A DNA stretch of 64,000 bases, from the IMG/VR virus record IMGVR_UViG_3300028374_000006; one strand, 5' to 3'. Positions within the stretch are counted from its first letter, which is position 1; each line of letters starts with the position of its first letter. The position numbers and the translations under genes were made by a program. The notes under the pieces were generated by a model. That model made no database searches, had not been told where the DNA came from, and worked only from the letters and a program-made list of their open reading frames with translations. Source of the stretch: a virus. Its lineage: Duplodnaviria > Heunggongvirae > Uroviricota > Caudoviricetes. Below, piece after piece: positions 1-64,000 of the stretch.

Positions 1-11
1 TGGGGGTTTGA

Positions 12-251
12 ATGTCCGATGAATTAGACACATACCGTGAAACGGTTGCGAATATGAAGCTCGGTGTATTAATAGCCGAGCTATTGGATTTACGGCTTGC
101 CCCAGAGCCAGACAGTTCGAAAGAAAAGATCACGCAGGTCCAGAAGGTTAGGGAAGTTACTTTAGAGCTTAACAGGCGAGAAGTGGTAGAAGATGACAAG
201 TCAAGCGAACCTCGTAGAACCAAAATCCGCAGTCTCAAAAACGTCTTTTGA
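12..251 (+). CDS. hypothetical protein (79 aa)
   Basis: ORF in + strand gene array; no recognisable motif. Confidence 0.4.
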   Translation: MSDELDTYRETVANMKLGVLIAELLDLRLAPEPDSSKEKITQVQKVREVTLELNRREVVEDDKSSEPRRTKIRSLKNVF

Positions 252-261
252 CGAGTCTGAT

Positions 262-1302
262 ATGGCTTCAGTTGATACATCGGATCGCTACAGGCGGTTC
301 GATGAATTTTTTTCGGATTGCCCCGAAGACTTGAAGGTGTGTATTGTGATGCAACACACACCGGATCCCGATGCCATTGGTAGCGCTCTAGGTTTGGGTT
401 GGTTGTTGGAGTGCAAATATGGACTGATGAGTGACATTTATTACGCGGGCCAGATTTCCCATGCCCAGAATCAGACGGAAGTCAACGTCCTCAATGTGCA
501 GATGAAACAGCGAGACGACTTTGACCCCACCAAGTATTCGACCTATGTGACGGTAGATACGGTACCGCAAAACACGGGTTTCGAAGACTTGATCGACGAA
601 TGGCATTGCGTATTTGACCACCACCAGTTTGAATTGGATCTCCCCGTTACGGATATTCGTGCGTGCGGTGCTTGTTCATCGATCATCTGGGATTACATCC
701 GGGAATTCGAGATGGACTTTTCGACCGAAAGGGGCGCTGTCGTAGCTACCGCCCTCTTGTTCGGGATCGTAAATGATACCCACCAATTTGGTGACGACAA
801 CGTAAGTAATCTGGATCGGGATGCGTGGGCGGCCCTCCACCCGTACATCGACACGAAAAAGTATCGTGATATTCTGGACCACCCCTTGCCACCTTACCTG
901 TTCAAGCTGAGGGCCTTGGCCGCCGAGAACATGGTGTCGGAAGCGTCTATTTTGATTTCCTATCTGGGGATTCTATCCGACAAGCGGCGTGACGCACTTC
1001 CGATTATTTCGGATGAGTTCTTGCGCATGGAGGGTGTGGAAACGGTTGTGGTGTTCGCTATGATTGACGGGTGCATTCAGGCGTCCGTTCGTAGCCGCAA
1101 CAGTTCGGTAAACGTCCACACGTTCTGTCAGAAGGTCTTCGGACCCGATGTAGCAGGCGGCAAGCAGGGGGCCGGTGGAGCCAAAGTGCCTATCGGATTC
1201 CTTTACTCTCCCGACGACGATGATGAGCTTCGCGAAAAGCTCAGTGGGTTCGTCAAAGATACCTTGACCAAGCGTATCATCCGCCACCTTTCCGGTGCCT
1301 AA
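262..1302 (+). CDS. DHH-family phosphoesterase (NrnA/RecJ-like nanoRNase/pAp phosphatase)
   Basis: Has 'HTPDPDAIGS' and 'FDHHQFE' DHH motifs and a C-terminal Gly-rich 'GGKQGAGGAKVP' (DHHA1 GGGH-like). An alternative upstream start at 193 is possible. Confidence 0.75.
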   Translation: MASVDTSDRYRRFDEFFSDCPEDLKVCIVMQHTPDPDAIGSALGLGWLLECKYGLMSDIYYAGQISHAQNQTEVNVLNVQMKQRDDFDPTKYSTYVTVDTVPQNTGFEDLIDEWHCVFDHHQFELDLPVTDIRACGACSSIIWDYIREFEMDFSTERGAVVATALLFGIVNDTHQFGDDNVSNLDRDAWAALHPYIDTKKYRDILDHPLPPYLFKLRALAAENMVSEASILISYLGILSDKRRDALPIISDEFLRMEGVETVVVFAMIDGCIQASVRSRNSSVNVHTFCQKVFGPDVAGGKQGAGGAKVPIGFLYSPDDDDELREKLSGFVKDTLTKRIIRHLSGA

Positions 1303-1387
1303 GCCGGTTTGACGTTTTCCTTTAGATGGGGTAGGGTCACTACGTATTAGAGCGTAGCGCTACGACCCACTCCGTCTAGAGGAAACG

Positions 1388-2080
1388 ATGATTCGTAACC
1401 ATTTTCTTGACCACCCTTATGCTGTAGTGGCTGCCAAGGCGCTGGGTTTAGAATTTTACAGTGCGGACCAAATCCGGTCGGTGTCTTTTTTCGATGAAGT
1501 CGAAGAAGGTGATTGGTTTTTGCAGTACCGAAGGCCGGGTTTGAGTGTGGCGGGACACCGGTATAAGGATGAGGATCGAAACCAATTACCGCCGGTCATC
1601 CGTCATTTTGACCTTGACTACGGGGATATTGGTTTTTTGCCTCAGAGTAAGCGCTGTAGCACAGCTTTCCGGGTCCTTCACGTCAGCGAGCTTTTCAACG
1701 TCAATGAGCACCGGTCTTTTTTCGAGGCGGAGTCGCTTTATAGTAGACCTAGTGGTTGGGGTTTCAAACCGAATCCTTCGATGGGTTACGATACCAAATG
1801 GTATGACAAAAAGGAGTATGCGGGGGGAAGCCATAAGAGGCGTAATTTCACCCTCAAGCCTGACGGCGATCATTACGGTATCATCGGGAAGTTTAAGGAC
1901 GGCCTCGACAACCATTTTTCGAGTTTCGGGTATGTGGTAAATCCTGCAGGGGGCAATGGTGAATTTCATGCTCTTTTCAGGGCGTTACAGTCCAATGAAC
2001 CGTTCCGACCTTCGGTGGTGGGGGCCGTGGAAAAGTGGACTGAGGAACTTGGTATTGATCTAGGTGAGGCGTTGGAATGA
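1388..2080 (+). CDS. hypothetical protein, tandem paralog A (N-term MIRNHFLDHPYA)
   Basis: 230-aa ORF. Its N-terminus resembles the next ORF (MIxNHxxxxYAxxxAxKxLxxEF). Stop overlaps the next start. Confidence 0.55.
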   Translation: MIRNHFLDHPYAVVAAKALGLEFYSADQIRSVSFFDEVEEGDWFLQYRRPGLSVAGHRYKDEDRNQLPPVIRHFDLDYGDIGFLPQSKRCSTAFRVLHVSELFNVNEHRSFFEAESLYSRPSGWGFKPNPSMGYDTKWYDKKEYAGGSHKRRNFTLKPDGDHYGIIGKFKDGLDNHFSSFGYVVNPAGGNGEFHALFRALQSNEPFRPSVVGAVEKWTEELGIDLGEALE

Positions 2081-2739
2081 TTACGAACCACCTTGATTAT
2101 AGGTACGCGGCGCACATGGCTTTGAAACTCCTGAAAATCGAGTTTTGGCCTTACCATTCAAAGTTGCGCTATTGCCGATTTGAGTCCGACCTGAAAATAG
2201 GCGACCAGCTTTTGTATATGCGGCGGCCTAATTCGAAGAACCCTTCGGAATTCACCCCGGAAGAATGTAAACAGATAGCGCCTTTTTTCTTGATGCAAAC
2301 CAAAGGTGAAATGCCCTCCCGGTTATGGCGTGCGGCCTATTACCCTTCGAACTATCGAATTTCAACGTTCGGTGTCCGAATCGGGGATGTGTATTCTTTA
2401 CGTGAGCCGGGCCACCACGCAACCAGTGTTCGCAGCCGGGTAAGTTACCCGAAGAAATGGGCGTATGCAGACCGCAAAAAGCCACATGATCGCACTGATT
2501 TTTGCGAGTCCAAGTGGATAGATGCTTGGGACAAAGAGGATACGTATTGGCGCTGTAACCGAGCACTGACAGTGAACCGTGAATGTCCGGGCGTCGTGGG
2601 AAAAGTCAATGCGGATCTGGAAGCTATCGGACAAAAGGATACGTACAATCTATTACGGGCTTTGTTGCCGCAGTTTAGTCAGCGCCCTTTCGTGCATAAG
2701 ACAATCGAAAAACTAGTCAATTCGGGATTTTTGGAGTAG
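2077..2739 (+). CDS. hypothetical protein, tandem paralog B (N-term MITNHLDYRYA)
   Basis: 220-aa ORF, ATGA overlap with upstream paralog. Confidence 0.55.
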   Translation: MITNHLDYRYAAHMALKLLKIEFWPYHSKLRYCRFESDLKIGDQLLYMRRPNSKNPSEFTPEECKQIAPFFLMQTKGEMPSRLWRAAYYPSNYRISTFGVRIGDVYSLREPGHHATSVRSRVSYPKKWAYADRKKPHDRTDFCESKWIDAWDKEDTYWRCNRALTVNRECPGVVGKVNADLEAIGQKDTYNLLRALLPQFSQRPFVHKTIEKLVNSGFLE

Positions 2740-2741
2740 GT

Positions 2742-3542
2742 ATGAAATTTACATTTTTAGGTACGGGTGGCGCGTTCAGCCGGTCACACGAAAATTTTCA
2801 CAACAACGTCTTGATCCAAACGGATTCGGGCAAAAAACTGTTGATTGATTGCGGGGGCACGGCCCTCGAAAGTTTAGATGAACTTGGGGTTGATCCTCTT
2901 GATATCGACGGGGTGATCGTAACACATGTCCATGCAGATCACGTAGGCGGTCTTGAAGAATTAGGGTTCCGAGGCTTGTTCCTCGGTCCCAAGCAAAAGT
3001 TTGATATGTACGTACCGAACTTGCTGGTGCCCTCCAGAGCCGTCGTAGGTTACGATAGCGATGTTTACCCGGACCTCTGGCACAATTGCCTTAAAGGCGG
3101 TATGGTACACATTCAGGACGCCGAAGGCAACGCGGTACAGGCCGATATGGACACGTATTTCAATGTCCACGTCTCCGAGTCCCCCAAGGATCCGATAAAG
3201 GTGGGAGGTATCAAGTTCATCTTTGTGAAGACGAACCACGTACCAAATAAAACCTCTTATGGCCTTGTATTGGAATCAGAGACGGGTACTACGGTGTTCT
3301 TCTCAGCGGACTCTACATCGGAACGGACAGTCGATCTTGAAGCCTTCGATATAGTGTTCCACGACTGTATGTTTATGCCGCGTTATCCGGCCACGGTCCA
3401 CACCCATTTCGAAGAGATGGTGGATTTGCCTGAGTCCGTTCGCAAAAGAACGTACTTGATGCATTACGGAAATCCTGATAACGCTCCCGAGGACTTACAG
3501 GGAATGCGTCTAGCGCGAAAGCACCAGACGTTCGAACTGTAA
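2742..3542 (+). CDS. metallo-beta-lactamase-fold hydrolase (RNase Z/BN-like)
   Basis: 'FLGTGGAF', 'IDCGG' and 'VTHVHADHVGG' (HxHxDH) motifs. Confidence 0.8.
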   Translation: MKFTFLGTGGAFSRSHENFHNNVLIQTDSGKKLLIDCGGTALESLDELGVDPLDIDGVIVTHVHADHVGGLEELGFRGLFLGPKQKFDMYVPNLLVPSRAVVGYDSDVYPDLWHNCLKGGMVHIQDAEGNAVQADMDTYFNVHVSESPKDPIKVGGIKFIFVKTNHVPNKTSYGLVLESETGTTVFFSADSTSERTVDLEAFDIVFHDCMFMPRYPATVHTHFEEMVDLPESVRKRTYLMHYGNPDNAPEDLQGMRLARKHQTFEL

Positions 3543-3719
3543 TTTACTTTTACGCGCTCCTTACTAGGAGATGCATGATGCGCAACACGAGATATGCGGC
3601 GATGAAAACGATAACCGTTACGGGTGCAGAAAGAGTCAATGTCGGAGCCAGTCAAAAGGGGCTCATTTACAACCGCGACAGTTACAGTAAGACGTAACAT
3701 TGATCTAAAGGGTAGGAAC

Positions 3720-4259
3720 ATGGATACCTTATTGCTAAATGCTGATTACAAGCCTAAAGCCGTCGTGAAATGGCAAAAGGCGATCGAATACAAACTGCGA
3801 GACGTGGTGTACGTCTTGGCGGAATATGACGAATGGCTGGTACGCAGCGCATCCGCAGCATTTACGGTTCCTGCCATCCTCATGCTCAAGCAGTATGTGC
3901 ATCGTCATAGACGGGTGAATTTTTGCCGGACGAACCTTTACATCCGGGATAATTTCACCTGTCAGTATTGCGGCGACTGTGTAAAGAATGGCGATCTGAG
4001 GGTGCGTGATTTGACTTTCGACCACGTACTCCCCCGGTCCCGTGGTGGCTTGACGACGTGGCAAAACATTGTGGCTGCGTGCCGGACATGCAACCGGGTC
4101 AAAGGCGACTTGTTGCCCAAAGAGGCTAAGATGCCTCTGTTGCAAAAGCCTTACGAGCCGAGCAACCTCAACAACATTGAGTTCGGCCTCATCGGGCGTG
4201 AAGTCCCCGAAATCTGGAAAGATTTCCTGACGGACGACGCTTTATCTTTGACCGCCTGA
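3720..4259 (+). CDS. HNH endonuclease (McrA-like)
   Basis: 'CQYCGD...FDHVLPRSRGG...CRTCNRVKGD' HNH/Zn motif. ATG at 3720 is preceded by a GGTAGG RBS-like sequence; the ORF-track start at 3624 is probably too long. Confidence 0.8.
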   Translation: MDTLLLNADYKPKAVVKWQKAIEYKLRDVVYVLAEYDEWLVRSASAAFTVPAILMLKQYVHRHRRVNFCRTNLYIRDNFTCQYCGDCVKNGDLRVRDLTFDHVLPRSRGGLTTWQNIVAACRTCNRVKGDLLPKEAKMPLLQKPYEPSNLNNIEFGLIGREVPEIWKDFLTDDALSLTA

Positions 4260-4285
4260 TCCTTATACGTTCTATACCGAGAAAA

Positions 4286-4317
4286 GCCCGGCCTTCAAAC
4301 GCCGGGCTTTTTGTTTT
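4286..4317 (+). terminator. rho-independent terminator (GCCCGGC-loop-GCCGGGC + TTTTTGTTTT)
   Basis: Perfect 7-bp GC stem followed by a T-run, directly after the HNH gene. Confidence 0.7.
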
Positions 4318-4361
4318 CCTTTTGTACTCCGTGGGCACAGAACCTCAAGGAGGCTTTCCCG

Positions 4362-5399
4362 ATGCTCATGATAGGCGAAATCACATACCTTTATTTTCTC
4401 GTCATAGACGGGAAAGTTGAGTTGCTAGAGGCCCGACCAGACCGCCTCGAAGATCCAGCTTCGGTTTATCTAAGCCGCTTGAACACCGAATACAAACTGG
4501 CTCCCAATTGGGAAGCGGTAGGCGCACAGACGGCAATCATCAACCGTGAAGATTTGGCGGAAATGCAATTGGCGATCCCTTTTGAGCCCCTGTACGATAT
4601 CAAGGTGATGCTCATGGACAAGACCCGTGATCATTCGCGGGATATGTACGGGCGAACGATGTTCAACGAGTTCGAGTTGCAGGCGTGGAAACACGGTGAA
4701 TCGGTAGGCGTCGTGACGTTAGGACGAGATGAAAACGCACAATGGGTAACAAAGGAGTCCCCTGTGAATCGCGCTGTAAATGCTAGATCGACGCCGCTTG
4801 GTATTCCGGGTGGCCCTTGCCATATCATCCGCAACATCGAAGAAGAGCGTCTCCCTGACAGGATCAAGGGTGAGCTGATTGAGGATATTCAGAGGGGTAA
4901 GGAGCTGTCGAATGCACAGGCAGACAAAATCTACGACCCCAAGAAGATCCCCACCAAAATTGACTTGTTCAGCCAGTTGGAACTGACGGCCCACTCTCAG
5001 TACCGGATGGATCAGCGTGGTATTACCGTACCCGAGATGCAAAAGGCTTTGGACGAGTTTAGCCGGTGGTACGCTGCTCGAAAGCGTGACGCCCAGAACA
5101 TGAAGCCCAAAGCACGCAAGATTTTTGAACAGCTAGCCTATGGCGAGCCAGTCCGTTTCGACGCTCGTAAGATAGGTTTGACCGTTGTGTTTGTGGTGGA
5201 CAATAGATCTGCCCGGCTCGTAACGACGTGGTGGACAGATGTACCTAACCCTGCCAAACCGAAGCCCGGACAGTGTGACTTTGTTGAGTATTTGGACAGA
5301 GATAGAGAATTTGAGAGGCCTAAAATTTTAGGGTCTTTGGGCGTGGAGGGTGTCCGTCACTTCCATGCTAAGGTCAGAGGGTTGCTAGGTTATGAGTGA
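4362..5399 (+). CDS. hypothetical protein with DUF4258-like C-terminal segment
   Basis: AAGGAGG RBS 8 nt before ATG 4362. 'HSQYRMDQRGITVPEMQKAL...VVFVVDN' resembles the DUF4258 (RelE-fold) motif HxxxRMxERGI. Confidence 0.5.
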   Translation: MLMIGEITYLYFLVIDGKVELLEARPDRLEDPASVYLSRLNTEYKLAPNWEAVGAQTAIINREDLAEMQLAIPFEPLYDIKVMLMDKTRDHSRDMYGRTMFNEFELQAWKHGESVGVVTLGRDENAQWVTKESPVNRAVNARSTPLGIPGGPCHIIRNIEEERLPDRIKGELIEDIQRGKELSNAQADKIYDPKKIPTKIDLFSQLELTAHSQYRMDQRGITVPEMQKALDEFSRWYAARKRDAQNMKPKARKIFEQLAYGEPVRFDARKIGLTVVFVVDNRSARLVTTWWTDVPNPAKPKPGQCDFVEYLDRDREFERPKILGSLGVEGVRHFHAKVRGLLGYE

Positions 5400-6084
5400 C
5401 CCGAAGTACAGAAATGCAGGTTGGCTGCGTGAGCAGTATATGGATAAAGGGCTCTCCACTACCAAGATTGGGTCAATATGTGGTGTAGCTGCTAGAACCA
5501 TCTCCACATGGTTGAAGCGGCATGATATACCTGCCCGGCCTTCTCTCGCAGCAGCCTCTAAGTTGCCTATTGAAGAGCATCCCTTGTATAAGGGCGGGAA
5601 ACACACAGACGCAGATTGGTTGCGAGAAAAATATTTAAGTGAGCGTCTTAGTATTCAGGCCATTGCAGATGAAGCCGGAAGTAGTACCACTACCGTCCAC
5701 CGATGGTTAAAACGGCATAATATACCACGTAGACCTCCTTTAGGTGAGCTATCCGGGCCAGACCATCCCCAATATATTGATGGACGTAGCCATATTTGGG
5801 ATTCGGTTCGTAATATGCCGGAGTATTCTGAGTGGAGATCTTCGATATTTGAGAGGGACGACTGGACGTGCCAGAACTGTGGAGTCCGAGGTGGGGATCT
5901 TCAAGCAGATCATATCATCCCCTTGTCTCACCTGCTACGCACCTCTGGTGTGGCTTGTGTGGAAGATGCTCGTAATACACCGGAGGTTTGGGATCTAAGC
6001 AATGGTCGTACACTATGCGTGGGTTGCCATCGTTCAACTGACACTTTTGGGGCAAAAGCCCTTACCTTTGAGGAGAAAATATGA
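5392..6084 (+). CDS. HNH homing-endonuclease-like protein with two tandem HTH modules
   Basis: Two ~43-aa repeats (NAGWLREQYMDKGLSTTKIGSICGVAARTISTWLKRHDIP / DADWLREKYLSERLSIQAIADEAGSSTTTVHRWLKRHNIP), then 'CQNCGV...ADHIIP...CVGCH' HNH. Confidence 0.8.
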   Translation: MSDPKYRNAGWLREQYMDKGLSTTKIGSICGVAARTISTWLKRHDIPARPSLAAASKLPIEEHPLYKGGKHTDADWLREKYLSERLSIQAIADEAGSSTTTVHRWLKRHNIPRRPPLGELSGPDHPQYIDGRSHIWDSVRNMPEYSEWRSSIFERDDWTCQNCGVRGGDLQADHIIPLSHLLRTSGVACVEDARNTPEVWDLSNGRTLCVGCHRSTDTFGAKALTFEEKI

Positions 6085-6611
6085 TTGATCTAGTACGTAC
6101 AGCGTCACAACTTTACTCGCATGTTGAAGATCTCTACCGTAGTGCCTCTTGTGGCTGCGGTGGTGATTGCGGCGGCGACTGTGACGGCAATTGCGACGAT
6201 TGCTCGTGTAAAGACAGTAGCTTTTCGGTAAGCGAAGAGCCGATGATTTTGCCTGATGATTGGGATGAGGCACAAGAAGATGATTTCCTCTATGCCGAAG
6301 CGCCTCTTAGTGATCCGGGCAGCCGGTACGAAGATTCGGTCGAAGACGAGTATATGGACTTCACGATTTTGACTGAAGAGCAAGAGGAAGATTTCGATGC
6401 GGGCGTCGATGCGTTAAGCAAAGGTCGTAAATACCACGACCGCAAGCCGGTCAAAAACAGGTCGGAGAATCGCGAAAGGCGACGGGATTACGAGCGCAAC
6501 CCCGGAAAAAAGCGCCAAAAACAAATACGACCGTGGCCGTGGGAAATCGGTAAGCAAGCGGTGGTACGAAAAGAACAAGCACAAGCCCAAGCTGAGGAAC
6601 CCTTCTCTTGA
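6081..6611 (+). CDS. Cys-rich / acidic / basic-tailed protein
   Basis: 'CGCGGDCGGDCDGNCDDCSC' cluster, an acidic middle, and a K/R-rich C-terminus. Confidence 0.5.
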   Translation: MIDLVRTASQLYSHVEDLYRSASCGCGGDCGGDCDGNCDDCSCKDSSFSVSEEPMILPDDWDEAQEDDFLYAEAPLSDPGSRYEDSVEDEYMDFTILTEEQEEDFDAGVDALSKGRKYHDRKPVKNRSENRERRRDYERNPGKKRQKQIRPWPWEIGKQAVVRKEQAQAQAEEPFS

Positions 6612-6680
6612 CGATTGACGGACCCCGAGGGATAGGGTACCATACGTAACGTTGAACGTTACCCCTACGAGACGATACGT

Positions 6681-7559
6681 ATGGCTATCCCCCTTAAAAG
6701 CTCGCTTGAGCGGGGCCTACCAATATCACTATCCCGCTGGACTGATGTAGCTCACTGGTACATGCCGTGGCTGCAGGATATGATGACTGTCAAGGGTGTT
6801 ATCCCGGCGACAGACCCGAAATCCCTTTCTCTTTCGTTCTGGAAAGCGGACCCGGACGAAATCCATTCGCTATTTTTCTGGACCAAATACCCGCCCAAAC
6901 TGACGTCGGCGATGCAGACGTGGCTTGCGCCCTATCGTGTGTTTACGGCGGTGACTATCACGGGATGGCACGAGGTCGAAACCCGCGTACCGCCCCTGAA
7001 AGAGCAACTAGAAGCCTTTGGCAACCATATCGAATTGGTTGGCCCTGAAAAGGTACGTTGGCGGTACAGCCCGATTCCTAACGACTTTGGCTATCAAAAC
7101 ACGGCAGGCAAGGTGCGTCGGAAAAAGTTCACCACCCTGTGCCAGTGGATGAAGTTGTACGGGATCGACGAGGTGGATATCAGCCTCCTACAGCCTAGTC
7201 CGCATTGGGATAAGGGCTACGCCCACGACGCTATCCCCGACGAAGAAGAAGCCCGCGCCGACGTGGTAAGGCGCTTGGTCGGTATGGCGAAGTTCCACGG
7301 CATTCGTGTGGGCACTTGTGCCGACGACTTGCGACTGCTGAAAACCCTCGACGCAGGACTGGCTGAGAACGCCTTTGAGACACGTTGTCTGGACAGAGGC
7401 ACCCTTGACCGGGTTTTCGGGATGGACACGCCACAGATAGACGAGAACGGTTGTGGGTGCCAGCTTTCGCTTGACCCCTGCCAAGGTAAACAGTTCGGGT
7501 GCGCTTCGGGTTGCGAATATTGCTACGTACCATTTACAAAGGTACCAAAAGACGCTTGA
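6681..7559 (+). CDS. hypothetical protein with C-terminal Cys cluster (CxxxCxxC)
   Basis: 'CGCQLSLDPCQGKQFGCASGCEYCY' at the C-terminus; CASGCEYC matches the CxxxCxxC spacing of 4Fe-4S/radical-SAM sites but sits atypically at the C-terminal end. Confidence 0.5.
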   Translation: MAIPLKSSLERGLPISLSRWTDVAHWYMPWLQDMMTVKGVIPATDPKSLSLSFWKADPDEIHSLFFWTKYPPKLTSAMQTWLAPYRVFTAVTITGWHEVETRVPPLKEQLEAFGNHIELVGPEKVRWRYSPIPNDFGYQNTAGKVRRKKFTTLCQWMKLYGIDEVDISLLQPSPHWDKGYAHDAIPDEEEARADVVRRLVGMAKFHGIRVGTCADDLRLLKTLDAGLAENAFETRCLDRGTLDRVFGMDTPQIDENGCGCQLSLDPCQGKQFGCASGCEYCYVPFTKVPKDA

Positions 7560-7627
7560 AATCTTAGGGGTCGGGCTATATAGTCTTACGTAACTATTGG
7601 CTCGTGATCAAATCCCTGAGGATGTAA

Positions 7628-9010
7628 ATGAGCGACAACCCGTTTGAGGATATCGGGCCGGGTGCAGCACCCCCCGATGATCTCCCGGAAGACGGCGCTG
7701 TCAAGGAAGCCGTCAAGAAAGCCCGTGATTTCTACAACAAGAAAGAGGTCAAGGATACTATTCGCAAGGCCGAGCGCCTTTTCAAAGTAGCAAAGGGAGT
7801 CAAACCAAGTAATCCGTTTTCGATTGCCCACGCTGTCGCTAAGACGGCGGAGGTTTTCTACGAGTTCGATAAGGTCACGACACCAGCGGCTCTAAAGAAG
7901 TTCAATGCTCTCAAGGAAAAGGGCCATGAGCTTACGACCGATGATGTGTCGCACCTTTTCGTGCAGTTGTTCGACCCTGAACGCATCGAAGAATTAGAGT
8001 CTTCCGATGGGGACCAGAAACGCAAAGGCCCCACCCTGTACCGTTATGTCTTTACCGTGAAGGACGAGGATGAGGTAAAATACATCCCCGTCTATTGGTA
8101 TAGTGACGGTATGGAGTATACGGAGATCATTTGCTCCAAAGATTTCGACAAGGCGCATGTCAAGAAGGTGTTGGCTCGTGTGTTGTGGAAAAAACATGGC
8201 ACCCAAGTAGAGATGCTGTGGGGTCAAAACCGCGAATTTTCTTTCCGTAAGAAACCCGATCACCCGTGGCGTTACGAAGGTGAGTTCGGGGTTACGCTGA
8301 TTGAGCGCTGGAAAAAGGCGTTCGAATTGGATATTCGACGGTTCATCATCCTTCACGGTCCTCCCGGAACCGGCAAGAGTACTCTGGCCCGCCAGCTTGG
8401 GGTAGATATTGGGGCCAACGTGCTTTACGTCCCTATCGACACGATTATCGAGGCCAATTCGGTGAAGTATTTCGCCGACGCTTTGGAAATCGTACAGCCA
8501 GATGTTGTGATCATTGACGACATCGACCGCATGAAGTCCAACCTCGAACGGCTTTTGTCGCTGTTTGAAGAGACGGAAAACCACGTTCCGCTGTTACTGG
8601 CGACGACCAACCACCTCGACCGACTGCCGGATGCGATTAAGCGACCGGGCCGGTTCGATGAGATTTGGGAAATTGCCCCGCCGCCCCCGGAAGTTCGTGG
8701 CCGCGTGATTCAGTATCTTGCAGGACTTGAAGGCGTGGAGCTTACGGAAGGCCAGTTGGAAGTGATTTCCAATATTAGCGGTGATAAGAAGCTGTCCGGT
8801 GCCCACATTCGCGAGATTATTCGTCGGGTGGTTATGGGTGATGTGGGCGATGATTGGGATAGCATTGAATTCGACCCGAGGGATCTCACCTTTTCCGACC
8901 AGTGGCGTCCTTCCCAATACCGTCCCGAGGGGTTGAGCGTCCATTCTATTGACCAACGGGATGGGAGTCCCCATTTCGATGAGATGGACGGCGACGAGGA
9001 GGACTTTTAA
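7628..9010 (+). CDS. AAA+ ATPase (classic-clade AAA)
   Basis: Walker A 'GPPGTGKST', Walker B 'VVIIDDID', and 'RPGRFD' second region of homology. Confidence 0.85.
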   Translation: MSDNPFEDIGPGAAPPDDLPEDGAVKEAVKKARDFYNKKEVKDTIRKAERLFKVAKGVKPSNPFSIAHAVAKTAEVFYEFDKVTTPAALKKFNALKEKGHELTTDDVSHLFVQLFDPERIEELESSDGDQKRKGPTLYRYVFTVKDEDEVKYIPVYWYSDGMEYTEIICSKDFDKAHVKKVLARVLWKKHGTQVEMLWGQNREFSFRKKPDHPWRYEGEFGVTLIERWKKAFELDIRRFIILHGPPGTGKSTLARQLGVDIGANVLYVPIDTIIEANSVKYFADALEIVQPDVVIIDDIDRMKSNLERLLSLFEETENHVPLLLATTNHLDRLPDAIKRPGRFDEIWEIAPPPPEVRGRVIQYLAGLEGVELTEGQLEVISNISGDKKLSGAHIREIIRRVVMGDVGDDWDSIEFDPRDLTFSDQWRPSQYRPEGLSVHSIDQRDGSPHFDEMDGDEEDF

Positions 9011-9330
9011 TGGCGGAAAAGAAACACCAGCTAGGTTGCTATTGGTATTCGCAAGGCAAGTGTCAGTTGTACACGATGCCCGAAGAGATGCTGTTTTCGA
9101 TTCTTACCCGTGTCCCAGCGGCGCGGGACTCCATCGTTGAATGTGGACTGAAATGCCCGGAGGTGGATGATGTGTTCATCAAGTTCGCCAGCAACCCGGA
9201 CACGATGGTCAAAGACCAGACCATCGCCAATCAGGAATTGATGGATAAGATCAACCGGTACAATGATGCACAACGGTTGGCGGAAGCTAACCCGACCACG
9301 CCAAAAGATCCTGACGCCGAGGACGAGTAA
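9010..9330 (+). CDS. hypothetical protein
   Basis: ORF with ATGA overlap to the upstream gene. Confidence 0.5.
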   Translation: MAEKKHQLGCYWYSQGKCQLYTMPEEMLFSILTRVPAARDSIVECGLKCPEVDDVFIKFASNPDTMVKDQTIANQELMDKINRYNDAQRLAEANPTTPKDPDAEDE

Positions 9331-9716
9331 TGTCCAAGAAAAACCGACGTAGGCGTAAGCAATATGAGAACCCGATCAATACCCACGTCGCCAAGACACT
9401 AACGCAGATCGAAGATGTGGCTGAGGTGCTCAAGGACGGGCTTGCAGATCACACGGACAAGTTGGACGAGGCTCTGAACAGTATTTATGTGTTGGAGCAG
9501 GCGCTCGAAATGAATTTTTGGGTACAGCTTCGTATGGGTTATAATGGGCATTTCGATCTGGAAAGTGACGCCCGGATGGACCCGGAGATCATGGTGACGA
9601 CGGCCCAAGAATATCAGCAAGAGTATTTGGCGGTATTGGCGGTGATCACATTCTTCACAGATGTTGCCAAGTCAGAAGAAGCTGAAGGCGTTGATCCCCA
9701 AGCTACAAGCGGTTGA
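9330..9716 (+). CDS. hypothetical protein
   Basis: ORF with overlapping stop/start to the upstream gene. Confidence 0.5.
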   Translation: MSKKNRRRRKQYENPINTHVAKTLTQIEDVAEVLKDGLADHTDKLDEALNSIYVLEQALEMNFWVQLRMGYNGHFDLESDARMDPEIMVTTAQEYQQEYLAVLAVITFFTDVAKSEEAEGVDPQATSG

Positions 9717-9784
9717 TAATGTATTTATTTTCCACGCTCGCTGACACTTGTACGGTCAAACTCTGATACCAGTGAGATGACGTA

Positions 9785-10228
9785 GTGAGCGAATTGAAGC
9801 GCGGGAAAGTTAAGTTCTTCAACTATATGAAGGGCTTCGGGTTTATTTGTGAGGGGGACGAGGATTACTTTGTCCATGTCACAGATATCCAGAATGGGGA
9901 TATTCTACTTGAAGATGAAGAAGTGGAATTCAAAGCGGTGCGCGGCCACAAAGGTTGGCAGGCGATCGAAGTCACCCGTGTAGGACCACCGGACCTATCC
10001 GAAGAGGAGGGTTTAGTCAAGTTCTACAACGAAGATCGTGGTTACGGATTCGTAGAGCGTGAGGGAAAAGCGGATGTTTTTGCCCACTTTACGGATATCG
10101 TAGAGGAACAACGTGATCTCGGTTTGACCGAAGGTGACAGTGTTAGATTTATGGTGCGCCGAGGCCGGGACGGTCGAGATCGCGCCTACAAAATTCAAAT
10201 CCTGAATAAAGAAGACGATGGGAGTTAA
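9785..10228 (+). CDS. tandem cold-shock-domain protein (2 x CSD)
   Basis: 'GKVKFFNYMKGFGFI...FVHVTDI' and 'GLVKFYNEDRGYGFV...FAHFTDI' RNP1/RNP2-like motifs appear twice. GTG start. Confidence 0.75.
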   Translation: MSELKRGKVKFFNYMKGFGFICEGDEDYFVHVTDIQNGDILLEDEEVEFKAVRGHKGWQAIEVTRVGPPDLSEEEGLVKFYNEDRGYGFVEREGKADVFAHFTDIVEEQRDLGLTEGDSVRFMVRRGRDGRDRAYKIQILNKEDDGS

Positions 10229-10233
10229 AAGGC

Positions 10234-10668
10234 ATGGCATCATACACACCTTTACTGGACGATGAGCAGGAAAGCCTCCAACGAATGATTGAAGGGCAAG
10301 ACGCCTACGTAGAGGTTGTAGGTTGGGGCTACCACAACAACCCTACTATCACGGCGGGCGACAAGCGGCTTCAGGTGCGCTTTATGATGGAGTTCGTCAA
10401 GCCTGTGGACATCCAAGTGCCTGTCAATTTCTTTACGCTTCGCTTGAAGCTGAGGGACGGTAGGACGGTTTTCGAAGATACTAAGTCGACCCGTTACCAC
10501 AACCAAGCACTTCCAGTTACGGCGGGACTACAGATTGATCTTGTGTGGGATATAGCCCTCGATAAGATCAGTACGGAATTCAAGAGGATTTTTATGCCGG
10601 GAACCAAAGGCAAGACCGTTATGGAGATCGACAACGGAAAGGTCAAGCGGCCCGGCGAAGGTAGTTGA
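10234..10668 (+). CDS. hypothetical protein
   Basis: ORF. Confidence 0.5.
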   Translation: MASYTPLLDDEQESLQRMIEGQDAYVEVVGWGYHNNPTITAGDKRLQVRFMMEFVKPVDIQVPVNFFTLRLKLRDGRTVFEDTKSTRYHNQALPVTAGLQIDLVWDIALDKISTEFKRIFMPGTKGKTVMEIDNGKVKRPGEGS

Positions 10669-10669
10669 T

Positions 10670-10894
10670 ATGCCGAAACGCACGATGCGCAAGTATCTTC
10701 GGAAACCCAAACCGGGCAAGTCGAAGGTGCAAGTAAAGTGGGAGCGCCTTTATCGTAAGGCTCTTGAACGGGCCGAGGCGGAAAATGATCCCCGAGTGCA
10801 AGACCTTCGGCATTTCTCTAATAATCCCGAGGCAGCGCTTCGAAGACTGTCAATAGTCTCCGAAGTGGACCTCGAAAGAGAATTTCCGAGCTAA
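10670..10894 (+). CDS. small basic protein
   Basis: K/R-rich 74-aa ORF, adjacent start. Confidence 0.45.
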   Translation: MPKRTMRKYLRKPKPGKSKVQVKWERLYRKALERAEAENDPRVQDLRHFSNNPEAALRRLSIVSEVDLEREFPS

Positions 10895-10898
10895 GGCT

Positions 10899-11147
10899 AT
10901 GCCACCCCTTGAAAGCCACGTCAAAGACACGATCATGAACGAATACCCCGGTGTCTGGGACGTGTCTTTTTGTATGGATGGTGACGTTATAGTCGTAGTG
11001 AGTGCTACCCCCCAGACTTCCCTGTGCCTTATCAGTCTTAGTCGTCTGATCGCCGCCCATTACATCCCGTCTTACTACACGATTGACGTTCGGTTCGGTT
11101 GGAAGCCATGCCGATTTCAGGTGCTTTTTGGGAGTCGAGATCAATGA
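10899..11147 (+). CDS. hypothetical protein
   Basis: ORF. Confidence 0.45.
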   Translation: MPPLESHVKDTIMNEYPGVWDVSFCMDGDVIVVVSATPQTSLCLISLSRLIAAHYIPSYYTIDVRFGWKPCRFQVLFGSRDQ

Positions 11148-11485
11148 GTAACGAACCTACATTTGTTTATGTGCTTTTAGCTTCGGTGGAAAGCAGGCGT
11201 ATCCCTCTGGCTATATTCGATAACCGGTCACGGTGTGAAGACGCCGTAGAGACGGAGTTGGAAGAGGAACTCGAAACCTATGGTCTTCGGGTATCCGACT
11301 GTGATCATTTCACGGTTGAAGAATGGGAAACCAATAATTTCTTGTCCGGGAAAGCTGTAAAGACCTTGACCTCTTACGACCACCACGGCGAACTGGCTAA
11401 ACGGCTCGTTCCCCTTGGGATGGAAGGCAAGACGGATATGGAAAAGAAAGGCAACCGTTTCAAGCGCCTTATCGAAAAGAGGTAG
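11144..11485 (+). CDS. hypothetical protein
   Basis: ATG 11144 overlaps the upstream stop (ATGA); 'MSNEPTFVYVLL...'. Confidence 0.5.
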   Translation: MSNEPTFVYVLLASVESRRIPLAIFDNRSRCEDAVETELEEELETYGLRVSDCDHFTVEEWETNNFLSGKAVKTLTSYDHHGELAKRLVPLGMEGKTDMEKKGNRFKRLIEKR

Positions 11486-11506
11486 GCACCTCTAGCTAAG
11501 AAACTT

Positions 11507-11535
11507 TTGACAGGGTTCCGGTGTTAGGGTATAAG
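11507..11535 (+). promoter_or_regulatory. sigma70-like promoter TTGACA-17-TATAAG
   Basis: Perfect -35 hexamer, 17-nt spacer and near-consensus -10, about 45 nt upstream of CDS 11582. Confidence 0.45.
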
Positions 11536-11581
11536 GTGTTGTAAGGGACGCACACTAACCTAAGATCACACGGAGTCAGAC

Positions 11582-11836
11582 ATGAGCAAGCTACTTAACA
11601 TTGTGAAAGGCGCACGTCGTCAAGCCGCAGCGGAAGCTGGCGCTTACGATGGTCGCTTCGGCCACCGGGTTATTCAGGACCCGCGCAAAGAGTATGAGCG
11701 GACCCTGTGCCGTCAAGAGGTAGAAGTTCCGGTTGATGCCGAAGAGGAAGTTGTACTGTTCGACAAGACGGATGTAGACGGACCCTCCAGCTACACGGAG
11801 GAGGTATCGTTCAACCCGTTCGCCGATCTCGCTTGA
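11582..11836 (+). CDS. hypothetical protein
   Basis: ORF downstream of a promoter-like site and followed by a terminator. Confidence 0.5.
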   Translation: MSKLLNIVKGARRQAAAEAGAYDGRFGHRVIQDPRKEYERTLCRQEVEVPVDAEEEVVLFDKTDVDGPSSYTEEVSFNPFADLA

Positions 11837-11863
11837 CACCAGATCATACCGAAGATAGAGTAA

Positions 11864-11890
11864 GGGCCAGTTCTGACTGGTCCTTTTTCT
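11864..11890 (+). terminator. rho-independent terminator (GGGCCAG-loop-CTGGTCC + TTTTT)
   Basis: Hairpin plus T-run after CDS 11582..11836. Confidence 0.6.
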
Positions 11891-11902
11891 ATTGGGTCGC
11901 AC

Positions 11903-12088
11903 ATGAATAACAAGTACGTGATCAAAGTAGGGCACCCACTATTACGCCCCGGCTTGGAAATCGAGACGGAGGCCAGCGAAAAGTACGTGGTTGCTGTAGT
12001 TAACACCCTGATGGGTAAAGTAAGGGAGATCAATGACGGAAAAGACGGAGAAGAAATTGCAAATCGGACTCGACCTTCTGAAACTTGA
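11903..12088 (+). CDS. hypothetical small protein (overlaps dut start)
   Basis: 61-aa ORF; its 56-nt overlap with dut makes it uncertain. Confidence 0.25.
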   Translation: MNNKYVIKVGHPLLRPGLEIETEASEKYVVAVVNTLMGKVREINDGKDGEEIANRTRPSET

Positions 12089-12707
12089 TGGTTTCGAGGT
12101 CAAGGTTCACGGCAAGCATGGTCTGGTGCCTAAGCAGGCTGAACCCGGCTCTGCCGGATACGACCTGTACGCCCCTCCGGGTAACGATATCCACATGCCG
12201 TTCCAGAGCCGCCGTATGGTGGATACTGGCGTGGTTGTGCAGACCCCGATCAAGCTATTCATGCTCCTCGTGCCCCGAAGTAGCACCGGAACCAAGCGGG
12301 CGCGCTCTGTGCGGATTGCCAACACGGTAGGTATCATTGACCCGAGCTATCAGGGCAAAGACGATACCCTCAAGGTGTATCTGGAACGTGGTGCCCGCCG
12401 CAAAACGTATGTGGGAACCTTTGAGAGTTCACCGGGCTTGGGTACTAACATGGCACAAGCTAATCGGAAATTTGGGGTGTCTATGACTCCTGAAGATACG
12501 GAGTTGCTCAAGGTGGGTGCTCCCAACCAGCCGATTTTCGACGTGTTTACCCACCAAGAGAAGGCGGAAGATACGCTCGTGGTCGAAGCGGGGAGCCGGT
12601 TCGCTCAGGTGATCTTCATTCCCTATGCTCGACCCGATTTGGTGGAAGCTGCTATTGAGGAGTTTGACGAACTCGACCGTGGCGGGTTTGGTTCTACAGG
12701 TAAGTGA
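12033..12707 (+). CDS. dut: dUTP diphosphatase (long form)
   Basis: 'GSAGYDL' (motif 2), 'RSSTG', and 'GIIDPSYQG' (motif 3). Confidence 0.85.
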   Translation: MTEKTEKKLQIGLDLLKLDGFEVKVHGKHGLVPKQAEPGSAGYDLYAPPGNDIHMPFQSRRMVDTGVVVQTPIKLFMLLVPRSSTGTKRARSVRIANTVGIIDPSYQGKDDTLKVYLERGARRKTYVGTFESSPGLGTNMAQANRKFGVSMTPEDTELLKVGAPNQPIFDVFTHQEKAEDTLVVEAGSRFAQVIFIPYARPDLVEAAIEEFDELDRGGFGSTGK

Positions 12708-12783
12708 AGTTACTCAGGCAAGTAAGGGTGGTGGGCCTTGGTGGTAAGCTACGGTCGAGTTCGTCATTTCACTGCGGTGATGG

Positions 12784-13842
12784 CTAGAACGATACGTATT
12801 TTTGGTACGCTGTCAAGGTCCATTTTTCCCAAAATTCCGCATCCGCTTTTTCCGGCAAGTTGCTGTCCAAATCCTTAGACTTCTCAATGAGTTCGGGCAG
12901 GTCGTCTTGAACTTGGTCGTAATCCACCTCACCCAACTTGACTTTCCGAAGGAAATCCCGGTCTTTCAGGGGGAATTGGATACCACCGGTTTTCAGAAGC
13001 TCTTCGAGTTCGAAGATGACCCGGTAAGCGTGGCTGACCGCTTTCCAATCAACCCCATCTTTCGCCCGCCGCGCACGATTACCGTATTTGCCGACGAGTT
13101 TCTTTAGAACTTTAGCCACATCTTGAATCTTGACCCGCATATCGAATTGCTTGCCATTGATTTCTAGCAATTCAATAGGATCGTCTTGGCCGTCGAGGTC
13201 CTTTTCTACGATGAAAACCACTTCGTTTTTGGGGATTTCATCGATGATATCTTCGACGCGGTAGTACGGGTTTTGGCCCATCAAGAAGTGCATCGCATCT
13301 TCTGTGGCCTGCAGCCGGGCACCTTTCATGCCATACTTTTTGGCTTGCCCCATACAGTAACCTACGAACGGCCACACATTGGACGTAAGCAGCTTGTCCT
13401 TGTTATCCCTTAGATTGGCGTACAGGTCCGTTGAGAAGACCACACAGTCGCCCGTAGCGTGTAGTAGCTCTACGGCATAGGTCTGCCCTTTCATCGCATC
13501 TGAAAGGAACTTGCGGATTTCGATGAATTCGATATCGAGGTCGTCGGCACCGTTCCGCCCTTTGCCGCCACTGCTGGACGTAACCGTTTCCCGGTCTTTG
13601 CCGAGTACGATGCTGTTCAACGAGGACATGAAAACAGCTTTCAGGTCCAGATCGGAAGTGGGCGTAGTTGTGCCGTGCAGGTGTGACCCGAACTTGGATA
13701 GAAACAGGACATTTTCCAACGGCCCCTTTCGGAAGTCGTGGCCTTTACTGTTCACCAAGTCCGGGTCAACAAACCCTACGGAATACAGACCGTTGGATTG
13801 AAGCTCCGTCGTCACTTGTTTTAGTAGTTCGTCATGTTTCAT
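12784..13842 (-). CDS. Pol-beta-superfamily nucleotidyltransferase (PF10127/RlaP-like)
   Basis: 'GSHLHGTTTPTSDLDL' (GS-x9-DxD) NTase signature, with downstream 'AVELLHA' and 'HAYRVIFELEELLKTG' helices typical of this family. Confidence 0.65.
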   Translation of the reverse strand: MKHDELLKQVTTELQSNGLYSVGFVDPDLVNSKGHDFRKGPLENVLFLSKFGSHLHGTTTPTSDLDLKAVFMSSLNSIVLGKDRETVTSSSGGKGRNGADDLDIEFIEIRKFLSDAMKGQTYAVELLHATGDCVVFSTDLYANLRDNKDKLLTSNVWPFVGYCMGQAKKYGMKGARLQATEDAMHFLMGQNPYYRVEDIIDEIPKNEVVFIVEKDLDGQDDPIELLEINGKQFDMRVKIQDVAKVLKKLVGKYGNRARRAKDGVDWKAVSHAYRVIFELEELLKTGGIQFPLKDRDFLRKVKLGEVDYDQVQDDLPELIEKSKDLDSNLPEKADAEFWEKWTLTAYQKYVSF

Positions 13843-13857
13843 GGTGGTACCTTTAGG

Positions 13858-14457
13858 TTATGCGGCTTCCGTGCGTTCTTCGATGGTTTCTTTCGACACG
13901 AACTCATTGATGAGATCCACGTCGTAGTTTTCCAGCAAGTACTCGCGGGAGTACTTGCGTGCCCGATACAGCCGAGACATGATGGTCCCGATAGGGATTT
14001 CAAGAAGGGCCGCCGCTTCCTTATAGCTCTTATTTTTGACATCGACCAGAACAAGCACCGAGAAAAAGCAATCTTCCAAGTAGCTTTCGAGGTCGTCAAT
14101 CAGCCGTTGAAATTCGCAGCGGCCAAGCACGTCGTCAGACACGTTGCCCAGACCCTCTTTTTCCTCTTCGAGGAATTGCTTTTCCTCTTCAAGAAATTCA
14201 TAGAACCGCTTTTTACGGCGGTACCCGTTGATGAAGGTGTTACGCATAATTGTGTATAGCCATGCACGCATATTGGTACCCGGCTCGAAATTATGCTTGT
14301 ATTTCAACGCTTTGATATACGTGTCTTGCAAGAGATCGGCAGCGTCTTGTTCGTTTTTGCAAAACTTCAAAGCGTTGGCGAACAACTCTTTCGAGTATGA
14401 CGTCATTTCTTTTTCGAATTCCATATCGACCACCTCTTTAGCGTTATGAAAATCCAA
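13858..14457 (-). CDS. RNA polymerase sigma factor (sigma70/ECF-like)
   Basis: Region 2 'DLLQDTYIKALKY...AWLYTIMRNTFINGYRRKKR'; region 4 'SYKEAAALLEIPIGTIMSRLYRARK'. An alternative start at 14424 is possible. Confidence 0.75.
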   Translation of the reverse strand: MDFHNAKEVVDMEFEKEMTSYSKELFANALKFCKNEQDAADLLQDTYIKALKYKHNFEPGTNMRAWLYTIMRNTFINGYRRKKRFYEFLEEEKQFLEEEKEGLGNVSDDVLGRCEFQRLIDDLESYLEDCFFSVLVLVDVKNKSYKEAAALLEIPIGTIMSRLYRARKYSREYLLENYDVDLINEFVSKETIEERTEAA

Positions 14458-14994
14458 GACTTGGCAGACACCCCGAATCCAAATGCGAAAAGGTTCGTAT
14501 TAGATACGGTGGTCGTTCCTGCATTCAGTAGTGTCCACGCAACTCAAGATACCATATCGGACCATGCTTTGGCAACTACCCTGCTTGACTTAGCCGGGGT
14601 AGACGAGGTATTCCTGCAAGGGAATTGGGTTACCATAACCCACTCGCCAGATACGTCTTGGGACGTATTATCCCGGCAAATCGCTGGGGTCCTCCGCCAA
14701 TATCAGCCAGAAGTTGGCGGGGACGCTACGACAGATGATTCCAAATCTCAATTACCCGAGGATGACCCGAGGGTAGCTTTGATTCGTATCGTGATCAAAC
14801 AGGACGTTATGCCCTATCTCAATAGCCACGGGGGTTCGCTGGAACTCGCCGCACTGGAGGACAACACCCTCTATGTGCGATACCAAGGTGCTTGTTCGGG
14901 TTGCCCGGCTTCAATGTCAGGGACCCTAAAGGGTGTGGAAGCCATGCTACGCCGAGAAGTTGACCCGGAGCTTACCGTCGAGGCTATTTACTAA
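14446..14994 (+). CDS. Nfu/NifU-like Fe-S cluster scaffold protein
   Basis: C-terminal 'HGGSLEL...YVRYQGACSGCPASMSGTLKGVEAML' NifU-C motif. The start overlaps the divergent sigma gene. Confidence 0.7.
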   Translation: MKIQDLADTPNPNAKRFVLDTVVVPAFSSVHATQDTISDHALATTLLDLAGVDEVFLQGNWVTITHSPDTSWDVLSRQIAGVLRQYQPEVGGDATTDDSKSQLPEDDPRVALIRIVIKQDVMPYLNSHGGSLELAALEDNTLYVRYQGACSGCPASMSGTLKGVEAMLRREVDPELTVEAIY

Positions 14995-15334
14995 TTGTAT
15001 GTGATTGAGTTGGCCGGATGCTTTCGCCCCCGGTGGCTCTTTCCCACTGGAGACTCGCCCGAAGGCTAGGGGGAAAGATTCAGCAGGGTAGCGAGGCGTT
15101 TGCCTGTACCGTTGCATCCGTTCCGTAAATGCGGCCTTCGATTTTGCCGCCAAAACTTCCAGCTTCGGTACCTGTGAGGACACACCAATCCACCAAGAGA
15201 CTGACATGGCCTCTTTTCCGGCTGATTGGGGATATTAAGTGTCCAAACACGAATGTACTCGCTTGCTGGTTTAGTTTGTTAGAGTAATAGAGCGTATAGC
15301 CCGTACTCACTATTCCGCGTGTATTAAAAGATTT

Positions 15335-15363
15335 TTGACAAAGCCGTGAACATTTGGTATGGT
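15335..15363 (+). promoter_or_regulatory. sigma70-like promoter TTGACA-17-TATGGT with TGn extended -10
   Basis: Perfect -35, 17-nt spacer, TGG before -10, about 23 nt upstream of CDS 15386. Confidence 0.5.
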
Positions 15364-15385
15364 ATGGCTTTGAAGCACTAGACGG

Positions 15386-16153
15386 ATGACCGATCTTATG
15401 TCGACTGTAATCGAACCTGCTTACCAGAAATACCCTAAGCCCCGCTTTCGTAAAATGCCCGACTGGTTGCTTCAACAGGTCGCCGGTACGGTCAAGGCGC
15501 TTTTACATGCAGGGTGGGATGCGATGCGGAACCGAGGTGTTGATACCCGGAATGAGCGCCTTGGGCACACGGAGCCCTACTATTGCGAAGCCTTTGGGTT
15601 GATGAGGGCGATGCATGTTATGGGGTACGGGTATTTCGGGCCTTCTAATTTCAGTGGGACGGAAGAGCGTGGTGCTGGTATTCAGCCAGAGCAAAATCTA
15701 AGCTGGTGGTTTGATCAGTTGGTAGATGAGGTCCGGGAAGAAGAGGGTTTCAACGAAGGCTCTTACCGCTGTGACTATTGTCTAGAGCGGTATAGCAAAG
15801 ATACCCGAAGCATGATTGATAACCGTGATCGTACATTTTTCAGGTGGCGGTTCGAAGACGAGTCGTATATCACTTACGTCTGGTATGATGGACCTGTACT
15901 GGTTCATTACATTGACGGAGCCGGTTCCCGAATGATAGGGACAGCGCTCCCCGATGAACGTTACATGTACATTGAAGTCACGGCACAAGAAATAGTTGAT
16001 TTTGAAGCACGGGAAATTACCCTCCTTCAGTTGATCCAATCGAAAGAGTCGGTTTATATCGACGACCTAGAAGACGTGTCACTACATTTGGTGGCGGATC
16101 TGGATGCGCGGGACTTACCGGGCGAAGATTCATACTTACCGGGAAATTCATGA
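15386..16153 (+). CDS. hypothetical protein
   Basis: 255-aa ORF; its stop overlaps the topoisomerase start. Confidence 0.55.
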   Translation: MTDLMSTVIEPAYQKYPKPRFRKMPDWLLQQVAGTVKALLHAGWDAMRNRGVDTRNERLGHTEPYYCEAFGLMRAMHVMGYGYFGPSNFSGTEERGAGIQPEQNLSWWFDQLVDEVREEEGFNEGSYRCDYCLERYSKDTRSMIDNRDRTFFRWRFEDESYITYVWYDGPVLVHYIDGAGSRMIGTALPDERYMYIEVTAQEIVDFEAREITLLQLIQSKESVYIDDLEDVSLHLVADLDARDLPGEDSYLPGNS

Positions 16154-18078
16154 GTAAAAAATATGATGAAAATGCAATTCGGGTTCTTGAAAACCGCGAT
16201 GCGGTACGGCAACGACCCGGTATGTATATTGGTGGTACCGGCAAAACAGGATATCATCACCTCGTGTGGGAGGTCGTAGACAATAGCGTCGACGAAGCCA
16301 TGAACGGTCATGCGTCGAGCATCGAAGTGACGTTGCATGAGGACGGCAAAAAGATCACGGTCAAAGACGACGGGCGTGGTATCCCTATTGCCAAGCACCC
16401 CGATAAGGGCGTCAGTACGCTGGAGGTCGTGTTTACGGTCCTACACGCCGGGGGTAAGTTCGGCGGCGGCTCGTATGGGGCGTCAGGAGGGCTTCACGGC
16501 GTCGGAGCGTCCGTCGTTAACTTTCTGAGCGCTAGGCTAGAGACAAAGGTCTGGAGGGGCGGAGAAGTCCACGAGCAGACTTTCACCCAAGGGACCCCGG
16601 ACGGTCCAGTCAAGAAGGTCGACAAGTGCCGCAAAAACAACACGGGGACGCAGGTGACGTTTGTCCCCGACCCAGAGGTGTTTGGCAACCAGACGTTTGA
16701 CCCGGATATCATCAAGGAGCGCCTTGAAATCAAGACGTTCCTCAACAAGGGGTTGCGCATTGTTTTCCGCAACGAGGTGGATAACACCGAAGAGACGTGT
16801 CAGCACGACGGCGGTGTAGAGGAGTACCTCGAAGTGGTGGTTAAGGAGGCGAAGGTGCCGCCCATCCACCTCAAGCCTATTGTGATCGAAGACGTGGCCA
16901 AAGGCTTGAAAATAGATATTGCCCTGCAGTGGACCGAAGACACGAACGAGGATACACGGTCGTTCGTCAACACGATTCCCACGAAAAGCGGCGGTACCCA
17001 CGAAAACGGATTCAGGGCCGGGTTGATGAAAGCTGTACGGACCTATTTCGAGGTCAACAGTTCGGTGCCCAAGAGTCTTGATGTGGCCGCCGAAGATATC
17101 CGCGAGGGCTTGAAAGCGGTTGTGTCGATTTTCCTCGACGGGGACATGGAAATCGAAGGCCAGACCAAAGAGCGACTCAACAACACCGAGGTCCAGCCGC
17201 TTGTAACCAGCGTCGTGCGCAATTTCCTAGAGCAATACCTCCTGAACAACAGTTCGGTTGCCGACGCTATCACCCAGCGCATCATACAGGCAGCCAAGGC
17301 CCGTGCGGCCAGTCGCTCTGCATCGAAACATGTCCGCCGTAAAAAGCCTATCAGTAAGAAGTTGACATTGCCCGGCAAGCTGGCAGATTGCACCTCTACG
17401 GACGCCGCTGAATGCGAACTTTTCATTGTAGAGGGCGATTCCGCTGGGGGTAACGCCAAGCAGGCCCGTGATCGACACACACAGGCGGTCTTACCTTTGC
17501 GGGGTAAGATTCTGAACACCGAGTCGGCGACGATGAAGTCCATCCTCCGAAACAAGGAGATTGGGGACATCGTGGAGGCGCTTGGCTGTGGGATGGACGA
17601 TAAGGTTGATATGTCCAAGCTGCGCTACCACAAGATCATCCTGTTGATGGACGCGGATAGCGACGGCCACCATATCACGACGTTGATGTTGACGTTCTTT
17701 TATCGTTACATGACCGAGCTAATTACGGCTGGCCACCTGTACATCGCCCAACCGCCTCTTTACCGTATTTTGTCCGGGTCCGATGTGCATTGGGCCGGTG
17801 ACGACGATGAAAGGGATGAGGTGCTAAAGAAATTGGGCAAGCGTCGGGCCAAGAACGCTGAAATTTCGCGTTTCAAGGGGCTGGGCGAGATGATGAAGGA
17901 TACCTTGCGTGAAACGACGTTGGATCCAAATACCCGTAGCCTGCTTCCGGTGGAAGTGCCTACCGAATTGGAAGAAGTGACCGACGACACGATCAAGGCG
18001 CTTCTAGGTCGTAGCAGTCAGGCCCGGTACGATTTCATCGTCGATAACCTGTCTTCGGTTGACGAGCTAGATATCTAG
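16150..18078 (+). CDS. type IIA DNA topoisomerase subunit B (GyrB/ParE-like)
   Basis: GHKL ATPase 'HLVWEVVDNSVDEAM', 'KDDGRGIP', 'LHAGGKFGG'; Toprim 'LFIVEGDSAGG'; 'PLRGKILN'. Confidence 0.9.
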   Translation: MSKKYDENAIRVLENRDAVRQRPGMYIGGTGKTGYHHLVWEVVDNSVDEAMNGHASSIEVTLHEDGKKITVKDDGRGIPIAKHPDKGVSTLEVVFTVLHAGGKFGGGSYGASGGLHGVGASVVNFLSARLETKVWRGGEVHEQTFTQGTPDGPVKKVDKCRKNNTGTQVTFVPDPEVFGNQTFDPDIIKERLEIKTFLNKGLRIVFRNEVDNTEETCQHDGGVEEYLEVVVKEAKVPPIHLKPIVIEDVAKGLKIDIALQWTEDTNEDTRSFVNTIPTKSGGTHENGFRAGLMKAVRTYFEVNSSVPKSLDVAAEDIREGLKAVVSIFLDGDMEIEGQTKERLNNTEVQPLVTSVVRNFLEQYLLNNSSVADAITQRIIQAAKARAASRSASKHVRRKKPISKKLTLPGKLADCTSTDAAECELFIVEGDSAGGNAKQARDRHTQAVLPLRGKILNTESATMKSILRNKEIGDIVEALGCGMDDKVDMSKLRYHKIILLMDADSDGHHITTLMLTFFYRYMTELITAGHLYIAQPPLYRILSGSDVHWAGDDDERDEVLKKLGKRRAKNAEISRFKGLGEMMKDTLRETTLDPNTRSLLPVEVPTELEEVTDDTIKALLGRSSQARYDFIVDNLSSVDELDI

Positions 18079-18081
18079 CGG

Positions 18082-18621
18082 TTAGCCTACGAGCATAGGG
18101 CGCAGTTGGTCCAGCATGGCTAGGAACAGTTTCCCGGTCATGTAGGCGTCGTCATAGGCGTTGTGGTGGTGGCCTTCGAAGGGGAGGTCGTAGTTTTTGA
18201 GCATTTTCATTAGACCGTTCCCCTTTCGAATGTCCCCCGCCTCGGCGATACGGTGGAAGTCGCAAAGTTTCCGAAGATCAAACATCTGGACTGTAGGGAC
18301 ATCGACCCCTAGCTTGACCGAATCTTTGTAGAGCTTTTGACAATCGTCACCCCATGCCGCAATACGTATGGGAGCGTCAAGCAGGTCGAGCTTAGACCAG
18401 AAGTCGGATAACGCTTTTTCAAGCGGTTTCCCGGCTTTAACGTCTTCTGGCGTTATCCCTGTGAGCTTGGAAATGTAGCTATTTGGTAGCTCACCGGGGT
18501 TGACGGTCTCGGAAAAGAAGGGTATAATATCGAGCTTGTGAATGTCGACACTTACCGCACCCACCTGAATAATTTTTCGGCTGGGCTGATTCATTTCAAG
18601 GTCGAGGACTATAAGTTTCAT
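18082..18621 (-). CDS. DEDDh 3'-5' exonuclease (DnaQ-like)
   Basis: Exo I 'LDLEMN' and Exo III 'HHNAYDDAYMTGKLF'. An alternative longer start at 18726 would overlap lon. Confidence 0.75.
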   Translation of the reverse strand: MKLIVLDLEMNQPSRKIIQVGAVSVDIHKLDIIPFFSETVNPGELPNSYISKLTGITPEDVKAGKPLEKALSDFWSKLDLLDAPIRIAAWGDDCQKLYKDSVKLGVDVPTVQMFDLRKLCDFHRIAEAGDIRKGNGLMKMLKNYDLPFEGHHHNAYDDAYMTGKLFLAMLDQLRPMLVG

Positions 18622-18715
18622 ACGTTCCAATCGGGCTTGATTTATCACGATAGCGGGTGTATTCTCTACGTAGCAAATATACTGGCTTACAAAGGCATCA
18701 TCAGGGATACGTTTT

Positions 18716-21073
18716 ATGGCAACCAATCAGTACTCAGTCTTACCGCTCCGAAACACGGTTCTTTTCCCCCACGCGGTTGTTCCGATTGGAGTCGGACGCC
18801 CCAAAAGCGTGGCCCTACTCGAAGAAGTTATGGGTGGGGACAAACAGATGGTCTTGCTTTCGCAACGTGACGAAGACGTTGACGAGCCGACGCAAGACGA
18901 TCTTTACGAGATTGGTACCGTCTGTTCGGTCTTGAAAGTTATTTCACAGGATGGGACGTACACGGCCATCGTACAGGGCGAGCGACGCATCCGCTTGACT
19001 GATTTGGAAGACGACCCGGACAAGGGTTATTTTTTCGGACAGTTCGAAGAGGTAGAAGAGCGCCGCACCTTTGACGATGCGGAAGGGGCTTTGGTCAAGT
19101 CGCTCAAGGATACGGCGACCGAGGTTATCGAAAATAGCCCGGACATCCCCTCCGAGTCTATCCAACTCATTCAAAACATGGAGGATCCGTCACGCTTGGC
19201 GGATTTCATCACCACCCATGCCAGCTTGGACGTCGCTGAGAAGCAAGAATTTTTGAGCGAGTTCGACATCAACACGCGGCTGGAAGGGTGCATCCGCATC
19301 ATGACGGAGCAAATCGAAATCTCGAAGGTGTCCGAAAAAATCCGGGAACGGATTCGTGAGCAATCGGACAGCCAGCAGCGAGAATATTACCTCCGTCAAC
19401 AGTTGAAAGCGATCCAAGAACAGCTTGGGACTTTCAACGACGAGACCGACGAATTGGAAACCCGCATTGAAGAGGCGGGTATGCCCGAAGAAGCCTACGA
19501 GGCTGCGATGAAGCAGTTCAACCGGCTTTCGGGGATGCAACAATCGTCGTCGGAGTACAGCGTCACCCTGAACTATATCGAAACGCTCATTGAAGTCCCG
19601 TGGGATCGCAAGAGCGAAGATAGCCTCAATCTGACGCGGGCACAGGCAGTCCTCGACGACGACCATTACGGTTTGGAAAAGGTCAAGGACCGCATCATTG
19701 AGTACCTCGCTGTTCGCGGCCTCAAGGCCGATATGAAAGGGCCTATCCTGTGCCTCCACGGACCCCCCGGCGTTGGTAAAACTTCGCTAGGTCGGTCGAT
19801 CGCCCGTACCTTGGGCCGGAAGTTCCAGCGTATCAGCCTTGGTGGTGTTCACGACGAGTCCGAGATTCGCGGCCACCGTCGTACCTATGTCGGAGCGCTT
19901 CCGGGACGTATTGTCCAAGCGGTCACGAAAGCAGGCACGACGAACCCCGTGATTTTGCTTGACGAAATCGACAAGGTGGGGCGTGATTTCCGGGGCGACC
20001 CGAGTGCGGCCCTCTTGGAGGTGTTGGATCCTGAGCAAAACCACGCATTCAGCGACCACTATCTGGAAGTAGATCTCGACCTTTCCCAAGTGCTGTTTAT
20101 CGCTACGGCCAACGGTCTGGACACGATTTCCCCGCCGCTTCGCGACCGGATGGAAATCATCGACGTGCCTTCTTACACGTTGTACGAAAAGCAGCAGATT
20201 GCCCAGCGGTTCCTTATCCCGAAGCAAATCGAAGCGCACGGCATCAGCGAAGACAATATCGAATTCCCCGAGGACACGGTTCGATACGTGGTCGACAAGT
20301 ACACCCGCGAAGCCGGTGTGCGTAACCTTGAGCGTCGGTTCGCGGATCTTTGCCGTAGCGTAGCGGTCGAGGTTGCTAAATCCGATCCCGATGATAGGGC
20401 TGCCATTCATATCGAAGTGGATAACGATTTTGTCCAAGAGGCCCTTGGACCGGAGCGTTACCTTTCCGAAGTGGCCCAACGGGTTAACCGAGTGGGTGTG
20501 GCGACGGGACTGGCATGGACGCAAAGCGGTGGCGATATCCTGTTCATCGAAGCGCAAGAAATGCCCGGTAAAGGCGACCTGAAACTCACCGGCCAACTTG
20601 GCGATGTGATGAAAGAGTCGGTTCACGCTGCCCTTTCCTACATCCGAGCCAATTCCGAGAAGTTCGGTGTGGACGCTAATTTCAACGAGAAGAAGTCCGA
20701 CGTCCATATCCACGTCCCAGCGGGGGCTATCCCCAAGGATGGTCCTAGCGCCGGTATCACGATGTTCACGGCCCTTCTGAGCCGCCTCACGAACGTCAAA
20801 GTGCGCAAAGACGTTGCTATGACGGGTGAAATCACCCTGTCGGGTAATGTGCTTCCCGTGGGCGGTATCAAGGAGAAGATTATCGCGGCGCACCGTGCGG
20901 GAATCAAGACGATCGTCATGCCCGCTATTTGCAAGAAAGACCTTGTGGATGTGGACGAGCACGTGAAGGGTGATTTGGAATTCCACTTTGTGGATGACGT
21001 CGCCGAGCTTTTGCCGCTGGTTTTCGAAAAAGACCCGGTTGAAGCGGTGAAGGCTGCACCTGCCGCTGAGTAA
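18716..21073 (+). CDS. lon: ATP-dependent Lon protease
   Basis: Lon N-domain 'LPLRNTVLFPHAVVPI', Walker A 'GPPGVGKTS', catalytic 'PKDGPSAGITM'. Confidence 0.92.
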   Translation: MATNQYSVLPLRNTVLFPHAVVPIGVGRPKSVALLEEVMGGDKQMVLLSQRDEDVDEPTQDDLYEIGTVCSVLKVISQDGTYTAIVQGERRIRLTDLEDDPDKGYFFGQFEEVEERRTFDDAEGALVKSLKDTATEVIENSPDIPSESIQLIQNMEDPSRLADFITTHASLDVAEKQEFLSEFDINTRLEGCIRIMTEQIEISKVSEKIRERIREQSDSQQREYYLRQQLKAIQEQLGTFNDETDELETRIEEAGMPEEAYEAAMKQFNRLSGMQQSSSEYSVTLNYIETLIEVPWDRKSEDSLNLTRAQAVLDDDHYGLEKVKDRIIEYLAVRGLKADMKGPILCLHGPPGVGKTSLGRSIARTLGRKFQRISLGGVHDESEIRGHRRTYVGALPGRIVQAVTKAGTTNPVILLDEIDKVGRDFRGDPSAALLEVLDPEQNHAFSDHYLEVDLDLSQVLFIATANGLDTISPPLRDRMEIIDVPSYTLYEKQQIAQRFLIPKQIEAHGISEDNIEFPEDTVRYVVDKYTREAGVRNLERRFADLCRSVAVEVAKSDPDDRAAIHIEVDNDFVQEALGPERYLSEVAQRVNRVGVATGLAWTQSGGDILFIEAQEMPGKGDLKLTGQLGDVMKESVHAALSYIRANSEKFGVDANFNEKKSDVHIHVPAGAIPKDGPSAGITMFTALLSRLTNVKVRKDVAMTGEITLSGNVLPVGGIKEKIIAAHRAGIKTIVMPAICKKDLVDVDEHVKGDLEFHFVDDVAELLPLVFEKDPVEAVKAAPAAE

Positions 21074-21095
21074 TCGGCCCTTTTCATTCTTTGAC

Positions 21096-21130
21096 GCCCC
21101 TGATACTTTATGGTACAGGGGCGTTTGTGT
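21096..21130 (+). terminator. putative terminator hairpin after lon
   Basis: GCCCCTG...CAGGGGC stem with 13-nt loop followed by TTTGTGT. Confidence 0.4.
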
Positions 21131-21141
21131 AGGTACGATTT

Positions 21142-21441
21142 ATGGCCGAAATGCCCCCGGAAATGATGGTTCTATGCCCGTCTTGCATGGGCGAGAAAGT
21201 GGATTACGCCGAGTTGGAATCGGAAGAATGTTCCGAATGCGACGGTTTAGGTGAGTTGGAAGAGGTCCTATGCCCTACTTGCGAAGGTGAGGGGTGCCCC
21301 GCCTGTTTTGGTGAAGGCAAGCTCTACAACCTGCTTTGCCCGATGTGCGAAGGGGCCGGTATCAACGAATACCACCCCCAATGCCGAGCATGTCGAGGCA
21401 CCGGTTGGCGGCCTCATCCAGATTTTATGGAAGTAAAATAG
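21142..21441 (+). CDS. DnaJ-type zinc-finger protein (six CxxCxGxG repeats)
   Basis: CPSCMGEK, CSECDGLG, CPTCEGEG, CPACFGEG, CPMCEGAG, CRACRGTG. Confidence 0.7.
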   Translation: MAEMPPEMMVLCPSCMGEKVDYAELESEECSECDGLGELEEVLCPTCEGEGCPACFGEGKLYNLLCPMCEGAGINEYHPQCRACRGTGWRPHPDFMEVK

Positions 21442-21485
21442 TGATACGTATGTTAACGTACTAGATTCATTGTGGTATTCATTGA

Positions 21486-21560
21486 GCGCCCGTGGCTCAG
21501 TCAGGACAGAGCAGGAGGTTTCTACCCTCCGGGTCGCAGGTTCGAATCCTGCCGGGCGTG
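21486..21560 (+). tRNA. tRNA-Arg (anticodon UCU)
   Basis: Cloverleaf: acceptor GCGCCCG/CGGGCGU, anticodon loop UUUCUAC, T-arm GCAGGTTCGAATCCTGC. Confidence 0.8.
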
Positions 21561-21624
21561 CTACCGCTATCTAGCGGTGAGACGACGAACCCTTACGATA
21601 CTTATGACTACAAGAGAGGTACAG

Positions 21625-22362
21625 ATGTCGTCACAGAAACAAGAGTCGATGTTCACGAACATTCAGCAGCGGTTCATGGAGTTCCTCAACGACGGTGCCG
21701 ACGACGTGTTCGCCCCGTTGGAGGAACGTGAGCGGAGCCTCGACCGTCGCAAGGGCCATTTGGACAAGCGTGCAAACGAATTGTCCCAAAAGGAAAGCAA
21801 TCTCGATCGTCGGGAAAAGAGCCTTGTGGCACGCGAAGATGCTCTTCAGCGCATGGCTGGGCAGCTCGAAAAGAAGCTCGACCAGCACGAGTCCAACGTG
21901 CGTGACTTTCAAGCCACGTACAGCGATTTCCGGTCGTCATTCCGGGACTTCGACGAACAGGTGCGCGGTCTGGTTGCGCCCGAAGATGCCGAAGGTTCAC
22001 GTGTCGTGGTCCTCGACGACGCCCGTTCGGGTCAATTGTTTTCGAAAGAAAGCAAGGCCAAGTTCATCGAAGGCGACGATCTCTGTCCTCGTGAGCGTCA
22101 GGTCTACGCTTTCATCCAGAACTATTGCGATGAGAACAAGACCCACGGGGTCTGCGACCTGACCAACCGTGAGTTGCACCGGATGATGGACTATACGATC
22201 CCCGAAGGGACCATCACCAGCGTCATCTGTACCCTCAACAAAGAGGGTGTGCTTGCGAGCAACAAGGTCGTCATTGACGGCAAAAGGCGTCGTGAGGTCG
22301 TGTTGAATTACCGGCTTCGCAACCCGGAACAGTTCATCGAAAGCGCCCGCAATTCCGCCTGA
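21625..22362 (+). CDS. coiled-coil protein with C-terminal winged-helix-like domain (paralog A)
   Basis: GAGAGG RBS. The C-terminus 'CTLNKEGVLASNKVVIDGKRRREVVLNYRLRNPEQF' is paralogous to the next gene. The ORF-track N-terminus (21472) overlaps tRNA-Arg and is rejected. Confidence 0.6.
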   Translation: MSSQKQESMFTNIQQRFMEFLNDGADDVFAPLEERERSLDRRKGHLDKRANELSQKESNLDRREKSLVAREDALQRMAGQLEKKLDQHESNVRDFQATYSDFRSSFRDFDEQVRGLVAPEDAEGSRVVVLDDARSGQLFSKESKAKFIEGDDLCPRERQVYAFIQNYCDENKTHGVCDLTNRELHRMMDYTIPEGTITSVICTLNKEGVLASNKVVIDGKRRREVVLNYRLRNPEQFIESARNSA

Positions 22363-22374
22363 ATCGAGGACCGC

Positions 22375-22926
22375 ATGGCTTCCGACGTTCAAGACCTGAA
22401 GCGTAAATTCAAGGCTCAACTGGCGTCCGTAGTGGACGAGATGTTCGAAGCCCTTGAGACATGCGCATCCGACCTTGAACGTCGGGAAGCCGAACTCCTT
22501 GAGCGTGAAGTTCTTGTCGAAGATTTCCAGCAAGAGCTAGAAGCCCTCAGAAGCGACTTAGAGGCGACGGACAATCACGCACGGTATAGCACCCCCGAAA
22601 CCTATGCGGTGGACGGAGACACGTTCCTAGCGGCCTCAGAATTACCGGAACGTGAGCGGCATATCCTAGCGACCTTGCAGGTTATGTCTAAGCGTGATGA
22701 ACAGGGCCGGTGGTCCGTAGTAGTATCAACCAAGGAGTTGATGCGGGCTGCCAGCACGAACTTTGACCCGGTGACGAGGGGCGCGGCCTCAGCTTGCTTG
22801 ACCCGCCTCACCCACAAAGGGTTGATCGCTACTGAATCTTTGAACGGGCAGGGGTATCCCCGCCGTATCGTTTTGAAGGTTCGGTTAGAAAGCCCACAGG
22901 AATTCACGTCGTATACGCCCGGATAG
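22375..22926 (+). CDS. coiled-coil protein with C-terminal winged-helix-like domain (paralog B)
   Basis: C-terminus 'CLTRLTHKGLIATESLNGQGYPRRIVLKVRLESPQEF'. The 3' end overlaps tRNA-Thr by ~10 nt. Confidence 0.6.
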   Translation: MASDVQDLKRKFKAQLASVVDEMFEALETCASDLERREAELLEREVLVEDFQQELEALRSDLEATDNHARYSTPETYAVDGDTFLAASELPERERHILATLQVMSKRDEQGRWSVVVSTKELMRAASTNFDPVTRGAASACLTRLTHKGLIATESLNGQGYPRRIVLKVRLESPQEFTSYTPG

Positions 22927-22989
22927 CTCAGTTGGCAGAGCATTTCATTCGTAACGAAAAGGTCGCCGGTTCGAATCCGGCTCCGGGCT
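22917..22989 (+). tRNA. tRNA-Thr (anticodon CGU)
   Basis: Acceptor GCCCGGA/UCCGGGC, anticodon loop UUCGUAA, T-arm GCCGGTTCGAATCCGGC. Confidence 0.8.
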
Positions 22990-23005
22990 TTTAGGGTAGG
23001 CAATT

Positions 23006-23152
23006 ATGTCCTCTGAGAAAGTGTGTCCCGACTGTGATCGCCCCTTTGGGAGTGTTGAGCCTCCCAAAACGCTGTATCCTTATTGGATCTCATGTGCGAC
23101 TTGCAATCAGATTTACGTGAATGTGGAGCCGGGAAAGGTCGAAAATGAGTGA
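23006..23152 (+). CDS. small zinc-ribbon protein (48 aa)
   Basis: MSSEKVCPDCDRPF...CATCNQ. CxxC...CxxC; absent from the ORF track because under 60 aa. Confidence 0.4.
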   Translation: MSSEKVCPDCDRPFGSVEPPKTLYPYWISCATCNQIYVNVEPGKVENE

Positions 23153-23348
23153 TCTCGAATTGACCGAAGAAGAACAGGCCGAAGCCGACGAACAAGTCCG
23201 TAAGATCAACGAATGGCTCCAGTCCGATAAGGGTAAGGAGTCTGTGCGTAGGGCCAGCGAAAAGTCCCGGCAGAGCCGCCTTGAAAGGGCACGCAAACGC
23301 CGTGATCGTCAGAACAAAGCTATTGCGGCCATGCGGAGCTTGACGTGA
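23145..23348 (+). CDS. hypothetical acidic/basic small protein
   Basis: ATG overlaps the upstream stop; MSDLELTEEEQAE... Confidence 0.45.
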   Translation: MSDLELTEEEQAEADEQVRKINEWLQSDKGKESVRRASEKSRQSRLERARKRRDRQNKAIAAMRSLT

Positions 23349-23647
23349 GGTATTGCCGGATTCTGTTTACCCCGAGCCATTTCGAGGGCGTGGAATTCCC
23401 CCTTGGTGTGTTGCTTGAAAACGACGCGGGTGCTGTGATCCCTGTCCGGGCGTCGAAGTATCCCAGCAAGAAGTTTCTAGGCCCCCGGTGTTACATCTTG
23501 CTACGCGCCCTGTTGGAAGATTTTGATAAGGCCACGGCTTTATCTAGTATGTCGAATCGAAGCCCCCATGCGTGGGCCGAAGAGACAAAAGAGGTTCCCG
23601 AACACGAGGACGACCCGGTTAAATGGGTTCGTCGCTGTTTACCCTAA
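23345..23647 (+). CDS. hypothetical protein
   Basis: ORF, overlapping start. Confidence 0.45.
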   Translation: MRYCRILFTPSHFEGVEFPLGVLLENDAGAVIPVRASKYPSKKFLGPRCYILLRALLEDFDKATALSSMSNRSPHAWAEETKEVPEHEDDPVKWVRRCLP

Positions 23648-23658
23648 CTAGGAACATT

Positions 23659-23856
23659 ATGATGACGAAAGAAGAAGTACAGCGGGTGCATGATCAGTTC
23701 GTAAAATACAACAATGCCCTTGACGACACGCCGGATGCAAAGCTCTTGGAAGCCTACAAGGCATGTCCCGGCTTGATGGGTTACATCCGGGGGTCGAAAG
23801 GGTTGTTTGCGGCTATTTGCAAGGCTTACGATATCGAGCCGCAATTTGCGTATTGA
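23659..23856 (+). CDS. hypothetical small protein
   Basis: ATG after an AGGAAC RBS-like sequence. Confidence 0.45.
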   Translation: MMTKEEVQRVHDQFVKYNNALDDTPDAKLLEAYKACPGLMGYIRGSKGLFAAICKAYDIEPQFAY

Positions 23857-23881
23857 CGTAGCGATACGTATCTGATAGTAT
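23853..23881 (+). promoter_or_regulatory. sigma70-like promoter TTGACG-17-TAGTAT driving tRNA-His
   Basis: -35/-10 with 17-nt spacer ending 11 nt before the tRNA; the spacer contains the recurring GATACGTAT motif. Confidence 0.6.
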
Positions 23882-23891
23882 CAAGATGTAT

Positions 23892-23968
23892 GGTGCCTGT
23901 GGCGGAATTGGTAGACGCGCCGCACTGTGACTGCGGTTTTACTGCGGGTTCAAGTCCCGTCAGGCACC
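23892..23968 (+). tRNA. tRNA-His (anticodon GUG) with encoded G-1
   Basis: Acceptor GUGCCUG/CAGGCAC with extra 5' G opposite C73, anticodon loop CUGUGAC, T-arm GCGGGTTCAAGTCCCGT; the variable region is an unusual 7 nt. Confidence 0.65.
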
Positions 23969-23982
23969 CTTTAGGAGACAGT

Positions 23983-24282
23983 ATGTCGTTTTTCAAGCGG
24001 ATCTTGGGCTTAGGCAACGGACCAGAGCAACGTGTGGTTCCTGTCAAGCCCAAGACCATACCTATTGATCTGGACAATTTGCCTCGTGGTATTTACACCA
24101 TCGGCAACCAGAATCTTTTTGTTGAGGGTACCGCTAAGTATGGGAGCGATGAGGTCGTTATTTTCCGGCCTATCCGAACCGAAGATTGGCGAGTGATGGA
24201 AATCATCGAATTCGCAACGTCTTACCTGTACACCGAAACGGATGTGGTCATAAACCAAGTTCAGACTAACCGGGCATTTTGA
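23983..24282 (+). CDS. hypothetical protein
   Basis: AGGAGA RBS + ATG 23983; the ORF-track N-terminus overlaps the tRNA and is rejected. Confidence 0.55.
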   Translation: MSFFKRILGLGNGPEQRVVPVKPKTIPIDLDNLPRGIYTIGNQNLFVEGTAKYGSDEVVIFRPIRTEDWRVMEIIEFATSYLYTETDVVINQVQTNRAF

Positions 24283-24537
24283 ATGTTGAAGTTCGCAGAG
24301 TACGAAAAGGTCGAAGGTCTGAAAAAGTGCAAGAAAAAGGCCCCGGCCCACGCCAAGAAGATCAACGAGCCTTTCAGTGTCGTGACGATGGAGGGCACTA
24401 TGACGGGCAAGGCCGGTGATTTTTTGATGCGGGGCGTTAAGGGTGAACTTTACGTCTGTGATGCTGAGATCTTCGAAGAAACTTACGAGTTCACCGGGCC
24501 GCTGGGTTTTGTCGAGATTGACCCTAATGACTACTGA
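24283..24537 (+). CDS. hypothetical protein
   Basis: ORF. Confidence 0.5.
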   Translation: MLKFAEYEKVEGLKKCKKKAPAHAKKINEPFSVVTMEGTMTGKAGDFLMRGVKGELYVCDAEIFEETYEFTGPLGFVEIDPNDY

Positions 24538-24763
24538 AGCAAGTCGCTACACCTATGTGATCAAGCATGATGAGGACGAGGGCTATTTCATTGGCTTTTG
24601 TCTGGAGTTCCCTCTGTTGTCCGCAGATGGACTTACAGTCGAGCAGGCGTATGCGGCGATCGAAGAAGTTGTTTTTTGCGCGATACAAGATTCAGTAACA
24701 GACGGGGATTCTTACCCGGCACCCCTGTCGGTTGATGAGGTCCTCGCAGAGTTGCACGCATGA
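24527..24763 (+). CDS. HicB-like (UPF0150) antitoxin-fold protein
   Basis: 'YTYVIKHDEDEGYFIGFCLEFPLLSADGLTVEQAYAAIEEVVFCAI' matches the HicB N-domain pattern. Confidence 0.6.
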   Translation: MTTEASRYTYVIKHDEDEGYFIGFCLEFPLLSADGLTVEQAYAAIEEVVFCAIQDSVTDGDSYPAPLSVDEVLAELHA

Positions 24764-24927
24764 TGCCCCTTTTACCTTTCAAGCAGATCGAAGCCTCCGA
24801 TACTGGCTACAGTGCTCTGGAGCCAATGGCGTTTACTGTTGTAAGCATCATGGTCTTTTTCTTAGCTGTCATGGTGTTGGTGATGCTGATCGCCCTTGTT
24901 TATGCCTTTTGGCGGGGCGATCAATGA
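24760..24927 (+). CDS. small single-TM membrane protein (holin-like, 55 aa)
   Basis: Hydrophobic 'FTVVSIMVFFLAVMVLVMLIALVYAFW'; ATGA overlaps on both sides. Confidence 0.45.
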   Translation: MMPLLPFKQIEASDTGYSALEPMAFTVVSIMVFFLAVMVLVMLIALVYAFWRGDQ

Positions 24928-25136
24928 AAACCCTTATTTTTCATATCGCTCGATGCGTCGGCTTCTTGATATTCATCATGGTGTTTGTCCTGTTGATGGC
25001 GCACCGGTATGATTACCCTTCCCTGTCGACATTTTCCTATCTGGTTGAAAACTGGTGGGTGGTTGCATGGGGTGACTTCCTCATGGTACTATCGGCGATA
25101 CTTATCGGTGCCGAAGATTTACAGGAAATGCTATGA
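24924..25136 (+). CDS. small two-TM membrane protein (holin-like, 70 aa)
   Basis: Two hydrophobic segments (LIFHIARCVGFLIFIMVFVLLMA; WWVVAWGDFLMVLSAILIGA). Confidence 0.5.
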   Translation: MKTLIFHIARCVGFLIFIMVFVLLMAHRYDYPSLSTFSYLVENWWVVAWGDFLMVLSAILIGAEDLQEML

Positions 25137-25384
25137 CGGCTATGGACGACTTGCTTGAATTCGCTACAGAGTACGTAGAAGAAGCGGGCGGTTCGATAGA
25201 TGAGGTCGAAGTCTCCAAGGCTGTAACTTTGCAATCCCTCCTTGACCTTACAGGCTATACGTGTTTACGTACTGAGCGCAGTAAGTTGGGGTACGAGATT
25301 TTCGAATATCAAGCGCCGGAAGGGGATGAGAAAGTCCTTTTGATGCTTGACGTCATGACTGGTAATTGGATATCGGTCATATAG
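25133..25384 (+). CDS. hypothetical acidic protein
   Basis: ORF with overlapping start. Confidence 0.45.
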   Translation: MTAMDDLLEFATEYVEEAGGSIDEVEVSKAVTLQSLLDLTGYTCLRTERSKLGYEIFEYQAPEGDEKVLLMLDVMTGNWISVI

Positions 25385-25427
25385 TCGGGAATGAGCAACA
25401 GGTATTCTGTTGTTGTCCCCAAAGCAC

Positions 25428-25501
25428 GCCCACGTAGCTCAGTCTGGCAGAGCGGCTACCTTGTAAGTAGCTGGTCGGCGGTTCGAATCCGTCCGTGGGC
25501 T
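25428..25501 (+). tRNA. tRNA-Thr (anticodon UGU)
   Basis: Acceptor GCCCACG/CGUGGGC, anticodon loop CUUGUAA, T-arm GGCGGTTCGAATCCGTC. Confidence 0.85.
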
Positions 25502-25505
25502 TGAG

Positions 25506-25766
25506 GTGAGTATGGACGATCTGAAAAACAAGATAATGCGTGACCCCGTAGGTAGGGAAGCGCTGCGTAAAGCACCCCGAATCAAAGGGGATTTACCTAT
25601 CTTGATCGTACTTACTGACGGGTCTAAGCACTGGTTTCGCCGGGCACGCTCGACGAACCAAGATTTCGACAAGTACGTGTTATTCGATGAGAACGGCGCG
25701 GAACTTGTTGATCTTTCCGCAGAGGCCCAATTGGAAGAGGAACTCGCAGCCTTGACCAAAGAATAG
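25506..25766 (+). CDS. hypothetical protein
   Basis: ORF between two tRNAs; GTG 25506 or ATG 25512. Confidence 0.45.
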   Translation: MSMDDLKNKIMRDPVGREALRKAPRIKGDLPILIVLTDGSKHWFRRARSTNQDFDKYVLFDENGAELVDLSAEAQLEEELAALTKE

Positions 25767-25773
25767 CTTTTAA

Positions 25774-25857
25774 GCCGAAGTGATGGAATTGGTAGACTTG
25801 CCTGATTCAAAATCAGGTGGCCTTCGGGTCGTGTGGGTTCGACTCCCACCTTCGGCA
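25774..25857 (+). tRNA. tRNA-Leu (anticodon CAA), class II
   Basis: Acceptor GCCGAAG/CUUCGGC, D-arm GGAATTGGTAGA, anticodon loop UUCAAAA, long variable arm, T-arm GTGGGTTCGACTCCCAC. Confidence 0.85.
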
Positions 25858-25867
25858 CTTATCCCCT

Positions 25868-26374
25868 ATGAAAAAGATCCTTACATTCAACGTTTTCAGG
25901 GCACTCCGTGATCTCCCCCGAATGAAAGAGGCCGGTACGGACTATGCTCTGGTGGAGTTTGTTTCCCCACCTTCCGAACCACTGTGGGCTATCTTCGAAG
26001 AGGATAACCCGCGCCACGAGTTCTTTTGCTTTGACGACGTGACGTCCCCGTGGGCCGTCTCCACGGCTTCTTTGGCCGGGTACCAAGCGCCAACCGATGA
26101 CGATATCCAAAGGCTTCTCGATGCGTCTGATACGCTCCTAGAGGCTGAGTACGTCTATTGTCATTGTGAAGCGGGTATCAGCCGGTCTACGGCTGCAGCT
26201 TACATCCTCCATTGTATTGATCTAGGTCCGGGCCTGCGCCGGGAAGTATGGTGCAGAGGTCCAAAATGGTCGCATGGATCCTTTGGATGTGGAAACAATA
26301 GACCCGTCGTACACGACGTTAAAAGATCAAAATTAAGCCCCCGTGGCCCAAATGGAATGAGGCACGGCACTTAA
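25868..26374 (+). CDS. CX5R protein tyrosine / dual-specificity phosphatase
   Basis: 'VYCHCEAGISRSTAAAYI' (HCxxGxxRS) active site. The 3' tail overlaps the next tRNA, so the true stop is uncertain. Confidence 0.7.
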   Translation: MKKILTFNVFRALRDLPRMKEAGTDYALVEFVSPPSEPLWAIFEEDNPRHEFFCFDDVTSPWAVSTASLAGYQAPTDDDIQRLLDASDTLLEAEYVYCHCEAGISRSTAAAYILHCIDLGPGLRREVWCRGPKWSHGSFGCGNNRPVVHDVKRSKLSPRGPNGMRHGT

Positions 26375-26413
26375 AATGCCGGTTAGTTGTGGGTTCGAGT
26401 CCCACCGGGGGTA
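26337..26413 (+). tRNA. atypical tRNA, anticodon UAA (Leu-type) with class-I architecture, A73
   Basis: Acceptor GCCCCCG/CGGGGGU, anticodon stem CGGCA/UGCCG, loop CUUAAAA, only 7-nt variable region, T-arm GTGGGTTCGAGTCCCAC. Confidence 0.6.
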
Positions 26414-26434
26414 CTTGAATACTGGAGTTACGGC

Positions 26435-26650
26435 ATGTCTGAATATAAGCCCGCCATACATCCGAAGACTTTAATCAAAGCCGCTCGGAGAAAGTATGAA
26501 AAAGAACCCCCACAACACCCAATAGTGGTTTCGGGGTACTCTGCACTTTTACTAAAGAATTTTACTCCTAAATTAAGGCAAGTGATCACGGAAGTTGCAA
26601 ACGAAGCAAGAGATCTCACTCTTGTTTACGAGGAAGGCACTTACGAGTGA
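26435..26650 (+). CDS. hypothetical small protein
   Basis: CTGGAG RBS + ATG 26435; the upstream ORF-track extension overlaps the tRNA. Confidence 0.45.
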   Translation: MSEYKPAIHPKTLIKAARRKYEKEPPQHPIVVSGYSALLLKNFTPKLRQVITEVANEARDLTLVYEEGTYE

Positions 26651-26720
26651 GATCGGGCCTTTGGGGACATTTACAATAAGCATTATCAAGCGATAATGAA
26701 TCCAACAGAAAGGGACAGAA

Positions 26721-26975
26721 ATGCCGGATAACTATTCGATGGACATTGAATTTTACGATGATGAGGATACAGCCGGGTCAGATCACCCATTCGAATTTCA
26801 CGAATTTTCGCACCCTGTTCCCGTACCGAATGTGTCGGAAGAAGTGGTTGTAGGGGGACGGGGCGAAGATTTTAGTATGGTTAGGGGTACTATTAAGCGT
26901 CGTAAGTTCATGTATTACAGCGTCGATAGTAAATTGCGTGTGATGCTTTACTTGACCGGGGTTGAAAATGCGTGA
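26721..26975 (+). CDS. hypothetical protein
   Basis: ORF. Confidence 0.45.
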   Translation: MPDNYSMDIEFYDDEDTAGSDHPFEFHEFSHPVPVPNVSEEVVVGGRGEDFSMVRGTIKRRKFMYYSVDSKLRVMLYLTGVENA

Positions 26976-27696
26976 CAACAAAACGAAAAAATCGCCCTAC
27001 CACGACGTCCGAGTCACCAAAGGGGTCTACGGCGAACTGTCGAAGATTCAAGAGGAACTGGATGAGGCCGTTGACGCCGATATCCGGGGCCTCGACTTAC
27101 TGGTTCTGATAGAGCTTGCGGATGTGATCGGTGCTGTCGCCGGTGTGGCCGAAGAGCAATATGGCTTCGACCTCGATCAACTGATTGCCTTCAGCGAAAT
27201 GGTCCGGGGTGTTAAGTCGAAAGAGGCTGCCCAAGCCCAAGAAAATCTGGAACAGGCCAAGCAATCCCTCGAAGCCGCCAAAGCCTCACGCCGAGAACTT
27301 GAGGGGGGCTGGGAAGTTATCTGTCGGCGCATCTGGGATAACCCTTCCATTCCGATGGCCGCAAAGATCGGCAGGATGCAGGACCGTTACCTAAATCACC
27401 CGGAAGAATTGCCGCTCAAGATTCTGGAGCCGGGGGATGAACCGATGATTTGCGATGTCTTTGAAAAGCAAGGCTGGAAGTTTGATCTGGATGAGGATTT
27501 CAACCGTGGCGAGCGGGAAATGATTAACCATTTCGGCGGCCTCCGAGCATTCGCTGCTTTACTGACTGAGAAATTCACCGAACAAGCCGAACAGTATGGC
27601 CGCAAGCCTAAAGGGCTGGCTGGTGAAATGATTGGCGAAAATGGGAAATCCAGCGGGCCAGTCTTCAACCCGAAACAGTATGGCACCGATGAGTGA
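26962..27696 (+). CDS. MazG-like nucleotide pyrophosphohydrolase domain protein
   Basis: 'GELSKIQEELDEAVDA...LVLIELADVIGAV' all-alpha NTP-PPase pattern in the N-terminal ~90 aa, with a long C-terminal extension. Confidence 0.55.
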   Translation: MKMRDNKTKKSPYHDVRVTKGVYGELSKIQEELDEAVDADIRGLDLLVLIELADVIGAVAGVAEEQYGFDLDQLIAFSEMVRGVKSKEAAQAQENLEQAKQSLEAAKASRRELEGGWEVICRRIWDNPSIPMAAKIGRMQDRYLNHPEELPLKILEPGDEPMICDVFEKQGWKFDLDEDFNRGEREMINHFGGLRAFAALLTEKFTEQAEQYGRKPKGLAGEMIGENGKSSGPVFNPKQYGTDE

Positions 27697-28378
27697 TTAC
27701 ACGATCGAAGATGGGGTGGTGCATTTAGGACCCGAGCTATCGGAACTGGAGCGCCGCCTTTTTCGAATGTTCGAAGAGCGATTGATCGCCAAGGGTTTCA
27801 AGTACCTGTCGGTCCCTTCCTCTTTGAAATGGTCATCGCTTCGCAAACAAGGCACAGTCACCGTAGATCACACCCTGAACGTGGACGAGGTGCATTGTCT
27901 GGCGGGTTCGGCGGAGCAGGGTATCTTGGAGCGATATGCGGGCCAAAACGTCGAGCCGATGCTCCTGTACGCTGAGAACGCCTGTTTCCGTACCGAAGAT
28001 GAGTACGAGGGTTTGCGGTCGTGCAAAGAGTTCCGCAAACTAGAACAGTATGCCTTTGTTGATCCCGACGAATGGGAAAGGGTATTTTTCGAATTGCTGT
28101 CCAATGCGCTTCGGTTCCTAGAAGACCTTGGGATTGAATGCCGCGCCCGTGATTGCACCAAAGACGATCCGGGTTATCACCATTACAAAGTCGACATTGA
28201 GGTCTGGACTGAGCAATACGGCTGGCTAGAAACCCACTCGTGTTCGTATTTCGCCGATGAGCAGATCAAGCGGTTTTCGATTGGTGGCGACGTGCATTCG
28301 ATTTCTAACACCGGCCTTGCCTCCCCACGTGTATTGATCCCGTTTATTGAACAAGGAATAGGTCCCGATGACTTGTAA
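27680..28378 (+). CDS. seryl-tRNA synthetase catalytic-core homolog lacking the N-terminal tRNA-binding arm
   Basis: Class II motif 2 'FRTEDEYEGLRSCKEFRKLEQYAFV'. SerRS signature 'YKVDIEVWTEQYGWLETHSCSYFADEQIKRF' (cf. bacterial 'YDLEVW...EISSCSN..DFQARR'). Motif 3 'HSISNTGLASPRVLIPFIEQ'. Only 233 aa. Confidence 0.75.
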   Translation: MAPMSDYTIEDGVVHLGPELSELERRLFRMFEERLIAKGFKYLSVPSSLKWSSLRKQGTVTVDHTLNVDEVHCLAGSAEQGILERYAGQNVEPMLLYAENACFRTEDEYEGLRSCKEFRKLEQYAFVDPDEWERVFFELLSNALRFLEDLGIECRARDCTKDDPGYHHYKVDIEVWTEQYGWLETHSCSYFADEQIKRFSIGGDVHSISNTGLASPRVLIPFIEQGIGPDDL

Positions 28379-28967
28379 AGTATTGCCTGTAATCCACGTT
28401 TCTGAAACGCGCCAAGTGTTGCGTAACGTGGACATTGTTCTAAAAGCCGAAGCTGACGGCGTGTTTCTTGTGAACCACGATAAGGATTGGCAGCATTTGC
28501 AACGTGTCGTAAAGGCGGTGCAGGATTTTGCCCCCGATCTGTGGCTAGGGATCAATTCGCTTGACCTACATCCCAAGCAGGCGTTCGGCTTTTTCAAAAG
28601 CGTGGACGGTATCTGGACCGACAACGGCGGTATCGACGAGCGTTCGAAAGAGCAGCCACATGCGACTATGATCCGTGACGCCCGCGCTAACTATGATGGT
28701 CTGTATTTCGGTGGCGTTGCGTTCAAGTATCAGAGGCCCGTTTACAACGTCGTAGGGGCCGCCGAGATTGCGACTGACTACATGGACGTCGTGACGACCG
28801 TAACGCCGATTACAGATTGGCAAGAGTCAATCAATTATCGTGTGTTCGGATTGGCCGAAGACTATATGGGGTATGATGATCCGGGCTATGCTGAATCTGA
28901 AAGAGCAAAAGGCCCGGAACCCGAAATCGTCAAGTTTTTGGATTGGGCAGTGGAGCAATACGGATGA
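28368..28967 (+). CDS. TIM-barrel-like protein (BtpA/SgcQ-family-like?)
   Basis: 'VLPVIHVSE', 'DGVFLVNHD', 'LWLGINSLD' loosely match BtpA-family patterns. Translationally coupled to the SerRS-like gene. Confidence 0.35.
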   Translation: MTCKVLPVIHVSETRQVLRNVDIVLKAEADGVFLVNHDKDWQHLQRVVKAVQDFAPDLWLGINSLDLHPKQAFGFFKSVDGIWTDNGGIDERSKEQPHATMIRDARANYDGLYFGGVAFKYQRPVYNVVGAAEIATDYMDVVTTVTPITDWQESINYRVFGLAEDYMGYDDPGYAESERAKGPEPEIVKFLDWAVEQYG

Positions 28968-29290
28968 TAGGCGGATTTGATGTAGTGATACCGGTGCATA
29001 GGCCGATTGAAGGGGTCAAGCCTAAGATCATTGCTGCGTTCCGTTCGATATGGCCGGAAATGGTGCTTGAAGATCTCGAAGAGGAACCGGGTCGCTGGGA
29101 GTTGTTCATCCACAAAGACCAGTTGGCTTTGGATCGGTGGGCCGGGGGCGAAGAAGAACGCGCCGAATACGACATTGAGGACATGGTACAGGTTATCTGG
29201 GACCGTGGTGAAATAACCCTCGTGTTCGATAGGGAAGGCAAATTCGAAAAGGAAACGACCCAAAAAGTCTGCGAAGCGCTCTTGACTTGA
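28964..29290 (+). CDS. hypothetical protein
   Basis: ATG 28964 overlaps the upstream stop. Confidence 0.45.
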   Translation: MIGGFDVVIPVHRPIEGVKPKIIAAFRSIWPEMVLEDLEEEPGRWELFIHKDQLALDRWAGGEEERAEYDIEDMVQVIWDRGEITLVFDREGKFEKETTQKVCEALLT

Positions 29291-29347
29291 TCCCCCATAC
29301 GTAGTAAATCTGATACGCAATACTCACCCCCACTGTAGGAGACGTCA

Positions 29348-30877
29348 ATGACGACCCAAATGAATGCCCGCAACAACCGAGATTTCATCCGTATGTATTC
29401 GCTCGACTTGGCGAATTACGTCAACGATGTGGTTTCGAGAAAGTCTTACGTCGAAGCCACTTCGCTGGCTGTTTATTTCGTAGAAATGTGTGAGGAAGTA
29501 GTCTTTTCCCACACGAAATTCCCGTTGATCGGCACCAAGCTCTACGGCTTGACGCACAACCGGGAACAGAATTCGCTCGACATGAACTACCTCATTTTGC
29601 AAGAGGTAGCTGGTCGATCCGAAATGGATTACGAAAACATCCTTTATCACGTGGACCGCTTTCTGGCGCGCACTGAAAAGGGCCTCCGCCATTCGATGAT
29701 CCAATGCCTGCCGCCGTTCATTCAGGCTACCCGTGACGTTCTGGCAGACGCCGTAAAGAGCGGTGAAGCCCGTGGCAAGATCACAAGGGACGACCTCCCT
29801 CTGTATCTCGAAGCCCATAACCGGGCTGTAGCGAGGCACCTCGCATCCCGTGCGGACGACCCCAACGTTCCGATCGATGAGTACCGCTCCTTGGAAGATA
29901 TCCAAGAGTCCAAAGCGCACCTTGTGTTCCAGAACATGAGCGAATCGCTGAGTAAGACGCTGGCCGCTTTCGTGTATTTGGATGCCCAAGGCGAACGGTA
30001 CAGTCAGTCGGATGTGGTACGGCTTACTGGTATGACAACTTCGCTGGTATCGTCGGCTACGGAGTGGCTTCTGGACCATGCTTTCATCAACCGTGATCCA
30101 CGCCAGCGCTATTACTCGACAACGGTGACGTTCGACGGTCTTACCGTTGATGAGGCACGTAACCTCGTCAATACGGTACCGGTCGAAACTGAGCCGACTT
30201 CGAGCATCGAAAACCTTACGTGGTTGCAGGGCCTTATTTACGCCACGCTCCAAGAGTTGGCGGTCGAGGATGATCAGGTTCAGATTGGTGGCGACGAACT
30301 GGTCACTATCGCGACCCGCACACGTTGGACGGCCTCCAACGGCACGACGTCGGCTGCGATCAGTGGTCTGGAAGACCGGGGCCTTATCGCCCGGAACACC
30401 GGAACCAAGCCGTACACGTACATCGTGACGGAGCGCAACGAACCGCAAGTCATTTTCTCGAACGTGACGCCCGGTGATCAACCCGAGGTCCAAGAGGTCC
30501 TGCAGCTAGAGCCGCAAGACGATGTGACCTTTGCGGCTGTCGAAGCCCCGGCGAATGTTATCCAAGGTGGGCAAGTTACCATGCGACCTGTGGAAGTAGG
30601 TGGGCAAACCGTTACCGAGGTAACGCCTTCCGAAAATCAAGCTCCTGTTCCCCAACGATATTCGATGGGGTCGCTGGAAGACCGCCAACAGAGGCTGGCC
30701 ACGTCTAATTTGGAATTGCTCATTGACGACCTTATTGAAAGTCGTCTGAACATGTTGAACCCGGAGGTGGCCCTCGATATCATCACGAATGGCCGGGTGC
30801 GGGCGAATTTCGACGAAACTACTGGTACCAAGACCATTAGTTTTGAACTGTCGGAAGACGAGCGTATCGAAGACTGA
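29348..30877 (+). CDS. hypothetical 509-aa protein with two winged-helix-like segments
   Basis: Long ORF; 'DVVRLTGMTTSLVSSATEWLLDHAFI' and 'SAAISGLEDRGLIARNTG' look like wHTH recognition helices/wings. Confidence 0.55.
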   Translation: MTTQMNARNNRDFIRMYSLDLANYVNDVVSRKSYVEATSLAVYFVEMCEEVVFSHTKFPLIGTKLYGLTHNREQNSLDMNYLILQEVAGRSEMDYENILYHVDRFLARTEKGLRHSMIQCLPPFIQATRDVLADAVKSGEARGKITRDDLPLYLEAHNRAVARHLASRADDPNVPIDEYRSLEDIQESKAHLVFQNMSESLSKTLAAFVYLDAQGERYSQSDVVRLTGMTTSLVSSATEWLLDHAFINRDPRQRYYSTTVTFDGLTVDEARNLVNTVPVETEPTSSIENLTWLQGLIYATLQELAVEDDQVQIGGDELVTIATRTRWTASNGTTSAAISGLEDRGLIARNTGTKPYTYIVTERNEPQVIFSNVTPGDQPEVQEVLQLEPQDDVTFAAVEAPANVIQGGQVTMRPVEVGGQTVTEVTPSENQAPVPQRYSMGSLEDRQQRLATSNLELLIDDLIESRLNMLNPEVALDIITNGRVRANFDETTGTKTISFELSEDERIED

Positions 30878-30902
30878 TGACTTGATACGTTAGCAGTACG
30901 AA

Positions 30903-30932
30903 CCCCTCCCTTATCGGAGGGGTTTTTCTTTT
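30903..30932 (+). terminator. rho-independent terminator (CCCCTCC-loop-GGAGGGG + TTTTTCTTTT)
   Basis: Strong GC hairpin plus T-run after CDS 29348..30877. Confidence 0.75.
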
Positions 30933-30997
30933 GACGCCTTGCTTTTTATGTAGTATAGCTTAGATGCTGGCGGTAACTTTTCCGAGATGGAAGGCTG

Positions 30998-31519
30998 ATG
31001 ATACGACCCATCCTGTTCTTATTGTTCGTAGGACTGATTATCTACGGCACCTTTACGCTTATCCGCAGGTGGCGTAACCGGTTGGACCGGAGTCTCAAGA
31101 GGCGCTTTCGCAAGATGCGTAAGCTCATTCTCAAGGGCATAGACAGTAGCCAAAAAGACCGGGCGAAACGCCTTTTGGCGAACTGTGAGACTTTCCTCGA
31201 CATGACCCTTGTGGCCTACGAACGGCTCCAAGAGCTTAGGGAGATGCAGGCGGAAGCCTCCGAGCTTGTGGGGGTGGCAGACCATGCCGAGCACCACCAA
31301 CGATTGGAAAGGAAAATCCGCCATTCGATGGAAGAGTTCTTGAGCCGGTTGTATCTGATTTCTTCCGAAGCGACATTTGATTGGCAACGATCTTTGGACC
31401 AACTGGAAGAGTTCACCGAAGAACTCGAAGACCAGCGCAAAGTTTTCCTCGATCTCAACAGCGGTGACGTGGCGTTAGAGAATTTCGAAATCCCCGAGGA
31501 GCAAGAAATCCGCGTTTAA
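30998..31519 (+). CDS. N-terminal TM helix + coiled-coil protein
   Basis: 'ILFLLFVGLIIYGTFTLI' followed by a charged coiled-coil-like region. Confidence 0.5.
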   Translation: MIRPILFLLFVGLIIYGTFTLIRRWRNRLDRSLKRRFRKMRKLILKGIDSSQKDRAKRLLANCETFLDMTLVAYERLQELREMQAEASELVGVADHAEHHQRLERKIRHSMEEFLSRLYLISSEATFDWQRSLDQLEEFTEELEDQRKVFLDLNSGDVALENFEIPEEQEIRV

Positions 31520-31541
31520 TCAACACCCATTACTAGGAGTA

Positions 31542-32525
31542 ATGATGAAACGAGCACTAGCACTACTGTTTTTGATTTTTTTCGCCACATTCAATACGGG
31601 GTGTAGCACCCAAGACGTACCGGCAGGACACAAAGGTTTCATGTTTGATAGGACCGGTTTCCTTGCTCTGTATTCGGGCGGTGACGGCCTCCAAGAGGAA
31701 GAAGTGCTGGACGAGGGTACCCATTTCACGGGGATCTACGACCATATTCAAGGGGTCAACTGTCGTGACGCCCATGTCAAAGAGCCTATGAAGGTTCTGA
31801 CGCAAAGCGACATGGAAGTGACGGTTGACCTTCGCGTGACCTACAGCGCCGACTGTTCGTCCAACAAGAGTATGCTGAAGTTGGTCAACAAGGTGGGTCC
31901 CGCCGTTGATTCACGTTTCGTCCAACCCCCGCAGGTGTTCGAAAAGTACGTCATGCCTACGATCCGAGAATCACTGCGCAATCACCTAGCGGCATCTACC
32001 CTCGAAGAGGTCAAAAACGTTCGAGGTGAGTTGGCTCTAGCTGTGAAAAGTGATCTGGAAAAGACGCTAGAAGAGAAAGGTTTTCCGGTGCAAGTGGACG
32101 TGCTAACGGTGTCCAAGATTTCATTGCCCAAGGCTATTACAGCCAAGATTAAGGAAATCGAAGTTGCCCGCATGGAAGCCAACAAAGAAACCGAAAAGCA
32201 GCGTGCGTCCAAAGTACGCCTAGAACGTGAACTGTTTGAAGCCCAGCAACAGCGCGAAGTATCACGTGAGATGGCTGAGAAAGAGAAAGAGGTGGCGACC
32301 ATCAAGGCCGAAGCTGATCTCGAAATCAAAAAACGTGAGGCGGAGGGTATCAAAGAAATCCGCCAGCAACTGACTGGCAATTACCTAGAGTACCTTAGCC
32401 TTTTGAAAGGCGCTGAGGTGCAGCATGAGTTCGCCAAGTCGCTGAAGTCGGGTACCAAGTGGTACATCGATAAGGATTTCCTTATTCCGCCCGGTAGCGC
32501 CGCTAGTGTGTCAGTTGGTAAGTAA
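31542..32525 (+). CDS. SPFH/band-7 (stomatin/prohibitin-like) lipoprotein
   Basis: Lipobox 'FATFNTGC'; C-terminal 'KISLPKAITAKIKEIEVARMEANKE...EKEKEVATIKAEADLEIKKREAEGIKE', typical of an SPFH tail. Confidence 0.6.
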   Translation: MMKRALALLFLIFFATFNTGCSTQDVPAGHKGFMFDRTGFLALYSGGDGLQEEEVLDEGTHFTGIYDHIQGVNCRDAHVKEPMKVLTQSDMEVTVDLRVTYSADCSSNKSMLKLVNKVGPAVDSRFVQPPQVFEKYVMPTIRESLRNHLAASTLEEVKNVRGELALAVKSDLEKTLEEKGFPVQVDVLTVSKISLPKAITAKIKEIEVARMEANKETEKQRASKVRLERELFEAQQQREVSREMAEKEKEVATIKAEADLEIKKREAEGIKEIRQQLTGNYLEYLSLLKGAEVQHEFAKSLKSGTKWYIDKDFLIPPGSAASVSVGK

Positions 32526-32579
32526 TTTGACGTAACTGGACGGGGGCCTTCGGGTCCCCGTTTAGCTTTGAGGAGTTTC

Positions 32580-33047
32580 ATGATGGGCACACGATCATTA
32601 ACCGTATTTTATAACAACTATTGGCCCCAACAAGACGAAACCGAAGTTGCCGTTATGTACAAGCAGTACGACGGATACCCTTCCGGGTTAGGTGACGATC
32701 TTGTCGATTTGCTTCGCGGTGTGCGTATCGTCAATGGTATCGGCGGAGATGTATCTAATATCGCCAACGGTATGCCTTGCTTGGCGGCGCAGGTTGTGTC
32801 GCATTTTAAGTGTGGCGGGGACCCTTCCGATTTGTTCAGCAAGGGCATAGCCGGTGGAAGCTATCTGTACCCCGCAGGTACCCGTGATTGCGGCGAAGAG
32901 TATATCTACGAGATTAGGTGTGCTCCTCAAGTTGGAAGCGAACGAGACCGTGCCATTCACCTTACGGTCAAGACGACATACGGGACAGATGACGTCCTCT
33001 ATGAGGGCTTGCTGGACGAGTTCGAGAGCACCCTCCTAGAGGAATAG
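32580..33047 (+). CDS. hypothetical protein
   Basis: AGGAG RBS 4 nt before ATG 32580. Confidence 0.5.
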   Translation: MMGTRSLTVFYNNYWPQQDETEVAVMYKQYDGYPSGLGDDLVDLLRGVRIVNGIGGDVSNIANGMPCLAAQVVSHFKCGGDPSDLFSKGIAGGSYLYPAGTRDCGEEYIYEIRCAPQVGSERDRAIHLTVKTTYGTDDVLYEGLLDEFESTLLEE

Positions 33048-33146
33048 TTTTGACGGAACCTAAAAGTAAGGGTATGTGATACTAGAGATCTTCTGGGGTG
33101 GCCCTAGAAGGCTCTTACAACGTACCTTTACTTTTAGGAGTCCATT

Positions 33147-33569
33147 ATGTCAGCGGCACCGGTTTCAGCAACATTCGAAGATTCATTCGAAGATCCAGTC
33201 CAAAAAGCATTGAGGCGGGATGATAAGGTTCAACTCGTTCAAGGTGAAGACTTGACGATGGCCGAAATCGAATTGGAAGGTGATAGATACTTCTTCACTT
33301 TCCATTCGATTGTGCGGTTCATGGCGCGGGCTGACCAAGTGACCCGTGACTTGTTCCCTCACCTCGATCTGGACTATTCGGACCACGCGCTTTTCGCGAT
33401 GATTCTCTTGTTCAGACAAGGGGCTTTCGGGACTTATAAAAACGTCAAAAGACAGGGCGAGGGGAGGTTTTCGTCCGGGTGGTTGTTCGTGCTGGTCGAA
33501 GAGGGGGGCGTCAATAAGGTCGTCACTTCTTACCCCAAGAACTCAACCACACGCTTTTACCACTCATGA
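33147..33569 (+). CDS. hypothetical protein
   Basis: ORF. Confidence 0.5.
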   Translation: MSAAPVSATFEDSFEDPVQKALRRDDKVQLVQGEDLTMAEIELEGDRYFFTFHSIVRFMARADQVTRDLFPHLDLDYSDHALFAMILLFRQGAFGTYKNVKRQGEGRFSSGWLFVLVEEGGVNKVVTSYPKNSTTRFYHS

Positions 33570-33671
33570 AAGCGCACCACGGATTCAAAGAATAGTTTTG
33601 ACGTGGCCGGGATGCTAGGGTATATATAAGTAGTTGCAGGGAAACTGCTTATAACCACGACGGAGGCCGCG

Positions 33672-34196
33672 ATGCAAACTTTCGATTCCCCTTACATGTT
33701 CCTGAAAGTTCCACCGGTTATGTACCGGGAGGTCCGGGATTTCGTATACCGCAAGTATTGCGGTCACATTCTCGGGCAGGCAGAGGCGGAAATTGCGGAA
33801 ATCAAGACCTATGATTGGGCCACAAACGAATACCGCAAAAACAAGGTCGAAACCCTCGAAGGGATTCGTGAAGAGTGCCTCAAGTACACAGACAAGGCGA
33901 AGGTTTACAAGACCAAGAGCCGCACACAGATTGCCCTGAACCTTGACGGGTGGGAATACCGTGACCAAGTGTTCGAAGAAAAGATCGAGGGCTGGCTGTA
34001 CGACGGAGGCATCAAGGTGTCCCTCCATTTCAACACCCACAAGAAGCGCACGGGTTGTTGGAAAGAGGTTGACCGGTGGTTGCAGGTGGACGTTCCGCGC
34101 TATGACCCTATTAATGCTGAACGTCTGAGGTCGCGCCTGTTGCGTTTGAATAGGACGGTTAGGCACGATTGGCCCACTTCGCCCAGAACCTCTTAG
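33672..34196 (+). CDS. hypothetical protein
   Basis: ORF. Confidence 0.5.
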   Translation: MQTFDSPYMFLKVPPVMYREVRDFVYRKYCGHILGQAEAEIAEIKTYDWATNEYRKNKVETLEGIREECLKYTDKAKVYKTKSRTQIALNLDGWEYRDQVFEEKIEGWLYDGGIKVSLHFNTHKKRTGCWKEVDRWLQVDVPRYDPINAERLRSRLLRLNRTVRHDWPTSPRTS

Positions 34197-34207
34197 GGTA
34201 TGGCACA

Positions 34208-34624
34208 ATGGTCGGTGGGTTCACTGCGGGCTTACCTTCCCGCCACATTCGGGACTATGAGTTTTGTTACAGCGGGTATAAATGGAAAGGTAGCCGCCGT
34301 TTCCAACAGTTTCATGCTTTGAGGGACGTCGAGTATTTCCCCCGTCTGGACGATGAAATCCAGATGTTTTACCACACGATGAAGGGTATCGAAGACCCTG
34401 ATATAATGCTTCGGGCTGTTAAGTTGTCAACGGGGCAGTTGGAACGTGGGGCGCAGCTTTACCCGGATTACCATGAGCTTAATGGGGAACAAGAAGACCA
34501 GTTTCTGTATTGCCGTGACGGCACCCGATTCTTTAGCTCTTTGAAGTACGAGCAGCCAGAAAAATACCGTGACGCTGTTCGTAAGTTCACCAAAGCAATG
34601 CATGTCGTGGGGCTTCTTGGATAA
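34208..34624 (+). CDS. hypothetical protein
   Basis: ORF; an alternative start at 34169 would overlap the upstream gene. Confidence 0.45.
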   Translation: MVGGFTAGLPSRHIRDYEFCYSGYKWKGSRRFQQFHALRDVEYFPRLDDEIQMFYHTMKGIEDPDIMLRAVKLSTGQLERGAQLYPDYHELNGEQEDQFLYCRDGTRFFSSLKYEQPEKYRDAVRKFTKAMHVVGLLG

Positions 34625-34657
34625 TCCCTTTGTATTAAACGGGTTTAGGAGGTTACT

Positions 34658-35218
34658 ATGTCCCTAAAACTCGCCAAGATCGTAGCACACCGCTACATGC
34701 ACCGGTCTGTTTCCCGAAGTAAGACCGCATCCGACGATGATTACGCACCGGCACAGGTGCTACCTAAGCCCTGCACGGTCGTGTCGGAGGTGTGGCTGAG
34801 GGATTGGCCGGGCGTTGGGGCATGGCAAGATGAGTATGATCCTGCCATAGATAACCACGTCGACGTACCTTCCGTCGCACTAGAGCTTCGGTTGCGCACG
34901 GCGACCGGAGAAGATCACACCCGTCTTGTCTACATTGGCTTTCCCTTAGAGGCCGGGCGTTACGAGGTTCTTCGTACCGCAGGCGCTAAGGACGTCGAGG
35001 GTTTTCCCGAGGTGGGGCATACTCTCCAGACTGTGATCGGGTGGATCGGCAAAGACGAATATTCGGAGCGTGCGGTCCGTCTAGGGAACATCCATGACCC
35101 TGCAGCCGATTCGTGGAAATCCTATGTGGACCAGAACGTGAAATACCGCATCATCCACCGTGTGGCCGCTGGAACCGCCTCCCTACCTTCCGCCATTACC
35201 GGCGACATGAGCCTGTAA
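34658..35218 (+). CDS. hypothetical protein
   Basis: GGAGG RBS before ATG. Confidence 0.5.
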   Translation: MSLKLAKIVAHRYMHRSVSRSKTASDDDYAPAQVLPKPCTVVSEVWLRDWPGVGAWQDEYDPAIDNHVDVPSVALELRLRTATGEDHTRLVYIGFPLEAGRYEVLRTAGAKDVEGFPEVGHTLQTVIGWIGKDEYSERAVRLGNIHDPAADSWKSYVDQNVKYRIIHRVAAGTASLPSAITGDMSL

Positions 35219-35285
35219 CAATTCGTTTTGACACGTAGCATTTGCTGGGGTATAAGTAACAGGCATTAAAACCCCAGAGGTGCTT

Positions 35286-35873
35286 ATGTGTGAACAATGC
35301 CTAGCCGAGACGGTAACGGTGGCCATTATCGAAGGCCCACCGACACCCGAGGCTACACAGCAAGACCTTGATTTAGGTCGTGTTACTACGGGCTGGTACG
35401 TAGCTGTCGCTACCAAGGCGGCTTACGATTTCGTCCCCGGCGACGTGTTTGTGGGCAGGATAAACGACCCAGACATGGTGCTTACGGACGACCTTTTCGA
35501 TATGGAAGAGTGGACTGCCGAAGACGAGGACGAAAACGCCCTCGACCATCTTCGTGGTGGCCCCGTAAATTCCCTGTCGGAATATGAGGATTCACCTCTG
35601 GCGTCAGACCGGTTCATTTTCGGCGAAGGCAATACCAACATTTTCCATCCCGATTTCGAGACGGGTGGTAAAGGCGATTGGTGGGTGGCCGTGCCAAGCA
35701 TCGTACACGATTTCGAAGAGACGTTCGGTGCGCCCCCTAGAGGGTTCGGTATTTGGACTGCATGGCCTATCGCCAAGGTGGCAGAGGTATTTCGGGAACA
35801 CGGAGTTCCTTACGACAAGGAAGGGCGCTTGAAATGGGCGCTCGAAAACAAGGAAAACAATGACGATTCGTGA
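35286..35873 (+). CDS. hypothetical protein
   Basis: CCAGAGGTG RBS + ATG 35286. Confidence 0.5.
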   Translation: MCEQCLAETVTVAIIEGPPTPEATQQDLDLGRVTTGWYVAVATKAAYDFVPGDVFVGRINDPDMVLTDDLFDMEEWTAEDEDENALDHLRGGPVNSLSEYEDSPLASDRFIFGEGNTNIFHPDFETGGKGDWWVAVPSIVHDFEETFGAPPRGFGIWTAWPIAKVAEVFREHGVPYDKEGRLKWALENKENNDDS

Positions 35874-36360
35874 CCTAGTGCTATATCCGAATGACGTTTT
35901 GATTCAGCCGACTATCGAGGTTGAAGCAACGTCGGAAGATACCCATGCCTTGGTGCAGGATCTCGTCGATACCATGCACAATGCGAAAGGTGTCGGCTTG
36001 GCTGCCCCGCAAGTGGGTGAGTCTAAGCGGGTATGTATCGTAGAGTTCGAGGATGAACTACACGTGCTGGTTAATCCCCGCATTCTAGAGTGGGAAGGCA
36101 CCCCCGAAGCCGACGAAGAAGGGTGCCTTAGTTTCCCCGGTGTGTATACCCCTGTCGAAAGGTCGCCGAAGATCCGGGTTAAGTATCAGACCCCCGAGGG
36201 TGATGATATCGACCGGGAAGTTGAAGGGTTCTTAGCCCGAGCCTTTCAGCACGAAATCGACCACCTCAACGGCGTTCTGTTCATCGACCGAATGAGTGCT
36301 CTGCGCAAGCGGATGGCGCTGAAAAAGTATCGCAAGTTCCTGAACCGGAGGAACAAATGA
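35860..36360 (+). CDS. def: peptide deformylase
   Basis: Motifs 'GVGLAAPQVG', 'EGCLSFPGV', 'QHEIDHLNG'. Confidence 0.9.
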   Translation: MTIRDLVLYPNDVLIQPTIEVEATSEDTHALVQDLVDTMHNAKGVGLAAPQVGESKRVCIVEFEDELHVLVNPRILEWEGTPEADEEGCLSFPGVYTPVERSPKIRVKYQTPEGDDIDREVEGFLARAFQHEIDHLNGVLFIDRMSALRKRMALKKYRKFLNRRNK

Positions 36361-36770
36361 GCGACGATTTAGACATCGAAAACATGAGCGACGACGAGTT
36401 GCGGACCGAAGTTGCGGACATGGGTGAAAACATGGTCCGTAAGGTTTGCCAGCAGCTAGCTGTTTATTACCTTCGCAAGATCGACGAAGCAACGCTAGGA
36501 CAAATCGACCAAACGCTGTTCGAGGACGAGTCAGAGGTTCATCTTTATGAGGTGGTGAAACAGGTGGCCGAGGATATTCGGCGGCTTGAAGCTGCACGTG
36601 AACATAAAAAAGCGTTCCTAGCTCTCAAAGACCTTACCGAACCCCTTGCGGTTTTTTTCGAAAGTGTGATGGTCATGGCTGACGATGAGGCCGTGAAGCA
36701 AAACCGAATGCGCCTGCTCGCCGAGGTACGGGATACGTATCTTATGTTAGCTGATTTCTCTTTTCTCTGA
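36357..36770 (+). CDS. stand-alone homolog of glycyl-tRNA synthetase beta-subunit C-terminal (anticodon-binding) region
   Basis: 'EPLAVFFESVMVMADDEAVKQNRMRLLAEVRDTYLMLADFS' closely resembles the GlyS C-terminal 'FFDNVMVMAEDEALRNNRLALL...ADIS'. ATGA overlap with def. Confidence 0.6.
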   Translation: MSDDLDIENMSDDELRTEVADMGENMVRKVCQQLAVYYLRKIDEATLGQIDQTLFEDESEVHLYEVVKQVAEDIRRLEAAREHKKAFLALKDLTEPLAVFFESVMVMADDEAVKQNRMRLLAEVRDTYLMLADFSFL

Positions 36771-36779
36771 GGTCCCTAA

Positions 36780-37127
36780 ATGATGAGTGTTCCTATGCAA
36801 AAGGTGCGGGCTTGGGCTATCAGTTGGGAGGACAAATGGGCAGACCATTACCACCGAACGGGCAAAGCAGGACACCCCGGCTTTAACGGGTTGGTTACGG
36901 TCGTAGACGAATCAGGATCTACGTTCACGTATTTCGACGCTTTCGCGGTCAAGCACTGTCCCCGAGGTTGGGACGATGATTTTGTGGTGGTCTTTACTGA
37001 GCACCACGGGTTCCATATTTTTGCCGAAGACGATCTATTACACTATTCGCAGTGGGAAGACCGGGTACGGATTCCCCACCACGACGACGACCATAAAGAG
37101 ATAGCCCATGACGGAAACACTGCCTAA
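36780..37127 (+). CDS. hypothetical protein
   Basis: ORF. Confidence 0.45.
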   Translation: MMSVPMQKVRAWAISWEDKWADHYHRTGKAGHPGFNGLVTVVDESGSTFTYFDAFAVKHCPRGWDDDFVVVFTEHHGFHIFAEDDLLHYSQWEDRVRIPHHDDDHKEIAHDGNTA

Positions 37128-38217
37128 GAATCTGGATGAGCAGCTTCGAATTTCGAAGACGGTTTACTCTTGGGTGATGCCCGAGACGGAAGCCTTGATC
37201 CGGGAAGTCCAATCGGATCCTTATCATCAAAATATACTGCAGAGCCGCCACCGGGAAGCATGGACGGGTAAACAGGACGTTTACCACGAGGAGTTTTTCG
37301 AGGCGTGGGGGAATTGGGCGTCGGGAGATATTTACAAGCCCACGGGCGGTTTCATGTATCCCACGGCAGGGTCGTCGGAAGCCATTCGCGAAAGCCTCGC
37401 TCAGATGGCTTCTCTGGCTAAGTATAGCCCCCATCTTGGCGTCCCTACCATTCACGTGTTCAAAGGCGAATACGAGGGTTACAGGGCGCTTGCGGAGCCT
37501 TATGGCATCACGGTAGTGGAACATAGCCGCAACAACTGGCGGGAAGCGATCCACGCTATCGGTAAAGAGCCGCGTAAGGGTAGAGGCCAGCGGTTTTACA
37601 TTTCGCATCCATCTTCGATCGACGGCAACCTGTGGCGTGAGTTCAGTTCGTTTCTCAATACGATTGGGGATGCGACTGAACTCAAGGTGATGTTGGATCT
37701 GTGCTATATCGGGTGCGTCCCCAAAGGCCAGTATCCCTGCACGCCACAAGTCCACAAGTACGTGGGCGAACGTATCCCCGCAAACCACGATGCAGTTGAT
37801 ACCGTGTTCTTTTCGCTGTCCAAAGTGTTCGGGTTGTATTACCACCGCATCGGCGGTATGATTACGCACACGGAACATCCCGGATTGTGGGGCAACAAAT
37901 GGTTCAAAAACCTGTCGTCCCTTTATCTGGGCACGCAATTCATGAACCGGTATTCGCCGTTCGAGTTGCCAAACAAATACCGGTCGTTACAAGAGGCCGT
38001 CGTCGAAGATCTCAGGGCCGATGATGGTGGCAAAAGATTGAGCCCGTCGATGGGGTCCGATGTTAAGCCCTCCGACGTGTTCCTTTTGGCGTATCAGAGT
38101 ACGGCTGTTGGGGATCTCCCCCGCCGTTACGAGCGCGCATCCGGCAAGAATCGTTATTGCTTGACCCAGCGCATGTACGATAGGTGCATGGAGCAAGGTT
38201 TGTACGATACGGAGTAA
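37108..38217 (+). CDS. PLP-dependent aminotransferase-fold protein
   Basis: 'FFSLSKVFGLYYHRIGG' matches the class I/II aminotransferase lysine motif (SxSKxxGxxGxRxG). Confidence 0.45.
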   Translation: MTETLPKNLDEQLRISKTVYSWVMPETEALIREVQSDPYHQNILQSRHREAWTGKQDVYHEEFFEAWGNWASGDIYKPTGGFMYPTAGSSEAIRESLAQMASLAKYSPHLGVPTIHVFKGEYEGYRALAEPYGITVVEHSRNNWREAIHAIGKEPRKGRGQRFYISHPSSIDGNLWREFSSFLNTIGDATELKVMLDLCYIGCVPKGQYPCTPQVHKYVGERIPANHDAVDTVFFSLSKVFGLYYHRIGGMITHTEHPGLWGNKWFKNLSSLYLGTQFMNRYSPFELPNKYRSLQEAVVEDLRADDGGKRLSPSMGSDVKPSDVFLLAYQSTAVGDLPRRYERASGKNRYCLTQRMYDRCMEQGLYDTE

Positions 38218-38220
38218 GAC

Positions 38221-38706
38221 ATGGCTGAAGTAGAGTACGAATATCAGATTGTTCACGAGCCTTCGGGTACGGCATTAACCAAGCGTTACGTGAACCTTGG
38301 AAACGCCCTGAACCGTATCGAAAGTAACAGGCGTCGGGACTGGACCCCGGAGTATCTGGCCGATTGTATCATCCGGGAATACCGAATCGAAACGACGGTA
38401 GATGTCGAGCGCCCGTTGGACGACGCTTACGAAATTCCGCCCGGTGACACTGCGTATGTGCGCACCTTTGAAAAGCGACCTTGCACGAACTGCAACGGCA
38501 AGCCCCCGAACGGTTTCGAGTGTAAGAAGTGCAAGAATACCGGGGAGATGGATGTAGCGGTAGCAAAGCCTATCTCAATTACCCACCATTTCCGCAAGTC
38601 GGGAAGTCGTTATAAGCAGTGGAAAAAGAAATCCGGGTACCGAAATTCGACGACTGTTAATCCTGACGACATATACGCTACCCCAGAGGAAGCAGAGGAC
38701 GTATGA
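38221..38706 (+). CDS. hypothetical protein with C-terminal zinc ribbon
   Basis: 'CTNCNGKPPNGFECKKCKNTG'. Confidence 0.5.
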   Translation: MAEVEYEYQIVHEPSGTALTKRYVNLGNALNRIESNRRRDWTPEYLADCIIREYRIETTVDVERPLDDAYEIPPGDTAYVRTFEKRPCTNCNGKPPNGFECKKCKNTGEMDVAVAKPISITHHFRKSGSRYKQWKKKSGYRNSTTVNPDDIYATPEEAEDV

Positions 38707-39593
38707 AAAATATCATAGCCATACATGACCCCGAAGAGATTCATACTTACGTCAGAGATCTCTGGCGCACCGATCTTTTCCGGGATTCGCAAGACGACGA
38801 AAACGGGTATATCCGGGGTATCGTTGATGATCTAGCACAGCGGCCCGTTGTGTTTTTCGAGATGGATGACCCCAGCATTGAATGGTCGCAATTCACGACA
38901 TGGATGGGCGCTTACGCACTACGCCCGGATTACGATAGCGATGCGATTCACGACCTGTACTACCTCCACGAGTTCGTCCACGGGGCGACGATGGAGTACG
39001 ACACGGGTCTATCGTTCGTCGATTGGCATCGCAAGATGTGCGAGAATGAAATGTTGGCTTCGGTCCATTCGGAAGCCCTCGTGTATTTCGAACTGAAAGG
39101 CTTGCGGGATCTCAGTTTCGATTTTGATATTTGGGTTGACCGGTATCTGAAAGACCGAGGTAAACTGCATCCTTATGGGGCCACCATGACTTCGTGGCGT
39201 CGTGTAGACGGTAATATTTCCGTACATGGTTTCACGCACCACAACACCAAAGAGGCCCTCCTCAAGGCCCGCAAAGAGTCGATGACGACGCCGGATCCCT
39301 TTGACTTTTTGGAGATGCAGCTCCACTACTACGCCATGCAAAATGTGCAGTGGTCGAATATCTGGAAAGACCATTTCCGGGAAGTCGAAGAGCACATGGC
39401 GTCGTACCTCAAGTTAGCCGAAGAGGACCGGGCTGCCGCTCTGGAAATGCACGTGGGCTGGCTCCGAGACATGCGAAATCCCGACCCTTTGCTGCATAAC
39501 CAAGTGACCCCTTACGAAAGGGAAGCAATCGCTTTTGCCAAAATCGTGGAAGCTAACAAGAAACGCCAAGGCAACCAAATCCTGAAGGCTTGA
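38703..39593 (+). CDS. hypothetical protein
   Basis: ORF with overlapping start. Confidence 0.5.
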   Translation: MKNIIAIHDPEEIHTYVRDLWRTDLFRDSQDDENGYIRGIVDDLAQRPVVFFEMDDPSIEWSQFTTWMGAYALRPDYDSDAIHDLYYLHEFVHGATMEYDTGLSFVDWHRKMCENEMLASVHSEALVYFELKGLRDLSFDFDIWVDRYLKDRGKLHPYGATMTSWRRVDGNISVHGFTHHNTKEALLKARKESMTTPDPFDFLEMQLHYYAMQNVQWSNIWKDHFREVEEHMASYLKLAEEDRAAALEMHVGWLRDMRNPDPLLHNQVTPYEREAIAFAKIVEANKKRQGNQILKA

Positions 39594-39658
39594 CGTTACC
39601 ACACCGCTGTGGTACGTATTGCTAGTGTTTGACCCCAACTAATACGAAGAGAAATACG

Positions 39659-40573
39659 ATGGCAGCACTCAGTAACGACCTGAAACTCGCCGAAGAGGTC
39701 TACGTCAAGTTCCAGCGCCGTAGTAGAGGCGAAGACGAATATTTGCTAGGTTTCATGACGCCTTATGACAAGGACAAAGGCGAGGTGAATCGGAAATCCA
39801 CCGTCGACCATTGGGCGCAAGGCTGGGGCAAACAGGATCTTATCGACAAGCAAGCGCTGGTCTGTAAAAACGAACCGATGGAGGGGTTCAAGCTCTTGCA
39901 TTCGGTGGGCCGTTCGCAGACGGAAAATAAGGTCTGGCGCATTGAAGATCCGCGTGGTTTCGAACTCGAAATCATGACCGAAAACTTGTCGTATTTGTTG
40001 AATTACGTGAACATCGTGGATCGTGTCATGACGGGTAAGCTGATCTGGTCGACCCGCGTTCATGGGGGTACCAACTGGCTGATTCCTGCCGTTGGCGAAG
40101 ATTACGAACAGGTCATGCAGTTCACGACTTTTCGACGTGAGGCCCGAGGTCAACGTCTGTCGCTTCGGGACGTCAACCGGGGTGATATCGTGTTGCTACA
40201 TGACGCCCGGAAGGTGCGTTATCTTGGTGGCATGTATAGCATGTCTAAAAGGTACAATGGTTATATTACCCGTGATTACTATTTCGAAGTGTTGGAAGGG
40301 TCTACGCCCCGGTGGGATGCTGCCAGCACGGGCTTGGATAAGAAAAGTAGTGTCAAGGTGGGTAAAATCGTCGAAGCCTCCGATCCCCCGCTAACCAAAG
40401 AGGAAGCTGAAAAAGTCGCCAACGATCTACTTACCAATGCTACCGGCTACGGGTTGTCTAATTTCAGGTTCCTTTGTGCCGACAAATTCGAAAAAGATGA
40501 TGTTGAATTTGTCATGAAAGACGGGCAGAGTATGGCTTGCGTCAACGGGCGTGAATTCGTCAATCACCCTTAA
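39659..40573 (+). CDS. hypothetical protein
   Basis: ORF; ATG 39659 preferred over 39629. Confidence 0.5.
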   Translation: MAALSNDLKLAEEVYVKFQRRSRGEDEYLLGFMTPYDKDKGEVNRKSTVDHWAQGWGKQDLIDKQALVCKNEPMEGFKLLHSVGRSQTENKVWRIEDPRGFELEIMTENLSYLLNYVNIVDRVMTGKLIWSTRVHGGTNWLIPAVGEDYEQVMQFTTFRREARGQRLSLRDVNRGDIVLLHDARKVRYLGGMYSMSKRYNGYITRDYYFEVLEGSTPRWDAASTGLDKKSSVKVGKIVEASDPPLTKEEAEKVANDLLTNATGYGLSNFRFLCADKFEKDDVEFVMKDGQSMACVNGREFVNHP

Positions 40574-40619
40574 TTTATTTGTGGGCCGGGTTTTTTGACT
40601 CTAGCATTACGGAGGTAGT

Positions 40620-41042
40620 ATGCCCGATGACGACAAAAATTTCCGGCCCCGAGACGTTTATCGCGAAGATGGTAGCCGTCGAGGTCGGGAAGTGGAACCG
40701 GGCCTGATCCTCGTGGACACGACGCCGCCACGGAACTATGACCATTCATCGGTCCGGGCCATGTCTAACTTTGCCCGGCGCTCGATGGAGCAGGTCAGGG
40801 AAAATTTCGACCCTTCGGCGGTCAAGCGTATTCGGGGAGGGGAGCATTACCACTCGTGTTCCTATTGCGAAGACGAGCATGTATGCTATTCGGACTGTTT
40901 GATTGATCACGACCTATCGCTAGACGACGATGGGGCTGTGAACAAATATTATGGTTCGCCTTACGTATGTGATCAGTGCGAAACGGGTTTACGCTTTCGT
41001 ATCCTTATGCGGAACGCCGCTTGTAAAAATACGGGTGAGTAG
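40620..41042 (+). CDS. hypothetical Cys/His-rich protein
   Basis: 'HYHSCSYCEDEHVCYSDC...CDQCETG'. Confidence 0.45.
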   Translation: MPDDDKNFRPRDVYREDGSRRGREVEPGLILVDTTPPRNYDHSSVRAMSNFARRSMEQVRENFDPSAVKRIRGGEHYHSCSYCEDEHVCYSDCLIDHDLSLDDDGAVNKYYGSPYVCDQCETGLRFRILMRNAACKNTGE

Positions 41043-41101
41043 GTAAACTACGTACATAAAACGTAGGTCACGGCGACAAGCAGATACCTCAAAGGAAGAC
41101 C

Positions 41102-41377
41102 ATGACGAAGTTCTACGTCATTTCTGACGTGATGGATAACCCCGAAGCTGAAGCACCTGAACAACGCTATGTGTCGGGATACTGGACGGGCACGGAATTG
41201 ACGGGTACCTTGGAAGAGGGCTATCGCTACGAGTCGATTTCGGATGCGGAAATCGTGCTCCGGGCGGGTGATTTTTACGACCCCGCTGTCTACGAGGTAG
41301 AAACCCAAGACGGCAAATGCGTCAAGGGCCGGTTCTTCGATATGGTGAATAAGTACGGAGCGGCTGGCGGCAAATGA
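41102..41377 (+). CDS. hypothetical protein
   Basis: ORF. Confidence 0.45.
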   Translation: MTKFYVISDVMDNPEAEAPEQRYVSGYWTGTELTGTLEEGYRYESISDAEIVLRAGDFYDPAVYEVETQDGKCVKGRFFDMVNKYGAAGGK

Positions 41378-41387
41378 AAGGGCACTC

Positions 41388-41714
41388 ATGCGATTTTCCA
41401 AATCCGAAATCCGGGCACGGTTCCGAAAGGCTGTCTTTAAGAGGGACGGCCACCGGTGTGCTGTGTGTGGGATTGCGGAGTCGGAGGTCGAAAAGTTGGA
41501 TGCCCATCATATAACCGACCGAAACGAAATGCCAAATGGCGGGTACGTCCCGGAAAATGGCATATCCCTTTGCCCGAAATGCCATATCAAAGCCGAAATA
41601 TATCACACGTCAGACGGTTGGGATTGGGCTAGAGGCTATCATCCCAACTCCCTGTACTTCCGCATTGGAACATCCCCAGAAACGGCTGTAGAGGCCAGTG
41701 AGAGGTTAGCATGA
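41388..41714 (+). CDS. HNH endonuclease
   Basis: 'CAVCGI...DAHHITDRNEMPNGGYVPENGISLCPKCH'. Confidence 0.8.
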   Translation: MRFSKSEIRARFRKAVFKRDGHRCAVCGIAESEVEKLDAHHITDRNEMPNGGYVPENGISLCPKCHIKAEIYHTSDGWDWARGYHPNSLYFRIGTSPETAVEASERLA

Positions 41715-41836
41715 AACGCAAGCATCCGACTCAAGGTGAGGCATACGAAAGCCTGTTGGTAGGAATCGTAGCATGGGTGGTCGTTTTGTTTGGCGGTTTA
41801 GCCTTTATGAGCCTGTTAGGTGTAGTGTAAATTGAC

Positions 41837-42379
41837 ATGAAAATTAGAGGAAACAAAGTGCCCGAGATCAAGACACTGTTTGAAACAAAATGGCTCGCCC
41901 TCAAGAAGATGATCCTAGCGGAATGGGGTACCGAATATGTGTACGTGCATTCGGTACATTCGGATGGCGAAGCTGTGGCTGTTTTGCCACACCGGATTAA
42001 CGATGGCCAGATCGAGTTCCTTTTGCGAAAAGAAATCGTACCTCCGTGGTCGCTCGAACTAAGTCCCTGCAGCCTCACGGGAAGCCACGAAGGCGGCGAA
42101 CTGATTGACACCGCTGTACGTGAAGTCAAAGAGGAATCCGGCTATACTGTGGAGCCTGAATGGCTTACCTATCACGGGTTCGTTCGGAACTCCAAAGCGT
42201 CGACCACCAAGGTTCACATCTATTCGGTGGACTTGACAGGTATCGAAGCCGGTAAGCCTGGTGGTGATGGTTCGGTGTTGGAAGCAATGGGCACGTACTA
42301 TTGGACCAAGAACCCTTTCGAGTCCGAAGACGGTATTTTGCTAGCGATGTACGCCCACCTAATGCGATCACTTCAGTAA
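41837..42379 (+). CDS. Nudix hydrolase
   Basis: Nudix box 'GGELIDTAVREVKEESGY'. Confidence 0.8.
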   Translation: MKIRGNKVPEIKTLFETKWLALKKMILAEWGTEYVYVHSVHSDGEAVAVLPHRINDGQIEFLLRKEIVPPWSLELSPCSLTGSHEGGELIDTAVREVKEESGYTVEPEWLTYHGFVRNSKASTTKVHIYSVDLTGIEAGKPGGDGSVLEAMGTYYWTKNPFESEDGILLAMYAHLMRSLQ

Positions 42380-42388
42380 GGCGAACGT

Positions 42389-42850
42389 ATGAGTTTAACA
42401 ATCGGGATGGATTTTGATCACACGTATGCGGCGGACCCTAAGACGTTTTCGGTGGTCGTGGAACTTTTGCTAGCAGCAGGGCACGACGTCTTGCTTGTTA
42501 CCAAGCGTCACGACGATGGTGACGGTCCGATGGTGACGGAAGTCAACGAAACTGTAACCAACGACATCCCGATCATTTTCGTGGGTGGGACCGGGATCAT
42601 TTACAAGGATGATCTGGTGCAAGAAAGGCACGGTGTTCAGGTTGATATCTGGATCGATGATAAACCGGAGTTCATCCGGTCGCCGTCACAGCTTAAAAAA
42701 GAGCTTGACGACATGATCTATAGCCATCACACCCTCCGGGAGGAAGTGCGCTTTTTGAAAGGTTACGTCCAGCATCTTGAAAAGGTCGTGGTGGAGGAAG
42801 CCAAGCACCTGTGGGATGATATCAAAGAGAAATTCAAGGGAGACAGATGA
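42389..42850 (+). CDS. HAD-superfamily-like small phosphatase
   Basis: N-terminal 'GMDFDHT' DxDxT motif; weak otherwise. Confidence 0.4.
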   Translation: MSLTIGMDFDHTYAADPKTFSVVVELLLAAGHDVLLVTKRHDDGDGPMVTEVNETVTNDIPIIFVGGTGIIYKDDLVQERHGVQVDIWIDDKPEFIRSPSQLKKELDDMIYSHHTLREEVRFLKGYVQHLEKVVVEEAKHLWDDIKEKFKGDR

Positions 42851-43119
42851 GTGACGATGCGGTAACAACTATTTACGAAGAAATCCAAGCTGAACGAGAT
42901 CACCAACGGAGGAAATGGGGTGGTGCCGAGCACGACGACCAGCATACGACGTTTGATTGGCTTGCTATCCTCACCAAGCATGTAGGTCAGGCTTTTGATC
43001 CGGGCGAACGGGGACGTCTTGACATTCCGAAATACCGACATCAAATGATACGTGTTGCGGCAGTGGCAGTGGCCGCTATCGAATGGTGCGACCGAAACTT
43101 TGGCGACGACGATGCCTGA
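42847..43119 (+). CDS. hypothetical protein
   Basis: ORF with overlapping starts. Confidence 0.45.
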   Translation: MSDDAVTTIYEEIQAERDHQRRKWGGAEHDDQHTTFDWLAILTKHVGQAFDPGERGRLDIPKYRHQMIRVAAVAVAAIEWCDRNFGDDDA

Positions 43120-43504
43120 TTTTCCAGAAAACGATCACGTCTACAACATGTTTGTAGAGGTCCTAGAGTGGCTGAAACTGTATGACGAAGCAGGTCTGAA
43201 TCCGATGGTTCTATCGGCAGACGATCCTGTGGATGCTACCATAGGTTTCACGGTGGTCGTTGACAGTGATGCGGATTTGACGGCGCATTCAAGGCTGTTC
43301 TTGGGGTACATCAAGCAACAGAAAGAGCACCCGGAATCGGAACGGTTCTTTTTGTTCACGCCACCCATCGGGGACGTGACTCAGAAATATATCAAAACCG
43401 CCCAAGGTAGGACCTCCATAGCCAATCGGCTGACCAATGCGGACCTTACTCGGCCAATCCCCGAAATCTTGACAGATGTTCGAACATGGGGGCTTGCCGA
43501 ATAG
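43112..43504 (+). CDS. hypothetical protein
   Basis: ATG 43112 overlaps the upstream stop. Confidence 0.45.
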   Translation: MPDFPENDHVYNMFVEVLEWLKLYDEAGLNPMVLSADDPVDATIGFTVVVDSDADLTAHSRLFLGYIKQQKEHPESERFFLFTPPIGDVTQKYIKTAQGRTSIANRLTNADLTRPIPEILTDVRTWGLAE

Positions 43505-43532
43505 ATACGTATCGTGATATGTTAGAGTGAAT

Positions 43533-43622
43533 GGAGCGCTTGGCATGTGGTACGCCAGCCGGTTTTGAAAACCGTGTGGTCGCCGGAAGGCGGCTTAGGG
43601 GTTCGACCCCCCCTGCGCTCCT
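43533..43622 (+). tRNA. tRNA-Ser (anticodon UGA), class II
   Basis: Acceptor GGAGCGC/GCGCUCC, anticodon loop UUUGAAA, long variable arm, T-arm GGGGTTCGACCCC. Confidence 0.75.
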
Positions 43623-43635
43623 TGAGGAGTTATGG

Positions 43636-43857
43636 ATGGCTGAATGGGAGCGCCAAATAGCGGGTGAAGACGTAGACGCCATTATAGGTACCTGTATCTG
43701 TTGTGGTCTTGCCGCTCAAATGGCTGTGACTTTGTTCAATTACGAAGGCGCTGATCCCATTCAAATGTGTGACCTTTGCTATTCGATAACCGAAGACAAC
43801 GATTTGGACCCGATTGAAGTAGCGGCGTCTTGCGTTGTTGACGATTTAGAGGAATAG
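43636..43857 (+). CDS. hypothetical Cys-rich small protein
   Basis: 'CICCGL...CDLCYS'; the ORF-track N-terminus overlaps the tRNA and is rejected. Confidence 0.45.
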   Translation: MAEWERQIAGEDVDAIIGTCICCGLAAQMAVTLFNYEGADPIQMCDLCYSITEDNDLDPIEVAASCVVDDLEE

Positions 43858-43862
43858 CATAC

Positions 43863-43951
43863 GGAGTGGTTGACAAGGCTGGCACGTCAGGCTGTTTCGA
43901 AAACAGTTCGGTCGCTTTTGCGGCTTGGGGGTTCGATCCCCTCCCACTCCG
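43863..43951 (+). tRNA. tRNA-Ser (anticodon CGA), class II
   Basis: Acceptor GGAGUGG/CCACUCC, anticodon loop UUCGAAA, long variable arm, T-arm GGGGGTTCGATCCCC. Confidence 0.75.
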
Positions 43952-44002
43952 CTTCATTACCATTTCAAGGGTGTGGATAATTCATTTATCTTCGGGTAAG
44001 GT

Positions 44003-44359
44003 ATGTCTGGTTATTATTCCATCCTACAGTACATGCCCGACCCGGAACGGCGCGAAGCCGTCAATTTCGGCGTCATGTTGCTAGAAAAAGAGACGGGTCA
44101 GTTCAGTTGGATCTTGACTCGTCCGATCAGGCGTATCCAGAGGTTCTTTCCCGGCACTTCAGAAGCGTACCTTAACGATCTTATGACCGCTTTTTACAAC
44201 CGTATCTGTGCCGAACAGGTCAACGACTTAGATGATCTCACCCATTTTGCAATCACACGTGGCGGTGTCGTGCAATGTAGTGAGCCGCAGTGGGTTGATT
44301 TCGCACATAAAGACATGCCCAAGGTTCTCCAGCGTTTGCTAGAGGACCTTGTTTTTTAG
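44003..44359 (+). CDS. hypothetical protein
   Basis: ORF. Confidence 0.5.
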   Translation: MSGYYSILQYMPDPERREAVNFGVMLLEKETGQFSWILTRPIRRIQRFFPGTSEAYLNDLMTAFYNRICAEQVNDLDDLTHFAITRGGVVQCSEPQWVDFAHKDMPKVLQRLLEDLVF

Positions 44360-44712
44360 TAGTCCCGGTAGACCGCGTGCCCGGTTTCAACGAGGCGGTC
44401 GCTGACGTTGACCTGATTACCCTCAAGTTCAACGAATAGTTCGGCAATGTAACGCCCGTATTTACCTGTTTTTTCGGTCTTGATCTTGATCACAGACCCT
44501 ACGGGGATAAGCTCTTCAAGATAAGACTTAGCTGTGATCCCCCGTTGATACTCCTCGGAAGAGTGTTTGACCCCGAAGATTTCGGGGGCGTCAATACGGG
44601 CGATGCGAAGTCGGACGTCGTAAGATACCTGAAATCCCAAGTCGATATTGACGTCGAGGGTATCGGCATCAACGATTCGGGTAACAGTGGCACGGTAGTT
44701 CCAGAGATCCAT
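44356..44712 (-). CDS. staphylococcal-nuclease (thermonuclease) homolog
   Basis: 'ATVTRIVDADTLDV...RLRIARIDAPE' SNase motifs. A longer alternative start at 44790 is possible. Confidence 0.7.
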   Translation of the reverse strand: MDLWNYRATVTRIVDADTLDVNIDLGFQVSYDVRLRIARIDAPEIFGVKHSSEEYQRGITAKSYLEELIPVGSVIKIKTEKTGKYGRYIAELFVELEGNQVNVSDRLVETGHAVYRDY

Positions 44713-44736
44713 TGGCTGCTCCTTCGGTAAGTTAGG

Positions 44737-45192
44737 TTGTGTATGGTACAGTACAAACGAAATACCCCTGATCCTGAAAAGTTGGCCCATGATTTCTTAC
44801 TCGACATCGTAGGTCACGTGATTGATCTCCGTGAACAAGGCTGTGAGCCGCAGCTCTATATCGAATCCGGCCTATGGGATGAACGTGTGGTCAGGGTGTA
44901 TGTTTGGGATGCGGTAGAAGGGTCGCGTCGGGAGGTGTTCGAGATGGGTGAAATGATTCTCCGTCAGACTCGCTTTGCCGACGCATGGCTGTATAGGGAA
45001 GGTCGTTTGACTCTGGCGGAGGCATTGGCGTCAGCAGGGGGGATCGCAGAGGTAGATACCGCTAAGTATCTTCGGGAAGAGGTCGAAAGGCGGCGTGATG
45101 CAGTTGACGATCAATGGGAAGCTGAAAAGAAAGAGATGCCAGCGGGTTCGGGAGTAGGTTTTGGCGCACTTGCCCGGATAGCACAGGAATAA
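44737..45192 (+). CDS. hypothetical protein
   Basis: ORF. Confidence 0.45.
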   Translation: MCMVQYKRNTPDPEKLAHDFLLDIVGHVIDLREQGCEPQLYIESGLWDERVVRVYVWDAVEGSRREVFEMGEMILRQTRFADAWLYREGRLTLAEALASAGGIAEVDTAKYLREEVERRRDAVDDQWEAEKKEMPAGSGVGFGALARIAQE

Positions 45193-45232
45193 CCTTGACG
45201 ACCTACGAGGTTATGTGGTACGTATTATATAC

Positions 45233-45320
45233 GGAGGGTTGCCTGAGTTGGTAAAGGGCCGGATTGCTAATCCGAGGCGTCGATTATTTCGGCACGTGGG
45301 TTCGAACCCCACACCCTCCG
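45233..45320 (+). tRNA. tRNA-Ser (anticodon GCU), class II
   Basis: Acceptor GGAGGGU/ACCCUCC, anticodon loop UUGCUAA, long variable arm, T-arm GTGGGTTCGAACCCCAC. Confidence 0.8.
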
Positions 45321-45473
45321 CTGATATAACGAAGCCCCCGGTGGTTGAAACTGCCGGGGGCTTCGTTGCGATTTCCACCGAAGCGGAAGCAAGAAAATAC
45401 ATCTTGACTTGCTACTAACCTGTATTACAAGTAAAGTATTGGCCCCTACGACCACTAGTACGAGGATGAAATC

Positions 45474-45779
45474 ATGGGCGACCGAGGCAACATTTTTTTC
45501 GTAGACCAACGCGATGAGGAAGAAGGTACCTGTGCGGGTATTTACATGTACACCCATTGGGCCGGATACGATTTGCCACAGATTCTTCAGGAGGGCTTGA
45601 AGCGTGGCCGTAGCCGGTGGGATGATCCGCAATACCTGCCGCGTATTCTGTTTTGCGAGATGGTCAAAGACGATATCGAAGGGGAAAGGTGCTATGGACA
45701 TTTTGGAAGCAGAACCTACATGCGAATGTGGGAGCAAAAACGTCACCTTTATCATGTCACCTACGAGTCGCGTATTTGA
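45474..45779 (+). CDS. hypothetical protein
   Basis: ORF. Confidence 0.45.
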   Translation: MGDRGNIFFVDQRDEEEGTCAGIYMYTHWAGYDLPQILQEGLKRGRSRWDDPQYLPRILFCEMVKDDIEGERCYGHFGSRTYMRMWEQKRHLYHVTYESRI

Positions 45780-45933
45780 TGGGGTTGCGGGTACCCTTCG
45801 GTGTGACGAAGAAGATTGTGGGCGTCGTATCAATGCGATTAAGCATCATCGTCGTGACTATCCCAATCTGAAAGTTGATCGTTCAAAGTTTGATGAGTTT
45901 CAGGGTATGATATGTCCTGATCGAAGTAGGTAA
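45694..45933 (+). CDS. hypothetical zinc-ribbon-like protein
   Basis: 'CECGS...CDEEDCG'; overlaps the previous ORF in another frame, so one of the two may be spurious. Confidence 0.35.
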   Translation: MDILEAEPTCECGSKNVTFIMSPTSRVFDGVAGTLRCDEEDCGRRINAIKHHRRDYPNLKVDRSKFDEFQGMICPDRSR

Positions 45934-46019
45934 GCTGGAGTGGCGGAACTGGTAGACGCGCTACACTCAGACTGTAGTGGGCTTTGTAGCCCGTGTGGGT
46001 TCGAATCCCACCTTCAGTA
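45934..46019 (+). tRNA. tRNA-Leu (anticodon CAG), class II
   Basis: Acceptor GCUGGAG/CUUCAGU (2 G-U), D-arm GGAACTGGTAGA, anticodon loop CUCAGAC, long variable arm, T-arm GTGGGTTCGAATCCCAC. Confidence 0.75.
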
Positions 46020-46022
46020 TTT

Positions 46023-46268
46023 ATGGCTGACGTGCTCGAAATAAGGCAAGATGAGTTGCCGCCTACGAAGTATGATCCTTTCCTCTGCACTGAGGATGTG
46101 TTACAATTAAGGCGAGCTTTAATGCCTTTGTTGTATTCATACGAAAAGCCACTCGATGACCACGAACAGGTGGTGATTGTGGCGACGGCTAATTTCGAAG
46201 ATGGTCGAGCTATCGGAGTTAAGAATAACCTTGGCCCCCTTTCCGATTTGGATCGCGGGTTCAAATGA
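46023..46268 (+). CDS. hypothetical protein
   Basis: ATG just after the tRNA; the upstream extension in the ORF track overlaps the tRNA. Confidence 0.45.
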   Translation: MADVLEIRQDELPPTKYDPFLCTEDVLQLRRALMPLLYSYEKPLDDHEQVVIVATANFEDGRAIGVKNNLGPLSDLDRGFK

Positions 46269-46449
46269 TGCATCGTGAAGAGGCTCTTAGAACCCTTGGT
46301 ACCAAGGCGAAGTCGAAGCGGTGAAACGGCCCCGAAGTGTCCCAAGAGGCTGGGCCTGTCGTTGATACTATACCAACGGGTGGTATCTCGATCCATACAA
46401 AGCGCCGTTGGTGGGTGAGGCGGGGCCTTTAAGCTCGCCGACTTTTTAC

Positions 46450-46522
46450 GCCTCCGTATCCCAACGGCAGAGGACGCGGATTTAGAATCCGTTCAGTGTG
46501 AGTTCGAATCTCACCGGAGGCA
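46450..46522 (+). tRNA. atypical class-I tRNA, anticodon UAG (Leu-type codons CUA/CUG), A73
   Basis: Acceptor GCCUCCG/CGGAGGC perfect 7 bp, D-loop AACGGCAG, anticodon stem GCGGA/UCCGU, loop UUUAGAA, variable UCAGU, T-arm GTGAGTTCGAATCTCAC. Confidence 0.55.
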
Positions 46523-46524
46523 TT

Positions 46525-46812
46525 TCAAGGCAAATCACCCTCATAGTACGTGCGAAGTCGTTTCCTCACGGCATTATCTGATACGCCGAGATCACGTGCT
46601 ACAGCGGAATAGTTCCTTGACCGCACACGTTCCACCAGTACAGCACAAGACGGCCAATCAACCTTAGTGTCACGGGCTTTTCCGGCACAAGATTTACACC
46701 GAGTAGCTTTCCTGCTGATCGGCGTACCACAATCTTTACAACTATTCGGTTCCGAGCTACTAGCGACCGCTAGTTGTTTGTGGTGACAGTCAATACATCG
46801 TTTGGCCCCGCC
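46525..46812 (-). pseudogene. start-less remnant encoding a zinc-ribbon + HTH domain (homing-endonuclease C-terminal-like)
   Basis: Minus-strand frame translates to '...CKDCGTPISRKATRCKSCAGKARDTKVDW...YSAVARDLGVSDNAVRKRLRTYYEGDLP*' with no ATG/GTG/TTG start in the frame. It abuts the tRNA. Confidence 0.4.
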
Positions 46813-46846
46813 TTACCGAAAAAGGTCTAAAAACATTCTGGTCTGT

Positions 46847-46875
46847 TTGACACGTACCTCATCCTGTGGTACGTT
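46847..46875 (+). promoter_or_regulatory. sigma70-like promoter TTGACA-17-TACGTT with TGG extended -10
   Basis: Perfect -35 hexamer, 17-nt spacer, TGn motif. Confidence 0.4.
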
Positions 46876-46977
46876 CTAAATGCCCAAGCGGGTCGCACCC
46901 GGCCCCCTGCCTCCATAGGCTTATGGTAGGGGGTGTCGCCTCATGAGGCGAACTTGGGCTCCATTACTACCCGGAGT

Positions 46978-47241
46978 ATGACGATGCCTTGGCTCTTTGA
47001 AGTCCATAATACCCTCGATTTCAACCCGTGTTGCGACACAAGCATGGCGAGGATTGTGGACGCGGATTTTTGGGAAGAGCATGGGCACTTCGACGACCAG
47101 CACCTCCTCGAGATTTTGCAAGAAGAATTCGCTGATTTCCGGGGTGAAGAGTTAATGGAAGGTGTGTTCGACTTTGACATGCCTGCCCAAGAGACGACCG
47201 CATACCTTACCAGTCTGGGCATGCGCCCGATGGTTGAGTAA
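46978..47241 (+). CDS. hypothetical acidic protein
   Basis: ORF; ATG 46978 or 46984. Confidence 0.45.
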   Translation: MTMPWLFEVHNTLDFNPCCDTSMARIVDADFWEEHGHFDDQHLLEILQEEFADFRGEELMEGVFDFDMPAQETTAYLTSLGMRPMVE

Positions 47242-47263
47242 CTACGATACGAGCAATACTACG

Positions 47264-47779
47264 ATGCACGATCTATCAAAGGCTTCCCTCCCTACGCTGG
47301 ACACTCACATCACCGGCGTCGAATCCCGCAAACGACTTGACGAGCTGCAGACACAGCTTGATCAGGTGCGGTATCACGAATTGCAATTTCAGATGCAGTT
47401 CGTCGCTTTCGACAAAAAAGAGCGCCCCCACCGGTTCAACGACCTCCCCACCAAAAAGACCAAGTACAGCAAGTTCATGATGGTCTTGGTGCGTGTGGAT
47501 CCTAAAGGTAAAGAGGTTGAGTGGTATGGCCCCATCTGGTTTGTGGACCCCGACAAGAACGGTAAAAAGCGCTATCTCACCGGCATTGATTTGACCCGAA
47601 TGCACTGGTACGCCAGTAAAGGGTCACGCCCTTGTCCTACGGTGACGCTTGACCGTAATGATGTGGGCGAAGATGTAGAGTATGCCTACATGTCTGGGGG
47701 CGGGACATGGGTTCGCGTCCCTTCAATCACCGATGAATTTGGTCGTGTCCTGTCCCTGTATGACATCAACCTCTGGTGA
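47264..47779 (+). CDS. hypothetical protein
   Basis: ORF (ATG 47264). Confidence 0.5.
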   Translation: MHDLSKASLPTLDTHITGVESRKRLDELQTQLDQVRYHELQFQMQFVAFDKKERPHRFNDLPTKKTKYSKFMMVLVRVDPKGKEVEWYGPIWFVDPDKNGKKRYLTGIDLTRMHWYASKGSRPCPTVTLDRNDVGEDVEYAYMSGGGTWVRVPSITDEFGRVLSLYDINLW

Positions 47780-47782
47780 CGT

Positions 47783-48073
47783 GTGCTAAACCTTTTCAGC
47801 ATATTTCGGTTGGGCCGTGACCCGTGTGAGAGCTACGGACATTCGTTTCGCTTTGACCATAGGTATATCCACCCTTCCGGGTTGCCTATGGTCTATACGC
47901 GATGTAGACGGTGCGACACAGGATGTTCGCAGCCTGACTGGAACGAACTGAGTGGCCCGGAAAAGGTGACGATCCTTGTTTCCGGGGATGAATTTTACGA
48001 CCACCTCCGATTAACAGCACCGTTCAAAGAGGATTTTGAGCGGCGACGAAAAGAGATATACGGTTATGGGTGA
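47783..48073 (+). CDS. hypothetical protein with CxxC pair
   Basis: 'CRRCDTGC'. Confidence 0.45.
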   Translation: MLNLFSIFRLGRDPCESYGHSFRFDHRYIHPSGLPMVYTRCRRCDTGCSQPDWNELSGPEKVTILVSGDEFYDHLRLTAPFKEDFERRRKEIYGYG

Positions 48074-48545
48074 AGAAATCGAGCGCAAGTTCAAAGTTGA
48101 AGACGAATCTTGGCGTGATCATGTGGGCAAATCCAGTATGATCATGCAAGGGTACATCACGGATGGTGATTCCGATAGCGGTGCTGCCGTCCGGTTGCGT
48201 CTGAAAGACAACAAGGGCTACCTGACAGTCAAAGAGAACGGGAACACGCAACTGGTACGGGCTGAATTCGAATATGAAATCCCGGAAGGCGATGCGGTCC
48301 AGATGCTCCGGGACTTTTGTTCTGAGGTCATCACCAAGGTCCGCAACTATGTGGAAGTTGGTGGGCATACGTGGGAAATCGACGAATTTTTTGGGGATAA
48401 CGAGGGGTTGATTACCGCCGAGATAGAGCTTGACGATCCCGACGAAGATTTCGAAGTGCCGGAATGGGCGGGTGAAGAGGTTACGGAACAGAAGAAGTAC
48501 TCCAATTTCCAACTGGCTTTACGTCCGTATAAGGGTTGGGAATGA
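48066..48545 (+). CDS. CYTH-domain protein (triphosphatase / CyaB-like)
   Basis: N-terminal 'EIERKF' (ExExK signature) plus acidic 'WEIDEF' and 'ITAEIEL' strands. Confidence 0.7.
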   Translation: MGEEIERKFKVEDESWRDHVGKSSMIMQGYITDGDSDSGAAVRLRLKDNKGYLTVKENGNTQLVRAEFEYEIPEGDAVQMLRDFCSEVITKVRNYVEVGGHTWEIDEFFGDNEGLITAEIELDDPDEDFEVPEWAGEEVTEQKKYSNFQLALRPYKGWE

Positions 48546-48756
48546 CGTACAGGGTAGCTATTATCGAAGAGGGTTACTTAGATCAACTCAAAGGGTTCCC
48601 CTCAGAAGACGCCCGAGCACTGTGGATGGAAGGTTTTCATGACGGCGTAGAGTACAGTGGTTTAGGTTCCACCTATGCCGTGGCGACTCGGAGTTCGAGA
48701 AGGTATTCAAGTATATCATGAACGATGCTAATTTTTAACTCTAAAAGGTTCCCAAA

Positions 48757-48969
48757 ATGAACAATTACCCTAAGATTAGTTTTTCACAGTTCAAAACTCT
48801 TTTGAAGCGTGCAAAGAAGAAAGAGGACGAGAGTCCTGCAAAAAAGAAGCAAGACGACCACGCAGAGAAGAACCAAGAGAAATTGGAAAAGCACCGCAAA
48901 AAGATTGACAAAGAGGTCGACGAAGATCATTCTGAAAAGGGAAAGGATCTGGTCAAAGAAAAGAAGTAA
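48757..48969 (+). CDS. small K/E-rich protein
   Basis: Low-complexity lysine/glutamate-rich 70-aa ORF. Confidence 0.35.
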   Translation: MNNYPKISFSQFKTLLKRAKKKEDESPAKKKQDDHAEKNQEKLEKHRKKIDKEVDEDHSEKGKDLVKEKK

Positions 48970-49075
48970 CCTGAATCCCGATCAGAAAAAGACCCGTTAA
49001 TCTATTTGTATTAATCTATTTGTAAAGGCCAGTCATTGGCCAGTCCTCAAGTACCTAATTTTCATGGAGAATAGA

Positions 49076-49447
49076 ATGTCACTAAAAGACCAACTGATTA
49101 AGCTTGGATACGAAAAGCCTGAACTTCGCGATAACCTCAGACCCATTCTCGCCACTCTGGATAAGGCCGCTCACAGTGGACACTCTGACTCTCTCCACAC
49201 ACCAAGTGGAACCGGTGGGTTTGCTGTGAATACTCCAGACCTAGCAGCGTTGTCTTGGTTCGCTTATGCGGTAGCGCCAGCAGGTATCCGTAATAAGGCT
49301 GAAAAGTTAGAAAGGGCCAAAGATATTACTCTTCGTGAAGTCCTTCGGCATACTGAACGTCAGACTGACGACGTTACTATCGAGTATTTAGAGCGCAATT
49401 TTGAAGAAGTACGTTCTCGATACCTAAGTGTTGAGGAAAGGCGCTAA
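49076..49447 (+). CDS. hypothetical protein
   Basis: GGAG RBS 6 nt before ATG 49076. Confidence 0.5.
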   Translation: MSLKDQLIKLGYEKPELRDNLRPILATLDKAAHSGHSDSLHTPSGTGGFAVNTPDLAALSWFAYAVAPAGIRNKAEKLERAKDITLREVLRHTERQTDDVTIEYLERNFEEVRSRYLSVEERR

Positions 49448-49507
49448 CGATAAAGACGCGCATTCTTTCGTATTTCAGCGAGATAGTGCAAGGGAAGCTA
49501 GTAGCAT

Positions 49508-49536
49508 TTGACGGTGACTAGTCACTCTGGTATAAT
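49508..49536 (+). promoter_or_regulatory. consensus sigma70 promoter TTGACG-17-TATAAT upstream of tRNA-Val; the spacer holds the 12-bp palindrome GTGACTAGTCAC
   Basis: Exact -10 consensus, 17-nt spacer, and a perfect palindrome at 49514..49525. Confidence 0.7.
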
Positions 49537-49578
49537 GGGTTGGGAACATGATACGTACCGGTCGTGTTTCTTACGCAC

Positions 49579-49650
49579 GGGACCGTAGCTCAGGGGGAGA
49601 GCACTGCCTTGACATGGCAGGGGTCGATGGTTCGAATCCATCCGGTCCCA
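49579..49650 (+). tRNA. tRNA-Val (anticodon GAC)
   Basis: Acceptor GGGACCG/CGGUCCC, anticodon loop UUGACAU, T-arm GATGGTTCGAATCCATC. Confidence 0.85.
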
Positions 49651-49674
49651 TTAATAATTAGGGAGATAAGGGGT

Positions 49675-49875
49675 ATGGCCGAAGATAAGGCTGGCGATAA
49701 GGAAAAGGTCGACAAGGCACTTGAACGTGCTGTTTCCGCGCTCTATTTCAGGGACAACGCCGATTACGGCAGTTACCTGTGGGAGATTGTGGAGGTTCTT
49801 GATCCCGAACTGTGTGACCTTCTGGAAGAGGATGGTGACGCAGCGTATGAACAGGCTCAAGAGCGGGTCAAATAA
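49675..49875 (+). CDS. hypothetical small acidic protein
   Basis: GGGAGATAAGGGG RBS + ATG 49675; the upstream extension overlaps the tRNA. Confidence 0.45.
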   Translation: MAEDKAGDKEKVDKALERAVSALYFRDNADYGSYLWEIVEVLDPELCDLLEEDGDAAYEQAQERVK

Positions 49876-49907
49876 CTACTAATTTACCTACGACTACGAG
49901 CTTACCT

Positions 49908-50729
49908 ATGGGTATCCGCATCAACAGACGGATGGGGTACGCCCTTACCGATTTCGAGTATGATACGGATGCGTGGGAAGCCACCGATTCCCGTATCAAT
50001 CTCGAGCTTTTAAACGGTGACGGCGGTGAGGATCTTTACGAACTCAAGAACGAGTTCGTTGATTGGGCACTGAGTTACCCGTACAAAGCAAAAGAGATGT
50101 TGGTGGAAGAGATTGGGGTAGAAACCCATCTTGGGTCTATAGCACAGGGAGCGTTTGAACGCCTTGTTGAAAAGCAGGGTATCAAGCGCTTTTCTTTTCA
50201 CACCCCCCTCACCCACCGGCCCGAGTTTGGCAATCCCGGAGTGTTGCTGTTTCAGCCTTTGACTTTCACAGACTGGACGCGGCACGACGACACGATTGAC
50301 CACTACGACCATGCTCACCGGTACGACGGACCCACAACAACGCTCCTTGACATGAACGCTGAACTGCATCAATGCGGTATCTATCCGTACAGTGCGCTTA
50401 TGTTACGGCACCCGGACGCTGAGACTCACGAAGAGTTTCTCAAGCCCCGTGAAGAATACACGGATGAGGCATGGGAAAAGGAACAAAAGAACCGTTTCGG
50501 TATTCGGCAGGGTAGGCTCCACGGGCGCGAATTCAATATGATGGTGGGGCATTTTGATGAGCACCAAGCTCCACTGGTTGAAAACGAGGCGTTCCTCACG
50601 CATTTGTTAGAGGACTGGAACAGCCAGATACCGCCAGAGATCCTTTTGTTTGCTCATTACAGCAAGATTTTCACTGATTTCAATACGGTGTATCGGTTAA
50701 GACCGGTGCTCTATACCTATTGGGCCTGA
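49908..50729 (+). CDS. hypothetical protein
   Basis: 273-aa ORF. Confidence 0.5.
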   Translation: MGIRINRRMGYALTDFEYDTDAWEATDSRINLELLNGDGGEDLYELKNEFVDWALSYPYKAKEMLVEEIGVETHLGSIAQGAFERLVEKQGIKRFSFHTPLTHRPEFGNPGVLLFQPLTFTDWTRHDDTIDHYDHAHRYDGPTTTLLDMNAELHQCGIYPYSALMLRHPDAETHEEFLKPREEYTDEAWEKEQKNRFGIRQGRLHGREFNMMVGHFDEHQAPLVENEAFLTHLLEDWNSQIPPEILLFAHYSKIFTDFNTVYRLRPVLYTYWA

Positions 50730-50730
50730 T

Positions 50731-51015
50731 ATGTCCGACCCGAACCAACCCGGCAATCTTAGCGAAATCAACCCCCGAGAAAAGGCGCTGTACCAATCGG
50801 TTGAGTTGCTTGCCAAGGCTGCACAAGTCGCTGAGAAAAGCTATTTGCGGGAAGAATGTCGCCTTCAGATACTGGAATTACTGGAACCTCGCACCTCTTG
50901 TGAGGAGTCAGTACGTATGTCCTTGCGTGTTCATATCTCCCACATGGAGCTTACTGACGCGAAAGGTGGTGAACTCCACGAGCTTCTGAAAGCGGCCCGT
51001 GAGGTTTTGGTATGA
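50731..51015 (+). CDS. hypothetical protein (tandem paralog A)
   Basis: 'VELLAKAAQVAEKSY...ILELLEPR' resembles the next ORF. Confidence 0.5.
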   Translation: MSDPNQPGNLSEINPREKALYQSVELLAKAAQVAEKSYLREECRLQILELLEPRTSCEESVRMSLRVHISHMELTDAKGGELHELLKAAREVLV

Positions 51016-51272
51016 CGGACGACCGGATATTCAAGGCGGTCGAATTGCTTGCTGCTGCAACGGTCAATGAACCTAAAAGCTACAAGCGAAGAGGGTACCG
51101 GATCACGATGTTAGACTTGCTCGAACCTCGCGGGTCCACCAAAGTTCCCAGCTTACAGTTGCGTAGCTTAGTGGCGTATTTGAAGGTCAATATGGGCGAA
51201 GACGACCCGGACTATATACTCATGAAACAAGTCCAAGACGTACTGGAAGGTAAAGATGGCTCCAACACTTGA
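51012..51272 (+). CDS. hypothetical protein (tandem paralog B)
   Basis: 'VELLAAATVNEPKSY...ITMLDLLEPR'. Confidence 0.5.
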   Translation: MTDDRIFKAVELLAAATVNEPKSYKRRGYRITMLDLLEPRGSTKVPSLQLRSLVAYLKVNMGEDDPDYILMKQVQDVLEGKDGSNT

Positions 51273-51804
51273 CAAAATCGTTGTGATCGACGTAGAATCT
51301 ACTTGCTGGAAAGGTAGCGTACCGCCAGATCAAGTGTCCGAGATCATTGAGATAGGCGTGTGTACCTTGGACCCTTACCTTCGGAAGATCGAGGGTAAGC
51401 AAAGCATCCTCGTCAAGCCGATCCAGAGCGACGTCAGCGCCTTTTGTAACGAACTCACTACCATCACACCGGAAATGGTTTCGGACGCCGGTACGCTGGC
51501 TGAGGCACTTGATAAGTTGCACGACGAGTATGATACGCCCAACCGCCTGTGGGCTTCGTGGGGCGACTATGATCGCACCATGTTCGAAAAGGAGTGTGAG
51601 CGAAAAGGGTTGGACTACCCCTTTGGGAGATCCCACCAGAACGCAAAGACCCTTTTCGGTTTGATGTACGGGTACAAGAAAGCCCCCGGAATGACGAGGG
51701 CGCTCAAGAGACTAGATTTCGAACTCGAAGGAACCCATCACAGGGGCCACGACGACGCCTATAATATCGCCCGCATCTTGCGGGAATGCTTGAAAGGACC
51801 ATGA
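51256..51804 (+). CDS. DEDDh 3'-5' exonuclease (ERI-1/DnaQ-like)
   Basis: Exo I 'IVVIDVESTCW' and Exo III 'HRGHDDAYNIARI'. Confidence 0.75.
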   Translation: MAPTLDKIVVIDVESTCWKGSVPPDQVSEIIEIGVCTLDPYLRKIEGKQSILVKPIQSDVSAFCNELTTITPEMVSDAGTLAEALDKLHDEYDTPNRLWASWGDYDRTMFEKECERKGLDYPFGRSHQNAKTLFGLMYGYKKAPGMTRALKRLDFELEGTHHRGHDDAYNIARILRECLKGP

Positions 51805-51805
51805 C

Positions 51806-52375
51806 ATGTTCGTGTTTTTAGACCTTGAAACTGGCGGTATCCCGTCGAAAGAGTATCCCCTTTCCGAGATCCCGATCTTGGAAGTGGCTATTGTCGTGAC
51901 CGGCGATGACCTTGTTGAACTGGCCCACAAGCAGGTGGTGATCAGTCAGCCAGAATACAAGCTGGAAGGGATGGGTGATTGGGCGAAGGAGCACCACACT
52001 AAAACGGGCCTGTTGGCCGCTTCCCGATCCGTCACATTGGCTCAAGGGGCAGCCGGGCTTCAGTTGACGGATTGGCTCTATTCGAATTTCCTGTATCGTC
52101 ACGGGGCCGATGGTTCCGACCTGAAGCCTCCGATGTGTGGTAACAGTATCCACTACGATCGTAAGTTCCTCGAAGAGCACATGCCGCAGTTGGCGTCACT
52201 TTTCCACTATCGGAACATTGACGTATCGACTCTCAAAGAGTTAGGCAAGGCTTGGGGTATCCCCCCATTTGAAAAGGAGGGCGGTGTAGAGCATCGTGCC
52301 CTCGATGATGTTCGCCATTCGATCGACGAATTGGCGCATTACCGACAGTATTTCAACGTAGGAGATAGCAAATGA
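51806..52375 (+). CDS. orn: oligoribonuclease
   Basis: 'FVFLDLETGG', 'CGNSIHYDRKFLEEHMPQLASLFHYRNIDVSTLKELGKAWG', 'HRALDDVRHSIDELAHYR' closely follow Orn conserved blocks. Confidence 0.85.
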   Translation: MFVFLDLETGGIPSKEYPLSEIPILEVAIVVTGDDLVELAHKQVVISQPEYKLEGMGDWAKEHHTKTGLLAASRSVTLAQGAAGLQLTDWLYSNFLYRHGADGSDLKPPMCGNSIHYDRKFLEEHMPQLASLFHYRNIDVSTLKELGKAWGIPPFEKEGGVEHRALDDVRHSIDELAHYRQYFNVGDSK

Positions 52376-52500
52376 TTTATATCGTGATAGCAATGGTAGC
52401 AGCTTTTCTTCTGGCCTGTGGTTTGGTAGCGTATATACGCAACAGCCAGACCACTTTCGAAATCAAGGAAGACGACAATGACAGTAGCCGAACTGATTGA
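52372..52500 (+). CDS. tiny single-TM protein (42 aa)
   Basis: MIYIVIAMVAAFLLACGLVAYI...; ATGA overlap with the orn stop. Not in the ORF track (under 60 aa). Confidence 0.35.
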   Translation: MIYIVIAMVAAFLLACGLVAYIRNSQTTFEIKEDDNDSSRTD

Positions 52501-52630
52501 AGTGTTGCAGGGACTCGACCCGGACCGAAAGGTGATTTTGCAAAAGGACGCGGAAGGTAACGGGTTTTCCCCATTCGGAGACTGGTACGAGGCATTCGAC
52601 GAGTTGCACGCAGAGAGGTTTTACGCATGA
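52478..52630 (+). CDS. small hypothetical protein (50 aa)
   Basis: Stop overlaps the XRE start (ATGA). Confidence 0.3.
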   Translation: MTVAELIEVLQGLDPDRKVILQKDAEGNGFSPFGDWYEAFDELHAERFYA

Positions 52631-52953
52631 ACTTCGCCCAGATGGTGCGACAAAACAGGACCGACCTCAACATCGGCGTCCGGGAGCTTGCCCGCAGGGC
52701 GGATTGCTCGCCCACGATGGTCGCTCACATGGAGTCCGGGGTGTCGATGCCCGGATACGAGCTGACCGTGCGACTGGCCGAGGAACTCGACCTGCCGGTG
52801 GACCGCCTGTTGATCGAGACCGGCTTCGTCCCCAGGGACGCGCGGCCCCGGACGGCATTTGAAGCGGAGCTGATGCGCCGGGTTCGCAAGTTGTCGCGCG
52901 CCGACCAGGAGCGGCTGCTGAAATCGGGCGCGCTCGGAAAAGGAGAGGCATGA
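52627..52953 (+). CDS. XRE-family (Cro/C1-type) HTH transcriptional regulator
   Basis: 'LNIGVRELARRADCSPTMVAHMESG' HTH_3-like. Very GC-rich compared with the flanking sequence. Confidence 0.7.
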   Translation: MNFAQMVRQNRTDLNIGVRELARRADCSPTMVAHMESGVSMPGYELTVRLAEELDLPVDRLLIETGFVPRDARPRTAFEAELMRRVRKLSRADQERLLKSGALGKGEA

Positions 52954-53135
52954 TTGACGATCGGAGATTTTTCACCTGGATGGACCACGGAGGCAGCGTG
53001 AACGCACCGGCTGAAGATAACGAAAGGCAGAAGCAACGGGCGACCGGACGTCGCTACCTCGACATGGACGAATACTGGGCGTGGAAGGCCGCGCGCGAAG
53101 GCGATAATCAACTGACGCAAGCAGCTGCAGAATGA
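52950..53135 (+). CDS. small hypothetical protein (61 aa)
   Basis: ATGA overlap with the XRE gene. Confidence 0.4.
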   Translation: MIDDRRFFTWMDHGGSVNAPAEDNERQKQRATGRRYLDMDEYWAWKAAREGDNQLTQAAAE

Positions 53136-53216
53136 CGACGCCAACATGAGTGAGCACTGAGACTCGAAGCCGAAAGCCACCGCCTCTAACGTCTGATCCA
53201 ATCAAGGAACTGAGTT

Positions 53217-56200
53217 ATGCTTAGCCTCGATCAATTCAAGAGCCTCGTCGTCAAGACTGCTGATTTTTCACAGGAAACGCCTTCAAAGCCAACCGGCCGC
53301 TCTTCAGCTTTTGGTCGCGGGGCAAATGAGCGGCTGGAACCAAGGCAGCCGACAAAGAAAGCGCCGTTCATTTTACAACTTCTGAAAGAGGCGAATTTCG
53401 GTAGCAGAGCACAGAAATTCCCAAAGCCGGACGAGGTATTTGGAGGGCGTGACGCCTCAGCTTTTCATTCGAATACCGAAGAGCTGCGGGACTATCTGCC
53501 CGAGCGAGTCGCCACATTCCGCTCCGAGCACCATGACACGCTCATCCTCGAGCTCGAGAACACAGCCACGAACTTGCTCGAAACTTCGTTATTTAAGCCG
53601 CTGCAATCAGAAAGCCGTCTTGAAGACGCGCTCACACGGGTTGCTCAGGCATTTTTGCGCGGTTACGAAAAGGCACACAACAGCAACCCATCGGTCGGCG
53701 CCGCGCAGGAAGACACCCTATGCGTCGTGGCGGTCCGCGATGACCGAAAGAGTAAGAAGGAGGAGGCACCTTATCTGGTCTGTTTCGCTACTAAGTGGCA
53801 TGACAAATACAGTGGCGAAAGATCCCTCGTTCACTTTTTTCTGCGTCAGCAGTGCGTCGAGTGGGAACCGCGACTTCGCGATACCCATCTGACGCAGATC
53901 TATGAAGGTTACTTCAGCAAGCTGAACAGCCCTGAGTGGCAGAACGCTTTCATCACCAGTGAAGAATGGAAAGCTGCGAATTGCGTACTCGAAGCCTTCG
54001 ACGAAAACCGAGGGGAAGATGTAGTTCGGGGCCATATGAAAGAGCTGCTCGAACAGGTCGCGCGCAATTTCAAGCTCGACGCTGATGAAAGTGGCGACCG
54101 CCTACACTTTACGAGAACGCGTGATCATGCCATCGGTTTGGATCCAGACAAAAAACTTGAGAGTCAAAAGGCCGCATTTGAGGCGACTGTTGTCCGGGAT
54201 CTCAAGGAGCATTTGCTTGGATATATCATCTACTGTGTCGACTCGACAGATGAGGCAGAGGCTTTGCGTACCTCACTCTCTCAAAACTGCTTCGAGAACG
54301 TTTTGGTACTAGCACCAGATGAGGACGATGATTCCCTTCGCTTTGAAGTTTGGCAGGCAAACAGGGGACTCAAGGACAAACTCGTCCAGGCGGGAGCACA
54401 GGAGAGCCTCGCTGCACGGCTTATCAGCACATTGGCTCGCTTTTTCGTTGTCGGTCAATCCGATGTCATTGATGCCAACGGGCTTGCCACGCAACTCGCC
54501 GCGCGCGCGAAGCACTTGCGGCAGTCCGTTCAACTCGCTTTGCGACGAGAAGCTGGTGACGGTCCGCTCAGCAAGCTTTATGCGTCCTACAAGACCAACC
54601 TCGTTCACTCGTTGAGTGAAAAGGACTTCTCCGACTCCTATGCCCAGACAGTTACTTACGCTCTGTTAGCCGCTCGATGGCTCTCCCGCCATTCCGATCG
54701 ACGCTTTCGCCTCGCTGATGCCCAAGAGTACCTTCCAATCACGAGCCCGTTTCTGTCGAGTCTCGCCACCAAGCTGCTCAATATGGATCGCTCGCCACGA
54801 GTAAGGTGGTTACTACAGGACATCACGAGCTTGCTAGAGCGGATAGATGTCGAAGCGGTTTTCGAGTCTGAACGAAATAATGACCTCATTAACTCCGATC
54901 CAATCATCCACTTCTACGAGCCGTTCTTGGATGCTTACGACAAGAGTATCCGAGAGGAACGCGGGGTCTACTACACTCCCGATGAAGTTGTCGCAGCCAT
55001 GGTGAACCTGACTGACGACCTGGTAAAGACGCGCTTCGAACTCCCGCTCGGCCTCGCCGACGACACCAGGTGGAAAGACTACGCGAATCGACACGGAATG
55101 GAGATTCCCAAAGGAATCTCACCGAATGATTTCGTCGTCCAGATCCTCGACCCGGCCACAGGCACCGGCACGTTTTTAAAGCAGGTGGTAACGCTGATTT
55201 TCGAACGCATGATGGACCACTGGCGAGACAAGGGATTGGACAACGGTCCACGCCAGGCGGCATGGGAAAGCTACGTGCGCGATTCGCTACTGCCTCGCCT
55301 TCACGGCTTCGAAATCATTATGGCGCCGTACGTAATCTGCCATCTCTGCTTACAGTTAGCACTTGAAGAGACAGGCTTTAGCTTCGAGTCAGGGGGCAGA
55401 TTAAAGGTGCTGCTCACGAATACCTTAGAGACATCTACACCTGCACAGACAGACCTCACCTTAAGCGAAGAACTCGCAGCGGAAACTGCGGAAGCGGCCA
55501 CTACCAAGGAGAGCCCTGGCATCTCCGTGGTTATTGGTAATCCCCCCTACTCGAAGATTTCCAGCAACCTCAATGAGGAAGCCGTCGAATACATCAAGCC
55601 GTTCAGATATCTCAACGAGCAGAAAATCGTTGAAAGAGGCGCACTCGCGTTCGAGATGACGCTTCAAGATGATTACGTCAAGTTCTTCGGCTTTCTTCTT
55701 GCGAAGTTAAGCGCAAACCCGATTGCCGTTGGGAGTTACATTACAAATTTCCGATTCCTCGACTCGAACTACCTGCGAGGGATGAGGGAAAGCCTTCGCA
55801 GCAACTTCGATAGTATTCACATTCTCAATCTCGGAGGGCATCGTACTGAGCAAGAGTTCCTTCCAATGCCAGATGAGAATGTTTTTAAGATTGAACAAGG
55901 GAACGCTATCTCATTGCTAGCTCGAGACGTGACTAGCGCTAAGAAGTCGCCTCAATATTACAGAGTTTGGGGCGAACGCCGGGAAAAGCTTGACTGGCTT
56001 AATGACATATCACTTAACGATGTCGACTGGAGAAAGGTGACCACTCCACAGGGTCGAAACGACTTCGGCGTATCATCATCCGCAGCAGAAGAGTTTGCGC
56101 GCTGGCCCGCGCTTGATGAGGTTTTCCGCAAACAAAGTGGCGCGATCATTACCTCACGCGACAATCTCACGATTGATTTTTCGAAGGAGGTGCTTCTCAA

Positions 56201-57278
56201 CAAAGTGCGTAGATTTGCCGAAAGTCCAGAAGGGAGCGCTAAACTACAAGAAGAAATTGGCTTCTCGATCAAAAAGAGTTGGGATGCTGAAAAGTGTAAG
56301 GAGCAACTTAAGGAGGACGGCATCGACAAAAGACACATTCGCCCAATCCTCTACCGACCTTTTGATCTTCGCAAAGTCTTCTACTTTCAATCGCTCATCG
56401 ACACTCCCTCACGGCCGATTTGCAATCACATTCATGGCGGACCTAACCTTGTTCTCCTCACTCCGAAGACCAAGACCACTACCGAATTTTCGCACGTCTT
56501 TATCAGCCAACACGCAGTCGAAAAGAAATCTGCATCCAACGATAGAGCCACCACAATGTTTCCATTGTGGCTCTATCCTGAGCAAACAGCAAACCAGCCA
56601 GACGTGCTAAAGGGGCTCCGTTCTTCAAACTTCAGTCAATCCTTTATTGGTAACTTCACTAAATTTAGCTCCTCGTCCGAACGTGGAACGCTGGATGAAC
56701 GGGTGTTTACCTATATATATGCAGTCTTGCATGCTCCTGGATATCGACAACGTTATGGAAAGCAACTCAAAAACCAATTCCCGCGCATTCCGTACCCGTC
56801 AAACGCCAATCTCTTCAACGAACTGGCGCCTCTTGGAAATGAGATTCAAGCCATTCACACCGGGGTGACTTCGAGCAAGCCGCACAAGGCGCCAGACTGC
56901 AGCGTGGAATTCCACAACGGTGGCAGCACAAAGGTTGCGAAAGGCTACCCAAAGTACAAAGAAGAAGAAAACGCGATTTTCATCAACAGCAAATCCTCAT
57001 TCAATCAAGTCACCTTAGAAGTATGGGAATACGTACTCGGTGGCTATCCTGCGTGCAAAAAGTGGCTAAAGGACAGAAAGGGACGGAGTCTTTCTGCGAA
57101 AGAGACAGACACTTACATTGCCGTAGTTTGTGCAATTGAGGAAACAATCCGCCTATCTGCTGCAATTGAAGAGGTTGTTGTACGCTACGGTGGATGGCCA
57201 GACGCGTTTGCAGCAGCGGGGGAGGACGCCGACGTGGCTGTGCCCGAGGTGGTTGAGGAACGCGAGTTGACGACGTGA
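53217..57278 (+). CDS. 1353-aa fused gamma-class N6-adenine DNA methyltransferase protein (type IIG/IIL restriction-modification or BREX PglX-like)
   Basis: Motif I 'ILDPATGTGTFL' followed by motif IV 'VVIGNPPYSK' in the central region. About 600-aa N-terminal and 500-aa C-terminal regions without helicase Walker motifs. Confidence 0.7.
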   Translation: MLSLDQFKSLVVKTADFSQETPSKPTGRSSAFGRGANERLEPRQPTKKAPFILQLLKEANFGSRAQKFPKPDEVFGGRDASAFHSNTEELRDYLPERVATFRSEHHDTLILELENTATNLLETSLFKPLQSESRLEDALTRVAQAFLRGYEKAHNSNPSVGAAQEDTLCVVAVRDDRKSKKEEAPYLVCFATKWHDKYSGERSLVHFFLRQQCVEWEPRLRDTHLTQIYEGYFSKLNSPEWQNAFITSEEWKAANCVLEAFDENRGEDVVRGHMKELLEQVARNFKLDADESGDRLHFTRTRDHAIGLDPDKKLESQKAAFEATVVRDLKEHLLGYIIYCVDSTDEAEALRTSLSQNCFENVLVLAPDEDDDSLRFEVWQANRGLKDKLVQAGAQESLAARLISTLARFFVVGQSDVIDANGLATQLAARAKHLRQSVQLALRREAGDGPLSKLYASYKTNLVHSLSEKDFSDSYAQTVTYALLAARWLSRHSDRRFRLADAQEYLPITSPFLSSLATKLLNMDRSPRVRWLLQDITSLLERIDVEAVFESERNNDLINSDPIIHFYEPFLDAYDKSIREERGVYYTPDEVVAAMVNLTDDLVKTRFELPLGLADDTRWKDYANRHGMEIPKGISPNDFVVQILDPATGTGTFLKQVVTLIFERMMDHWRDKGLDNGPRQAAWESYVRDSLLPRLHGFEIIMAPYVICHLCLQLALEETGFSFESGGRLKVLLTNTLETSTPAQTDLTLSEELAAETAEAATTKESPGISVVIGNPPYSKISSNLNEEAVEYIKPFRYLNEQKIVERGALAFEMTLQDDYVKFFGFLLAKLSANPIAVGSYITNFRFLDSNYLRGMRESLRSNFDSIHILNLGGHRTEQEFLPMPDENVFKIEQGNAISLLARDVTSAKKSPQYYRVWGERREKLDWLNDISLNDVDWRKVTTPQGRNDFGVSSSAAEEFARWPALDEVFRKQSGAIITSRDNLTIDFSKEVLLNKVRRFAESPEGSAKLQEEIGFSIKKSWDAEKCKEQLKEDGIDKRHIRPILYRPFDLRKVFYFQSLIDTPSRPICNHIHGGPNLVLLTPKTKTTTEFSHVFISQHAVEKKSASNDRATTMFPLWLYPEQTANQPDVLKGLRSSNFSQSFIGNFTKFSSSSERGTLDERVFTYIYAVLHAPGYRQRYGKQLKNQFPRIPYPSNANLFNELAPLGNEIQAIHTGVTSSKPHKAPDCSVEFHNGGSTKVAKGYPKYKEEENAIFINSKSSFNQVTLEVWEYVLGGYPACKKWLKDRKGRSLSAKETDTYIAVVCAIEETIRLSAAIEEVVVRYGGWPDAFAAAGEDADVAVPEVVEERELTT

Positions 57279-57367
57279 AGCCATCCTTCGGAAAAACTTC
57301 GCGTCACCTCGGGGGGTATGACATCGCGAAGTGACTTCGTGACCACAAAATGCCTACCGTATAAACT

Positions 57368-58339
57368 ATGAAACCTGAAGGCAACTCGCCCAAAGTCAAG
57401 TTCGACAGCGACGTCATCAATCCCTTTGAACAGATCTGGGCCGACTTCATCGACTCCGAAGGCGTCCATTCGGAATTCAGCCGGGCAGACTATGGCTTCA
57501 TTCAGCACGAGTTCGGTCCCCAACTCCGTGACCATGTGCTCGGCGGGATCGACGGCATAGGTGATCCCTACCTGCCACAACGAACCTCGAAGTCCGACGC
57601 GCGGAGTACCCTTGTCCGTATCGAGAAGAATATCGCCCTCGAGGCGTTTGGGCTTGTGACGGAGAAAGACCACGAGAGCCCACCGCAGTCCCACGGCAAA
57701 CTCGCGCTCGATTTCGCGCCCAGATACGACAGACACCATGTCGTCCTGTACTTGAAGTTCAAGCTACCTGGAGGCGGACAGAAGCGCTTCCAAAAGGAAG
57801 GCATACTCTCCTCGAAGGCGGAGACTCTTGTTGCTGAGTTCTTTCCCGACGCCACGTATCAACCTGCGGTGAGATTCGAAGGGCTCAGTCTATCCTTTGT
57901 GTTCGAGCTGACCAAGATACCGTTCGCCTCTCTTAGAGATACGTCGCCCGAGCAGTGGCGGACTGTGCTGCAAAATCTGCGAGAACGCTGGCTCGAAGCG
58001 GAGAGCCAGATTTCTCGCCTGTACCAATCGGAAGTATTCGAGGACTTCCTGCTCGAGCTCGGCTACGGGAAGACCGAACCACCTAATGTCGAGGAGTTCG
58101 TCGAACCCATTGATGTCACGGATCGCGGCGTATGGGTCATGCGGCCTGGCGCCGGCGGTCGTCTGTGGGAGAGATGGTGTGGCGAAGAAGTTATTAGCAT
58201 GGGCTATGGCGATGCCTTCTCGGACGACCTGGAGCCGCTCGCCTCCAAGGACGAAGTCAAGAACTCCGTAACAGTGTACTGGTTCAGCGTGAAATGGAGT
58301 TTCCGCTCCTCGGTTGATGTGACTCAGCTTACCTGCTGA
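57368..58339 (+). CDS. hypothetical 323-aa protein, 3' end abutting/overlapping the IS remnant
   Basis: ORF downstream of the giant MTase; the last 16 nt overlap the inverted transposase fragment. Confidence 0.5.
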   Translation: MKPEGNSPKVKFDSDVINPFEQIWADFIDSEGVHSEFSRADYGFIQHEFGPQLRDHVLGGIDGIGDPYLPQRTSKSDARSTLVRIEKNIALEAFGLVTEKDHESPPQSHGKLALDFAPRYDRHHVVLYLKFKLPGGGQKRFQKEGILSSKAETLVAEFFPDATYQPAVRFEGLSLSFVFELTKIPFASLRDTSPEQWRTVLQNLRERWLEAESQISRLYQSEVFEDFLLELGYGKTEPPNVEEFVEPIDVTDRGVWVMRPGAGGRLWERWCGEEVISMGYGDAFSDDLEPLASKDEVKNSVTVYWFSVKWSFRSSVDVTQLTC

Positions 58340-58650
58340 GCACGGATTGCCTCTCTTGCCTTCTGACGAGCTTCCGCTCGCTTTTTCCTCGCCGCTTCGA
58401 TCTTCCGATCACGCTCGGCGAAAATCTCTTTCTCCCGGCCAGCGAGTTTGTCCATCGGGGTGATGTAGCCGATGGCGCTGTGCAGGCGTCGCATATTGTA
58501 GTGCTCGATGTACTTTGCCACGGTGCACCTGGCGTCGTCGAGGCTAAGCGGCGGCTGCGGCCTCAGGCACTCGTCTTTGATGGTGCGAAAGAAACGCTTC
58601 GATTGCGGCGCTAGGTGCGCTGAACCATTTCGGTGATTTATTTGCGGATA
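58324..58650 (-). mobile_element. IS3/IS481-family transposase C-terminal fragment (remnant; N-terminal catalytic part missing)
   Basis: 'SKRFFRTIKDECL...YIEHYNMRRLHSAIGYITPMDK' matches the integrase-core C-terminal consensus (ERFNRTLKEE...YNxxRPHSSLGYxTP). Confidence 0.7.
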
Positions 58651-58826
58651 TGACCACCAACGATGAAGTGAGCACGTTGGATAAAGCAATGCTTTCCTCA
58701 CTGGAAGGGTATATCAATTTGTATCTCCGAACCAAAGCTGATATAGTCCCGGCGACCTATCAGGTCTCCGCATAAACAGTTTCGGGGGCGGGCTACCAAT
58801 CCCCGCCCCTTTGGAAGTAGGTTACT

Positions 58827-59987
58827 ATGAGTAAATCGTGGAATGTGCTAGAGGGGGATTGTCGAGATCGCCTTCGGGAACTCCCAGATCAATCTATCCA
58901 CATGGTGTGGACTAGTCCCCCGTACTACAAGCTAAGGGACTATGGTCATGATGCTCAGATAGGTCTGGAGCCGACGCCAGATGAGTTCGTCCAGACGATG
59001 GTTACGGTCATGCGCGAGGTTCATCGCGTCCTCCGGGATGACGGTACGTTATGGCTTAATATCGGCGATTCTTATGGTGGTTCTATAGTTGGCGGTAGGG
59101 CGAAAGATCTGCAAGGCTTGGCATGGCGTGTGGCTCTAGCCCTACAAGAAGATGGCTGGTATTTGCGCAACGATATCATCTGGGCCAAGGGGGTAAGTAA
59201 TCAACAGGGTTTTGTCGAAGCCGCCGCCTCCTCAATGCTTAGGCAAGGTATCTCACCTGAAAAAGTTGATTCTATTGTATCCGAACTGGAACTATCGGTG
59301 GGAAATGCGAAGCCAGAGAGTGTTACGGATAGATTCACGCAGGCACACGAATATTTGTTTTTGCTGTCGAAAAAACCGCGTTATTTTTTCGACCACCTAG
59401 CCTCCAGAGAGGTGGGGGTTACAGGTAGTCCCCGCAATCGAAGAACGGTGTGGCTCGTACCTACGAAACCTTTTGATGGGGCACACTTCGCGGCGGCCCC
59501 AGAAGACTTAGTTGCACCGTGTATAGAGGCCGGAACATCTCAGAGGGGCTGTTGTGCTGCTTGCGGGGCACCCTATACACGTCTAGTTAAAGTTGAGGGG
59601 GAAGAAGGTACCCCCTTAGAATCGAGGTCTTCTTCGCATATTCGCCAACCCGGTAACACCCCAATTAAAGATCACCCATTTGGGTATGCTAGGGATCGTA
59701 AAATGTTAGGGTGGGAACCCACATGCTTTTGCTCTACCGATAAAGCTCCTGTGCCCTGCACGGTCTTAGATCCTTTTGCCGGGGCAGGGACAACTTTGCT
59801 GATGGCAGATCAATTGAACCGTCAATCTATTGGTATCGAACTTAATCCCGATTATGTTGAGATCATAGAAAAACGGATTTTGCATTATCGTAATGAATTA
59901 CCCCCATTTGATGAGAGATATCTTCCTGTAGAATCGGACAGTGAATTGCCTTCAGAAATTCCTTTCGAGCAGTTGCTTAATTTTTGA
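58827..59987 (+). CDS. beta-class DNA methyltransferase (N4-cytosine/N6-adenine, ParB-MTase type), apparently orphan
   Basis: Motif IV 'WTSPPYY' precedes motif I 'VLDPFAGAGTTL'. Confidence 0.8.
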   Translation: MSKSWNVLEGDCRDRLRELPDQSIHMVWTSPPYYKLRDYGHDAQIGLEPTPDEFVQTMVTVMREVHRVLRDDGTLWLNIGDSYGGSIVGGRAKDLQGLAWRVALALQEDGWYLRNDIIWAKGVSNQQGFVEAAASSMLRQGISPEKVDSIVSELELSVGNAKPESVTDRFTQAHEYLFLLSKKPRYFFDHLASREVGVTGSPRNRRTVWLVPTKPFDGAHFAAAPEDLVAPCIEAGTSQRGCCAACGAPYTRLVKVEGEEGTPLESRSSSHIRQPGNTPIKDHPFGYARDRKMLGWEPTCFCSTDKAPVPCTVLDPFAGAGTTLLMADQLNRQSIGIELNPDYVEIIEKRILHYRNELPPFDERYLPVESDSELPSEIPFEQLLNF

Positions 59988-60064
59988 CAGATCCCGGTGG
60001 CTAGGGTATAGGTTAGTGAAGCAAGGGACGATACCTAATACCTACGAGCTTAACGGAGATCACG

Positions 60065-60298
60065 ATGACCTACCAACACGATTCGGAAGGGCAAGAGTTT
60101 TTGGGCGAGTTCACCAATAACGAGGGCACCTTCGACCTTTATGTTAGCCGGAAGTTCAAGGAAGTGATCGCCCGTTTTGGCGATAGCCCGTCTGACTACA
60201 GCGCTGCCCCGCTGGACACAGCGTTTATGTACCCTGACGGTGGGCAGTTAGGTGGAAGCCCGCTTCGGGAAGCTGCAGAGCGGACCCTGCGTCAGTAA
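60065..60298 (+). CDS. hypothetical protein
   Basis: ORF followed by a terminator. Confidence 0.45.
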   Translation: MTYQHDSEGQEFLGEFTNNEGTFDLYVSRKFKEVIARFGDSPSDYSAAPLDTAFMYPDGGQLGGSPLREAAERTLRQ

Positions 60299-60327
60299 GC
60301 CCGGCCCATACGCACTACCGACTAGAG

Positions 60328-60358
60328 GCCCCTTTTCGAAGGGGCTTTTAGGTTTCTT
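60328..60358 (+). terminator. rho-independent terminator (GCCCCTT-TTCG-AAGGGGC + TTTTAGGTTTCTT)
   Basis: 7-bp stem, tetraloop, T-run. Confidence 0.7.
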
Positions 60359-60368
60359 GAAAAAGCCC

Positions 60369-60396
60369 TTGACATGTCGGAATAAATAGCTATCAT
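60369..60396 (+). promoter_or_regulatory. sigma70-like promoter TTGACA-16-TATCAT
   Basis: Near-consensus hexamers directly after the terminator; drives the mini-ORF / tRNA-like / 60626 gene region. Confidence 0.55.
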
Positions 60397-60532
60397 CCCC
60401 TTGTTGAACAGATACATCCCCGACGATGGGGACACCTAACGGAGCGAACCATGAAACGTCTGAAACGGAAACACAAACCTCGCTCCTGACCCGCCCTCCC
60501 GAAGCCGGTCAGGAGATGAGAATCTCTTGGAC

Positions 60533-60602
60533 CGGAAGCTAATGTTGGTGAAGCAGCAGGCTCTTAACCTGAAGGTCGTGGGTTCGAACCCCACCATTCC
60601 GA
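60533..60602 (+). other. degenerate tRNA-like element (anticodon-arm CUU-like, canonical T-arm, acceptor 3' strand, but broken 5' acceptor/D-arm)
   Basis: 'GCAGG CUCUUAA CCUGA AGGUC GTGGGTTCGAACCCCAC CAUUCCG A' is present; a 5' strand able to pair with CAUUCCG is absent. It shares the 18-nt T-arm with tRNA-Ser(GCU). Confidence 0.45.
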
Positions 60603-60625
60603 CTGAACACCAACAGGAGGAGAGT

Positions 60626-60886
60626 GTGGAAAACGTAGCGTCGTACGGAGACAAGATCATCGTCGAGCCGATCGACCGATCCGACGAGCAGTATCCCGAG
60701 GTAATCACCACCTCGGGCAGGGTCGGAAGGGTGGTCTGGAGTTCGAACATCAACTGCCCTAAAAGTGCGGTGGTCATTTACGAGAACTGCCTCAACAGGA
60801 TCCACGACACGAAAACGAACAAGGTCCGCGAGGCCGTGTCCGCCGACGACGTGCATTTCGTGTTCCAGAAACCGGCGCGGTTCTGA
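60626..60886 (+). CDS. hypothetical 86-aa protein (small beta-rich; GroES-like resemblance is weak)
   Basis: AGGAGG RBS 5 nt before GTG 60626. The ORF-track N-terminus (60527) translates the tRNA-like element ('VVGSNP') and is rejected. Confidence 0.45.
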   Translation: MENVASYGDKIIVEPIDRSDEQYPEVITTSGRVGRVVWSSNINCPKSAVVIYENCLNRIHDTKTNKVREAVSADDVHFVFQKPARF

Positions 60887-61024
60887 TGTTTCGCCGGTTT
60901 CTAAAGATGTTCCGGCGTCCGTGCGATTGTCCCGTTGACGTGCATGTACGCTAGCTCCATGCTAGGGGCGCTCAAACCTGCAGATTTAACACGATTGCAG
61001 CCATTCTTAAGTTCGGAGAGGACG

Positions 61025-62959
61025 ATGGATACCGACTCGACTGCCGATGCAGTTGCACAAGCCCCTGAACGGGTCGAGAGGACGAGCACCAACCCACTCG
61101 ACGACCAAGTCGAGAAGCTGAAGACCCTCTTTCCTGAGTGCGTCTCAGAGGGTCGTGTCGACTTCGAGCGGCTTAAGGCAGTCTTGGGCGACGAGCTGGA
61201 GGGAGAGGACGCCTATCGGCTGACGTGGGCTGGGAAGAAGGACGCTTTTCAACAGGTCCAGTCGCCAAGCCGAGGTACTCTCGCCGTCGATGACGACGAG
61301 TCGCTCTACTTCGACCACACCGACCATATTTTCATCGAAGGTGAAAATCTCGAAGTCCTGAAGACGCTCTACAAGTCGTATTACGGGCGCGTGAAGATGA
61401 CTTACATCGATCCGCCGTACAATACCGGCGGCGACTTCATCTACTCTGATGACTTCTCCCAGTCCCTCGATCAATATCTCGCCGCTACCAGGCAGGCTGA
61501 CGGCGAGGGTAACGTCCTGTCGAGCAATCCCGAGACAAGCGGGCGGTTTCACTCCTCATGGCTGTCGATGATGTATCCTCGGCTGTTCCTAGCTCGCCAG
61601 TTGCTACGCGACGACGGTGTGATTTTCGTATCCATCGACGACAACGAAGTCCACAACCTTCGCCTGCTGATGAACGAGGTGTTCGGCGAGGAAAACTTCG
61701 TTACCAACGTGGTTTGGCACAAGGTTTTCGCGTCCAAGGCGTCTGCTCGTTACTTTTCAGAAAGTCATGACCACATCCTCGTTTACGCCAAAGACAAGGA
61801 AAACTGGGAGCGCAATCTTCTGCCGCGAACCGAGGAGCAGAAGTCCGAGTACACCAACCCCGACAATGATCCTCGTGGACCATGGCGCTCGGTTTCGTTG
61901 TCCGCACGGAATGAATACTCCGACGGCTTGTGGGGTACGACGACGCCCAGCGGGCGGGTGATTGAGGGGCCTCCTATTGGCAGTTATTGGAAGGTCTCGA
62001 AAGAGAAATTTGAAGAACTATGTGATGACAACAGGATCTACTGGGGCAGCGAGGGGGACGGGATCCCCAGAAGAAAGTTTTTTCTATCGGAGGTACAGGA
62101 CGGCATAGTTCCCAACACCGTTTGGCGCTACGAGGACGTTGGACACACTCAGAAGGCAAAAAAAGAATTGTTGAAGTGGGTTGACTTCGAAAACACCGCG
62201 AACGTGTTAAACACAGTGAAACCTCCGCGACTAATCCGTCGAATGCTTGAAATTGGCACGGACCCCGACACTGAGGATATTGTACTCGATTTCTTTGCCG
62301 GCAGTGCAGCAACCGGCCAGGCGGTCGTCGAGCACAATGCCGAGGATGGTGGCAATCGGCGTTTTGTTTGTGTCCAGTTTCCTGAGCCTCTGCCTAAACC
62401 TGAGCCGAAGCTGAAGACCATCGCCGATATTGCTCGCGTACGGCTTCGGAACCTCCGTGACTCACTTACTGGCGATGACCACCAGCTGACCCTTGAAGGT
62501 TCGAAGGACGTCGATGCTGGCTTCAAAGCGCTTCGATTGGCCGACTCGAATCTAAGGCAGTGGCAACCACCCGAGGAGGACGACCCAGACGCTCTGATCG
62601 AGCAGATGGCGATCTTCGACGACGGACTAAAGGACGATGTGCGGCACAAGGACGTGCTGTACGAGCTGATCCTACGTGAAGGCTTTTCGCTGAACTCCGA
62701 GGTCGAAGAAGTCAAAACAAAGAGCCAGATGACCTACAAGGTCACTGACTCCAAGGAAGGCGTGGCCGAGCAGGATGAAGATGCGGCGGCACCGAGGGCA
62801 GATCGTTCGTTTTGCGTCTGCCTCGACGAAGAGATCGGCTTCGAGATCTTGGACGATCTGCAGGTGGACACCGAGCAGGTCTTCATCTGCCGTGACAGCG
62901 CGATCGACGATGCGCTGAAGGTCAATCTATCGCTCGAATGCATCCTGAAGGTGATTTGA
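61025..62959 (+). CDS. mod: type III restriction-modification methyltransferase (Mod), beta-class N6-adenine
   Basis: 'IFIEGENLEVLKTL', motif IV 'YIDPPYNTG', motif I 'VLDFFAGSAATGQA'. GGAGAGG RBS before ATG 61025. Confidence 0.8.
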   Translation: MDTDSTADAVAQAPERVERTSTNPLDDQVEKLKTLFPECVSEGRVDFERLKAVLGDELEGEDAYRLTWAGKKDAFQQVQSPSRGTLAVDDDESLYFDHTDHIFIEGENLEVLKTLYKSYYGRVKMTYIDPPYNTGGDFIYSDDFSQSLDQYLAATRQADGEGNVLSSNPETSGRFHSSWLSMMYPRLFLARQLLRDDGVIFVSIDDNEVHNLRLLMNEVFGEENFVTNVVWHKVFASKASARYFSESHDHILVYAKDKENWERNLLPRTEEQKSEYTNPDNDPRGPWRSVSLSARNEYSDGLWGTTTPSGRVIEGPPIGSYWKVSKEKFEELCDDNRIYWGSEGDGIPRRKFFLSEVQDGIVPNTVWRYEDVGHTQKAKKELLKWVDFENTANVLNTVKPPRLIRRMLEIGTDPDTEDIVLDFFAGSAATGQAVVEHNAEDGGNRRFVCVQFPEPLPKPEPKLKTIADIARVRLRNLRDSLTGDDHQLTLEGSKDVDAGFKALRLADSNLRQWQPPEEDDPDALIEQMAIFDDGLKDDVRHKDVLYELILREGFSLNSEVEEVKTKSQMTYKVTDSKEGVAEQDEDAAAPRADRSFCVCLDEEIGFEILDDLQVDTEQVFICRDSAIDDALKVNLSLECILKVI

Positions 62960-62961
62960 TC

Positions 62962-64000
62962 ATGAAGTTCCGCTTCGATCCGAACCTCGACTTCCAGACA
63001 CGAGCCATTGAATCGGTCGTGCAGCTCTTTGACGGTGCTACGCGGCTGGAGACGGGCTTTGAGCTAATCGCCGAAGACGGTGTCATCTCGAACGACCTGA
63101 CGCTGACTGAAGGCGATCTGCTGGAGAATCTGCGCGCTGTACAAGCCGACGAGGAGCTTCAGGGCGGCGCTGCCATCCCAGCCGGTAAGAGCCTCGACAG
63201 CCTCGACTTCTCAATCGAGATGGAGACAGGTACGGGCAAGACCTACGTCTACCTCCGCACCGCCTTCGAATTGCACAAAAAGCACGGCTTCCGAAAGTTC
63301 ATCATCGTGGTGCCGTCGGTCGCGATTCGAAAGGGTGTGATCAAGACCTTCGAGATGACGAAAGACCACTTCGGCCAGCTATACGACCACCTGCCTTACC
63401 GCTTCTATGAGTACGACTCGGCTAACCTATCGAGGGTGCGCCAGTTCACGTCGAGCAACGATGTCGAGTTCATGATCATGACGCTGGCGTCGTTCGACAA
63501 AGAGATCAACGTCTTTAACCGATCTCAGGATCGGATGATGGGGCGAAGTCCGCTCGAACTTGTGCAGAATACGCGTCCTATCCTGATCCTCGACGAGCCG
63601 CAGAATATGGAGGGGGCCAAGGGTAAGAAGGCTCTCGAAAGCCTCAACCCGCTGTTCAAGCTGCGGTACTCGGCGACGCACCGGAAGCTCTACAACCTCG
63701 TCTACCGCTTCACCCCTGTCGACGCCTACCGCCAAGGATTCGTCAAAAAGATCGAGGTCGCCTCTGTCGTCCAGGACCACGATGCCAACCGCGCCTATGT
63801 CGAGTGTAAGAGCGTCAAAGCCAAGAAGACGGTCGTCAGCGCAAAGTTGAAGGTCTACGTGCGGGGCAAGTCGGGGCCGGAGCCGAAGTACCGCACCGTG
63901 CAAGCTGGCGATGACTTGGAGGAGGTCACCGGCTTGTCCGTCTACGAAGGCTGGGTGGTCGAGTCTGTAGACGCTGGATACGGCGAGGTGTCCTTCCGAA
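62962..64000 (+). CDS. res: type III restriction enzyme Res subunit (partial, continues beyond window)
   Basis: Helicase motif I 'METGTGKT', motif II 'LILDEPQN'. Starts 3 nt after the mod stop; open at the window end. Confidence 0.75.
   Translation, partial: MKFRFDPNLDFQTRAIESVVQLFDGATRLETGFELIAEDGVISNDLTLTEGDLLENLRAVQADEELQGGAAIPAGKSLDSLDFSIEMETGTGKTYVYLRTAFELHKKHGFRKFIIVVPSVAIRKGVIKTFEMTKDHFGQLYDHLPYRFYEYDSANLSRVRQFTSSNDVEFMIMTLASFDKEINVFNRSQDRMMGRSPLELVQNTRPILILDEPQNMEGAKGKKALESLNPLFKLRYSATHRKLYNLVYRFTPVDAYRQGFVKKIEVASVVQDHDANRAYVECKSVKAKKTVVSAKLKVYVRGKSGPEPKYRTVQAGDDLEEVTGLSVYEGWVVESVDAGYGEVSFR

Follow-up and report, generated by a model that had tools for sequence, protein, structure and literature searches.

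A recurrent 10-bp palindrome as a putative operator in the tRNA promoters of a large phage

Why should one short palindrome recur just ahead of the tRNA genes of an uncultured tailed phage? An earlier note on this DNA had described such a motif and offered two possible readers for it, a dimeric DNA-binding regulator and the phage's own sigma factor. We examined 72 kb of the phage genome, which measures at least 230 kb in all; the window referred to below is the whole 64-kb stretch of that DNA in which copies were counted, and promoter assignments throughout are consensus matches. We give a probability of about one half to the reading that GATACGTATC is a putative operator whose binder would be a dimeric protein, probably acting as a repressor over tRNA promoters of two sigma classes, a reading that rests on features of the sequence.

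A non-random palindrome concentrated in intergenic DNA

The 9-mer GATACGTAT has seven exact plus-strand copies in the window (at 2539, 6674, 12791, 21443, 23863, 36732 and 43504), where dinucleotide shuffles predict 0.30 (largest count 2) and a third-order Markov model predicts 0.46. This is a 15- to 20-fold excess under both null models (Poisson P < 1e-6 for seven copies), so the recurrence noticed earlier is not of chance frequency in the window. An eighth copy, a perfect 10-mer GATACGTATC, lies 22 nt to the left of window position 1 (L137:3266). The sites listed in the earlier note are all present, including the variant GATACGTACC at 49550, but the list was incomplete, lacking 2539 and AATACGTAT at 18361. 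The core is palindromic as claimed: positions 2-9 are perfectly dyad-symmetric, a property that an arbitrary 8-mer has with a chance of 1/256, and among the palindromic 8-mers of the window ATACGTAT leads by a clear margin (8 copies versus 6 for the runner-up). Position 1 is G in every copy, and the full 10-mer GATACGTAYC is found in five of the seven promoter-proximal copies (position 10 = C). The repeat is confined to these 10 bp, and because the flanks of separate copies are unrelated the copies are not duplications. All five copies that fall short of the full 10-mer palindrome are oriented with transcription, and GATAC is enriched in plus-strand intergenic DNA, with 18 copies, unlike its complement GTATC, with 6; copy orientation and strand bias together hint at a directional component to the motif, a point that weighs against the operator reading.

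Intergenic DNA makes up 7.9% of the window and holds four of the seven GATACGTAT copies (binomial P = 0.001). For five of the seven, a plus-strand gene or tRNA begins at most 60 nt downstream of the motif start (P = 2.6e-4), and matches to the palindrome with up to two mismatches are likewise concentrated in intergenic DNA. The claim that the motif is promoter-proximal thus holds for most copies; it fails for 12791, which lies between convergent genes, and the copy at 6674 overlaps a start codon. Four copies had been placed 25-40 nt upstream of tRNA genes, which is approximately right: from motif start to tRNA 5' end we measured 43 nt for Arg, 30 nt for His, 29 nt for Ser-UGA and 29 nt for Val.

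Two classes of promoter at the tRNA genes

The palindrome ahead of tRNA-His (GATACGTATC, 23863..23872) sits at the centre of the 17-nt spacer in a plus-strand sigma70-type promoter (23853..23881; TTGACG at 23853-58, TGa-TAGTAT with its -10 at 23876-81), at about -25..-16. This promoter scores 9/12 with TG in a consensus scan and ranks 29th of 63,957 positions when a matrix from the phage's own promoters is used. The copy ahead of tRNA-Ser(UGA) (GATACGTATC, 43504..43513) lies in the spacer of a plus-strand promoter (43494..43523) that has two overlapping readings. One is sigma70-like, TTGCCG-18-TGa-TATGTT (31st among about 64,000 positions under the matrix from the phage's promoters), and the other is ECF-type, CGAAT (43498-502)-N18-GTT (43521-23), which puts the palindrome at about -29..-20 and the start, as predicted from the GTT position, at tRNA nucleotide 1 (43533). 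The palindrome is exactly mid-spacer in both TTGACG-17-TAGTAT (His) and TTGCCG-18-TATGTT (Ser), and the identical 4-nt offsets reported for the two are present (TTGACG-tagc-GATACGTAT-ctga-TAGTAT and TTGCCG-aata-GATACGTAT-cgtg-ATATGT). Placement of the motif within a -35/-10 spacer stands for the sigma70-type promoter of tRNA-His; the Ser-UGA flanks fit GGAAY-N18-GTT at least equally well. At tRNA-Val there are tandem plus-strand promoters (49508..49568): a sigma70-type promoter, TTGACG-17-TATAAT (49508-49536; 11/12 match with TG), is followed by an ECF-type promoter, GGAAC (49543-47)-N18-GTT (49566-68), whose spacer holds the variant palindrome GATACGTACC (49550..49559), at about +7..+16 relative to the sigma70-type promoter upstream. 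The plus-strand copy at tRNA-Arg(UCU) (GATACGTATG, 21443..21452) begins 2 nt past the stop codon of the preceding gene. It forms the 3' half of the spacer (about -21..-12) of a candidate plus-strand ECF-type promoter (21429..21454), GGAAG (21429-33)-N18-GTT (21452-54), and adjoins the -35 of a second candidate, TTAACG-17-TGg-TATTCA. Judged as sequence matches, the flanking signals at Ser-UGA, Val and Arg agree with an ECF sigmaH/E-type promoter no less well than with a sigma70 promoter. TATGTTA occurs five times in the window, counting both strands, and three of these follow palindrome copies within 15 nt (21449, 36743 and 43518). The (T)ATGTTA(G) tail described earlier is real after three copies, but under the ECF-type reading it is the GTT -10 region of that promoter class and no component of the palindrome.

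The ECF sigmaH/E consensus is GGAAT/C-N17-19-GTT (PMC10012870). Five of 27 tRNA-upstream regions from three phages match its strict form, compared with 0.18 in shuffles, and nine of the 27 match a relaxed form, compared with 1.21. Intergenic matches in the window number four on the plus strand (0.62 expected, P = 0.0035) and none on the minus strand. An exact match is seen in the flanks at Val, Thr(UGU) and Ser(GCU), and a match with one mismatch at Arg and Ser(UGA); we consider the existence of an ECF-type promoter class to be well supported by these patterns. The tRNA-Thr(UGU) promoter (25388..25414, plus strand; GGAAT-N19-GTT) has no palindrome. Ahead of tRNA-Ser(GCU) (45186..45225, plus strand) an ECF-type promoter, GGAAT-N19-GTT, overlaps a sigma70-type promoter, TTGACG-18-TACGTA, whose -10 region is GGTACGTAT at 45217, matching eight of the ten palindrome positions. 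The sigma factor attributed to the phage is genuine and ECF-type, with Pfam Sigma70_r2 and r4_2 domains, and the called gene lies on the minus strand at 13858..14424; among NCBIfam models TIGR02947 SigH_actino matches it best, with a score of 113 bits that does not reach the cutoff of 251, and syntenic homologues are present in relatives. We infer that this sigma probably reads the GGAAY-N18-GTT promoters.

ECF-type promoters also precede tRNA genes in two related phages, neither of which has the palindrome. The relative L126, whose Lon is 76% and whose sigma is 56% identical to those of the phage, has GGAAC-N18-GTT before tRNA-Arg (GTT to tRNA, 11 nt) and GGAAT-N18-GTT before tRNA-Ser(UGA), and lacks the palindrome across 22 kb. 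Since the promoters are kept there without it, the palindrome appears to be a lineage-specific addition and not a part of the promoter.

A putative operator and its alternatives

Non-randomness, promoter proximity and dyad symmetry all support the dimeric regulator proposed in the earlier note. A dimeric sequence-specific protein, encoded by the phage or its host, would control a small regulon made up of tRNA-Arg, tRNA-His, tRNA-Ser(UGA), tRNA-Val and a few protein-coding units, with promoters of two kinds, host sigma70-type and ECF sigmaH/E-type (GGAAY-N18-GTT). Wherever a promoter can be read, the palindrome lies between about -29 and -12 (-29..-20, -28..-19 and -21..-12 in the three ECF-type promoters) or just downstream of the predicted start, at about +7 from the 49508 promoter and about +25 from the 6615 promoter, both sigma70-type. 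A dimer bound at such sites would compete with RNA polymerase, so that repression is the most likely outcome; binding and repression are both deduced from position and symmetry. The presence of the palindrome on promoters of both types suggests a layer of control that is independent of sigma class. Operators vary in their offset within the core promoter, whereas elements contacted by sigma keep a fixed one. If the operator reading holds, the element would be ordinary in kind and unusual in setting.

A palindrome of 8-10 bp has the right size to be read by one dimer in a single major groove. The 10-bp dyad, with half-sites 5 bp apart, would be too compact for typical helix-turn-helix dimers, which argues for a ribbon-helix-helix or similar reader instead. 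The only classical helix-turn-helix regulator found in the window is of the Xre/HTH_19 type (108 aa; 52627..52953, plus strand), and between its gene and the tRNA-Val palindrome promoter, which lies on that strand 3 kb upstream, there is no sigma70-type promoter. This circumstantial link makes the protein a weak candidate for the palindrome binder; about 40 small ORFs yielded no other DNA-binding domain and no ribbon-helix-helix protein.

Short dyad sites repeated across the promoters of one genome, at variable offsets between -35 and +30 that imply competition with polymerase, are familiar from the lambda CI/Cro OR, LexA boxes and lac-type spacer operators. Those operators are 14-20 bp long, whereas the phage palindrome is a 10-bp putative operator with no repressor gene assigned; the phage regulon, unlike theirs, would consist mainly of tRNA genes, with promoters of two sigma classes, and no lysogeny module was seen. 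In its compact 8-10 bp palindrome and its ACGT/CG centre the motif resembles, on established knowledge, the MetJ metbox (AGACGTCT) and the ribbon-helix-helix operators of Arc, CopG and omega. Metboxes form tandem arrays of 2-5 copies, whereas the phage palindromes are single with at most degenerate neighbours, and no ribbon-helix-helix protein was detected among the small ORFs screened. ECF sigmaH/sigmaE/sigmaR promoters (PMC10012870) share the flanking elements, and the phage sigma has a SigH-like best match, although well below the family cutoff; this likeness concerns promoter context and not the palindrome, the targets here are phage tRNA genes and not stress genes, and no anti-sigma gene was seen. 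T4 MotA boxes and PeSL elements, mobile promoter cassettes found in T4-type phages, are also recurrent promoter motifs in plastic regions of small ORFs and tRNAs of a large phage, but MotA boxes are asymmetric with a fixed position of -30, and PeSLs are longer promoter-plus-stem-loop repeats flanking shuffled modules, while the phage repeat spans 10 bp, lacks a stem-loop and is absent from the one strain-specific junction examined.

An activator or sigma-helper dimer bound in or near the spacer, recruiting RNA polymerase or remodelling the promoter, could instead switch on the tRNA promoters at a particular stage, as MerR-type spacer binders and T4 MotA do. Exact centring in two spacers would suit it, as would several weak -35 elements (CGAAT at Ser, GGAAG at Arg, none found at 36732), which are typical of activator-dependent promoters. 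We think it unlikely, since activators act from fixed positions and here the site centre varies from about -24 to -16 of the predicted start and is also found at about +7..+34; MerR-type activation requires sigma70 spacers of 19-20 bp, and those here are 17 and 18 bp.

Slightly less likely still is that the 9-mer is a single-element promoter read by the phage sigma. The ECF-branch sigma gp36 of phiEco32 uses a short conserved element upstream of phage genes, its middle and late promoters having only AATGTA centred at -11.5 (PMC12276001). The orientation of every non-palindromic copy with transcription, the constant 29-30 nt to three tRNAs and the TACGTAT at the -10 of the sigma70-type promoters 39590 and 45195 could be seen in this light. 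The phiEco32 element is, however, non-palindromic and fixed, whereas the phage palindrome varies in its offset from the -10 and is additional to a bipartite ECF signal: the phage sigma has a normal region 4, and canonical GGAAY-N18-GTT already flanks the motif. We know of no role for dyad symmetry in sigma recognition of a -10 element. A sigma70-type spacer also holds the palindrome, further copies lie downstream of the sigma70-type promoters 6615 and 49508, the start predicted at 6674 would lie inside coding sequence, and 12791 faces convergent genes. The relative with the 56%-identical sigma keeps GGAAY-N18-GTT at the orthologous tRNAs without the 9-mer. The suggestion that the palindrome is the cognate element of the phage sigma is therefore an improbable one.

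A recognition site for a DNA enzyme, such as an HNH nicking or homing endonuclease, methyltransferase or recombinase, has less to recommend it than either, even though a short perfect palindrome centred on CG is what such enzymes typically recognise and genes for at least three HNH proteins, two N6/N4 methyltransferases and both Type ISP and Type III restriction-modification systems are present in the window. Placement inside core promoters would then have no reason, and the sites of Type ISP and Type III systems are, on established knowledge, short and asymmetric. Strains differ by gain or loss of a tRNA cassette, which could suit such an enzyme, but the one strain-specific indel examined has a 10-nt microhomology at its junction and no palindrome in the vicinity, and the repeat stops at 10 bp. 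That the motif is functionless, a compositional or coding by-product or the remnants of duplicated promoter DNA, is very hard to sustain: D-T-Y codons would account for 2539 and 2638, and the ACGT-rich intergenic DNA and the use of TACGTA as an accepted -10 variant speak for it, but the 15- to 20-fold enrichment over both nulls, the unrelated flanks and the three of five TATGTTA near palindrome copies all speak against it.

Copies away from the tRNA genes

At 36732..36741, the palindrome GATACGTATC overlaps gene 36357-36770 in its last codons, and the ATG of gene 36780-37127 comes 48 nt later; TATGTTA (36743-49) follows the palindrome. A convincing -35 was found neither there nor at the copy left of the window. 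On the plus strand at 6674..6683, GATACGTATG overlaps the start codon (ATG, 6681) of a DUF1848 gene and lies about 25 nt past the start predicted for the sigma70-type promoter 6615-6643. The promoter context does not fit at 12791 and 2539. At 12791..12800 (plus strand), GATACGTATT lies in the last codons of a minus-strand RlaP-like gene and is overlapped by a minus-strand promoter-like match, TTGACA-16-TATCGT; a function for this copy is doubtful. The plus-strand copy GATACGTAT at 2539..2547 lies inside gene 2077-2739, encodes D-T-Y and is probably a coding coincidence; GATACGTAC at 2638, 99 nt downstream in the same gene, also encodes D-T-Y and may be another. In the two sigma70-type promoters at 39590 and 45195 the -10 position is taken by TACGTAT, and TACGTA is an accepted -10 variant among the sigma70-type promoters of the phage. 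TACGTA and ACGT-rich strings are common in its intergenic DNA generally, where 13 of 29 TACGTA are located.

Abundance, symmetry and position of the palindrome

The most likely function of the recurrent palindrome, judging from its sequence and placement, is that of a compact operator placed on top of tRNA promoters, and operators of this sort are a well-known kind of element. Its 9-mer core, GATACGTAT, has seven exact copies on the plus strand of the window (at 2539, 6674, 12791, 21443, 23863, 36732 and 43504), compared with 0.30 expected from dinucleotide shuffles and 0.46 from a third-order Markov model. ATACGTAT is a perfect palindrome. Position 1 is an invariant G and position 10 is C in five of the seven promoter-proximal copies. 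The full palindrome, GATACGTATC, is found at three copies in the window and once more 22 nt to the left of it, 34 nt before the start of gene 12-251; the copy upstream of tRNA-Val, at 49550, reads GATACGTACC. Likeness between the copies stops at 10 bp.

The gene map of the window, which was assembled from gene calls on identical contigs, gives an intergenic share of 7.9%, and four of the seven copies fall within that share (P = 0.001). For five of the seven, a gene or tRNA follows within 60 nt of the copy's start (P = 2.6e-4). The claim of an earlier note that a recurrent palindrome lies near promoters holds. From the start of the motif to the 5' end of the tRNA the distance is 43 nt at Arg (21443), 30 nt at His (23863), 29 nt at Ser-UGA (43504) and 29 nt at Val (49550). 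Chance is excluded as the origin of the whole set; it is plausible for the copy at 2539 and is perhaps also the source of that at 12791. The former shares a single gene with another occurrence at 2638, each coding for D-T-Y, and both are probably incidental; the latter lies in the last codons of a minus-strand gene, where two genes converge. A palindrome of 10 nt cannot make a hairpin plus a loop, so it is not an RNA hairpin. A terminator or other RNA element was likewise rejected: there is no terminator-like hairpin at any copy, and Rfam gives tRNAs only.

Intergenic DNA shows a broader strand asymmetry. Its plus strand has 18 copies of GATAC and six of the complement GTATC, a 3-fold difference, and ten copies of GATACG compared with two of CGTATC; the palindrome copies account for only part of this. 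The related string (N)ATACG often lies 0-10 nt past stop codons (4264, 29296, 30884, 47246 and 60307).

Two promoter classes

When every TTGAC(G/A) was listed, a strong promoter family tTTGACR-N14-(G/T)GG-TAYRNN emerged, with 15 plus-strand copies of which 14 are intergenic. The -35 elements start at 1309, 6615, 11507, 15335, 18500, 21091, 30931, 33050, 33598, 35228, 39590, 45195, 46847, 49508 and 59984, and a further copy lies outside the window, at 4707 of contig L140. The consensus is of sigma70 type, and many members also have the TG that marks an extended -10 element. The -10 hexamer allows C at its third position (TACGTA, TACGTT, TACCAT, TACAGG), and GGTACGTAT at 39611 and 45217 is simply the -10 region of two members of the family. 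A scoring matrix derived from the family and ranked over 63,957 positions placed the tRNA-His promoter (TTGACG-17-TGa-TAGTAT) 29th and the tRNA-Ser(UGA) promoter (TTGCCG-18-TGa-TATGTT) 31st. The palindrome stands at identical offsets in these two promoters, precisely as the earlier note had it, and in both its centre coincides with that of the spacer. TTGACA/TATAAT-like hexamers 16-18 bp apart were found neither at the copy at 36732 nor for a reading of the Val promoter from TTGGGA.

Several single-copy perfect palindromes lie within or adjoining promoters and may be operators for other regulators: GTGACTAGTCAC (49514-49525) in the spacer of the Val sigma70-type promoter, ATGTTCGAACAT (43476-43487) after a TTGACA, and GCTAGATATCTAGC (about 18066-18079), GTAACGTTgAACGTTAC (6646-6662) and CGTAGCGCTACG (1346-1357) in or beside promoters.

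The best family match of the phage sigma factor (13858-14424, minus strand) is the SigH-like ECF group, at a score under the family cutoff, and for this reason we scanned for the published sigmaH/sigmaE consensus GGAA(T/C)-N17-19-GTT (PMC10012870). The plus strand has nine matches, about as many as composition predicts. Five are largely intergenic, and four are wholly so compared with 0.62 in shuffles (P = 0.0035); the minus strand of intergenic DNA has none. Three of those five, all exact, stand 11-21 nt before a tRNA (Thr-UGU, Ser-GCU and Val), and allowing one mismatch in the -35 element adds Arg (GGAAG-N18-GTT) and Ser-UGA (CGAAT-N18-GTT). The putative ECF-type promoters of the window are at 25388-25414, 45186-45212, 49543-49568, 21429-21454, 43498-43523, 46606-46631 and 60379-60405; they lie mainly before tRNA genes and almost never before protein-coding genes. 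Classical ECF patterns with a CGT -10 element (GGAAC-N-CGT and AAC-N16-17-CGTA) were not enriched, and it was the SigH/E form with GTT that fitted.

The same architecture precedes tRNA-Arg and tRNA-Ser(UGA) in the related contig L126 (upstream of 12660 and 20754), while the more distant L003 has GGAAT-N18/19-GTA before two tRNAs (upstream of 13843 and 14874), with 13 nt from GTA to the tRNA. Across the 27 tRNA-upstream regions of the three phages the strict consensus is found in five (0.18 in shuffles) and the relaxed consensus in nine (1.21 in shuffles). In the three phages such promoters, with GTT or, in L003, GTA, stand 8-21 nt before tRNA genes. Since this architecture recurs at tRNAs, those of L126 and L003 included, the best reading of the TATGTTA string is as the -10 region, with its GTT, of ECF-type promoters. 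The earlier note had seen this string after several copies of the palindrome; it does follow three copies, out of five occurrences in the window.

If the last base of GGAAY is numbered -31, a spacer of N18 puts GTT at -12 to -10 (PMC10012870). On that numbering the predicted starts of tRNA-Ser(UGA), tRNA-Val and tRNA-Thr(UGU) would fall on the mature 5' ends or 1-4 nt before them. This suggests a tRNA regulon under the phage ECF sigma, transcribed with almost no leader; should the predicted starts prove correct, some phage tRNAs may arise with 5' ends that are already close to mature. What is more unusual is the context, namely ECF-type promoters that serve largely the tRNA genes of a phage, clade-wide.

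A putative operator and the competing explanations

With promoters assigned by consensus match and positions counted from predicted starts, the palindrome occupies -25 to -16 at the sigma70-type promoter of His and, at ECF-type promoters, -29 to -20 at Ser-UGA, -28 to -19 at Val and -21 to -12 at Arg, that is, the spacer in all four. The starts predicted for the tRNA promoters are at 43533, 49578, about 21464, about 23888, about 25424 and about 45222. The palindrome lies just downstream of two sigma70-type promoters, at about +7 to +16 for the Val promoter at 49508 and about +25 to +34 for the promoter at 6615 that precedes the copy at 6674. These placements put it in or just past the core promoter, at a variable offset and in two sigma classes. 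To our knowledge, sigma factors do not read spacer DNA base-specifically; a recurrent perfect dyad there argues for a separate dimeric protein, and the fact that it overlaps the polymerase footprint points to repression. Every mechanistic step beyond the sequence statistics is one that we infer.

An activator site would also place a dimeric protein close to the promoter, and we consider this unlikely. The variable position of the palindrome argues against a MotA-like mechanism, and although the dyad is centred in the spacer, as it would be for a MerR-type protein, the spacers are 17 and 18 bp long and not the 19-20 bp on which such a mechanism depends. Slightly less probable again is a single-element promoter for the phage sigma, for which gp36 of phiEco32 provides a precedent (PMC12276001). 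That reading accounts for the orientation bias and for the constant 29-30 nt to three of the tRNAs, but it leaves the dyad symmetry unexplained, a bipartite ECF signal is already there, and the gap from the 9-mer to GTT varies (0, 7 and 8 nt) where an element of the sigma itself would have a fixed position in a bipartite form. Moreover, the motif is missing from a relative with a homologous sigma. The earlier note had proposed either a palindromic regulator site or the cognate element of the phage sigma; its observation is confirmed and its interpretation is borne out in part, the second proposal being made unlikely by the variable offset to GTT and by the absence of the motif where the sigma homologue occurs. 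The palindrome fares no better as part of a different promoter: were it the -35 element, no consensus would link the candidate -10 sites and the starts would lie inside the tRNAs, and with its TACGTA as a -10 hexamer, all four tRNA copies lack a -35 element 16-18 nt upstream.

Less probable still, and very improbable, is an enzyme recognition site or a recombination junction, which would leave the placement in promoters unexplained. The one strain-specific insertion examined lacks the motif at its joint, and this, with the likeness ending at 10 bp, speaks against a PeSL-like mobile cassette. The insertion, of 358 nt, is found in a co-occurring strain (L001:14591-14948, corresponding to 23296-23305 of the window) and carries an extra tRNA-Thr(GGU) (L001:14633-14704) and a different small ORF; it is joined through 10 nt of microhomology, AACGCCGTGA. 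This joint is also the exact point at which a second assembly breaks off, and L126 likewise has Thr(GGU) immediately before tRNA-His.

As for the protein that would bind the proposed operator, 10 bp is short for the dyad of a helix-turn-helix dimer and would better suit a reader of the ribbon-helix-helix type. Such a reader is proposed by analogy with the MetJ box, which the palindrome may resemble as a compact dyad. The only classical DNA-binding regulator found, an Xre/HTH_19 protein of 108 aa (52627-52953), is a weak candidate binder. Its autoregulation is conceivable but unsupported, the idea arising because there is no sigma70-type promoter between the palindrome-bearing tRNA-Val promoter and this downstream gene. 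A comparison of about 40 small ORFs with Pfam revealed no DNA-binding domain. The small proteins encoded downstream of perfect copies, of 79 aa (12-251) and 115 aa (36780-37127), were rejected as autoregulators; they have no domain matches and their sequences do not have the look of DNA-binding proteins.

Lineage specificity and genomic setting

The window belongs to a metagenomic contig of 230,823 bp (ena:ERZ27315384:k141_231862), in which it spans roughly 164,462-228,461. The contig derives from a large uncultured phage of 52% G+C, and we examined the window with 8.4 kb to its left and 2.4 kb to its right. The window has 12-13 tRNA genes and also encodes a Lon protease, GyrB, the ECF-type sigma, a peptide deformylase, an Apyc1-like protein, fragments of aminoacyl-tRNA-synthetase-like genes and two restriction-modification systems. 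The INPHARED phage records gave no nucleotide match and distant protein matches only, hence no close isolated phage. Relatives were sought with Lon, a 369-aa protein and the sigma in IMG/VR, JGI metagenomes, GTDB genomes and a large protein database, and the nearest have Lon proteins at most 76% identical. L126 reaches that value and has a sigma 56% identical in a syntenic position; a dUTPase - sigma - GyrB - Lon module is common to these relatives.

In L126/L006, L003, L149, L150 and L151 the motif is not above chance, and L126, at its orthologous Arg and Ser(UGA) promoters, has spacer sequences unrelated to those of the window. Because these promoters and the other relatives lack it, the palindrome appears to be a lineage-specific overlay, and these relatives supply no case of the site conserved amid diverging flanks. 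At strain level, contigs share 99.7-100% identity, too much to be informative. A pattern scan of IMG/VR for TTGNCGNNNNGATACGTAT, which is too unspecific a pattern, returned more than 119 single matches on unrelated contigs, and a literature search for GATACGTATC returned primer sequences only.

The timing of tRNA-gene expression in large phages is poorly understood, and the analysis yields a concrete, testable map of cis-regulation in an uncultured phage of 230 kb or more: a host-type promoter family for protein-coding operons; a promoter class that matches the ECF-type sigma of the phage itself, mainly at tRNA genes and found also in relatives; and a palindrome over four tRNA promoters in this lineage only. 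As an operator, the palindrome would define a small regulon of the phage and offer a 10-bp handle with which to fish for the regulator. A joint reading, which we put forward tentatively and at roughly one chance in four, is that the tRNA genes of the clade are read by its own ECF-type sigma through GGAAY-N18-GTT, with starts at or a few nucleotides from the mature 5' end and little or no trimming by RNase P, and that one lineage has added a dedicated repressor-operator pair (GATACGTATC) over these promoters and a sigma70-type tRNA promoter, the whole making a purpose-built temporal switch for tRNA supply. Current concepts are unchanged by this; the system would be a clean example and not a new principle.

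L126 has a repeated 11-mer of its own, TCGCAATAGTT, at 12638 and 14434. One of the two overlaps the tRNA-Arg promoter of L126 at its spacer and GTT -10 element and could be a counterpart of the palindrome or mere promoter similarity. Outside the phage clade, within which Lon identity is 61-76%, the nearest relatives of Lon (18716-21073) are those of the Bradymonadales (Persicimonas, Lujinxingia and Bradymonas) at 58-60% identity, a hint as to the host or the origin of the gene. Inteins are present among the relatives, in GyrB of L149 (1070 aa) and apparently in Lon of P0010 (1129 aa, with a LAGLIDADG domain).

Four long non-coding gaps (46523-46977, 455 nt; 43623-43862, 240 nt; 58522-58826, 305 nt; 60299-60541, 243 nt) stand out as unusually long against the 92% coding density of the rest of the genome; the longest has no Rfam family and contains ECF-type (46606) and sigma70-type (46847) promoter matches. 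Rfam calls a tRNA at 60533-60602 (38.7 bits) that ARAGORN does not report, and the serine tRNAs placed by ARAGORN at 43533 and 43863 are not listed by Rfam at its gathering threshold. The 10-mer AACAGTTCGG occurs five times compared with about 0.1 expected (1099, 7489, 17056, 17248 and 43902), four times in coding sequence and once in the variable arm of tRNA-Ser(CGA), and is unexplained. Defence and counter-defence cargo is dense (2742-3542, 53217-57278, 58827-59987, 61025-64000+ and L140:459-3001) and includes an Apyc1-like anti-Pycsar hydrolase, a Type ISP restriction-modification enzyme, a Type III mod/res pair, an orphan methyltransferase 99.75% identical to a copy on a different phage contig (L134) and, upstream, a Gad2-like protein and a Cpn60 chaperonin.

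Follow-up and report, generated by a model that had tools for sequence, protein, structure and literature searches.

Two class-I-shaped leucine tRNA genes of a jumbo phage belong to a conserved type I tRNA-Leu family

The 64,000-nucleotide stretch of DNA analyzed here (the window) belongs to a jumbo phage whose contig spans at least 231 kb and which has a partial tRNA set of its own. Two of its tRNA genes, tRNA-Leu(UAA) and tRNA-Leu(UAG), combine leucine anticodons with a class I shape, and both are type I tRNA-Leu, members of a large and conserved family widespread in phages and actinobacteria. Membership of this family makes it most likely that they function as normal leucine tRNAs and are neither recoding devices nor decaying genes. 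We consider it probable that both are genuine type I tRNA-Leu which are charged by the LeuRS of the host and top up the decoding of UUA and CUA.

ARAGORN found exactly 12 tRNA genes in the window, all on the plus strand, with the coordinates and anticodons that a first-pass annotation had assigned to them. As it had also described, they lie in two clusters (21486-26414 and 43533-49650), with small ORFs interspersed among the tRNA genes. Ten of the 12 were independently matched by the Rfam model RF00005 with 49-69 bits (E 1e-7 to 5e-13; gathering score 29 bits), and inspection of the 3′ ends of the genes revealed no encoded CCA in any of them. The first cluster consists of the class I tRNA-Arg(UCU) (21486-21560; Rfam 63.0 bits), which has an ortholog in three relatives (L009, L261, and L262), tRNA-Thr(CGU) (22917-22989; 67.5 bits), tRNA-His(GUG) (23892-23968; 56.2 bits), tRNA-Thr(UGU) (25428-25501; 67.1 bits), a class II tRNA-Leu(CAA) with a variable arm of 14 nt (25774-25857; 52.2 bits, class II Leu HMM 50.1 bits), whose ortholog in L009 measures 82 nt, and the short-armed tRNA-Leu(UAA) (26337-26413; 49.4 bits). 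The second contains the class II genes tRNA-Ser(UGA) (43533-43621, U73), tRNA-Ser(CGA) (43863-43951, G73), tRNA-Ser(GCU) (45233-45320, G73; Rfam 55.9 bits, Ser HMM 42.6 bits), and tRNA-Leu(CAG), with a variable arm of 16 nt (45934-46019; 54.4 bits, class II Leu HMM 50.8 bits), followed by the short-armed tRNA-Leu(UAG) (46450-46522; 53.7 bits) and tRNA-Val(GAC) (49579-49650; 69.3 bits). The body HMMs for Arg, Thr, and Val were the best for tRNA-Arg(UCU), tRNA-Thr(CGU), and tRNA-Val(GAC), respectively. Ser-UGA and Ser-CGA were taken by the related tRNA-Sec model of Rfam with scores of 43.8 and 32.9 bits, below its threshold of 47 bits. The U73 of tRNA-Ser(UGA) is unusual and recurs in its L009 ortholog; this tRNA also has one extra base where the T stem meets the acceptor stem. 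A thirteenth, tRNA-Lys(CUU)-like element (60528-60603, plus strand; Rfam 38.7 bits at 60533-60602) was called by ARAGORN under relaxed thresholds only, has two acceptor-stem mismatches, and is probably a pseudogene or relic.

Both short leucine tRNAs have an intact cloverleaf with acceptor/T arms of 7/5, A14, G18G19, and a D stem of three pairs, as is usual in tRNA-Leu, and minimum free energy folding alone returned the cloverleaf for each. The variable regions of 5-7 nt and the A73 noted on first reading were borne out: tRNA-Leu(UAA) (anticodon at 26372-26374) has the 7-nt variable loop GUUAGUU, G1:U72, A73, and A15:U48, while tRNA-Leu(UAG) (anticodon at 46483-46485) has the 5-nt loop UCAGU, A73, and A15:U48. 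The 7-nt loop is atypical, as 153 of the 161 family members described below have 5 nt. ARAGORN and Rfam agreed on the anticodon register of both, and neither predictor gave the different anticodon-stem register that the first-pass annotation had named as refuting its reading.

The bodies of the two tRNAs are also of leucine type. When the anticodon and the variable region were masked, the eight nearest neighbors of each were all tRNA-Leu, short as well as class II. Among body HMMs the type I Leu model scored best, with 39.2 bits against 29.7 for the next model in the case of tRNA-Leu(UAA) and 55.3 against 31.4 for tRNA-Leu(UAG), that is, about 10-24 bits over any other isotype. The method is supported by the ten conventional tRNAs, which scored top on their own isotype models, tRNA-His aside (class II Leu was its best model). 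For both short tRNAs the class II Leu HMM fell outside the top six models, so that their tie to class II tRNA-Leu consists of D-loop and elbow features and pairwise identity. Class II tRNA-Leu of T4-like phages and E. coli share with them the D loop AA-UGG-yAGA with N13:A22, A15:U48, A73, and, in the UAA isoacceptor, G1:U72, and those of T4-like phages align over positions 8-69 with 77% identity; they differ in their long variable arm and at position 13, which is G in them and C in the short family.

As a rule bacterial tRNA-Leu is indeed class II, as the first-pass annotation assumed, but this does not apply to Actinomycetota or to many phages. Close relatives of 73-79 nt, annotated as tRNA-Leu, occur in cultured phages of Mycobacterium, Gordonia, Rhodococcus, Streptomyces, Myxococcus, Rhizobium, Sinorhizobium, Pseudomonas, Lactobacillus, and E. 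coli (Felix O1-like), among them Bonray, Phosso, vB_PseuGesM_254, Mx1, RHph_I1_18, NiceHouse, GodonK, GiJojo, Semele, and E. coli O157 typing phage 11. A motif scan matched at least 120 viral contigs, on which we counted 161 short leucine tRNAs; they carry all six leucine anticodons and no others, with A73 in 144/161 and U48 in 160/161. At the same viral loci the long arm is kept in tRNA-Ser (56/56) and tRNA-Tyr (25/26). In bacterial genomes the scan again matched at least 120 contigs; among the matches listed, 99 were from Actinomycetota, and in 91 of these 99 the gene is a solitary chromosomal one. Aligning 90 type I tRNA-Leu from phages showed U8, A14, A15, U48, G53, T54, Psi55, C56, A58, C61, and A35 to be invariant and 97.8% of cells to be paired, compared with about 42% when the partners were slid. 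Compensatory changes on both sides were found in 19 of the 20 pairs, and the covariation score was 0.98 against 0.23 in shuffled alignments, none of 500 shuffles reaching 0.98.

If the genes work as proposed, they would be transcribed along with the neighboring early-region genes, host RNase P and 3′ nucleases would process the transcripts, and a CCA-adding enzyme, required because no tRNA gene encodes CCA, would complete them. Host LeuRS would then load leucine onto the short tRNAs, as the bacterial enzyme recognizes the elbow (A14-U8, A15:U48, G18G19) and A73, but neither the arm nor the anticodon. Identity for E. coli LeuRS lies in A73, A15:U48, G18G19, and A20a, with a dispensable long arm (PMC9976931), and S. 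coelicolor LeuRS charges a naturally occurring type I tRNA-Leu(CAA), which has the 5-nt loop ACAGC, with leucine (Fan 2019, PMC6614811). The S. coelicolor type I tRNA was nevertheless left uncharged by E. coli LeuRS and by one Streptomyces LeuRS (PMC6614811), so the identity nucleotides are no guarantee of charging. Charging with leucine, one of the options raised at first reading, is well supported by the best body HMM, the leucine neighbors, the leucine identity set, the conservation and covariation of the family, and the S. coelicolor precedent, from which we infer that the host of this phage would charge both tRNAs.

The anticodon UAA would read UUA and UUG, and UAG would read CUA and its wobble partners, supplementing the scarcest leucine isoacceptors, since the use of UUA and CUA by the phage is far above that of its probable GC-rich host. 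That host may belong to Bradymonadales, judging from two genes: the closest cellular homologues of the phage Lon and topo IV-B sequences are from this clade, with 56-60% identity. In 22-kb samples of Bradymonadales, UUA (1-3%) and CUA (1-2%) are the rarest leucine codons, compared with 7% and 10% of leucine codons in the phage, where the two are 3-10 times more frequent. For this putative host, the earlier proposal that the tRNAs compensate for codons rare in the host is partly supported: it agrees with UUA, CUA, AGA, UCA, and ACA, whose frequency in the phage is 2-10 times that in the samples, but not with CUG, UCG, ACG, GUC, AGC, and CAC, which are common in the host clade.

The short shape might instead be a selected trait, the long class II arm being a handle for host defense nucleases that armless copies escape while they keep decoding leucine codons; we regard this as possible but rather unlikely. 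Such an origin is compatible with leucylation and alters why the short shape exists. In its favor, phages that infect E. coli, Pseudomonas, Rhizobium, and Lactobacillus, hosts known to have class II tRNA-Leu only, carry type I tRNA-Leu, and the window encodes a nucleotidyltransferase of the RlaP RNA-repair family. Phage tRNAs are also known to evade anticodon nucleases (PMC10264068). However, the literature searched yielded no bacterial nuclease that cuts the variable arm of tRNA-Leu, and the window phage retains two class II tRNA-Leu. The Ser and Tyr tRNAs of the same phages retain their long arms; SerRS and TyrRS, their synthetases, need this arm. The short shape needs no defense rationale, moreover, because in Actinomycetota a chromosomal housekeeping gene has this same architecture.

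The recent history of the genes bears on a less probable explanation, that host LeuRS does not charge them and they are inert passengers acquired horizontally (from actinophages or actinobacteria, for instance) or have a function other than in translation. The UAA tRNA, identical in an independent assembly (L003), is 87% identical to a copy in the IMG/VR contig L100 and 84% identical to chromosomal tRNA-Leu(UAA) of Actinomycetota, whereas the host-like genes of the phage point to Bradymonadales. Relatives whose Lon is 70-76% identical have an 84-nt class II tRNA-Leu(UAA) at the corresponding position or lack a tRNA there, so the short gene is a lineage-specific replacement, which leaves no orthologous depth for testing selection within the lineage; the strain variants at hand are 99.9-100% identical. 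A polymorphic HNH endonuclease cassette adjoins the gene and suggests its mobility, and one natural type I tRNA-Leu went uncharged by E. coli-type LeuRS. The UAG tRNA is present in two further independent assemblies (L258 and L259), both 100% identical to the window across the region, and shares 80.8% identity over its full length with the 74-nt tRNA-Leu(GAG) of Mycobacterium phage Bonray. Against idle passengers, the strong purifying selection and covariation among hundreds of phage copies from many host groups indicate a family in use, the structural and tertiary nucleotides are all intact, and the anticodons fit the codons that the putative host supplies least.

That the tRNAs place an amino acid other than leucine at UUA and CUA codons, the mischarging or recoding option of the first-pass annotation, is very unlikely. 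The shape is unusual for the anticodon, and nev-tRNAs (PMC3333845) and allo-tRNAs (PMC5389517) are natural tRNAs with mismatched anticodon and identity. Yet the two tRNAs carry no identity element of another synthetase, lacking G3:U70 (Ala), the long arm (Ser), and G-1/C73 (His); their anticodons suit none of the anticodon-reading synthetases and read no stop codon; body HMM and masked neighbors indicate leucine; the anticodons of the family are exclusively those for leucine; and UUA and CUA occur in the phage at ordinary leucine frequencies. Least likely of all are decaying class II genes whose arm was deleted: a relative does have a class II gene at the syntenic place and the window a degenerate relic elsewhere, but the stems are unbroken, Rfam scores reach 49-54 bits in the register on which both predictors agree, no conserved tertiary nucleotide is missing, and both sequences are those of conserved family members, not truncations of the neighboring class II genes.

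Read as working leucine tRNAs, the pair resembles the S. coelicolor type I tRNA-Leu(CAA) (PMC6614811), also bacterial-type, with a leucine anticodon and a 5-nt loop (ACAGC there, UCAGU here) and found in one system together with class II tRNA-Leu; family members on actinobacterial chromosomes show 82-85% identity to the short genes. The latter differ in being phage-borne, in their UAA and UAG anticodons, in one 7-nt loop, in a probable host that is not an actinobacterium, and in being known as genes, with charging predicted. The short tRNA-Leu of cultured phages (Bixzunavirus, including Bonray, Felixounavirus, Mx1, GodonK, NiceHouse, Semele, vB_PseuGesM_254, and Phosso) share the architecture, the D arm CCCAAyGGyAGAGG, the loop ending in U48, and A73, and are likewise scattered in tRNA regions among small ORFs and HNH genes. 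Identity is just 75-81%, however, many of them encode CCA, and the window phage is of an unrelated lineage, with no match by megablast. Animal mitochondrial tRNA-Leu(UUR/CUN) also combine class I shape with leucine anticodons, their identity being set by A73 and A14 (PMC9976931), but their elbows are degenerate and a LeuRS of their own serves them, and the human one is not charged by S. coelicolor LeuRS (PMC6614811); the likeness drawn here is one of shape and anticodon. Allo-tRNAs and nev-tRNAs were likewise flagged by disagreement between anticodon and structural class; those are class II tRNAs, or 8/4 and 9/3 forms, whose charging contradicts the anticodon, whereas the short tRNAs are 7/5 and their identity fits the anticodon.

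Finally, the encoded G-1 that had been singled out in tRNA-His is present at 23892, opposite C73 (23968), and is conserved in a relative; G-1 on tRNA-His is ordinary for bacteria. The body of this tRNA-His(GUG) is like that of a tRNA-Leu: class II Leu scored 43.1 bits against 23.6 for His, and positions 7-28 match E. coli tRNA-Leu genes at 22/22 nucleotides.

The first-pass annotation had counted twelve tRNA genes in the window, and ARAGORN returned exactly twelve, all on the + strand and with the same coordinates and anticodons. The tRNA model of Rfam supports ten of the twelve with 49-69 bits (gathering score 29); Ser-UGA and Ser-CGA matched the related tRNA-Sec model instead, with scores short of its threshold, and encoded CCA is absent from every tRNA gene of the window. 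Two of the genes, located at 26337-26413 (anticodon UAA) and 46450-46522 (anticodon UAG), carry leucine anticodons on a body without a long variable arm. The reading that best accommodates our computational analysis is that both are working type I (short-arm) tRNA-Leu, whose leucylation is predicted here. Energy minimisation alone folded both sequences into a cloverleaf, and the ARAGORN drawings and Rfam alignments agree on 7/5 acceptor/T arms and a stemless variable loop. As had been described for them, both have A73 and variable regions of 5-7 nt, which read GUUAGUU (7 nt) in the UAA tRNA and UCAGU (5 nt) in the UAG tRNA. Neither loop amounts to the stem-bearing arm of more than 10 nt that marks class II; the variable regions of the class II Leu-CAA and Leu-CAG of the window have 14 and 16 nt, respectively. 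The 7-nt loop is atypical, as 153 of the 161 type I tRNA-Leu among the viral matches listed have 5 nt. Two predictors place the leucine anticodon after U33 in standard 7-nt anticodon loops, CUUAAAA and UUUAGAA, and the anticodon register of Rfam coincides with that of ARAGORN.

Read from the sequence, the core of both tRNAs contains U8-A14, A15:U48 (U48 being the last variable base), G18G19 and A73, and the D arm consists of a three-pair stem with a non-Watson-Crick 13:22 (N13:A22) and a D loop of the form AA-yGG-yAG-A; the UAA tRNA additionally has G1:U72. The Leu-type core positions are invariant or nearly so across 90 phage type I tRNA-Leu. The elements recognized by the LeuRS of E. coli are A73, A15:U48, G18G19 and A20a, and the long arm is dispensable (identity review, PMC9976931). 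When we masked the anticodon and the variable region and searched a panel of phage tRNAs of every isotype, the nearest neighbours of both short tRNAs were all tRNA-Leu, short and long. We also built our own isotype-body HMMs from about 1,000 phage tRNAs, and the short-Leu model scored 39.2 bits (UAA) and 55.3 bits (UAG), whereas the next model reached 29.7 and 31.4; the lead over any other isotype is 10-24 bits. The ten conventional tRNAs of the window scored highest with the model of their own isotype, save for tRNA-His, which the class II Leu model scored higher.

To place these genes among known phages, we ran BLAST against cultured phages and obtained full-length matches of 73-79 nt that carry a tRNA-Leu annotation. 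They occur in Mycobacterium cluster C phages (Bonray has a Leu-GAG of 74 nt and a Leu-CAA of 75 nt, beside a class II Leu-CAG), in phages of Gordonia, Rhodococcus and Streptomyces, in Myxococcus phage Mx1, in phages of Rhizobium and Sinorhizobium, in one Pseudomonas phage, in Lactobacillus and Bacillus phages, and in the Felix O1-like phages of E. coli, Salmonella, Shigella and Citrobacter. The Felix O1-like E. coli O157 typing phage 11 has three tRNA-Leu (UAG, CAA and UAA, at 3994-4070, 4572-4649 and 5631-5709), all of them armless type I, and no class II tRNA-Leu; its Tyr and Ser tRNAs are long. Its tRNA-Leu encode CCA, whereas the tRNAs of the window do not. We then searched viral metagenomes with a DNA pattern, which in its stricter first form matched 2 viral contigs only; loosened to a degenerate family motif, it matched at least 120. 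In the viral loci among the matches listed, ARAGORN identified 161 short tRNA-Leu with all six Leu anticodons, A73 being present in 144 and U48 in 160 of these 161. The tRNA-Ser at the loci of the listed viral matches are long in all 56 cases, as are 25 of 26 tRNA-Tyr. We aligned 90 distinct phage copies and found 97.8% of the cloverleaf cells paired, against about 42% for slid partners, with compensatory changes in 19 of 20 pairs and a covariation score of 0.98 (0.23 in shuffles). This pairing and covariation argue that the type I family is strongly selected to remain tRNA.

The same motif matched at least 120 bacterial genome contigs. About 100 of the bacterial matches listed belong to Actinomycetota, covering most orders and including complete streamlined chromosomes, and 91 of 99 have it as a solitary gene, as expected of a chromosomal housekeeping tRNA. 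Actinobacteria also hold close relatives of the window genes: the UAA tRNA is 84% identical to an actinobacterial chromosomal tRNA-Leu(UAA) and 87% identical to one viral contig, and the UAG tRNA shares 82-85% identity with actinobacterial short tRNA-Leu. Among the 19 non-actinobacterial matches listed, ten lie within 3-34 tRNA genes per 8 kb (seven of these within 5-34), a density typical of phage or mobile tRNA arrays, and the remaining nine have at most one other tRNA gene beside them. Arrays of 20-34 tRNA genes per 8 kb often house the non-actinobacterial copies, as in the contigs of metagenome-assembled genomes L191 (Nostoc), L200 (Polyangiaceae), L235 (Elusimicrobia) and L254 (Acidobacteriota), some of which contain several armless Leu isoacceptors; these four arrays are probably phage or mobile units.

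Our literature searches on bacterial type I tRNA-Leu retrieved Fan et al. (2019) as the sole paper, and found nothing that treats armless tRNA-Leu in phages. Streptomyces coelicolor has a type I tRNA-Leu(CAA), and its own LeuRS charges type I and type II alike, five nucleotides being the minimum loop needed (Fan et al., 2019, PMC6614811). This is a direct precedent that the type I architecture accepts leucine. The S. coelicolor tRNA has the 5-nt loop ACAGC and the anticodon CAA; the window genes have GUUAGUU and UCAGU with UAA and UAG. The type I species was charged neither by the E. coli LeuRS nor by one Streptomyces LeuRS, and the leucine-specific domain of the enzyme determines the outcome (PMC6614811). 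In the authors' account bacterial tRNA-Leu are almost all type II, and no prokaryotic enzyme besides the LeuRS of S. coelicolor is known to handle both types (PMC6614811).

Several other explanations of the two genes have to be weighed against working type I tRNA-Leu. An attractive candidate idea is that the missing arm may shield type I tRNA-Leu from defence nucleases. Against it, actinobacteria have the same shape as a housekeeping gene, and we know of no nuclease specific for the tRNA-Leu arm. The failure of the E. coli and of one Streptomyces LeuRS indicates that charging depends on the host enzyme, and the two genes could be uncharged passengers in the host of this particular phage; we assign this a low probability, given the family-wide selection seen in phages of many hosts. 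The first-pass annotation had also considered mischarged or recoding tRNAs, which would insert something other than leucine, and this is unlikely: neither gene has the identity elements of other synthetases that we looked for (no G3:U70, no long arm, no G-1/C73), only Leu anticodons occur across the family, and the body is Leu-like. Moreover, UAA and UAG as anticodons read UUA and CUA rather than stop codons, and both cloverleaves are 7/5 rather than the 8/4 or 9/3 of allo-tRNAs, the only irregular acceptor/T junction among the window tRNAs being that of Ser-UGA. Decay, the last of the options raised earlier, is unlikely as well, since the stems are intact and the structure is conserved family-wide, Rfam scores the two genes at 49.4 (26337-26413) and 53.7 bits (46450-46522) against the gathering score of 29, and each has at most one non-standard D-stem position, common to the whole type I family.

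Type I tRNA-Leu are a known but under-appreciated kind of tRNA, to which, in this reading, the window adds phage members, and its two oddly shaped genes are best annotated as ordinary type I tRNA-Leu, not taken as evidence of recoding or decay. Fan et al. treat type I as a Streptomyces rarity (PMC6614811); our scans find it in most of the Actinomycetota orders sampled, and the phages that carry it span at least seven host groups. The pattern is general beyond the window: armless tRNA-Leu are widespread in phages, those of E. coli included, and their carriers comprise a classic E. coli/Salmonella family, the Felix O1-like phages. The known tRNA-Leu of E. coli itself are all class II. A broader proposal, which we regard as unlikely, is that armless tRNA-Leu are spread mainly by phages and used even in class-II-only hosts, as by Felix O1-like phages in E. 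coli, whose LeuRS failed with the one natural type I substrate tried, and that in the lineage of this phage the Leu scaffold has also been remoulded into a tRNA-His. If so, the phage versions would be either specially adapted to a class-II-only LeuRS or selected as armless against nucleases that recognize class II. This raises the question of whether the E. coli LeuRS charges the Felix O1-type armless tRNA-Leu, and via which features; this matters for how LeuRS recognizes its tRNAs, for orthogonal tRNA design and for the reasons why phages carry tRNAs.

The window is phage-like, with nearly all genes on one strand, and encodes a bacterial-type topoisomerase IV/gyrase B, Lon protease, peptide deformylase, an ECF sigma factor, dUTPase, HNH genes, a type ISP restriction enzyme and methyltransferases. 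The closest cellular homologues are from Bradymonadales (Persicimonas, Lujinxingia, Bradymonas), with 58-60% identity for Lon and 56-58% for topoisomerase IV-B, and from these two genes we infer a putative host in that clade. We provisionally set aside an actinobacterial host, suggested by the closest cellular relatives of the tRNAs, as Lon and topoisomerase IV-B point to Bradymonadales. WhiB-like motifs are a hallmark of actinophages, and a search for them found none. The type ISP restriction enzyme gave no informative matches as a host probe, and the phage collection, searched by tblastn with Lon and GyrB/ParE, yielded chiefly bacterial contaminants or remote matches, with nothing usable on the host. 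We compared the codon usage of 85 non-overlapping window ORFs with 22-kb samples of Persicimonas caeni and Bradymonas sediminis (62% GC), in which we found no tRNA genes. Compensation for Leu/Ser codons rare in the host, as the first-pass annotation had suggested, is supported in part. As shares of their amino acid, UUA (Leu; 7% in the phage, 1-3% in the samples), CUA (Leu; 10%, 1-2%), AGA (Arg; 7%, 1%), UCA (Ser; 11%, 4-6%) and ACA (Thr; 14%, 5-6%) are all commoner in the phage, but half of the phage tRNAs read codons that are common in the clade. The two armless tRNAs read UUA and CUA, exactly the Leu codons that would be scarcest in a Bradymonadales-like host, which supports a codon-supply role for them if the putative host is correct.

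The window sequence recurs in several metagenome assemblies that look saline, the contig being at least 230,823 bp long; a literature search with the accession numbers of the metagenomes retrieved nothing. Compared with cultured phages by megablast, neither tRNA cluster gave a match, so no near relative was found among these. In the relative L009 (Lon 76% identical) the gene order is Arg-UCU, Thr, His-GUG, Thr-UGU, Leu-CAA and Leu-UAA, this last being class II, 84 nt long and unlike the short UAA gene of the window in sequence. The second tRNA cluster is missing from L009 plus L260 (Lon 76%), and likewise from two further relatives, L261 and L262 (Lon 75%), in which Arg-UCU is present and Leu-UAA is again class II; a fourth relative, L263 (Lon 70%), has no tRNA downstream of Lon. 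The class II Leu-UAA of these relatives, which in L009 differs in sequence, indicates that a member of the type I family took the place of this gene in the window, and that the short UAA gene did not arise by truncation of an ortholog. Apart from one insertion, the available strain variants of the window are 99.9-100% identical. One strain at 99.9% (assembly L003) has a 1,122-bp insertion (20084-21205 of L003) at window position 26232/26233, about 100 nt upstream of tRNA-Leu(UAA), and the 3' junction of the insertion is spanned by a called gene that matches HNH_3 weakly. In the phages Mx1 and GodonK, too, the short tRNA-Leu are flanked by HNH genes, and the tRNA cluster of Semele contains one. 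Such placement fits homing endonucleases as drivers of tRNA gene turnover.

Other tRNA genes of the window also depart from the usual form. The first-pass annotation had noted an encoded G-1 in tRNA-His(GUG) (23892-23968), and we indeed found G at 23892 opposite C73 at 23968, as in bacterial-type tRNA-His. The class II Leu HMM scored this gene at 43.1 bits against 23.6 for the His HMM; its ortholog in L009 (13990-14064) shows the same preference and the same G-1 and C73, and a Leu-like body was found in none of 29 other phage tRNA-His. Positions 7-28 (D arm and flanks) match tRNA-Leu genes of E. coli at 22 of 22 nucleotides, and do so in all 5,426 genomes. The tRNA-His gene thus has the look of a Leu scaffold reshaped by G-1, C73, the GUG anticodon and a shortened arm (7-nt variable loop), and, going by G-1, C73 and GUG, it should still be a substrate of HisRS. 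tRNA-Ser(UGA) (43533-43621) has U73 as its discriminator, where G73 is usual, and an additional base separates its T stem from its acceptor stem; U73 is kept in its L009 ortholog (19350-19441). Its best Rfam model is tRNA-Sec with 43.8 bits (gathering score 47), yet the anticodon is UGA (Ser), not UCA.

A thirteenth tRNA-like element, degenerate and of Lys(CUU) type, lies at 60528-60603, in a 950-bp gap between two DNA methyltransferase genes and beside the type ISP restriction enzyme. Its T arm is perfect and its acceptor stem has two mismatches; it fits the description of a tRNA pseudogene (broken stems, lost nucleotides or a low score), and may be such a pseudogene or an integration-site relic. 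The surrounding region (53217-62959), at the 3' end of the window, encodes the type ISP restriction-modification enzyme (1,353 aa), whose closest homologues are only 42% identical, and two N6/N4 DNA methyltransferases. Directly after the peptide deformylase gene (35860-36360), 36357-36770 encodes a 137-aa protein that consists of a DALR_1 anticodon-binding domain alone, the domain with which ArgRS binds tRNA (Pfam E 7.7e-8, above the gathering score). Genes for an RlaP-family RNA-repair nucleotidyltransferase (12784-13842) and a DEDD exonuclease of the RNase T family (18082-18726) lie on the - strand close to the first tRNA cluster, and hint at functions in RNA or tRNA processing or repair. 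Finally, some relatives carry an intein (Intein_splicing domain) in topoisomerase B (L263, 6685-9897; also P0138, P0190 and P0198), which with the intein has 1,070 aa, compared with 642 aa in the window.

Follow-up and report, generated by a model that had tools for sequence, protein, structure and literature searches.

Truncated paralogs of aminoacyl-tRNA synthetases (aaRSs) run unexpected chemistry, such as the lysylation of EF-P, glutamylation of tRNA, loading of carrier proteins, and synthesis of asparagine. Seryl-tRNA synthetase (SerRS) of the canonical bacterial and mitochondrial type, represented by the T. thermophilus (1SER) and human mitochondrial (7U2A) enzymes, carries an N-terminal antiparallel coiled-coil arm, to which the long variable arm of tRNASer binds. 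E. coli SerRS deprived of this arm no longer charges tRNA efficiently, although its adenylation is intact, and in crystals the T. thermophilus enzyme produces Ap4A. Among the synthetase relatives without a tRNA domain, the amino acid:carrier protein ligases (Bll0957 and Atu2573) belong to the methanogen-type (zinc-dependent) SerRS lineage, and the LysRS-derived PoxA/EpmA works with EpmB, a PLP-dependent aminomutase, in the beta-lysylation of EF-P. HisZ, which is HisRS-derived and catalytically dead, and HisG act with HisE (PRA-PH) in one nucleotide-modifying pathway. In phages with 2-aminoadenine genomes, MazZ supplies the NMP substrate of PurZ, an adenylosuccinate-synthetase homolog that couples an amino acid with a nucleotide.

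The locus described here resembles each of these systems in part. It lies in a stretch of 64,000 nucleotides from a jumbo phage, which was analyzed as a whole and is called the window. The features discussed below are as follows.

12033-12707, dUTPase.
26670..26697, + strand, promoter-like site TTTACA-16-GATAAT (10/12), a consensus match only, the number of such sites in the region being no higher than in shuffles.
26721..26975, + strand, 84-aa ORF that overlaps the MazG-like start at its stop codon, without family match and not conserved at other loci.
26968..27696, + strand, MazG-like protein of 242 aa, resembling all-alpha NTP pyrophosphohydrolases (244 aa if started from the alternative TTG at 26962).
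26986-27225, conserved domain of the MazG-like protein, residues ~9-88.
27689..27696, + strand, 8-nt start/stop overlap between the MazG-like gene and the core, ATGAGTGA.
27689..28378, + strand, arm-less SerRS catalytic core of 229 aa (232 aa if started from the alternative ATG at 27680).
28368..28967, + strand, chimeric ORF, in which the N-terminal ~144 aa of BtpA/SgcQ continue in frame into the final ~60 aa encoded by a DUF7768 gene.
28786..28799, no strand assigned, 14-nt microhomology at a deletion junction, where the blastn blocks against strain variant L146 overlap by 14 nt.
28943..29290, + strand, small ORF, 115 aa (108 aa in L146, equivalent to a start at 28964), without family match and common only to L017 and L146.
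30900..30925, + strand, strong terminator-like hairpin (10 pairs and a T run) after a 509-aa ORF.
36357-36770, stand-alone DALR_1 anticodon-binding domain.

The initial annotation had described four genes joined by overlapping stop and start codons, the second of which was read as a SerRS catalytic core without its arm. The ORFs lie where it had placed them, and the overlaps are real: the stop of the 84-aa ORF overlaps the MazG-like start in ATGCGTGA at 26968-26975, the core start lies within the end of the MazG-like gene (ATGAGTGA), and the core end overlaps the start of the BtpA-chimera ORF in ATGACTTGTAA at 28368-28378. The reading of the second gene was borne out by Pfam, NCBIfam, PHROG, and alignment with T. 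thermophilus SerRS. The core (27680/27689-28378) matched Pfam tRNA-synt_2b above the cut-off (7e-11) and phrog_4806 with an E-value of 1.2e-30; its match to NCBIfam serS (TIGR00414) was 3e-12, but at 46.3 bits it fell below the equivalog cut-off of 301.65 bits. The best solved relatives were canonical SerRSs, which the family profile matched at 2e-24. Because the alignment with the T. thermophilus enzyme begins only at residue ~158-178, the N-terminal arm and approximately the first 150 residues of SerRS are absent from the core. No search assigned the ORF to a non-aaRS family. The SerRS N-domain (Seryl_tRNA_N) had no match anywhere in the window, the gene upstream of the core is MazG-like, and the lengths in the family are uniform; a full-length SerRS split in two was ruled out on these grounds.

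The class II motifs 1-3 and the serine/ATP-binding residues are all retained in the core. Among 32 family members, SAE77-79, R104/E106 (motif 2), E122, E184, S187, T211, and R217 (motif 3) are invariant, and these residues align with the T. thermophilus motifs TAE, fRsE, KvEQ, rETHS, NNT, and tPR. In the T. thermophilus enzyme, we take the Ser-AMP-binding residues to be T225/E227, R256/E258, E279, E345/S348, T380, and R386. The motif-2 spacer measures 10-11 residues in 32/32 members versus 15 in T. thermophilus SerRS and the full-length SerRS of phage Kabachok, the motif-2 loop, which in full-length SerRS contacts the acceptor stem, has lost 5 residues, and 8 residues are deleted ahead of motif 3 relative to canonical SerRS. 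The same 229-aa protein (P0001, start 27689) occurs on contigs of up to 231 kb. Its homologs form 81 clusters, mostly of 214-241 aa with 39-70% identity, and share 31 invariant positions, the catalytic ones included. The predicted structure has a compact, confident fold. The core is an intact, stand-alone catalytic domain of canonical-type SerRS without the tRNA-binding arm, and is probably dimeric. Net charge and pI did not discriminate, the T. thermophilus catalytic domain being just as acidic, and a megablast search with the region gave no match among 50,697 phage records.

Like the amino acid:carrier protein ligases, with which the initial annotation had compared it, the core is SerRS-derived, belongs to class II, lacks a tRNA-binding domain, and presumably adenylates a small amino acid. 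Unlike them, it descends from canonical SerRS and not from the methanogen-type lineage, and no carrier-protein gene adjoins it, as had been observed earlier; no PP-binding match was found among the neighbors. The analogy holds for the architecture and fails for the lineage, and the core is not a member of that ligase family.

The partner gene encodes a 242-aa protein, to which P0202 is identical across its whole length. It matched phrog_6408 with an E-value of 9.6e-21, and its best Pfam match, PRA-PH, was sub-threshold (E 0.0045). The family profile gave weak matches only, to MazG-like 1vmg (E 0.07) and PRA-PH 2a7w (E 0.14). The EExxE...ExxD metal-binding motif is intact, with E23, E24, E27, E43, and D46 invariant in 24 sequences. 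The AF2 model (pLDDT 66.6, helices 24-41 and 45-67) was mediocre, and a fold search with it returned non-specific matches. Motifs and sub-threshold scores thus suggest membership in the MazG superfamily, and the protein is referred to as MazG-like. Its 160-aa C-terminal helical extension is lineage-specific and shared only by P0203 and, partly, by L017, the closest relative.

The combination of a class II aaRS-like core with a small MazG/PRA-PH-type pyrophosphohydrolase recalls HisZ/HisG with HisE; however, the phage core stems from SerRS and has its active site intact, and no HisG-like gene accompanies it. A small phage MazG-like enzyme encoded beside a ligase is also the arrangement of MazZ and PurZ, although PurZ is not an aaRS. 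PurZ, DatZ, and DpoZ were not detected here, and Pfam context revealed no genes for thymidine hypermodification or 2-aminoadenine in the window.

The pairing of the two genes, which canonical SerRS does not share, is conserved. In 63 of 72 loci, the core is preceded on its strand by the MazG-like gene, mostly with a spacing of -8 to +20 nt, and the reciprocal search found an adjacent SerRS-derived core at 53 of 60 MazG-like loci. Overlaps of -8 or -4 recur in many relatives, and the core is probably translationally coupled to the MazG-like gene. Moreover, the two are fused in P0054 and P0224, in which the MazG-like domain occupies the position of the SerRS arm, and in the opposite order, with a mini core, in P0240, P0283, P0296, P0300, and P0347; the MazG-core fusions arose independently. 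Since conserved adjacency, coupling-type overlaps, and repeated fusions coincide, the core is functionally tied to the MazG-like gene. Pfam found CYTH as the sole extra domain in ten fused MazG-like proteins, in a CYTH-MazG-like fusion.

The pair occurs across hundreds of large phages, including E. coli phAPEC8-like and phi92-like phages, Bacillus phage G, and Caulobacter phiCbK-like phages. It belongs to a wider superfamily, in which a 185-aa SerRS-derived mini core accompanies a MazG-like protein and which has members in no fewer than 281 genomes of isolated phages (of Escherichia, Acinetobacter, Caulobacter, and other hosts). The window proteins are 50-55% identical to their counterparts in phages G (gp287/gp286) and BpSp (gp011/gp012), which represent the phrog_4806/phrog_6408 families in GenBank under labels with no experiments behind them. 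Mini cores are labeled seryl- or histidyl-tRNA synthetase, and the Escherichia phage genes 'putative seryl-tRNA synthetase' and 'putative phosphoribosyl-ATP pyrophosphatase'; the 'histidyl tRNA synthetase' label is wrong. Brevundimonas phage Kabachok encodes a full-length SerRS and, 112 kb off, a separate MazG-like and mini-core pair. Full-text literature searches found no description of the pair or of the superfamily.

In many lineages, which are probably anaerobic, the gene of a 263-aa radical SAM enzyme separates the two, or the enzyme is fused with the MazG-like domain, in either order. This gene is missing from the window and likewise from phages G and BpSp, whose hosts are aerobic. Neither the radical SAM partner nor the mini-core superfamily figured in the initial annotation. 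The enzyme matched NrdG2 at 3.8e-5, with 23 bits against a cut-off of 131 bits, and its other matches were generic only (HxsC, EpmB, viperin, and the radical SAM domain protein 6y1x at 0.0015). The EpmB match (E 9e-5) covered the cluster region only and lay far under the family cut-off, and the PLP-binding part of aminomutases is missing. The relatives thus share with EpmA/EpmB a class II core without a tRNA domain and a nearby radical SAM enzyme, but differ in the origin of the core and in a radical SAM protein without a close characterized relative. NrdD/NrdG adjoin the pair in Justusliebigvirus; neither NrdD nor any other recurrent neighbor of the radical SAM gene was found.

Downstream of the core, the proposed TIM-barrel gene was recognized correctly as BtpA-like and is not a whole barrel. 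Its identity follows from >1000 homologs with PF03437, which align only with residues 1-~146 (73% of the query, ~50% identity). Relative to a complete barrel of ~230 aa, the C-terminal third is gone, with the SGPGTG and IASGI segments. The chimera, which is present on 7 contigs, arose by loss of 1,220 nt that strain variant L146 retains; L146 and L017 both have BtpA complete, at 224 aa. Near the pair, BtpA and the small ORF occur only in these two among >140 loci. The earlier proposal that all four genes act together is consequently upheld for the MazG-like gene and the core and fails for the other two, and a co-occurring four-gene module was not recovered. Those other two, the BtpA-like gene and the small ORF, stand outside the conserved module as bystanders. 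It is possible that the hairpin at 30900..30925 ends a transcription unit of 26721-30877.

The window also holds 12 tRNA genes, three of which are tRNA-Ser, and the module begins 550 nt after the array; the three tRNA-Ser genes and the dUTPase had been reported earlier. The former 'GlyRS-beta fragment' is the stand-alone DALR_1 anticodon-binding domain, and a peptide deformylase is also encoded. Elsewhere, tRNA-Ser adjoins the module in six loci (L014, L038, L057, L074, L088, and L118), in L075 a T4 Rnl1-type RNA ligase is encoded two genes before it, and a gene with a GatB/YqeY tRNA-binding-type domain lies 3' of the pair in Justusliebigvirus. GatB/YqeY was rejected as a general partner, being confined to this one clade. 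A tRNA gene lies within 5-6 kb in ~18 of 85 loci, and none is so near in ~67, so that the tRNA linkage of the module is weak. The upstream array, adjoining tRNA-Ser, GatB/YqeY, Rnl1-type ligase, deformylase, and DALR domain were counted toward tRNA and against a nucleotide acceptor.

We tentatively propose, at somewhat short of an even chance, that the core is a tRNA-independent seryl-adenylate ligase complexed with an NTP pyrophosphohydrolase and acting on a nucleotide-derived substrate. The core would make seryl-adenylate and pass serine to an acceptor other than tRNASer, in complex with the MazG-like enzyme. The acceptor would most likely be a nucleotide or nucleotide-derived molecule, which the MazG-like partner may supply or process (NTP -> NMP + PPi) and which the radical SAM enzyme, where present, might modify. 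This mechanism is modeled on MazZ/PurZ. The MazG-like/radical SAM and CYTH-MazG-like fusions and the NrdD/NrdG neighbors in Justusliebigvirus were counted for a nucleotide, and the presence of both a full-length SerRS and the pair in Kabachok for a role apart from ordinary SerRS. Counted on the other side were the weak MazG assignment and the lack of radical SAM in the window and in phages G and BpSp.

Alternatively, the core may be a minimal working SerRS that charges phage or host tRNASer, or re-charges or protects damaged tRNASer 3' ends, with the MazG-like protein or another tRNA-binding factor perhaps helping in trans. The intact Ser-AMP site, the tRNA array of the window, the six loci with adjoining tRNA-Ser, the nearby Rnl1-type ligase, and the MazG-like domain at the arm's place in fusions agree with such an enzyme, as does the GatB/YqeY gene, although that is limited to one clade. 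However, the tRNA-contacting elements are both missing or shortened, arm deletion cost E. coli SerRS its efficient charging, most loci have no tRNA gene close by, and Kabachok has a full-length SerRS besides the pair. Furthermore, an RNA-binding adaptor would have no use for catalytic metal ligands, yet the MazG-like partner retains its own. A minimal SerRS is accordingly considered unlikely, with a small but real probability. A dinucleoside-polyphosphate or alarmone module, in which the core turns seryl-adenylate and NTP into Ap4N-type compounds and the MazG-like protein sets their level or makes a co-substrate, would suit an adenylating site without a tRNA domain, the Ap4A formation by T. 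thermophilus SerRS, a partner predicted to act on nucleoside polyphosphates, and the CYTH fusion. It leaves the radical SAM partner without a role, and, in the absence of regulation, fusing a synthase to an enzyme that hydrolyzes related compounds would amount to a futile cycle; we hold it to be improbable.

Serylation of a protein or carrier, as by PoxA/EpmA or the carrier protein ligases, with the radical SAM enzyme remodeling the amino acid or target in the manner of EpmB, appears equally improbable. The EpmA/EpmB-like architecture and the weak EpmB match speak for it. However, the neighbors include no carrier protein or PP-binding domain, the radical SAM enzyme lacks the aminomutase PLP-binding part and scores far under the family cut-off, and the small partner resembles an enzyme rather than a substrate; it has no phosphopantetheine site because the conserved Ser45 of its 'ELSD' motif is Ala in the window. 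For a single four-enzyme pathway of MazG-like protein, core, BtpA barrel, and small ORF speaks the close packing of the four genes, which share one strand, each overlapping or abutting the next, between the promoter-like site and the terminator-like hairpin. Given that BtpA and the small ORF accompany the pair in so few loci, that the BtpA of the window is a truncated chimera, although one kept on 7 contigs, and that a similar overlap joins the unrelated 84-aa ORF upstream, this pathway is very improbable. Half the length of SerRS and beside a visibly decaying BtpA, the core could also be taken for a functionless remnant of a captured serS; its many divergent clusters with invariant positions, confident compact fold, retained partner, and recurrent fusions make this barely credible.

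The tRNA-independent seryl-adenylate ligase remains the preferred reading. The core branched off independently from canonical SerRS and has an unusual partner, and phage use of seryl-adenylate without tRNA is directly testable because the pair occurs in easily handled phages, such as the E. coli, Bacillus, and Caulobacter phages named above. It is conceivable, if rather doubtful, that an undescribed two- or three-enzyme phage machine (SerRS core and MazG, with radical SAM in anaerobes) modifies a nucleotide, nucleic-acid end, or base with serine or a group derived from it, which would be a new modification chemistry in phage-host conflict. The database labels are corrected in that none of these genes encodes a histidyl-tRNA synthetase or a SerRS of the ordinary kind, and the core and mini-core genes should not be counted toward phage translational autonomy.

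A tight string of ORFs was found on the + strand of the window at 26721–30877, and its members and bounding sites are listed below.

Features of the ORF string in the window
26670–26697, promoter-like site, bounding the string on one side
26721–26975, +, 84-aa ORF
26968–27696, +, MazG-like ORF, 242 aa in the gene calls of identical public contigs (protein entry P0202)
27689–28378, +, SerRS-like ORF (the core), 229 aa (protein entry P0001)
28368–28967, +, BtpA-like ORF
28943–29290, +, small ORF
29348–30877, +, 509-aa ORF with winged-helix matches
30900–30925, strong terminator-like hairpin, bounding the string on the other side

The junctions ATGCGTGA, ATGAGTGA, and ATGACTTGTAA were start/stop overlaps of 8, 8, and 11 nt, so the overlapping codons reported in the initial annotation were real. 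Both bounding sites were consensus matches only, and the count of such sites was not above that in shuffled controls. Two tRNA arrays (12 genes) with interleaved small ORFs were present; one, with six tRNA genes (21486–26414), preceded the string, and the other (43533–49650) held three tRNA-Ser genes at 43533–45321. Predicted genes were nearly all on the + strand, and the cumulative GC skew climbed throughout.

The SerRS-like ORF matched Pfam tRNA-synt_2b above the cut-off (7.4e-11) and the core family phrog_4806 at 1.2e-30, while its score against NCBIfam serS was 46 bits, with the cut-off at 302 bits. The solved structures closest by sequence were all canonical SerRS (1ser, 5e-10). A 32-member family profile matched canonical SerRS at 2.3e-24, aligning with T. 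thermophilus residues 158–396, and the AlphaFold model built from this alignment was very confident (pLDDT 95.7). Compared with SerRS, the core lacked the whole N-terminal arm and about 50 further residues. Its motif-2 loop was five residues shorter, with a spacer of 10–11 residues in 32 of 32 members versus 15 in two full-length SerRS, and eight residues were missing ahead of motif 3. Across the family, 31 positions were invariant, including SAE77–79, R104/E106, E122, E184/S187, T211, and R217. In the alignment, these residues coincide with motifs TAE, fRsE, KvEQ, rETHS, NNT, and tPR of T. thermophilus SerRS, which we take from the T. thermophilus structures to hold the seryl-adenylate; formation of seryl-adenylate by the core is therefore very likely. 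A split SerRS gene was ruled out, as the ORF upstream of the core was unrelated to the SerRS N-domain; tblastn of the window with full-length phage SerRS matched nothing but the core. A decaying serS gene was ruled out by 81 homolog clusters in a large protein database, most of 214–241 aa, on contigs of up to 888 kb. The proposal of a stand-alone, arm-less SerRS core was borne out.

In the upstream protein, residues ~9–88 matched the MazG-like family phrog_6408 at 9.6e-21 and Pfam PRA-PH below the threshold, and a 24-sequence profile weakly matched the MazG-like protein 1vmg (0.07) and PRA-PH 2a7w (0.14). Four acidic residues of EExxE...ExxD and the Ser-Lys before them were invariant in the family. 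The model was mediocre (pLDDT 66.6), and its fold search returned mostly generic helical matches, with HisIE and dimeric dUTPase included. The identity "MazG-like", sub-threshold by profile, is accepted on motif and family grounds as probable rather than proven. A 160-aa C-terminal extension with a predicted 56-residue helix was common to the nearest relatives only.

For the linkage analysis, 71 loci encoding core relatives were fetched and all ORFs were clustered. Many of the metagenomic loci derive from few related samples, so counts of loci exceed the number of independent events. The MazG-like gene was the sole gene broadly common among core loci (63 of 72). It was always upstream of the core on the same strand, usually overlapping it by 4–8 nt or lying within 20 nt, and most loci without it were cut by contig ends. 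Between the two genes, 38 loci encoded a radical SAM protein of ~263 aa (CxxxCxxC, GNGEPS, and RIQTSG motifs; Pfam 1.7e-5), and fusions to the MazG-like protein occurred in both orders (L034/P0208; L037, L137–L141, L102, P0263). No close characterised relative of this family was found, and the window had no radical SAM gene belonging to it. The family was observed in loci L004, L034, L037, L072, L102, and L137–L141, and it makes up a three-gene cassette with the MazG-like gene and the SerRS core; in L072, this cassette formed a + strand island within a − strand region. The L072 contig (ENA contig_19565, 887,875 bp) exceeds every phage genome known to us, and it may be bacterial, derive from a very large phage, or result from misassembly. 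In L075, a 383-kb contig binned as Chitinophagales and probably phage, a T4 Rnl1-type RNA ligase (6161–7327) was located two genes upstream of the pair.

Searching IMG/VR with the MazG-like profile yielded 60 loci, 53 of which had a directly adjoining 180–250-aa class II core. Only 11 of these cores were SerRS-type, the others being a ~185-aa mini core. By hhalign, the mini core was homologous to the SerRS-type family (98.6%, 5e-16), and its closest solved relatives were likewise SerRS. By tblastn with one query, the mini core was found in 281 genomes of isolated phages, of which 112 were Escherichia and 61 Acinetobacter phages; the others included phages of Caulobacter, Klebsiella, Pectobacterium, Cronobacter, Microcystis, and Campylobacter. 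The mini core carried the label "putative seryl-tRNA synthetase" or "histidyl tRNA synthetase", and the neighbouring gene was labelled "putative phosphoribosyl-ATP pyrophosphatase" in some records. The window MazG-like domain matched 143 phage records by tblastn, with largely the same host groups. In one clade only (Escherichia phage JLBYU50, L144 5592–6026; L112; L113), a GatB/YqeY-domain gene directly followed the MazG-like and mini-core pair, before NrdD/NrdG. An exhaustive search with the window domain gave 524 representative clusters, and the best 147 included one MazG–SerRS-core fusion, six fusions with the mini core (both orders), two with the radical SAM protein, and one with CYTH, as well as 13 tandem repeats of the MazG-like domain; P0054 was an additional MazG–SerRS-core fusion. 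An individual fusion protein might result from a sequencing frameshift, but as a general explanation this is unlikely because eight separate fusion clusters in two orders were found. The upstream gene, its usual overlap, and the recurrent fusions upheld the coupling of the core to MazG. The CYTH (triphosphate tunnel) fusion was P0243 (264 aa, one representative cluster), and a stand-alone 159-aa CYTH protein was encoded at ~48036–48545 of the window, about 20 kb after the module.

The initial annotation had extended the module to four genes, with BtpA and the small ORF. Among the 71 loci, these and the 509-aa ORF were found only in L017, the closest relative; outside this set, they were later also found in L146, a strain variant of the window phage. 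This does not support such a module. The BtpA-like ORF had >1000 homologs with PF03437 (BtpA/SgcQ) at about 50% identity, aligning to residues 1–~146 only; the homologs are ~230–240 aa, with conserved SGPGTG and IASGI segments beyond, both absent from the window protein. The L146 contig was 99.9–100% identical to the window apart from two differences. One was a 1,122-nt insertion (L146 7423–8544) at window 26232/26233; it encodes an HNH_3 endonuclease and a further ORF of 170 aa and looks like a mobile homing-endonuclease cassette present or absent across the population. The other was 1,220 nt (L146 11112–12331) absent from the window, with a 14-nt microhomology at the junction (28786–28799). 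Through this deletion, the window has lost the BtpA C-terminus together with two small genes and the greater part of a DUF7768 gene, and what is left is a chimera in a single reading frame. In L146, the complete BtpA gene (224 aa) precedes genes of 77 aa, 125 aa, 191 aa (DUF7768), and 108 aa. The window ORF thus consists of BtpA(1–~144) joined to the last ~60 aa of the DUF7768 product. The chimera was on seven public contigs; therefore, it is a real variant, and the intact BtpA gene is dispensable. The proposed four-gene module, above all its BtpA component, is rejected.

Elsewhere in the window, a peptide deformylase gene (35860–36360) directly preceded a stand-alone 137-aa DALR_1 anticodon-binding domain (36357–36770; ArgRS/GlyRS-beta type), a second isolated aaRS fragment; L074 also has a peptide deformylase gene, ~7 kb downstream from its core. 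The gene for a full-length Lon protease (785 aa, 18716–21073) came before one for a small zinc-finger protein of the DnaJ type (CxxCxGxG; 21142–21441), and in L074 a similar zinc-finger ORF separates the MazG-like gene from the core. The window also encoded a 1,353-aa Type ISP-like restriction-modification protein (53217–57278; Eco57I/Type_ISP_C matches), an N6_N4 DNA methyltransferase (~58900–59990), and three RNase_T-type exonucleases (18082–18726 on the − strand, 51256–51804, and 51806–52375).

Judged by its residues, the core has kept the seryl-adenylate site intact and has lost both tRNA-contacting elements. It is obligatorily linked, and recurrently fused, to a small protein of pyrophosphohydrolase type that retains its metal ligands, and the radical SAM enzyme is optionally linked and also fused to the MazG-like protein. 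Our tentative reading, plausible at somewhat below even chances, is that the core and the MazG-like protein form a complex and that the core would pass serine to a nucleotide-derived acceptor rather than to tRNASer. This acceptor would be provided or processed by the MazG-like enzyme, by analogy with MazZ, which feeds PurZ, or HisE, which acts after the HisZ/HisG step. The main rival, a minimal enzyme charging or protecting tRNASer, would account for the tRNA-Ser genes adjoining the module in six loci, the GatB/YqeY gene of one clade, the Rnl1-type ligase of one locus, and the translation-related genes of the window. However, the core is without the tRNA-contacting elements, its partner is enzymatic in character, and a full SerRS coexists with the pair: Brevundimonas phage Kabachok encodes a SerRS of full length (435 aa) as well as a separate MazG-like and mini-core pair at a distance of 112 kb. 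This rival is thus considered unlikely. Synthesis of dinucleoside polyphosphates by the core is less probable still, and serylation of a protein or carrier is given an equally slim chance.

The pair resembles truncated aaRS paralogs, namely, aa:CP ligases, PoxA/EpmA, YadB, AsnA, and HisZ, but belongs to none of them. It differs from aa:CP ligases in lineage and carrier protein, and its core differs from SerRS in arm, loop, and score; its membership is in phrog_4806/phrog_6408, families without tested function. In the full-text literature, including reviews on aaRS paralogs and jumbo-phage comparative genomics and with incomplete coverage, the pair, its fusions, and the radical SAM link were not described. 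The window pair is one member of a large phage module that is already annotated and apparently uncharacterised. What makes it matter is its wide distribution, its presence in tractable model phages, and its unusual set of partners.
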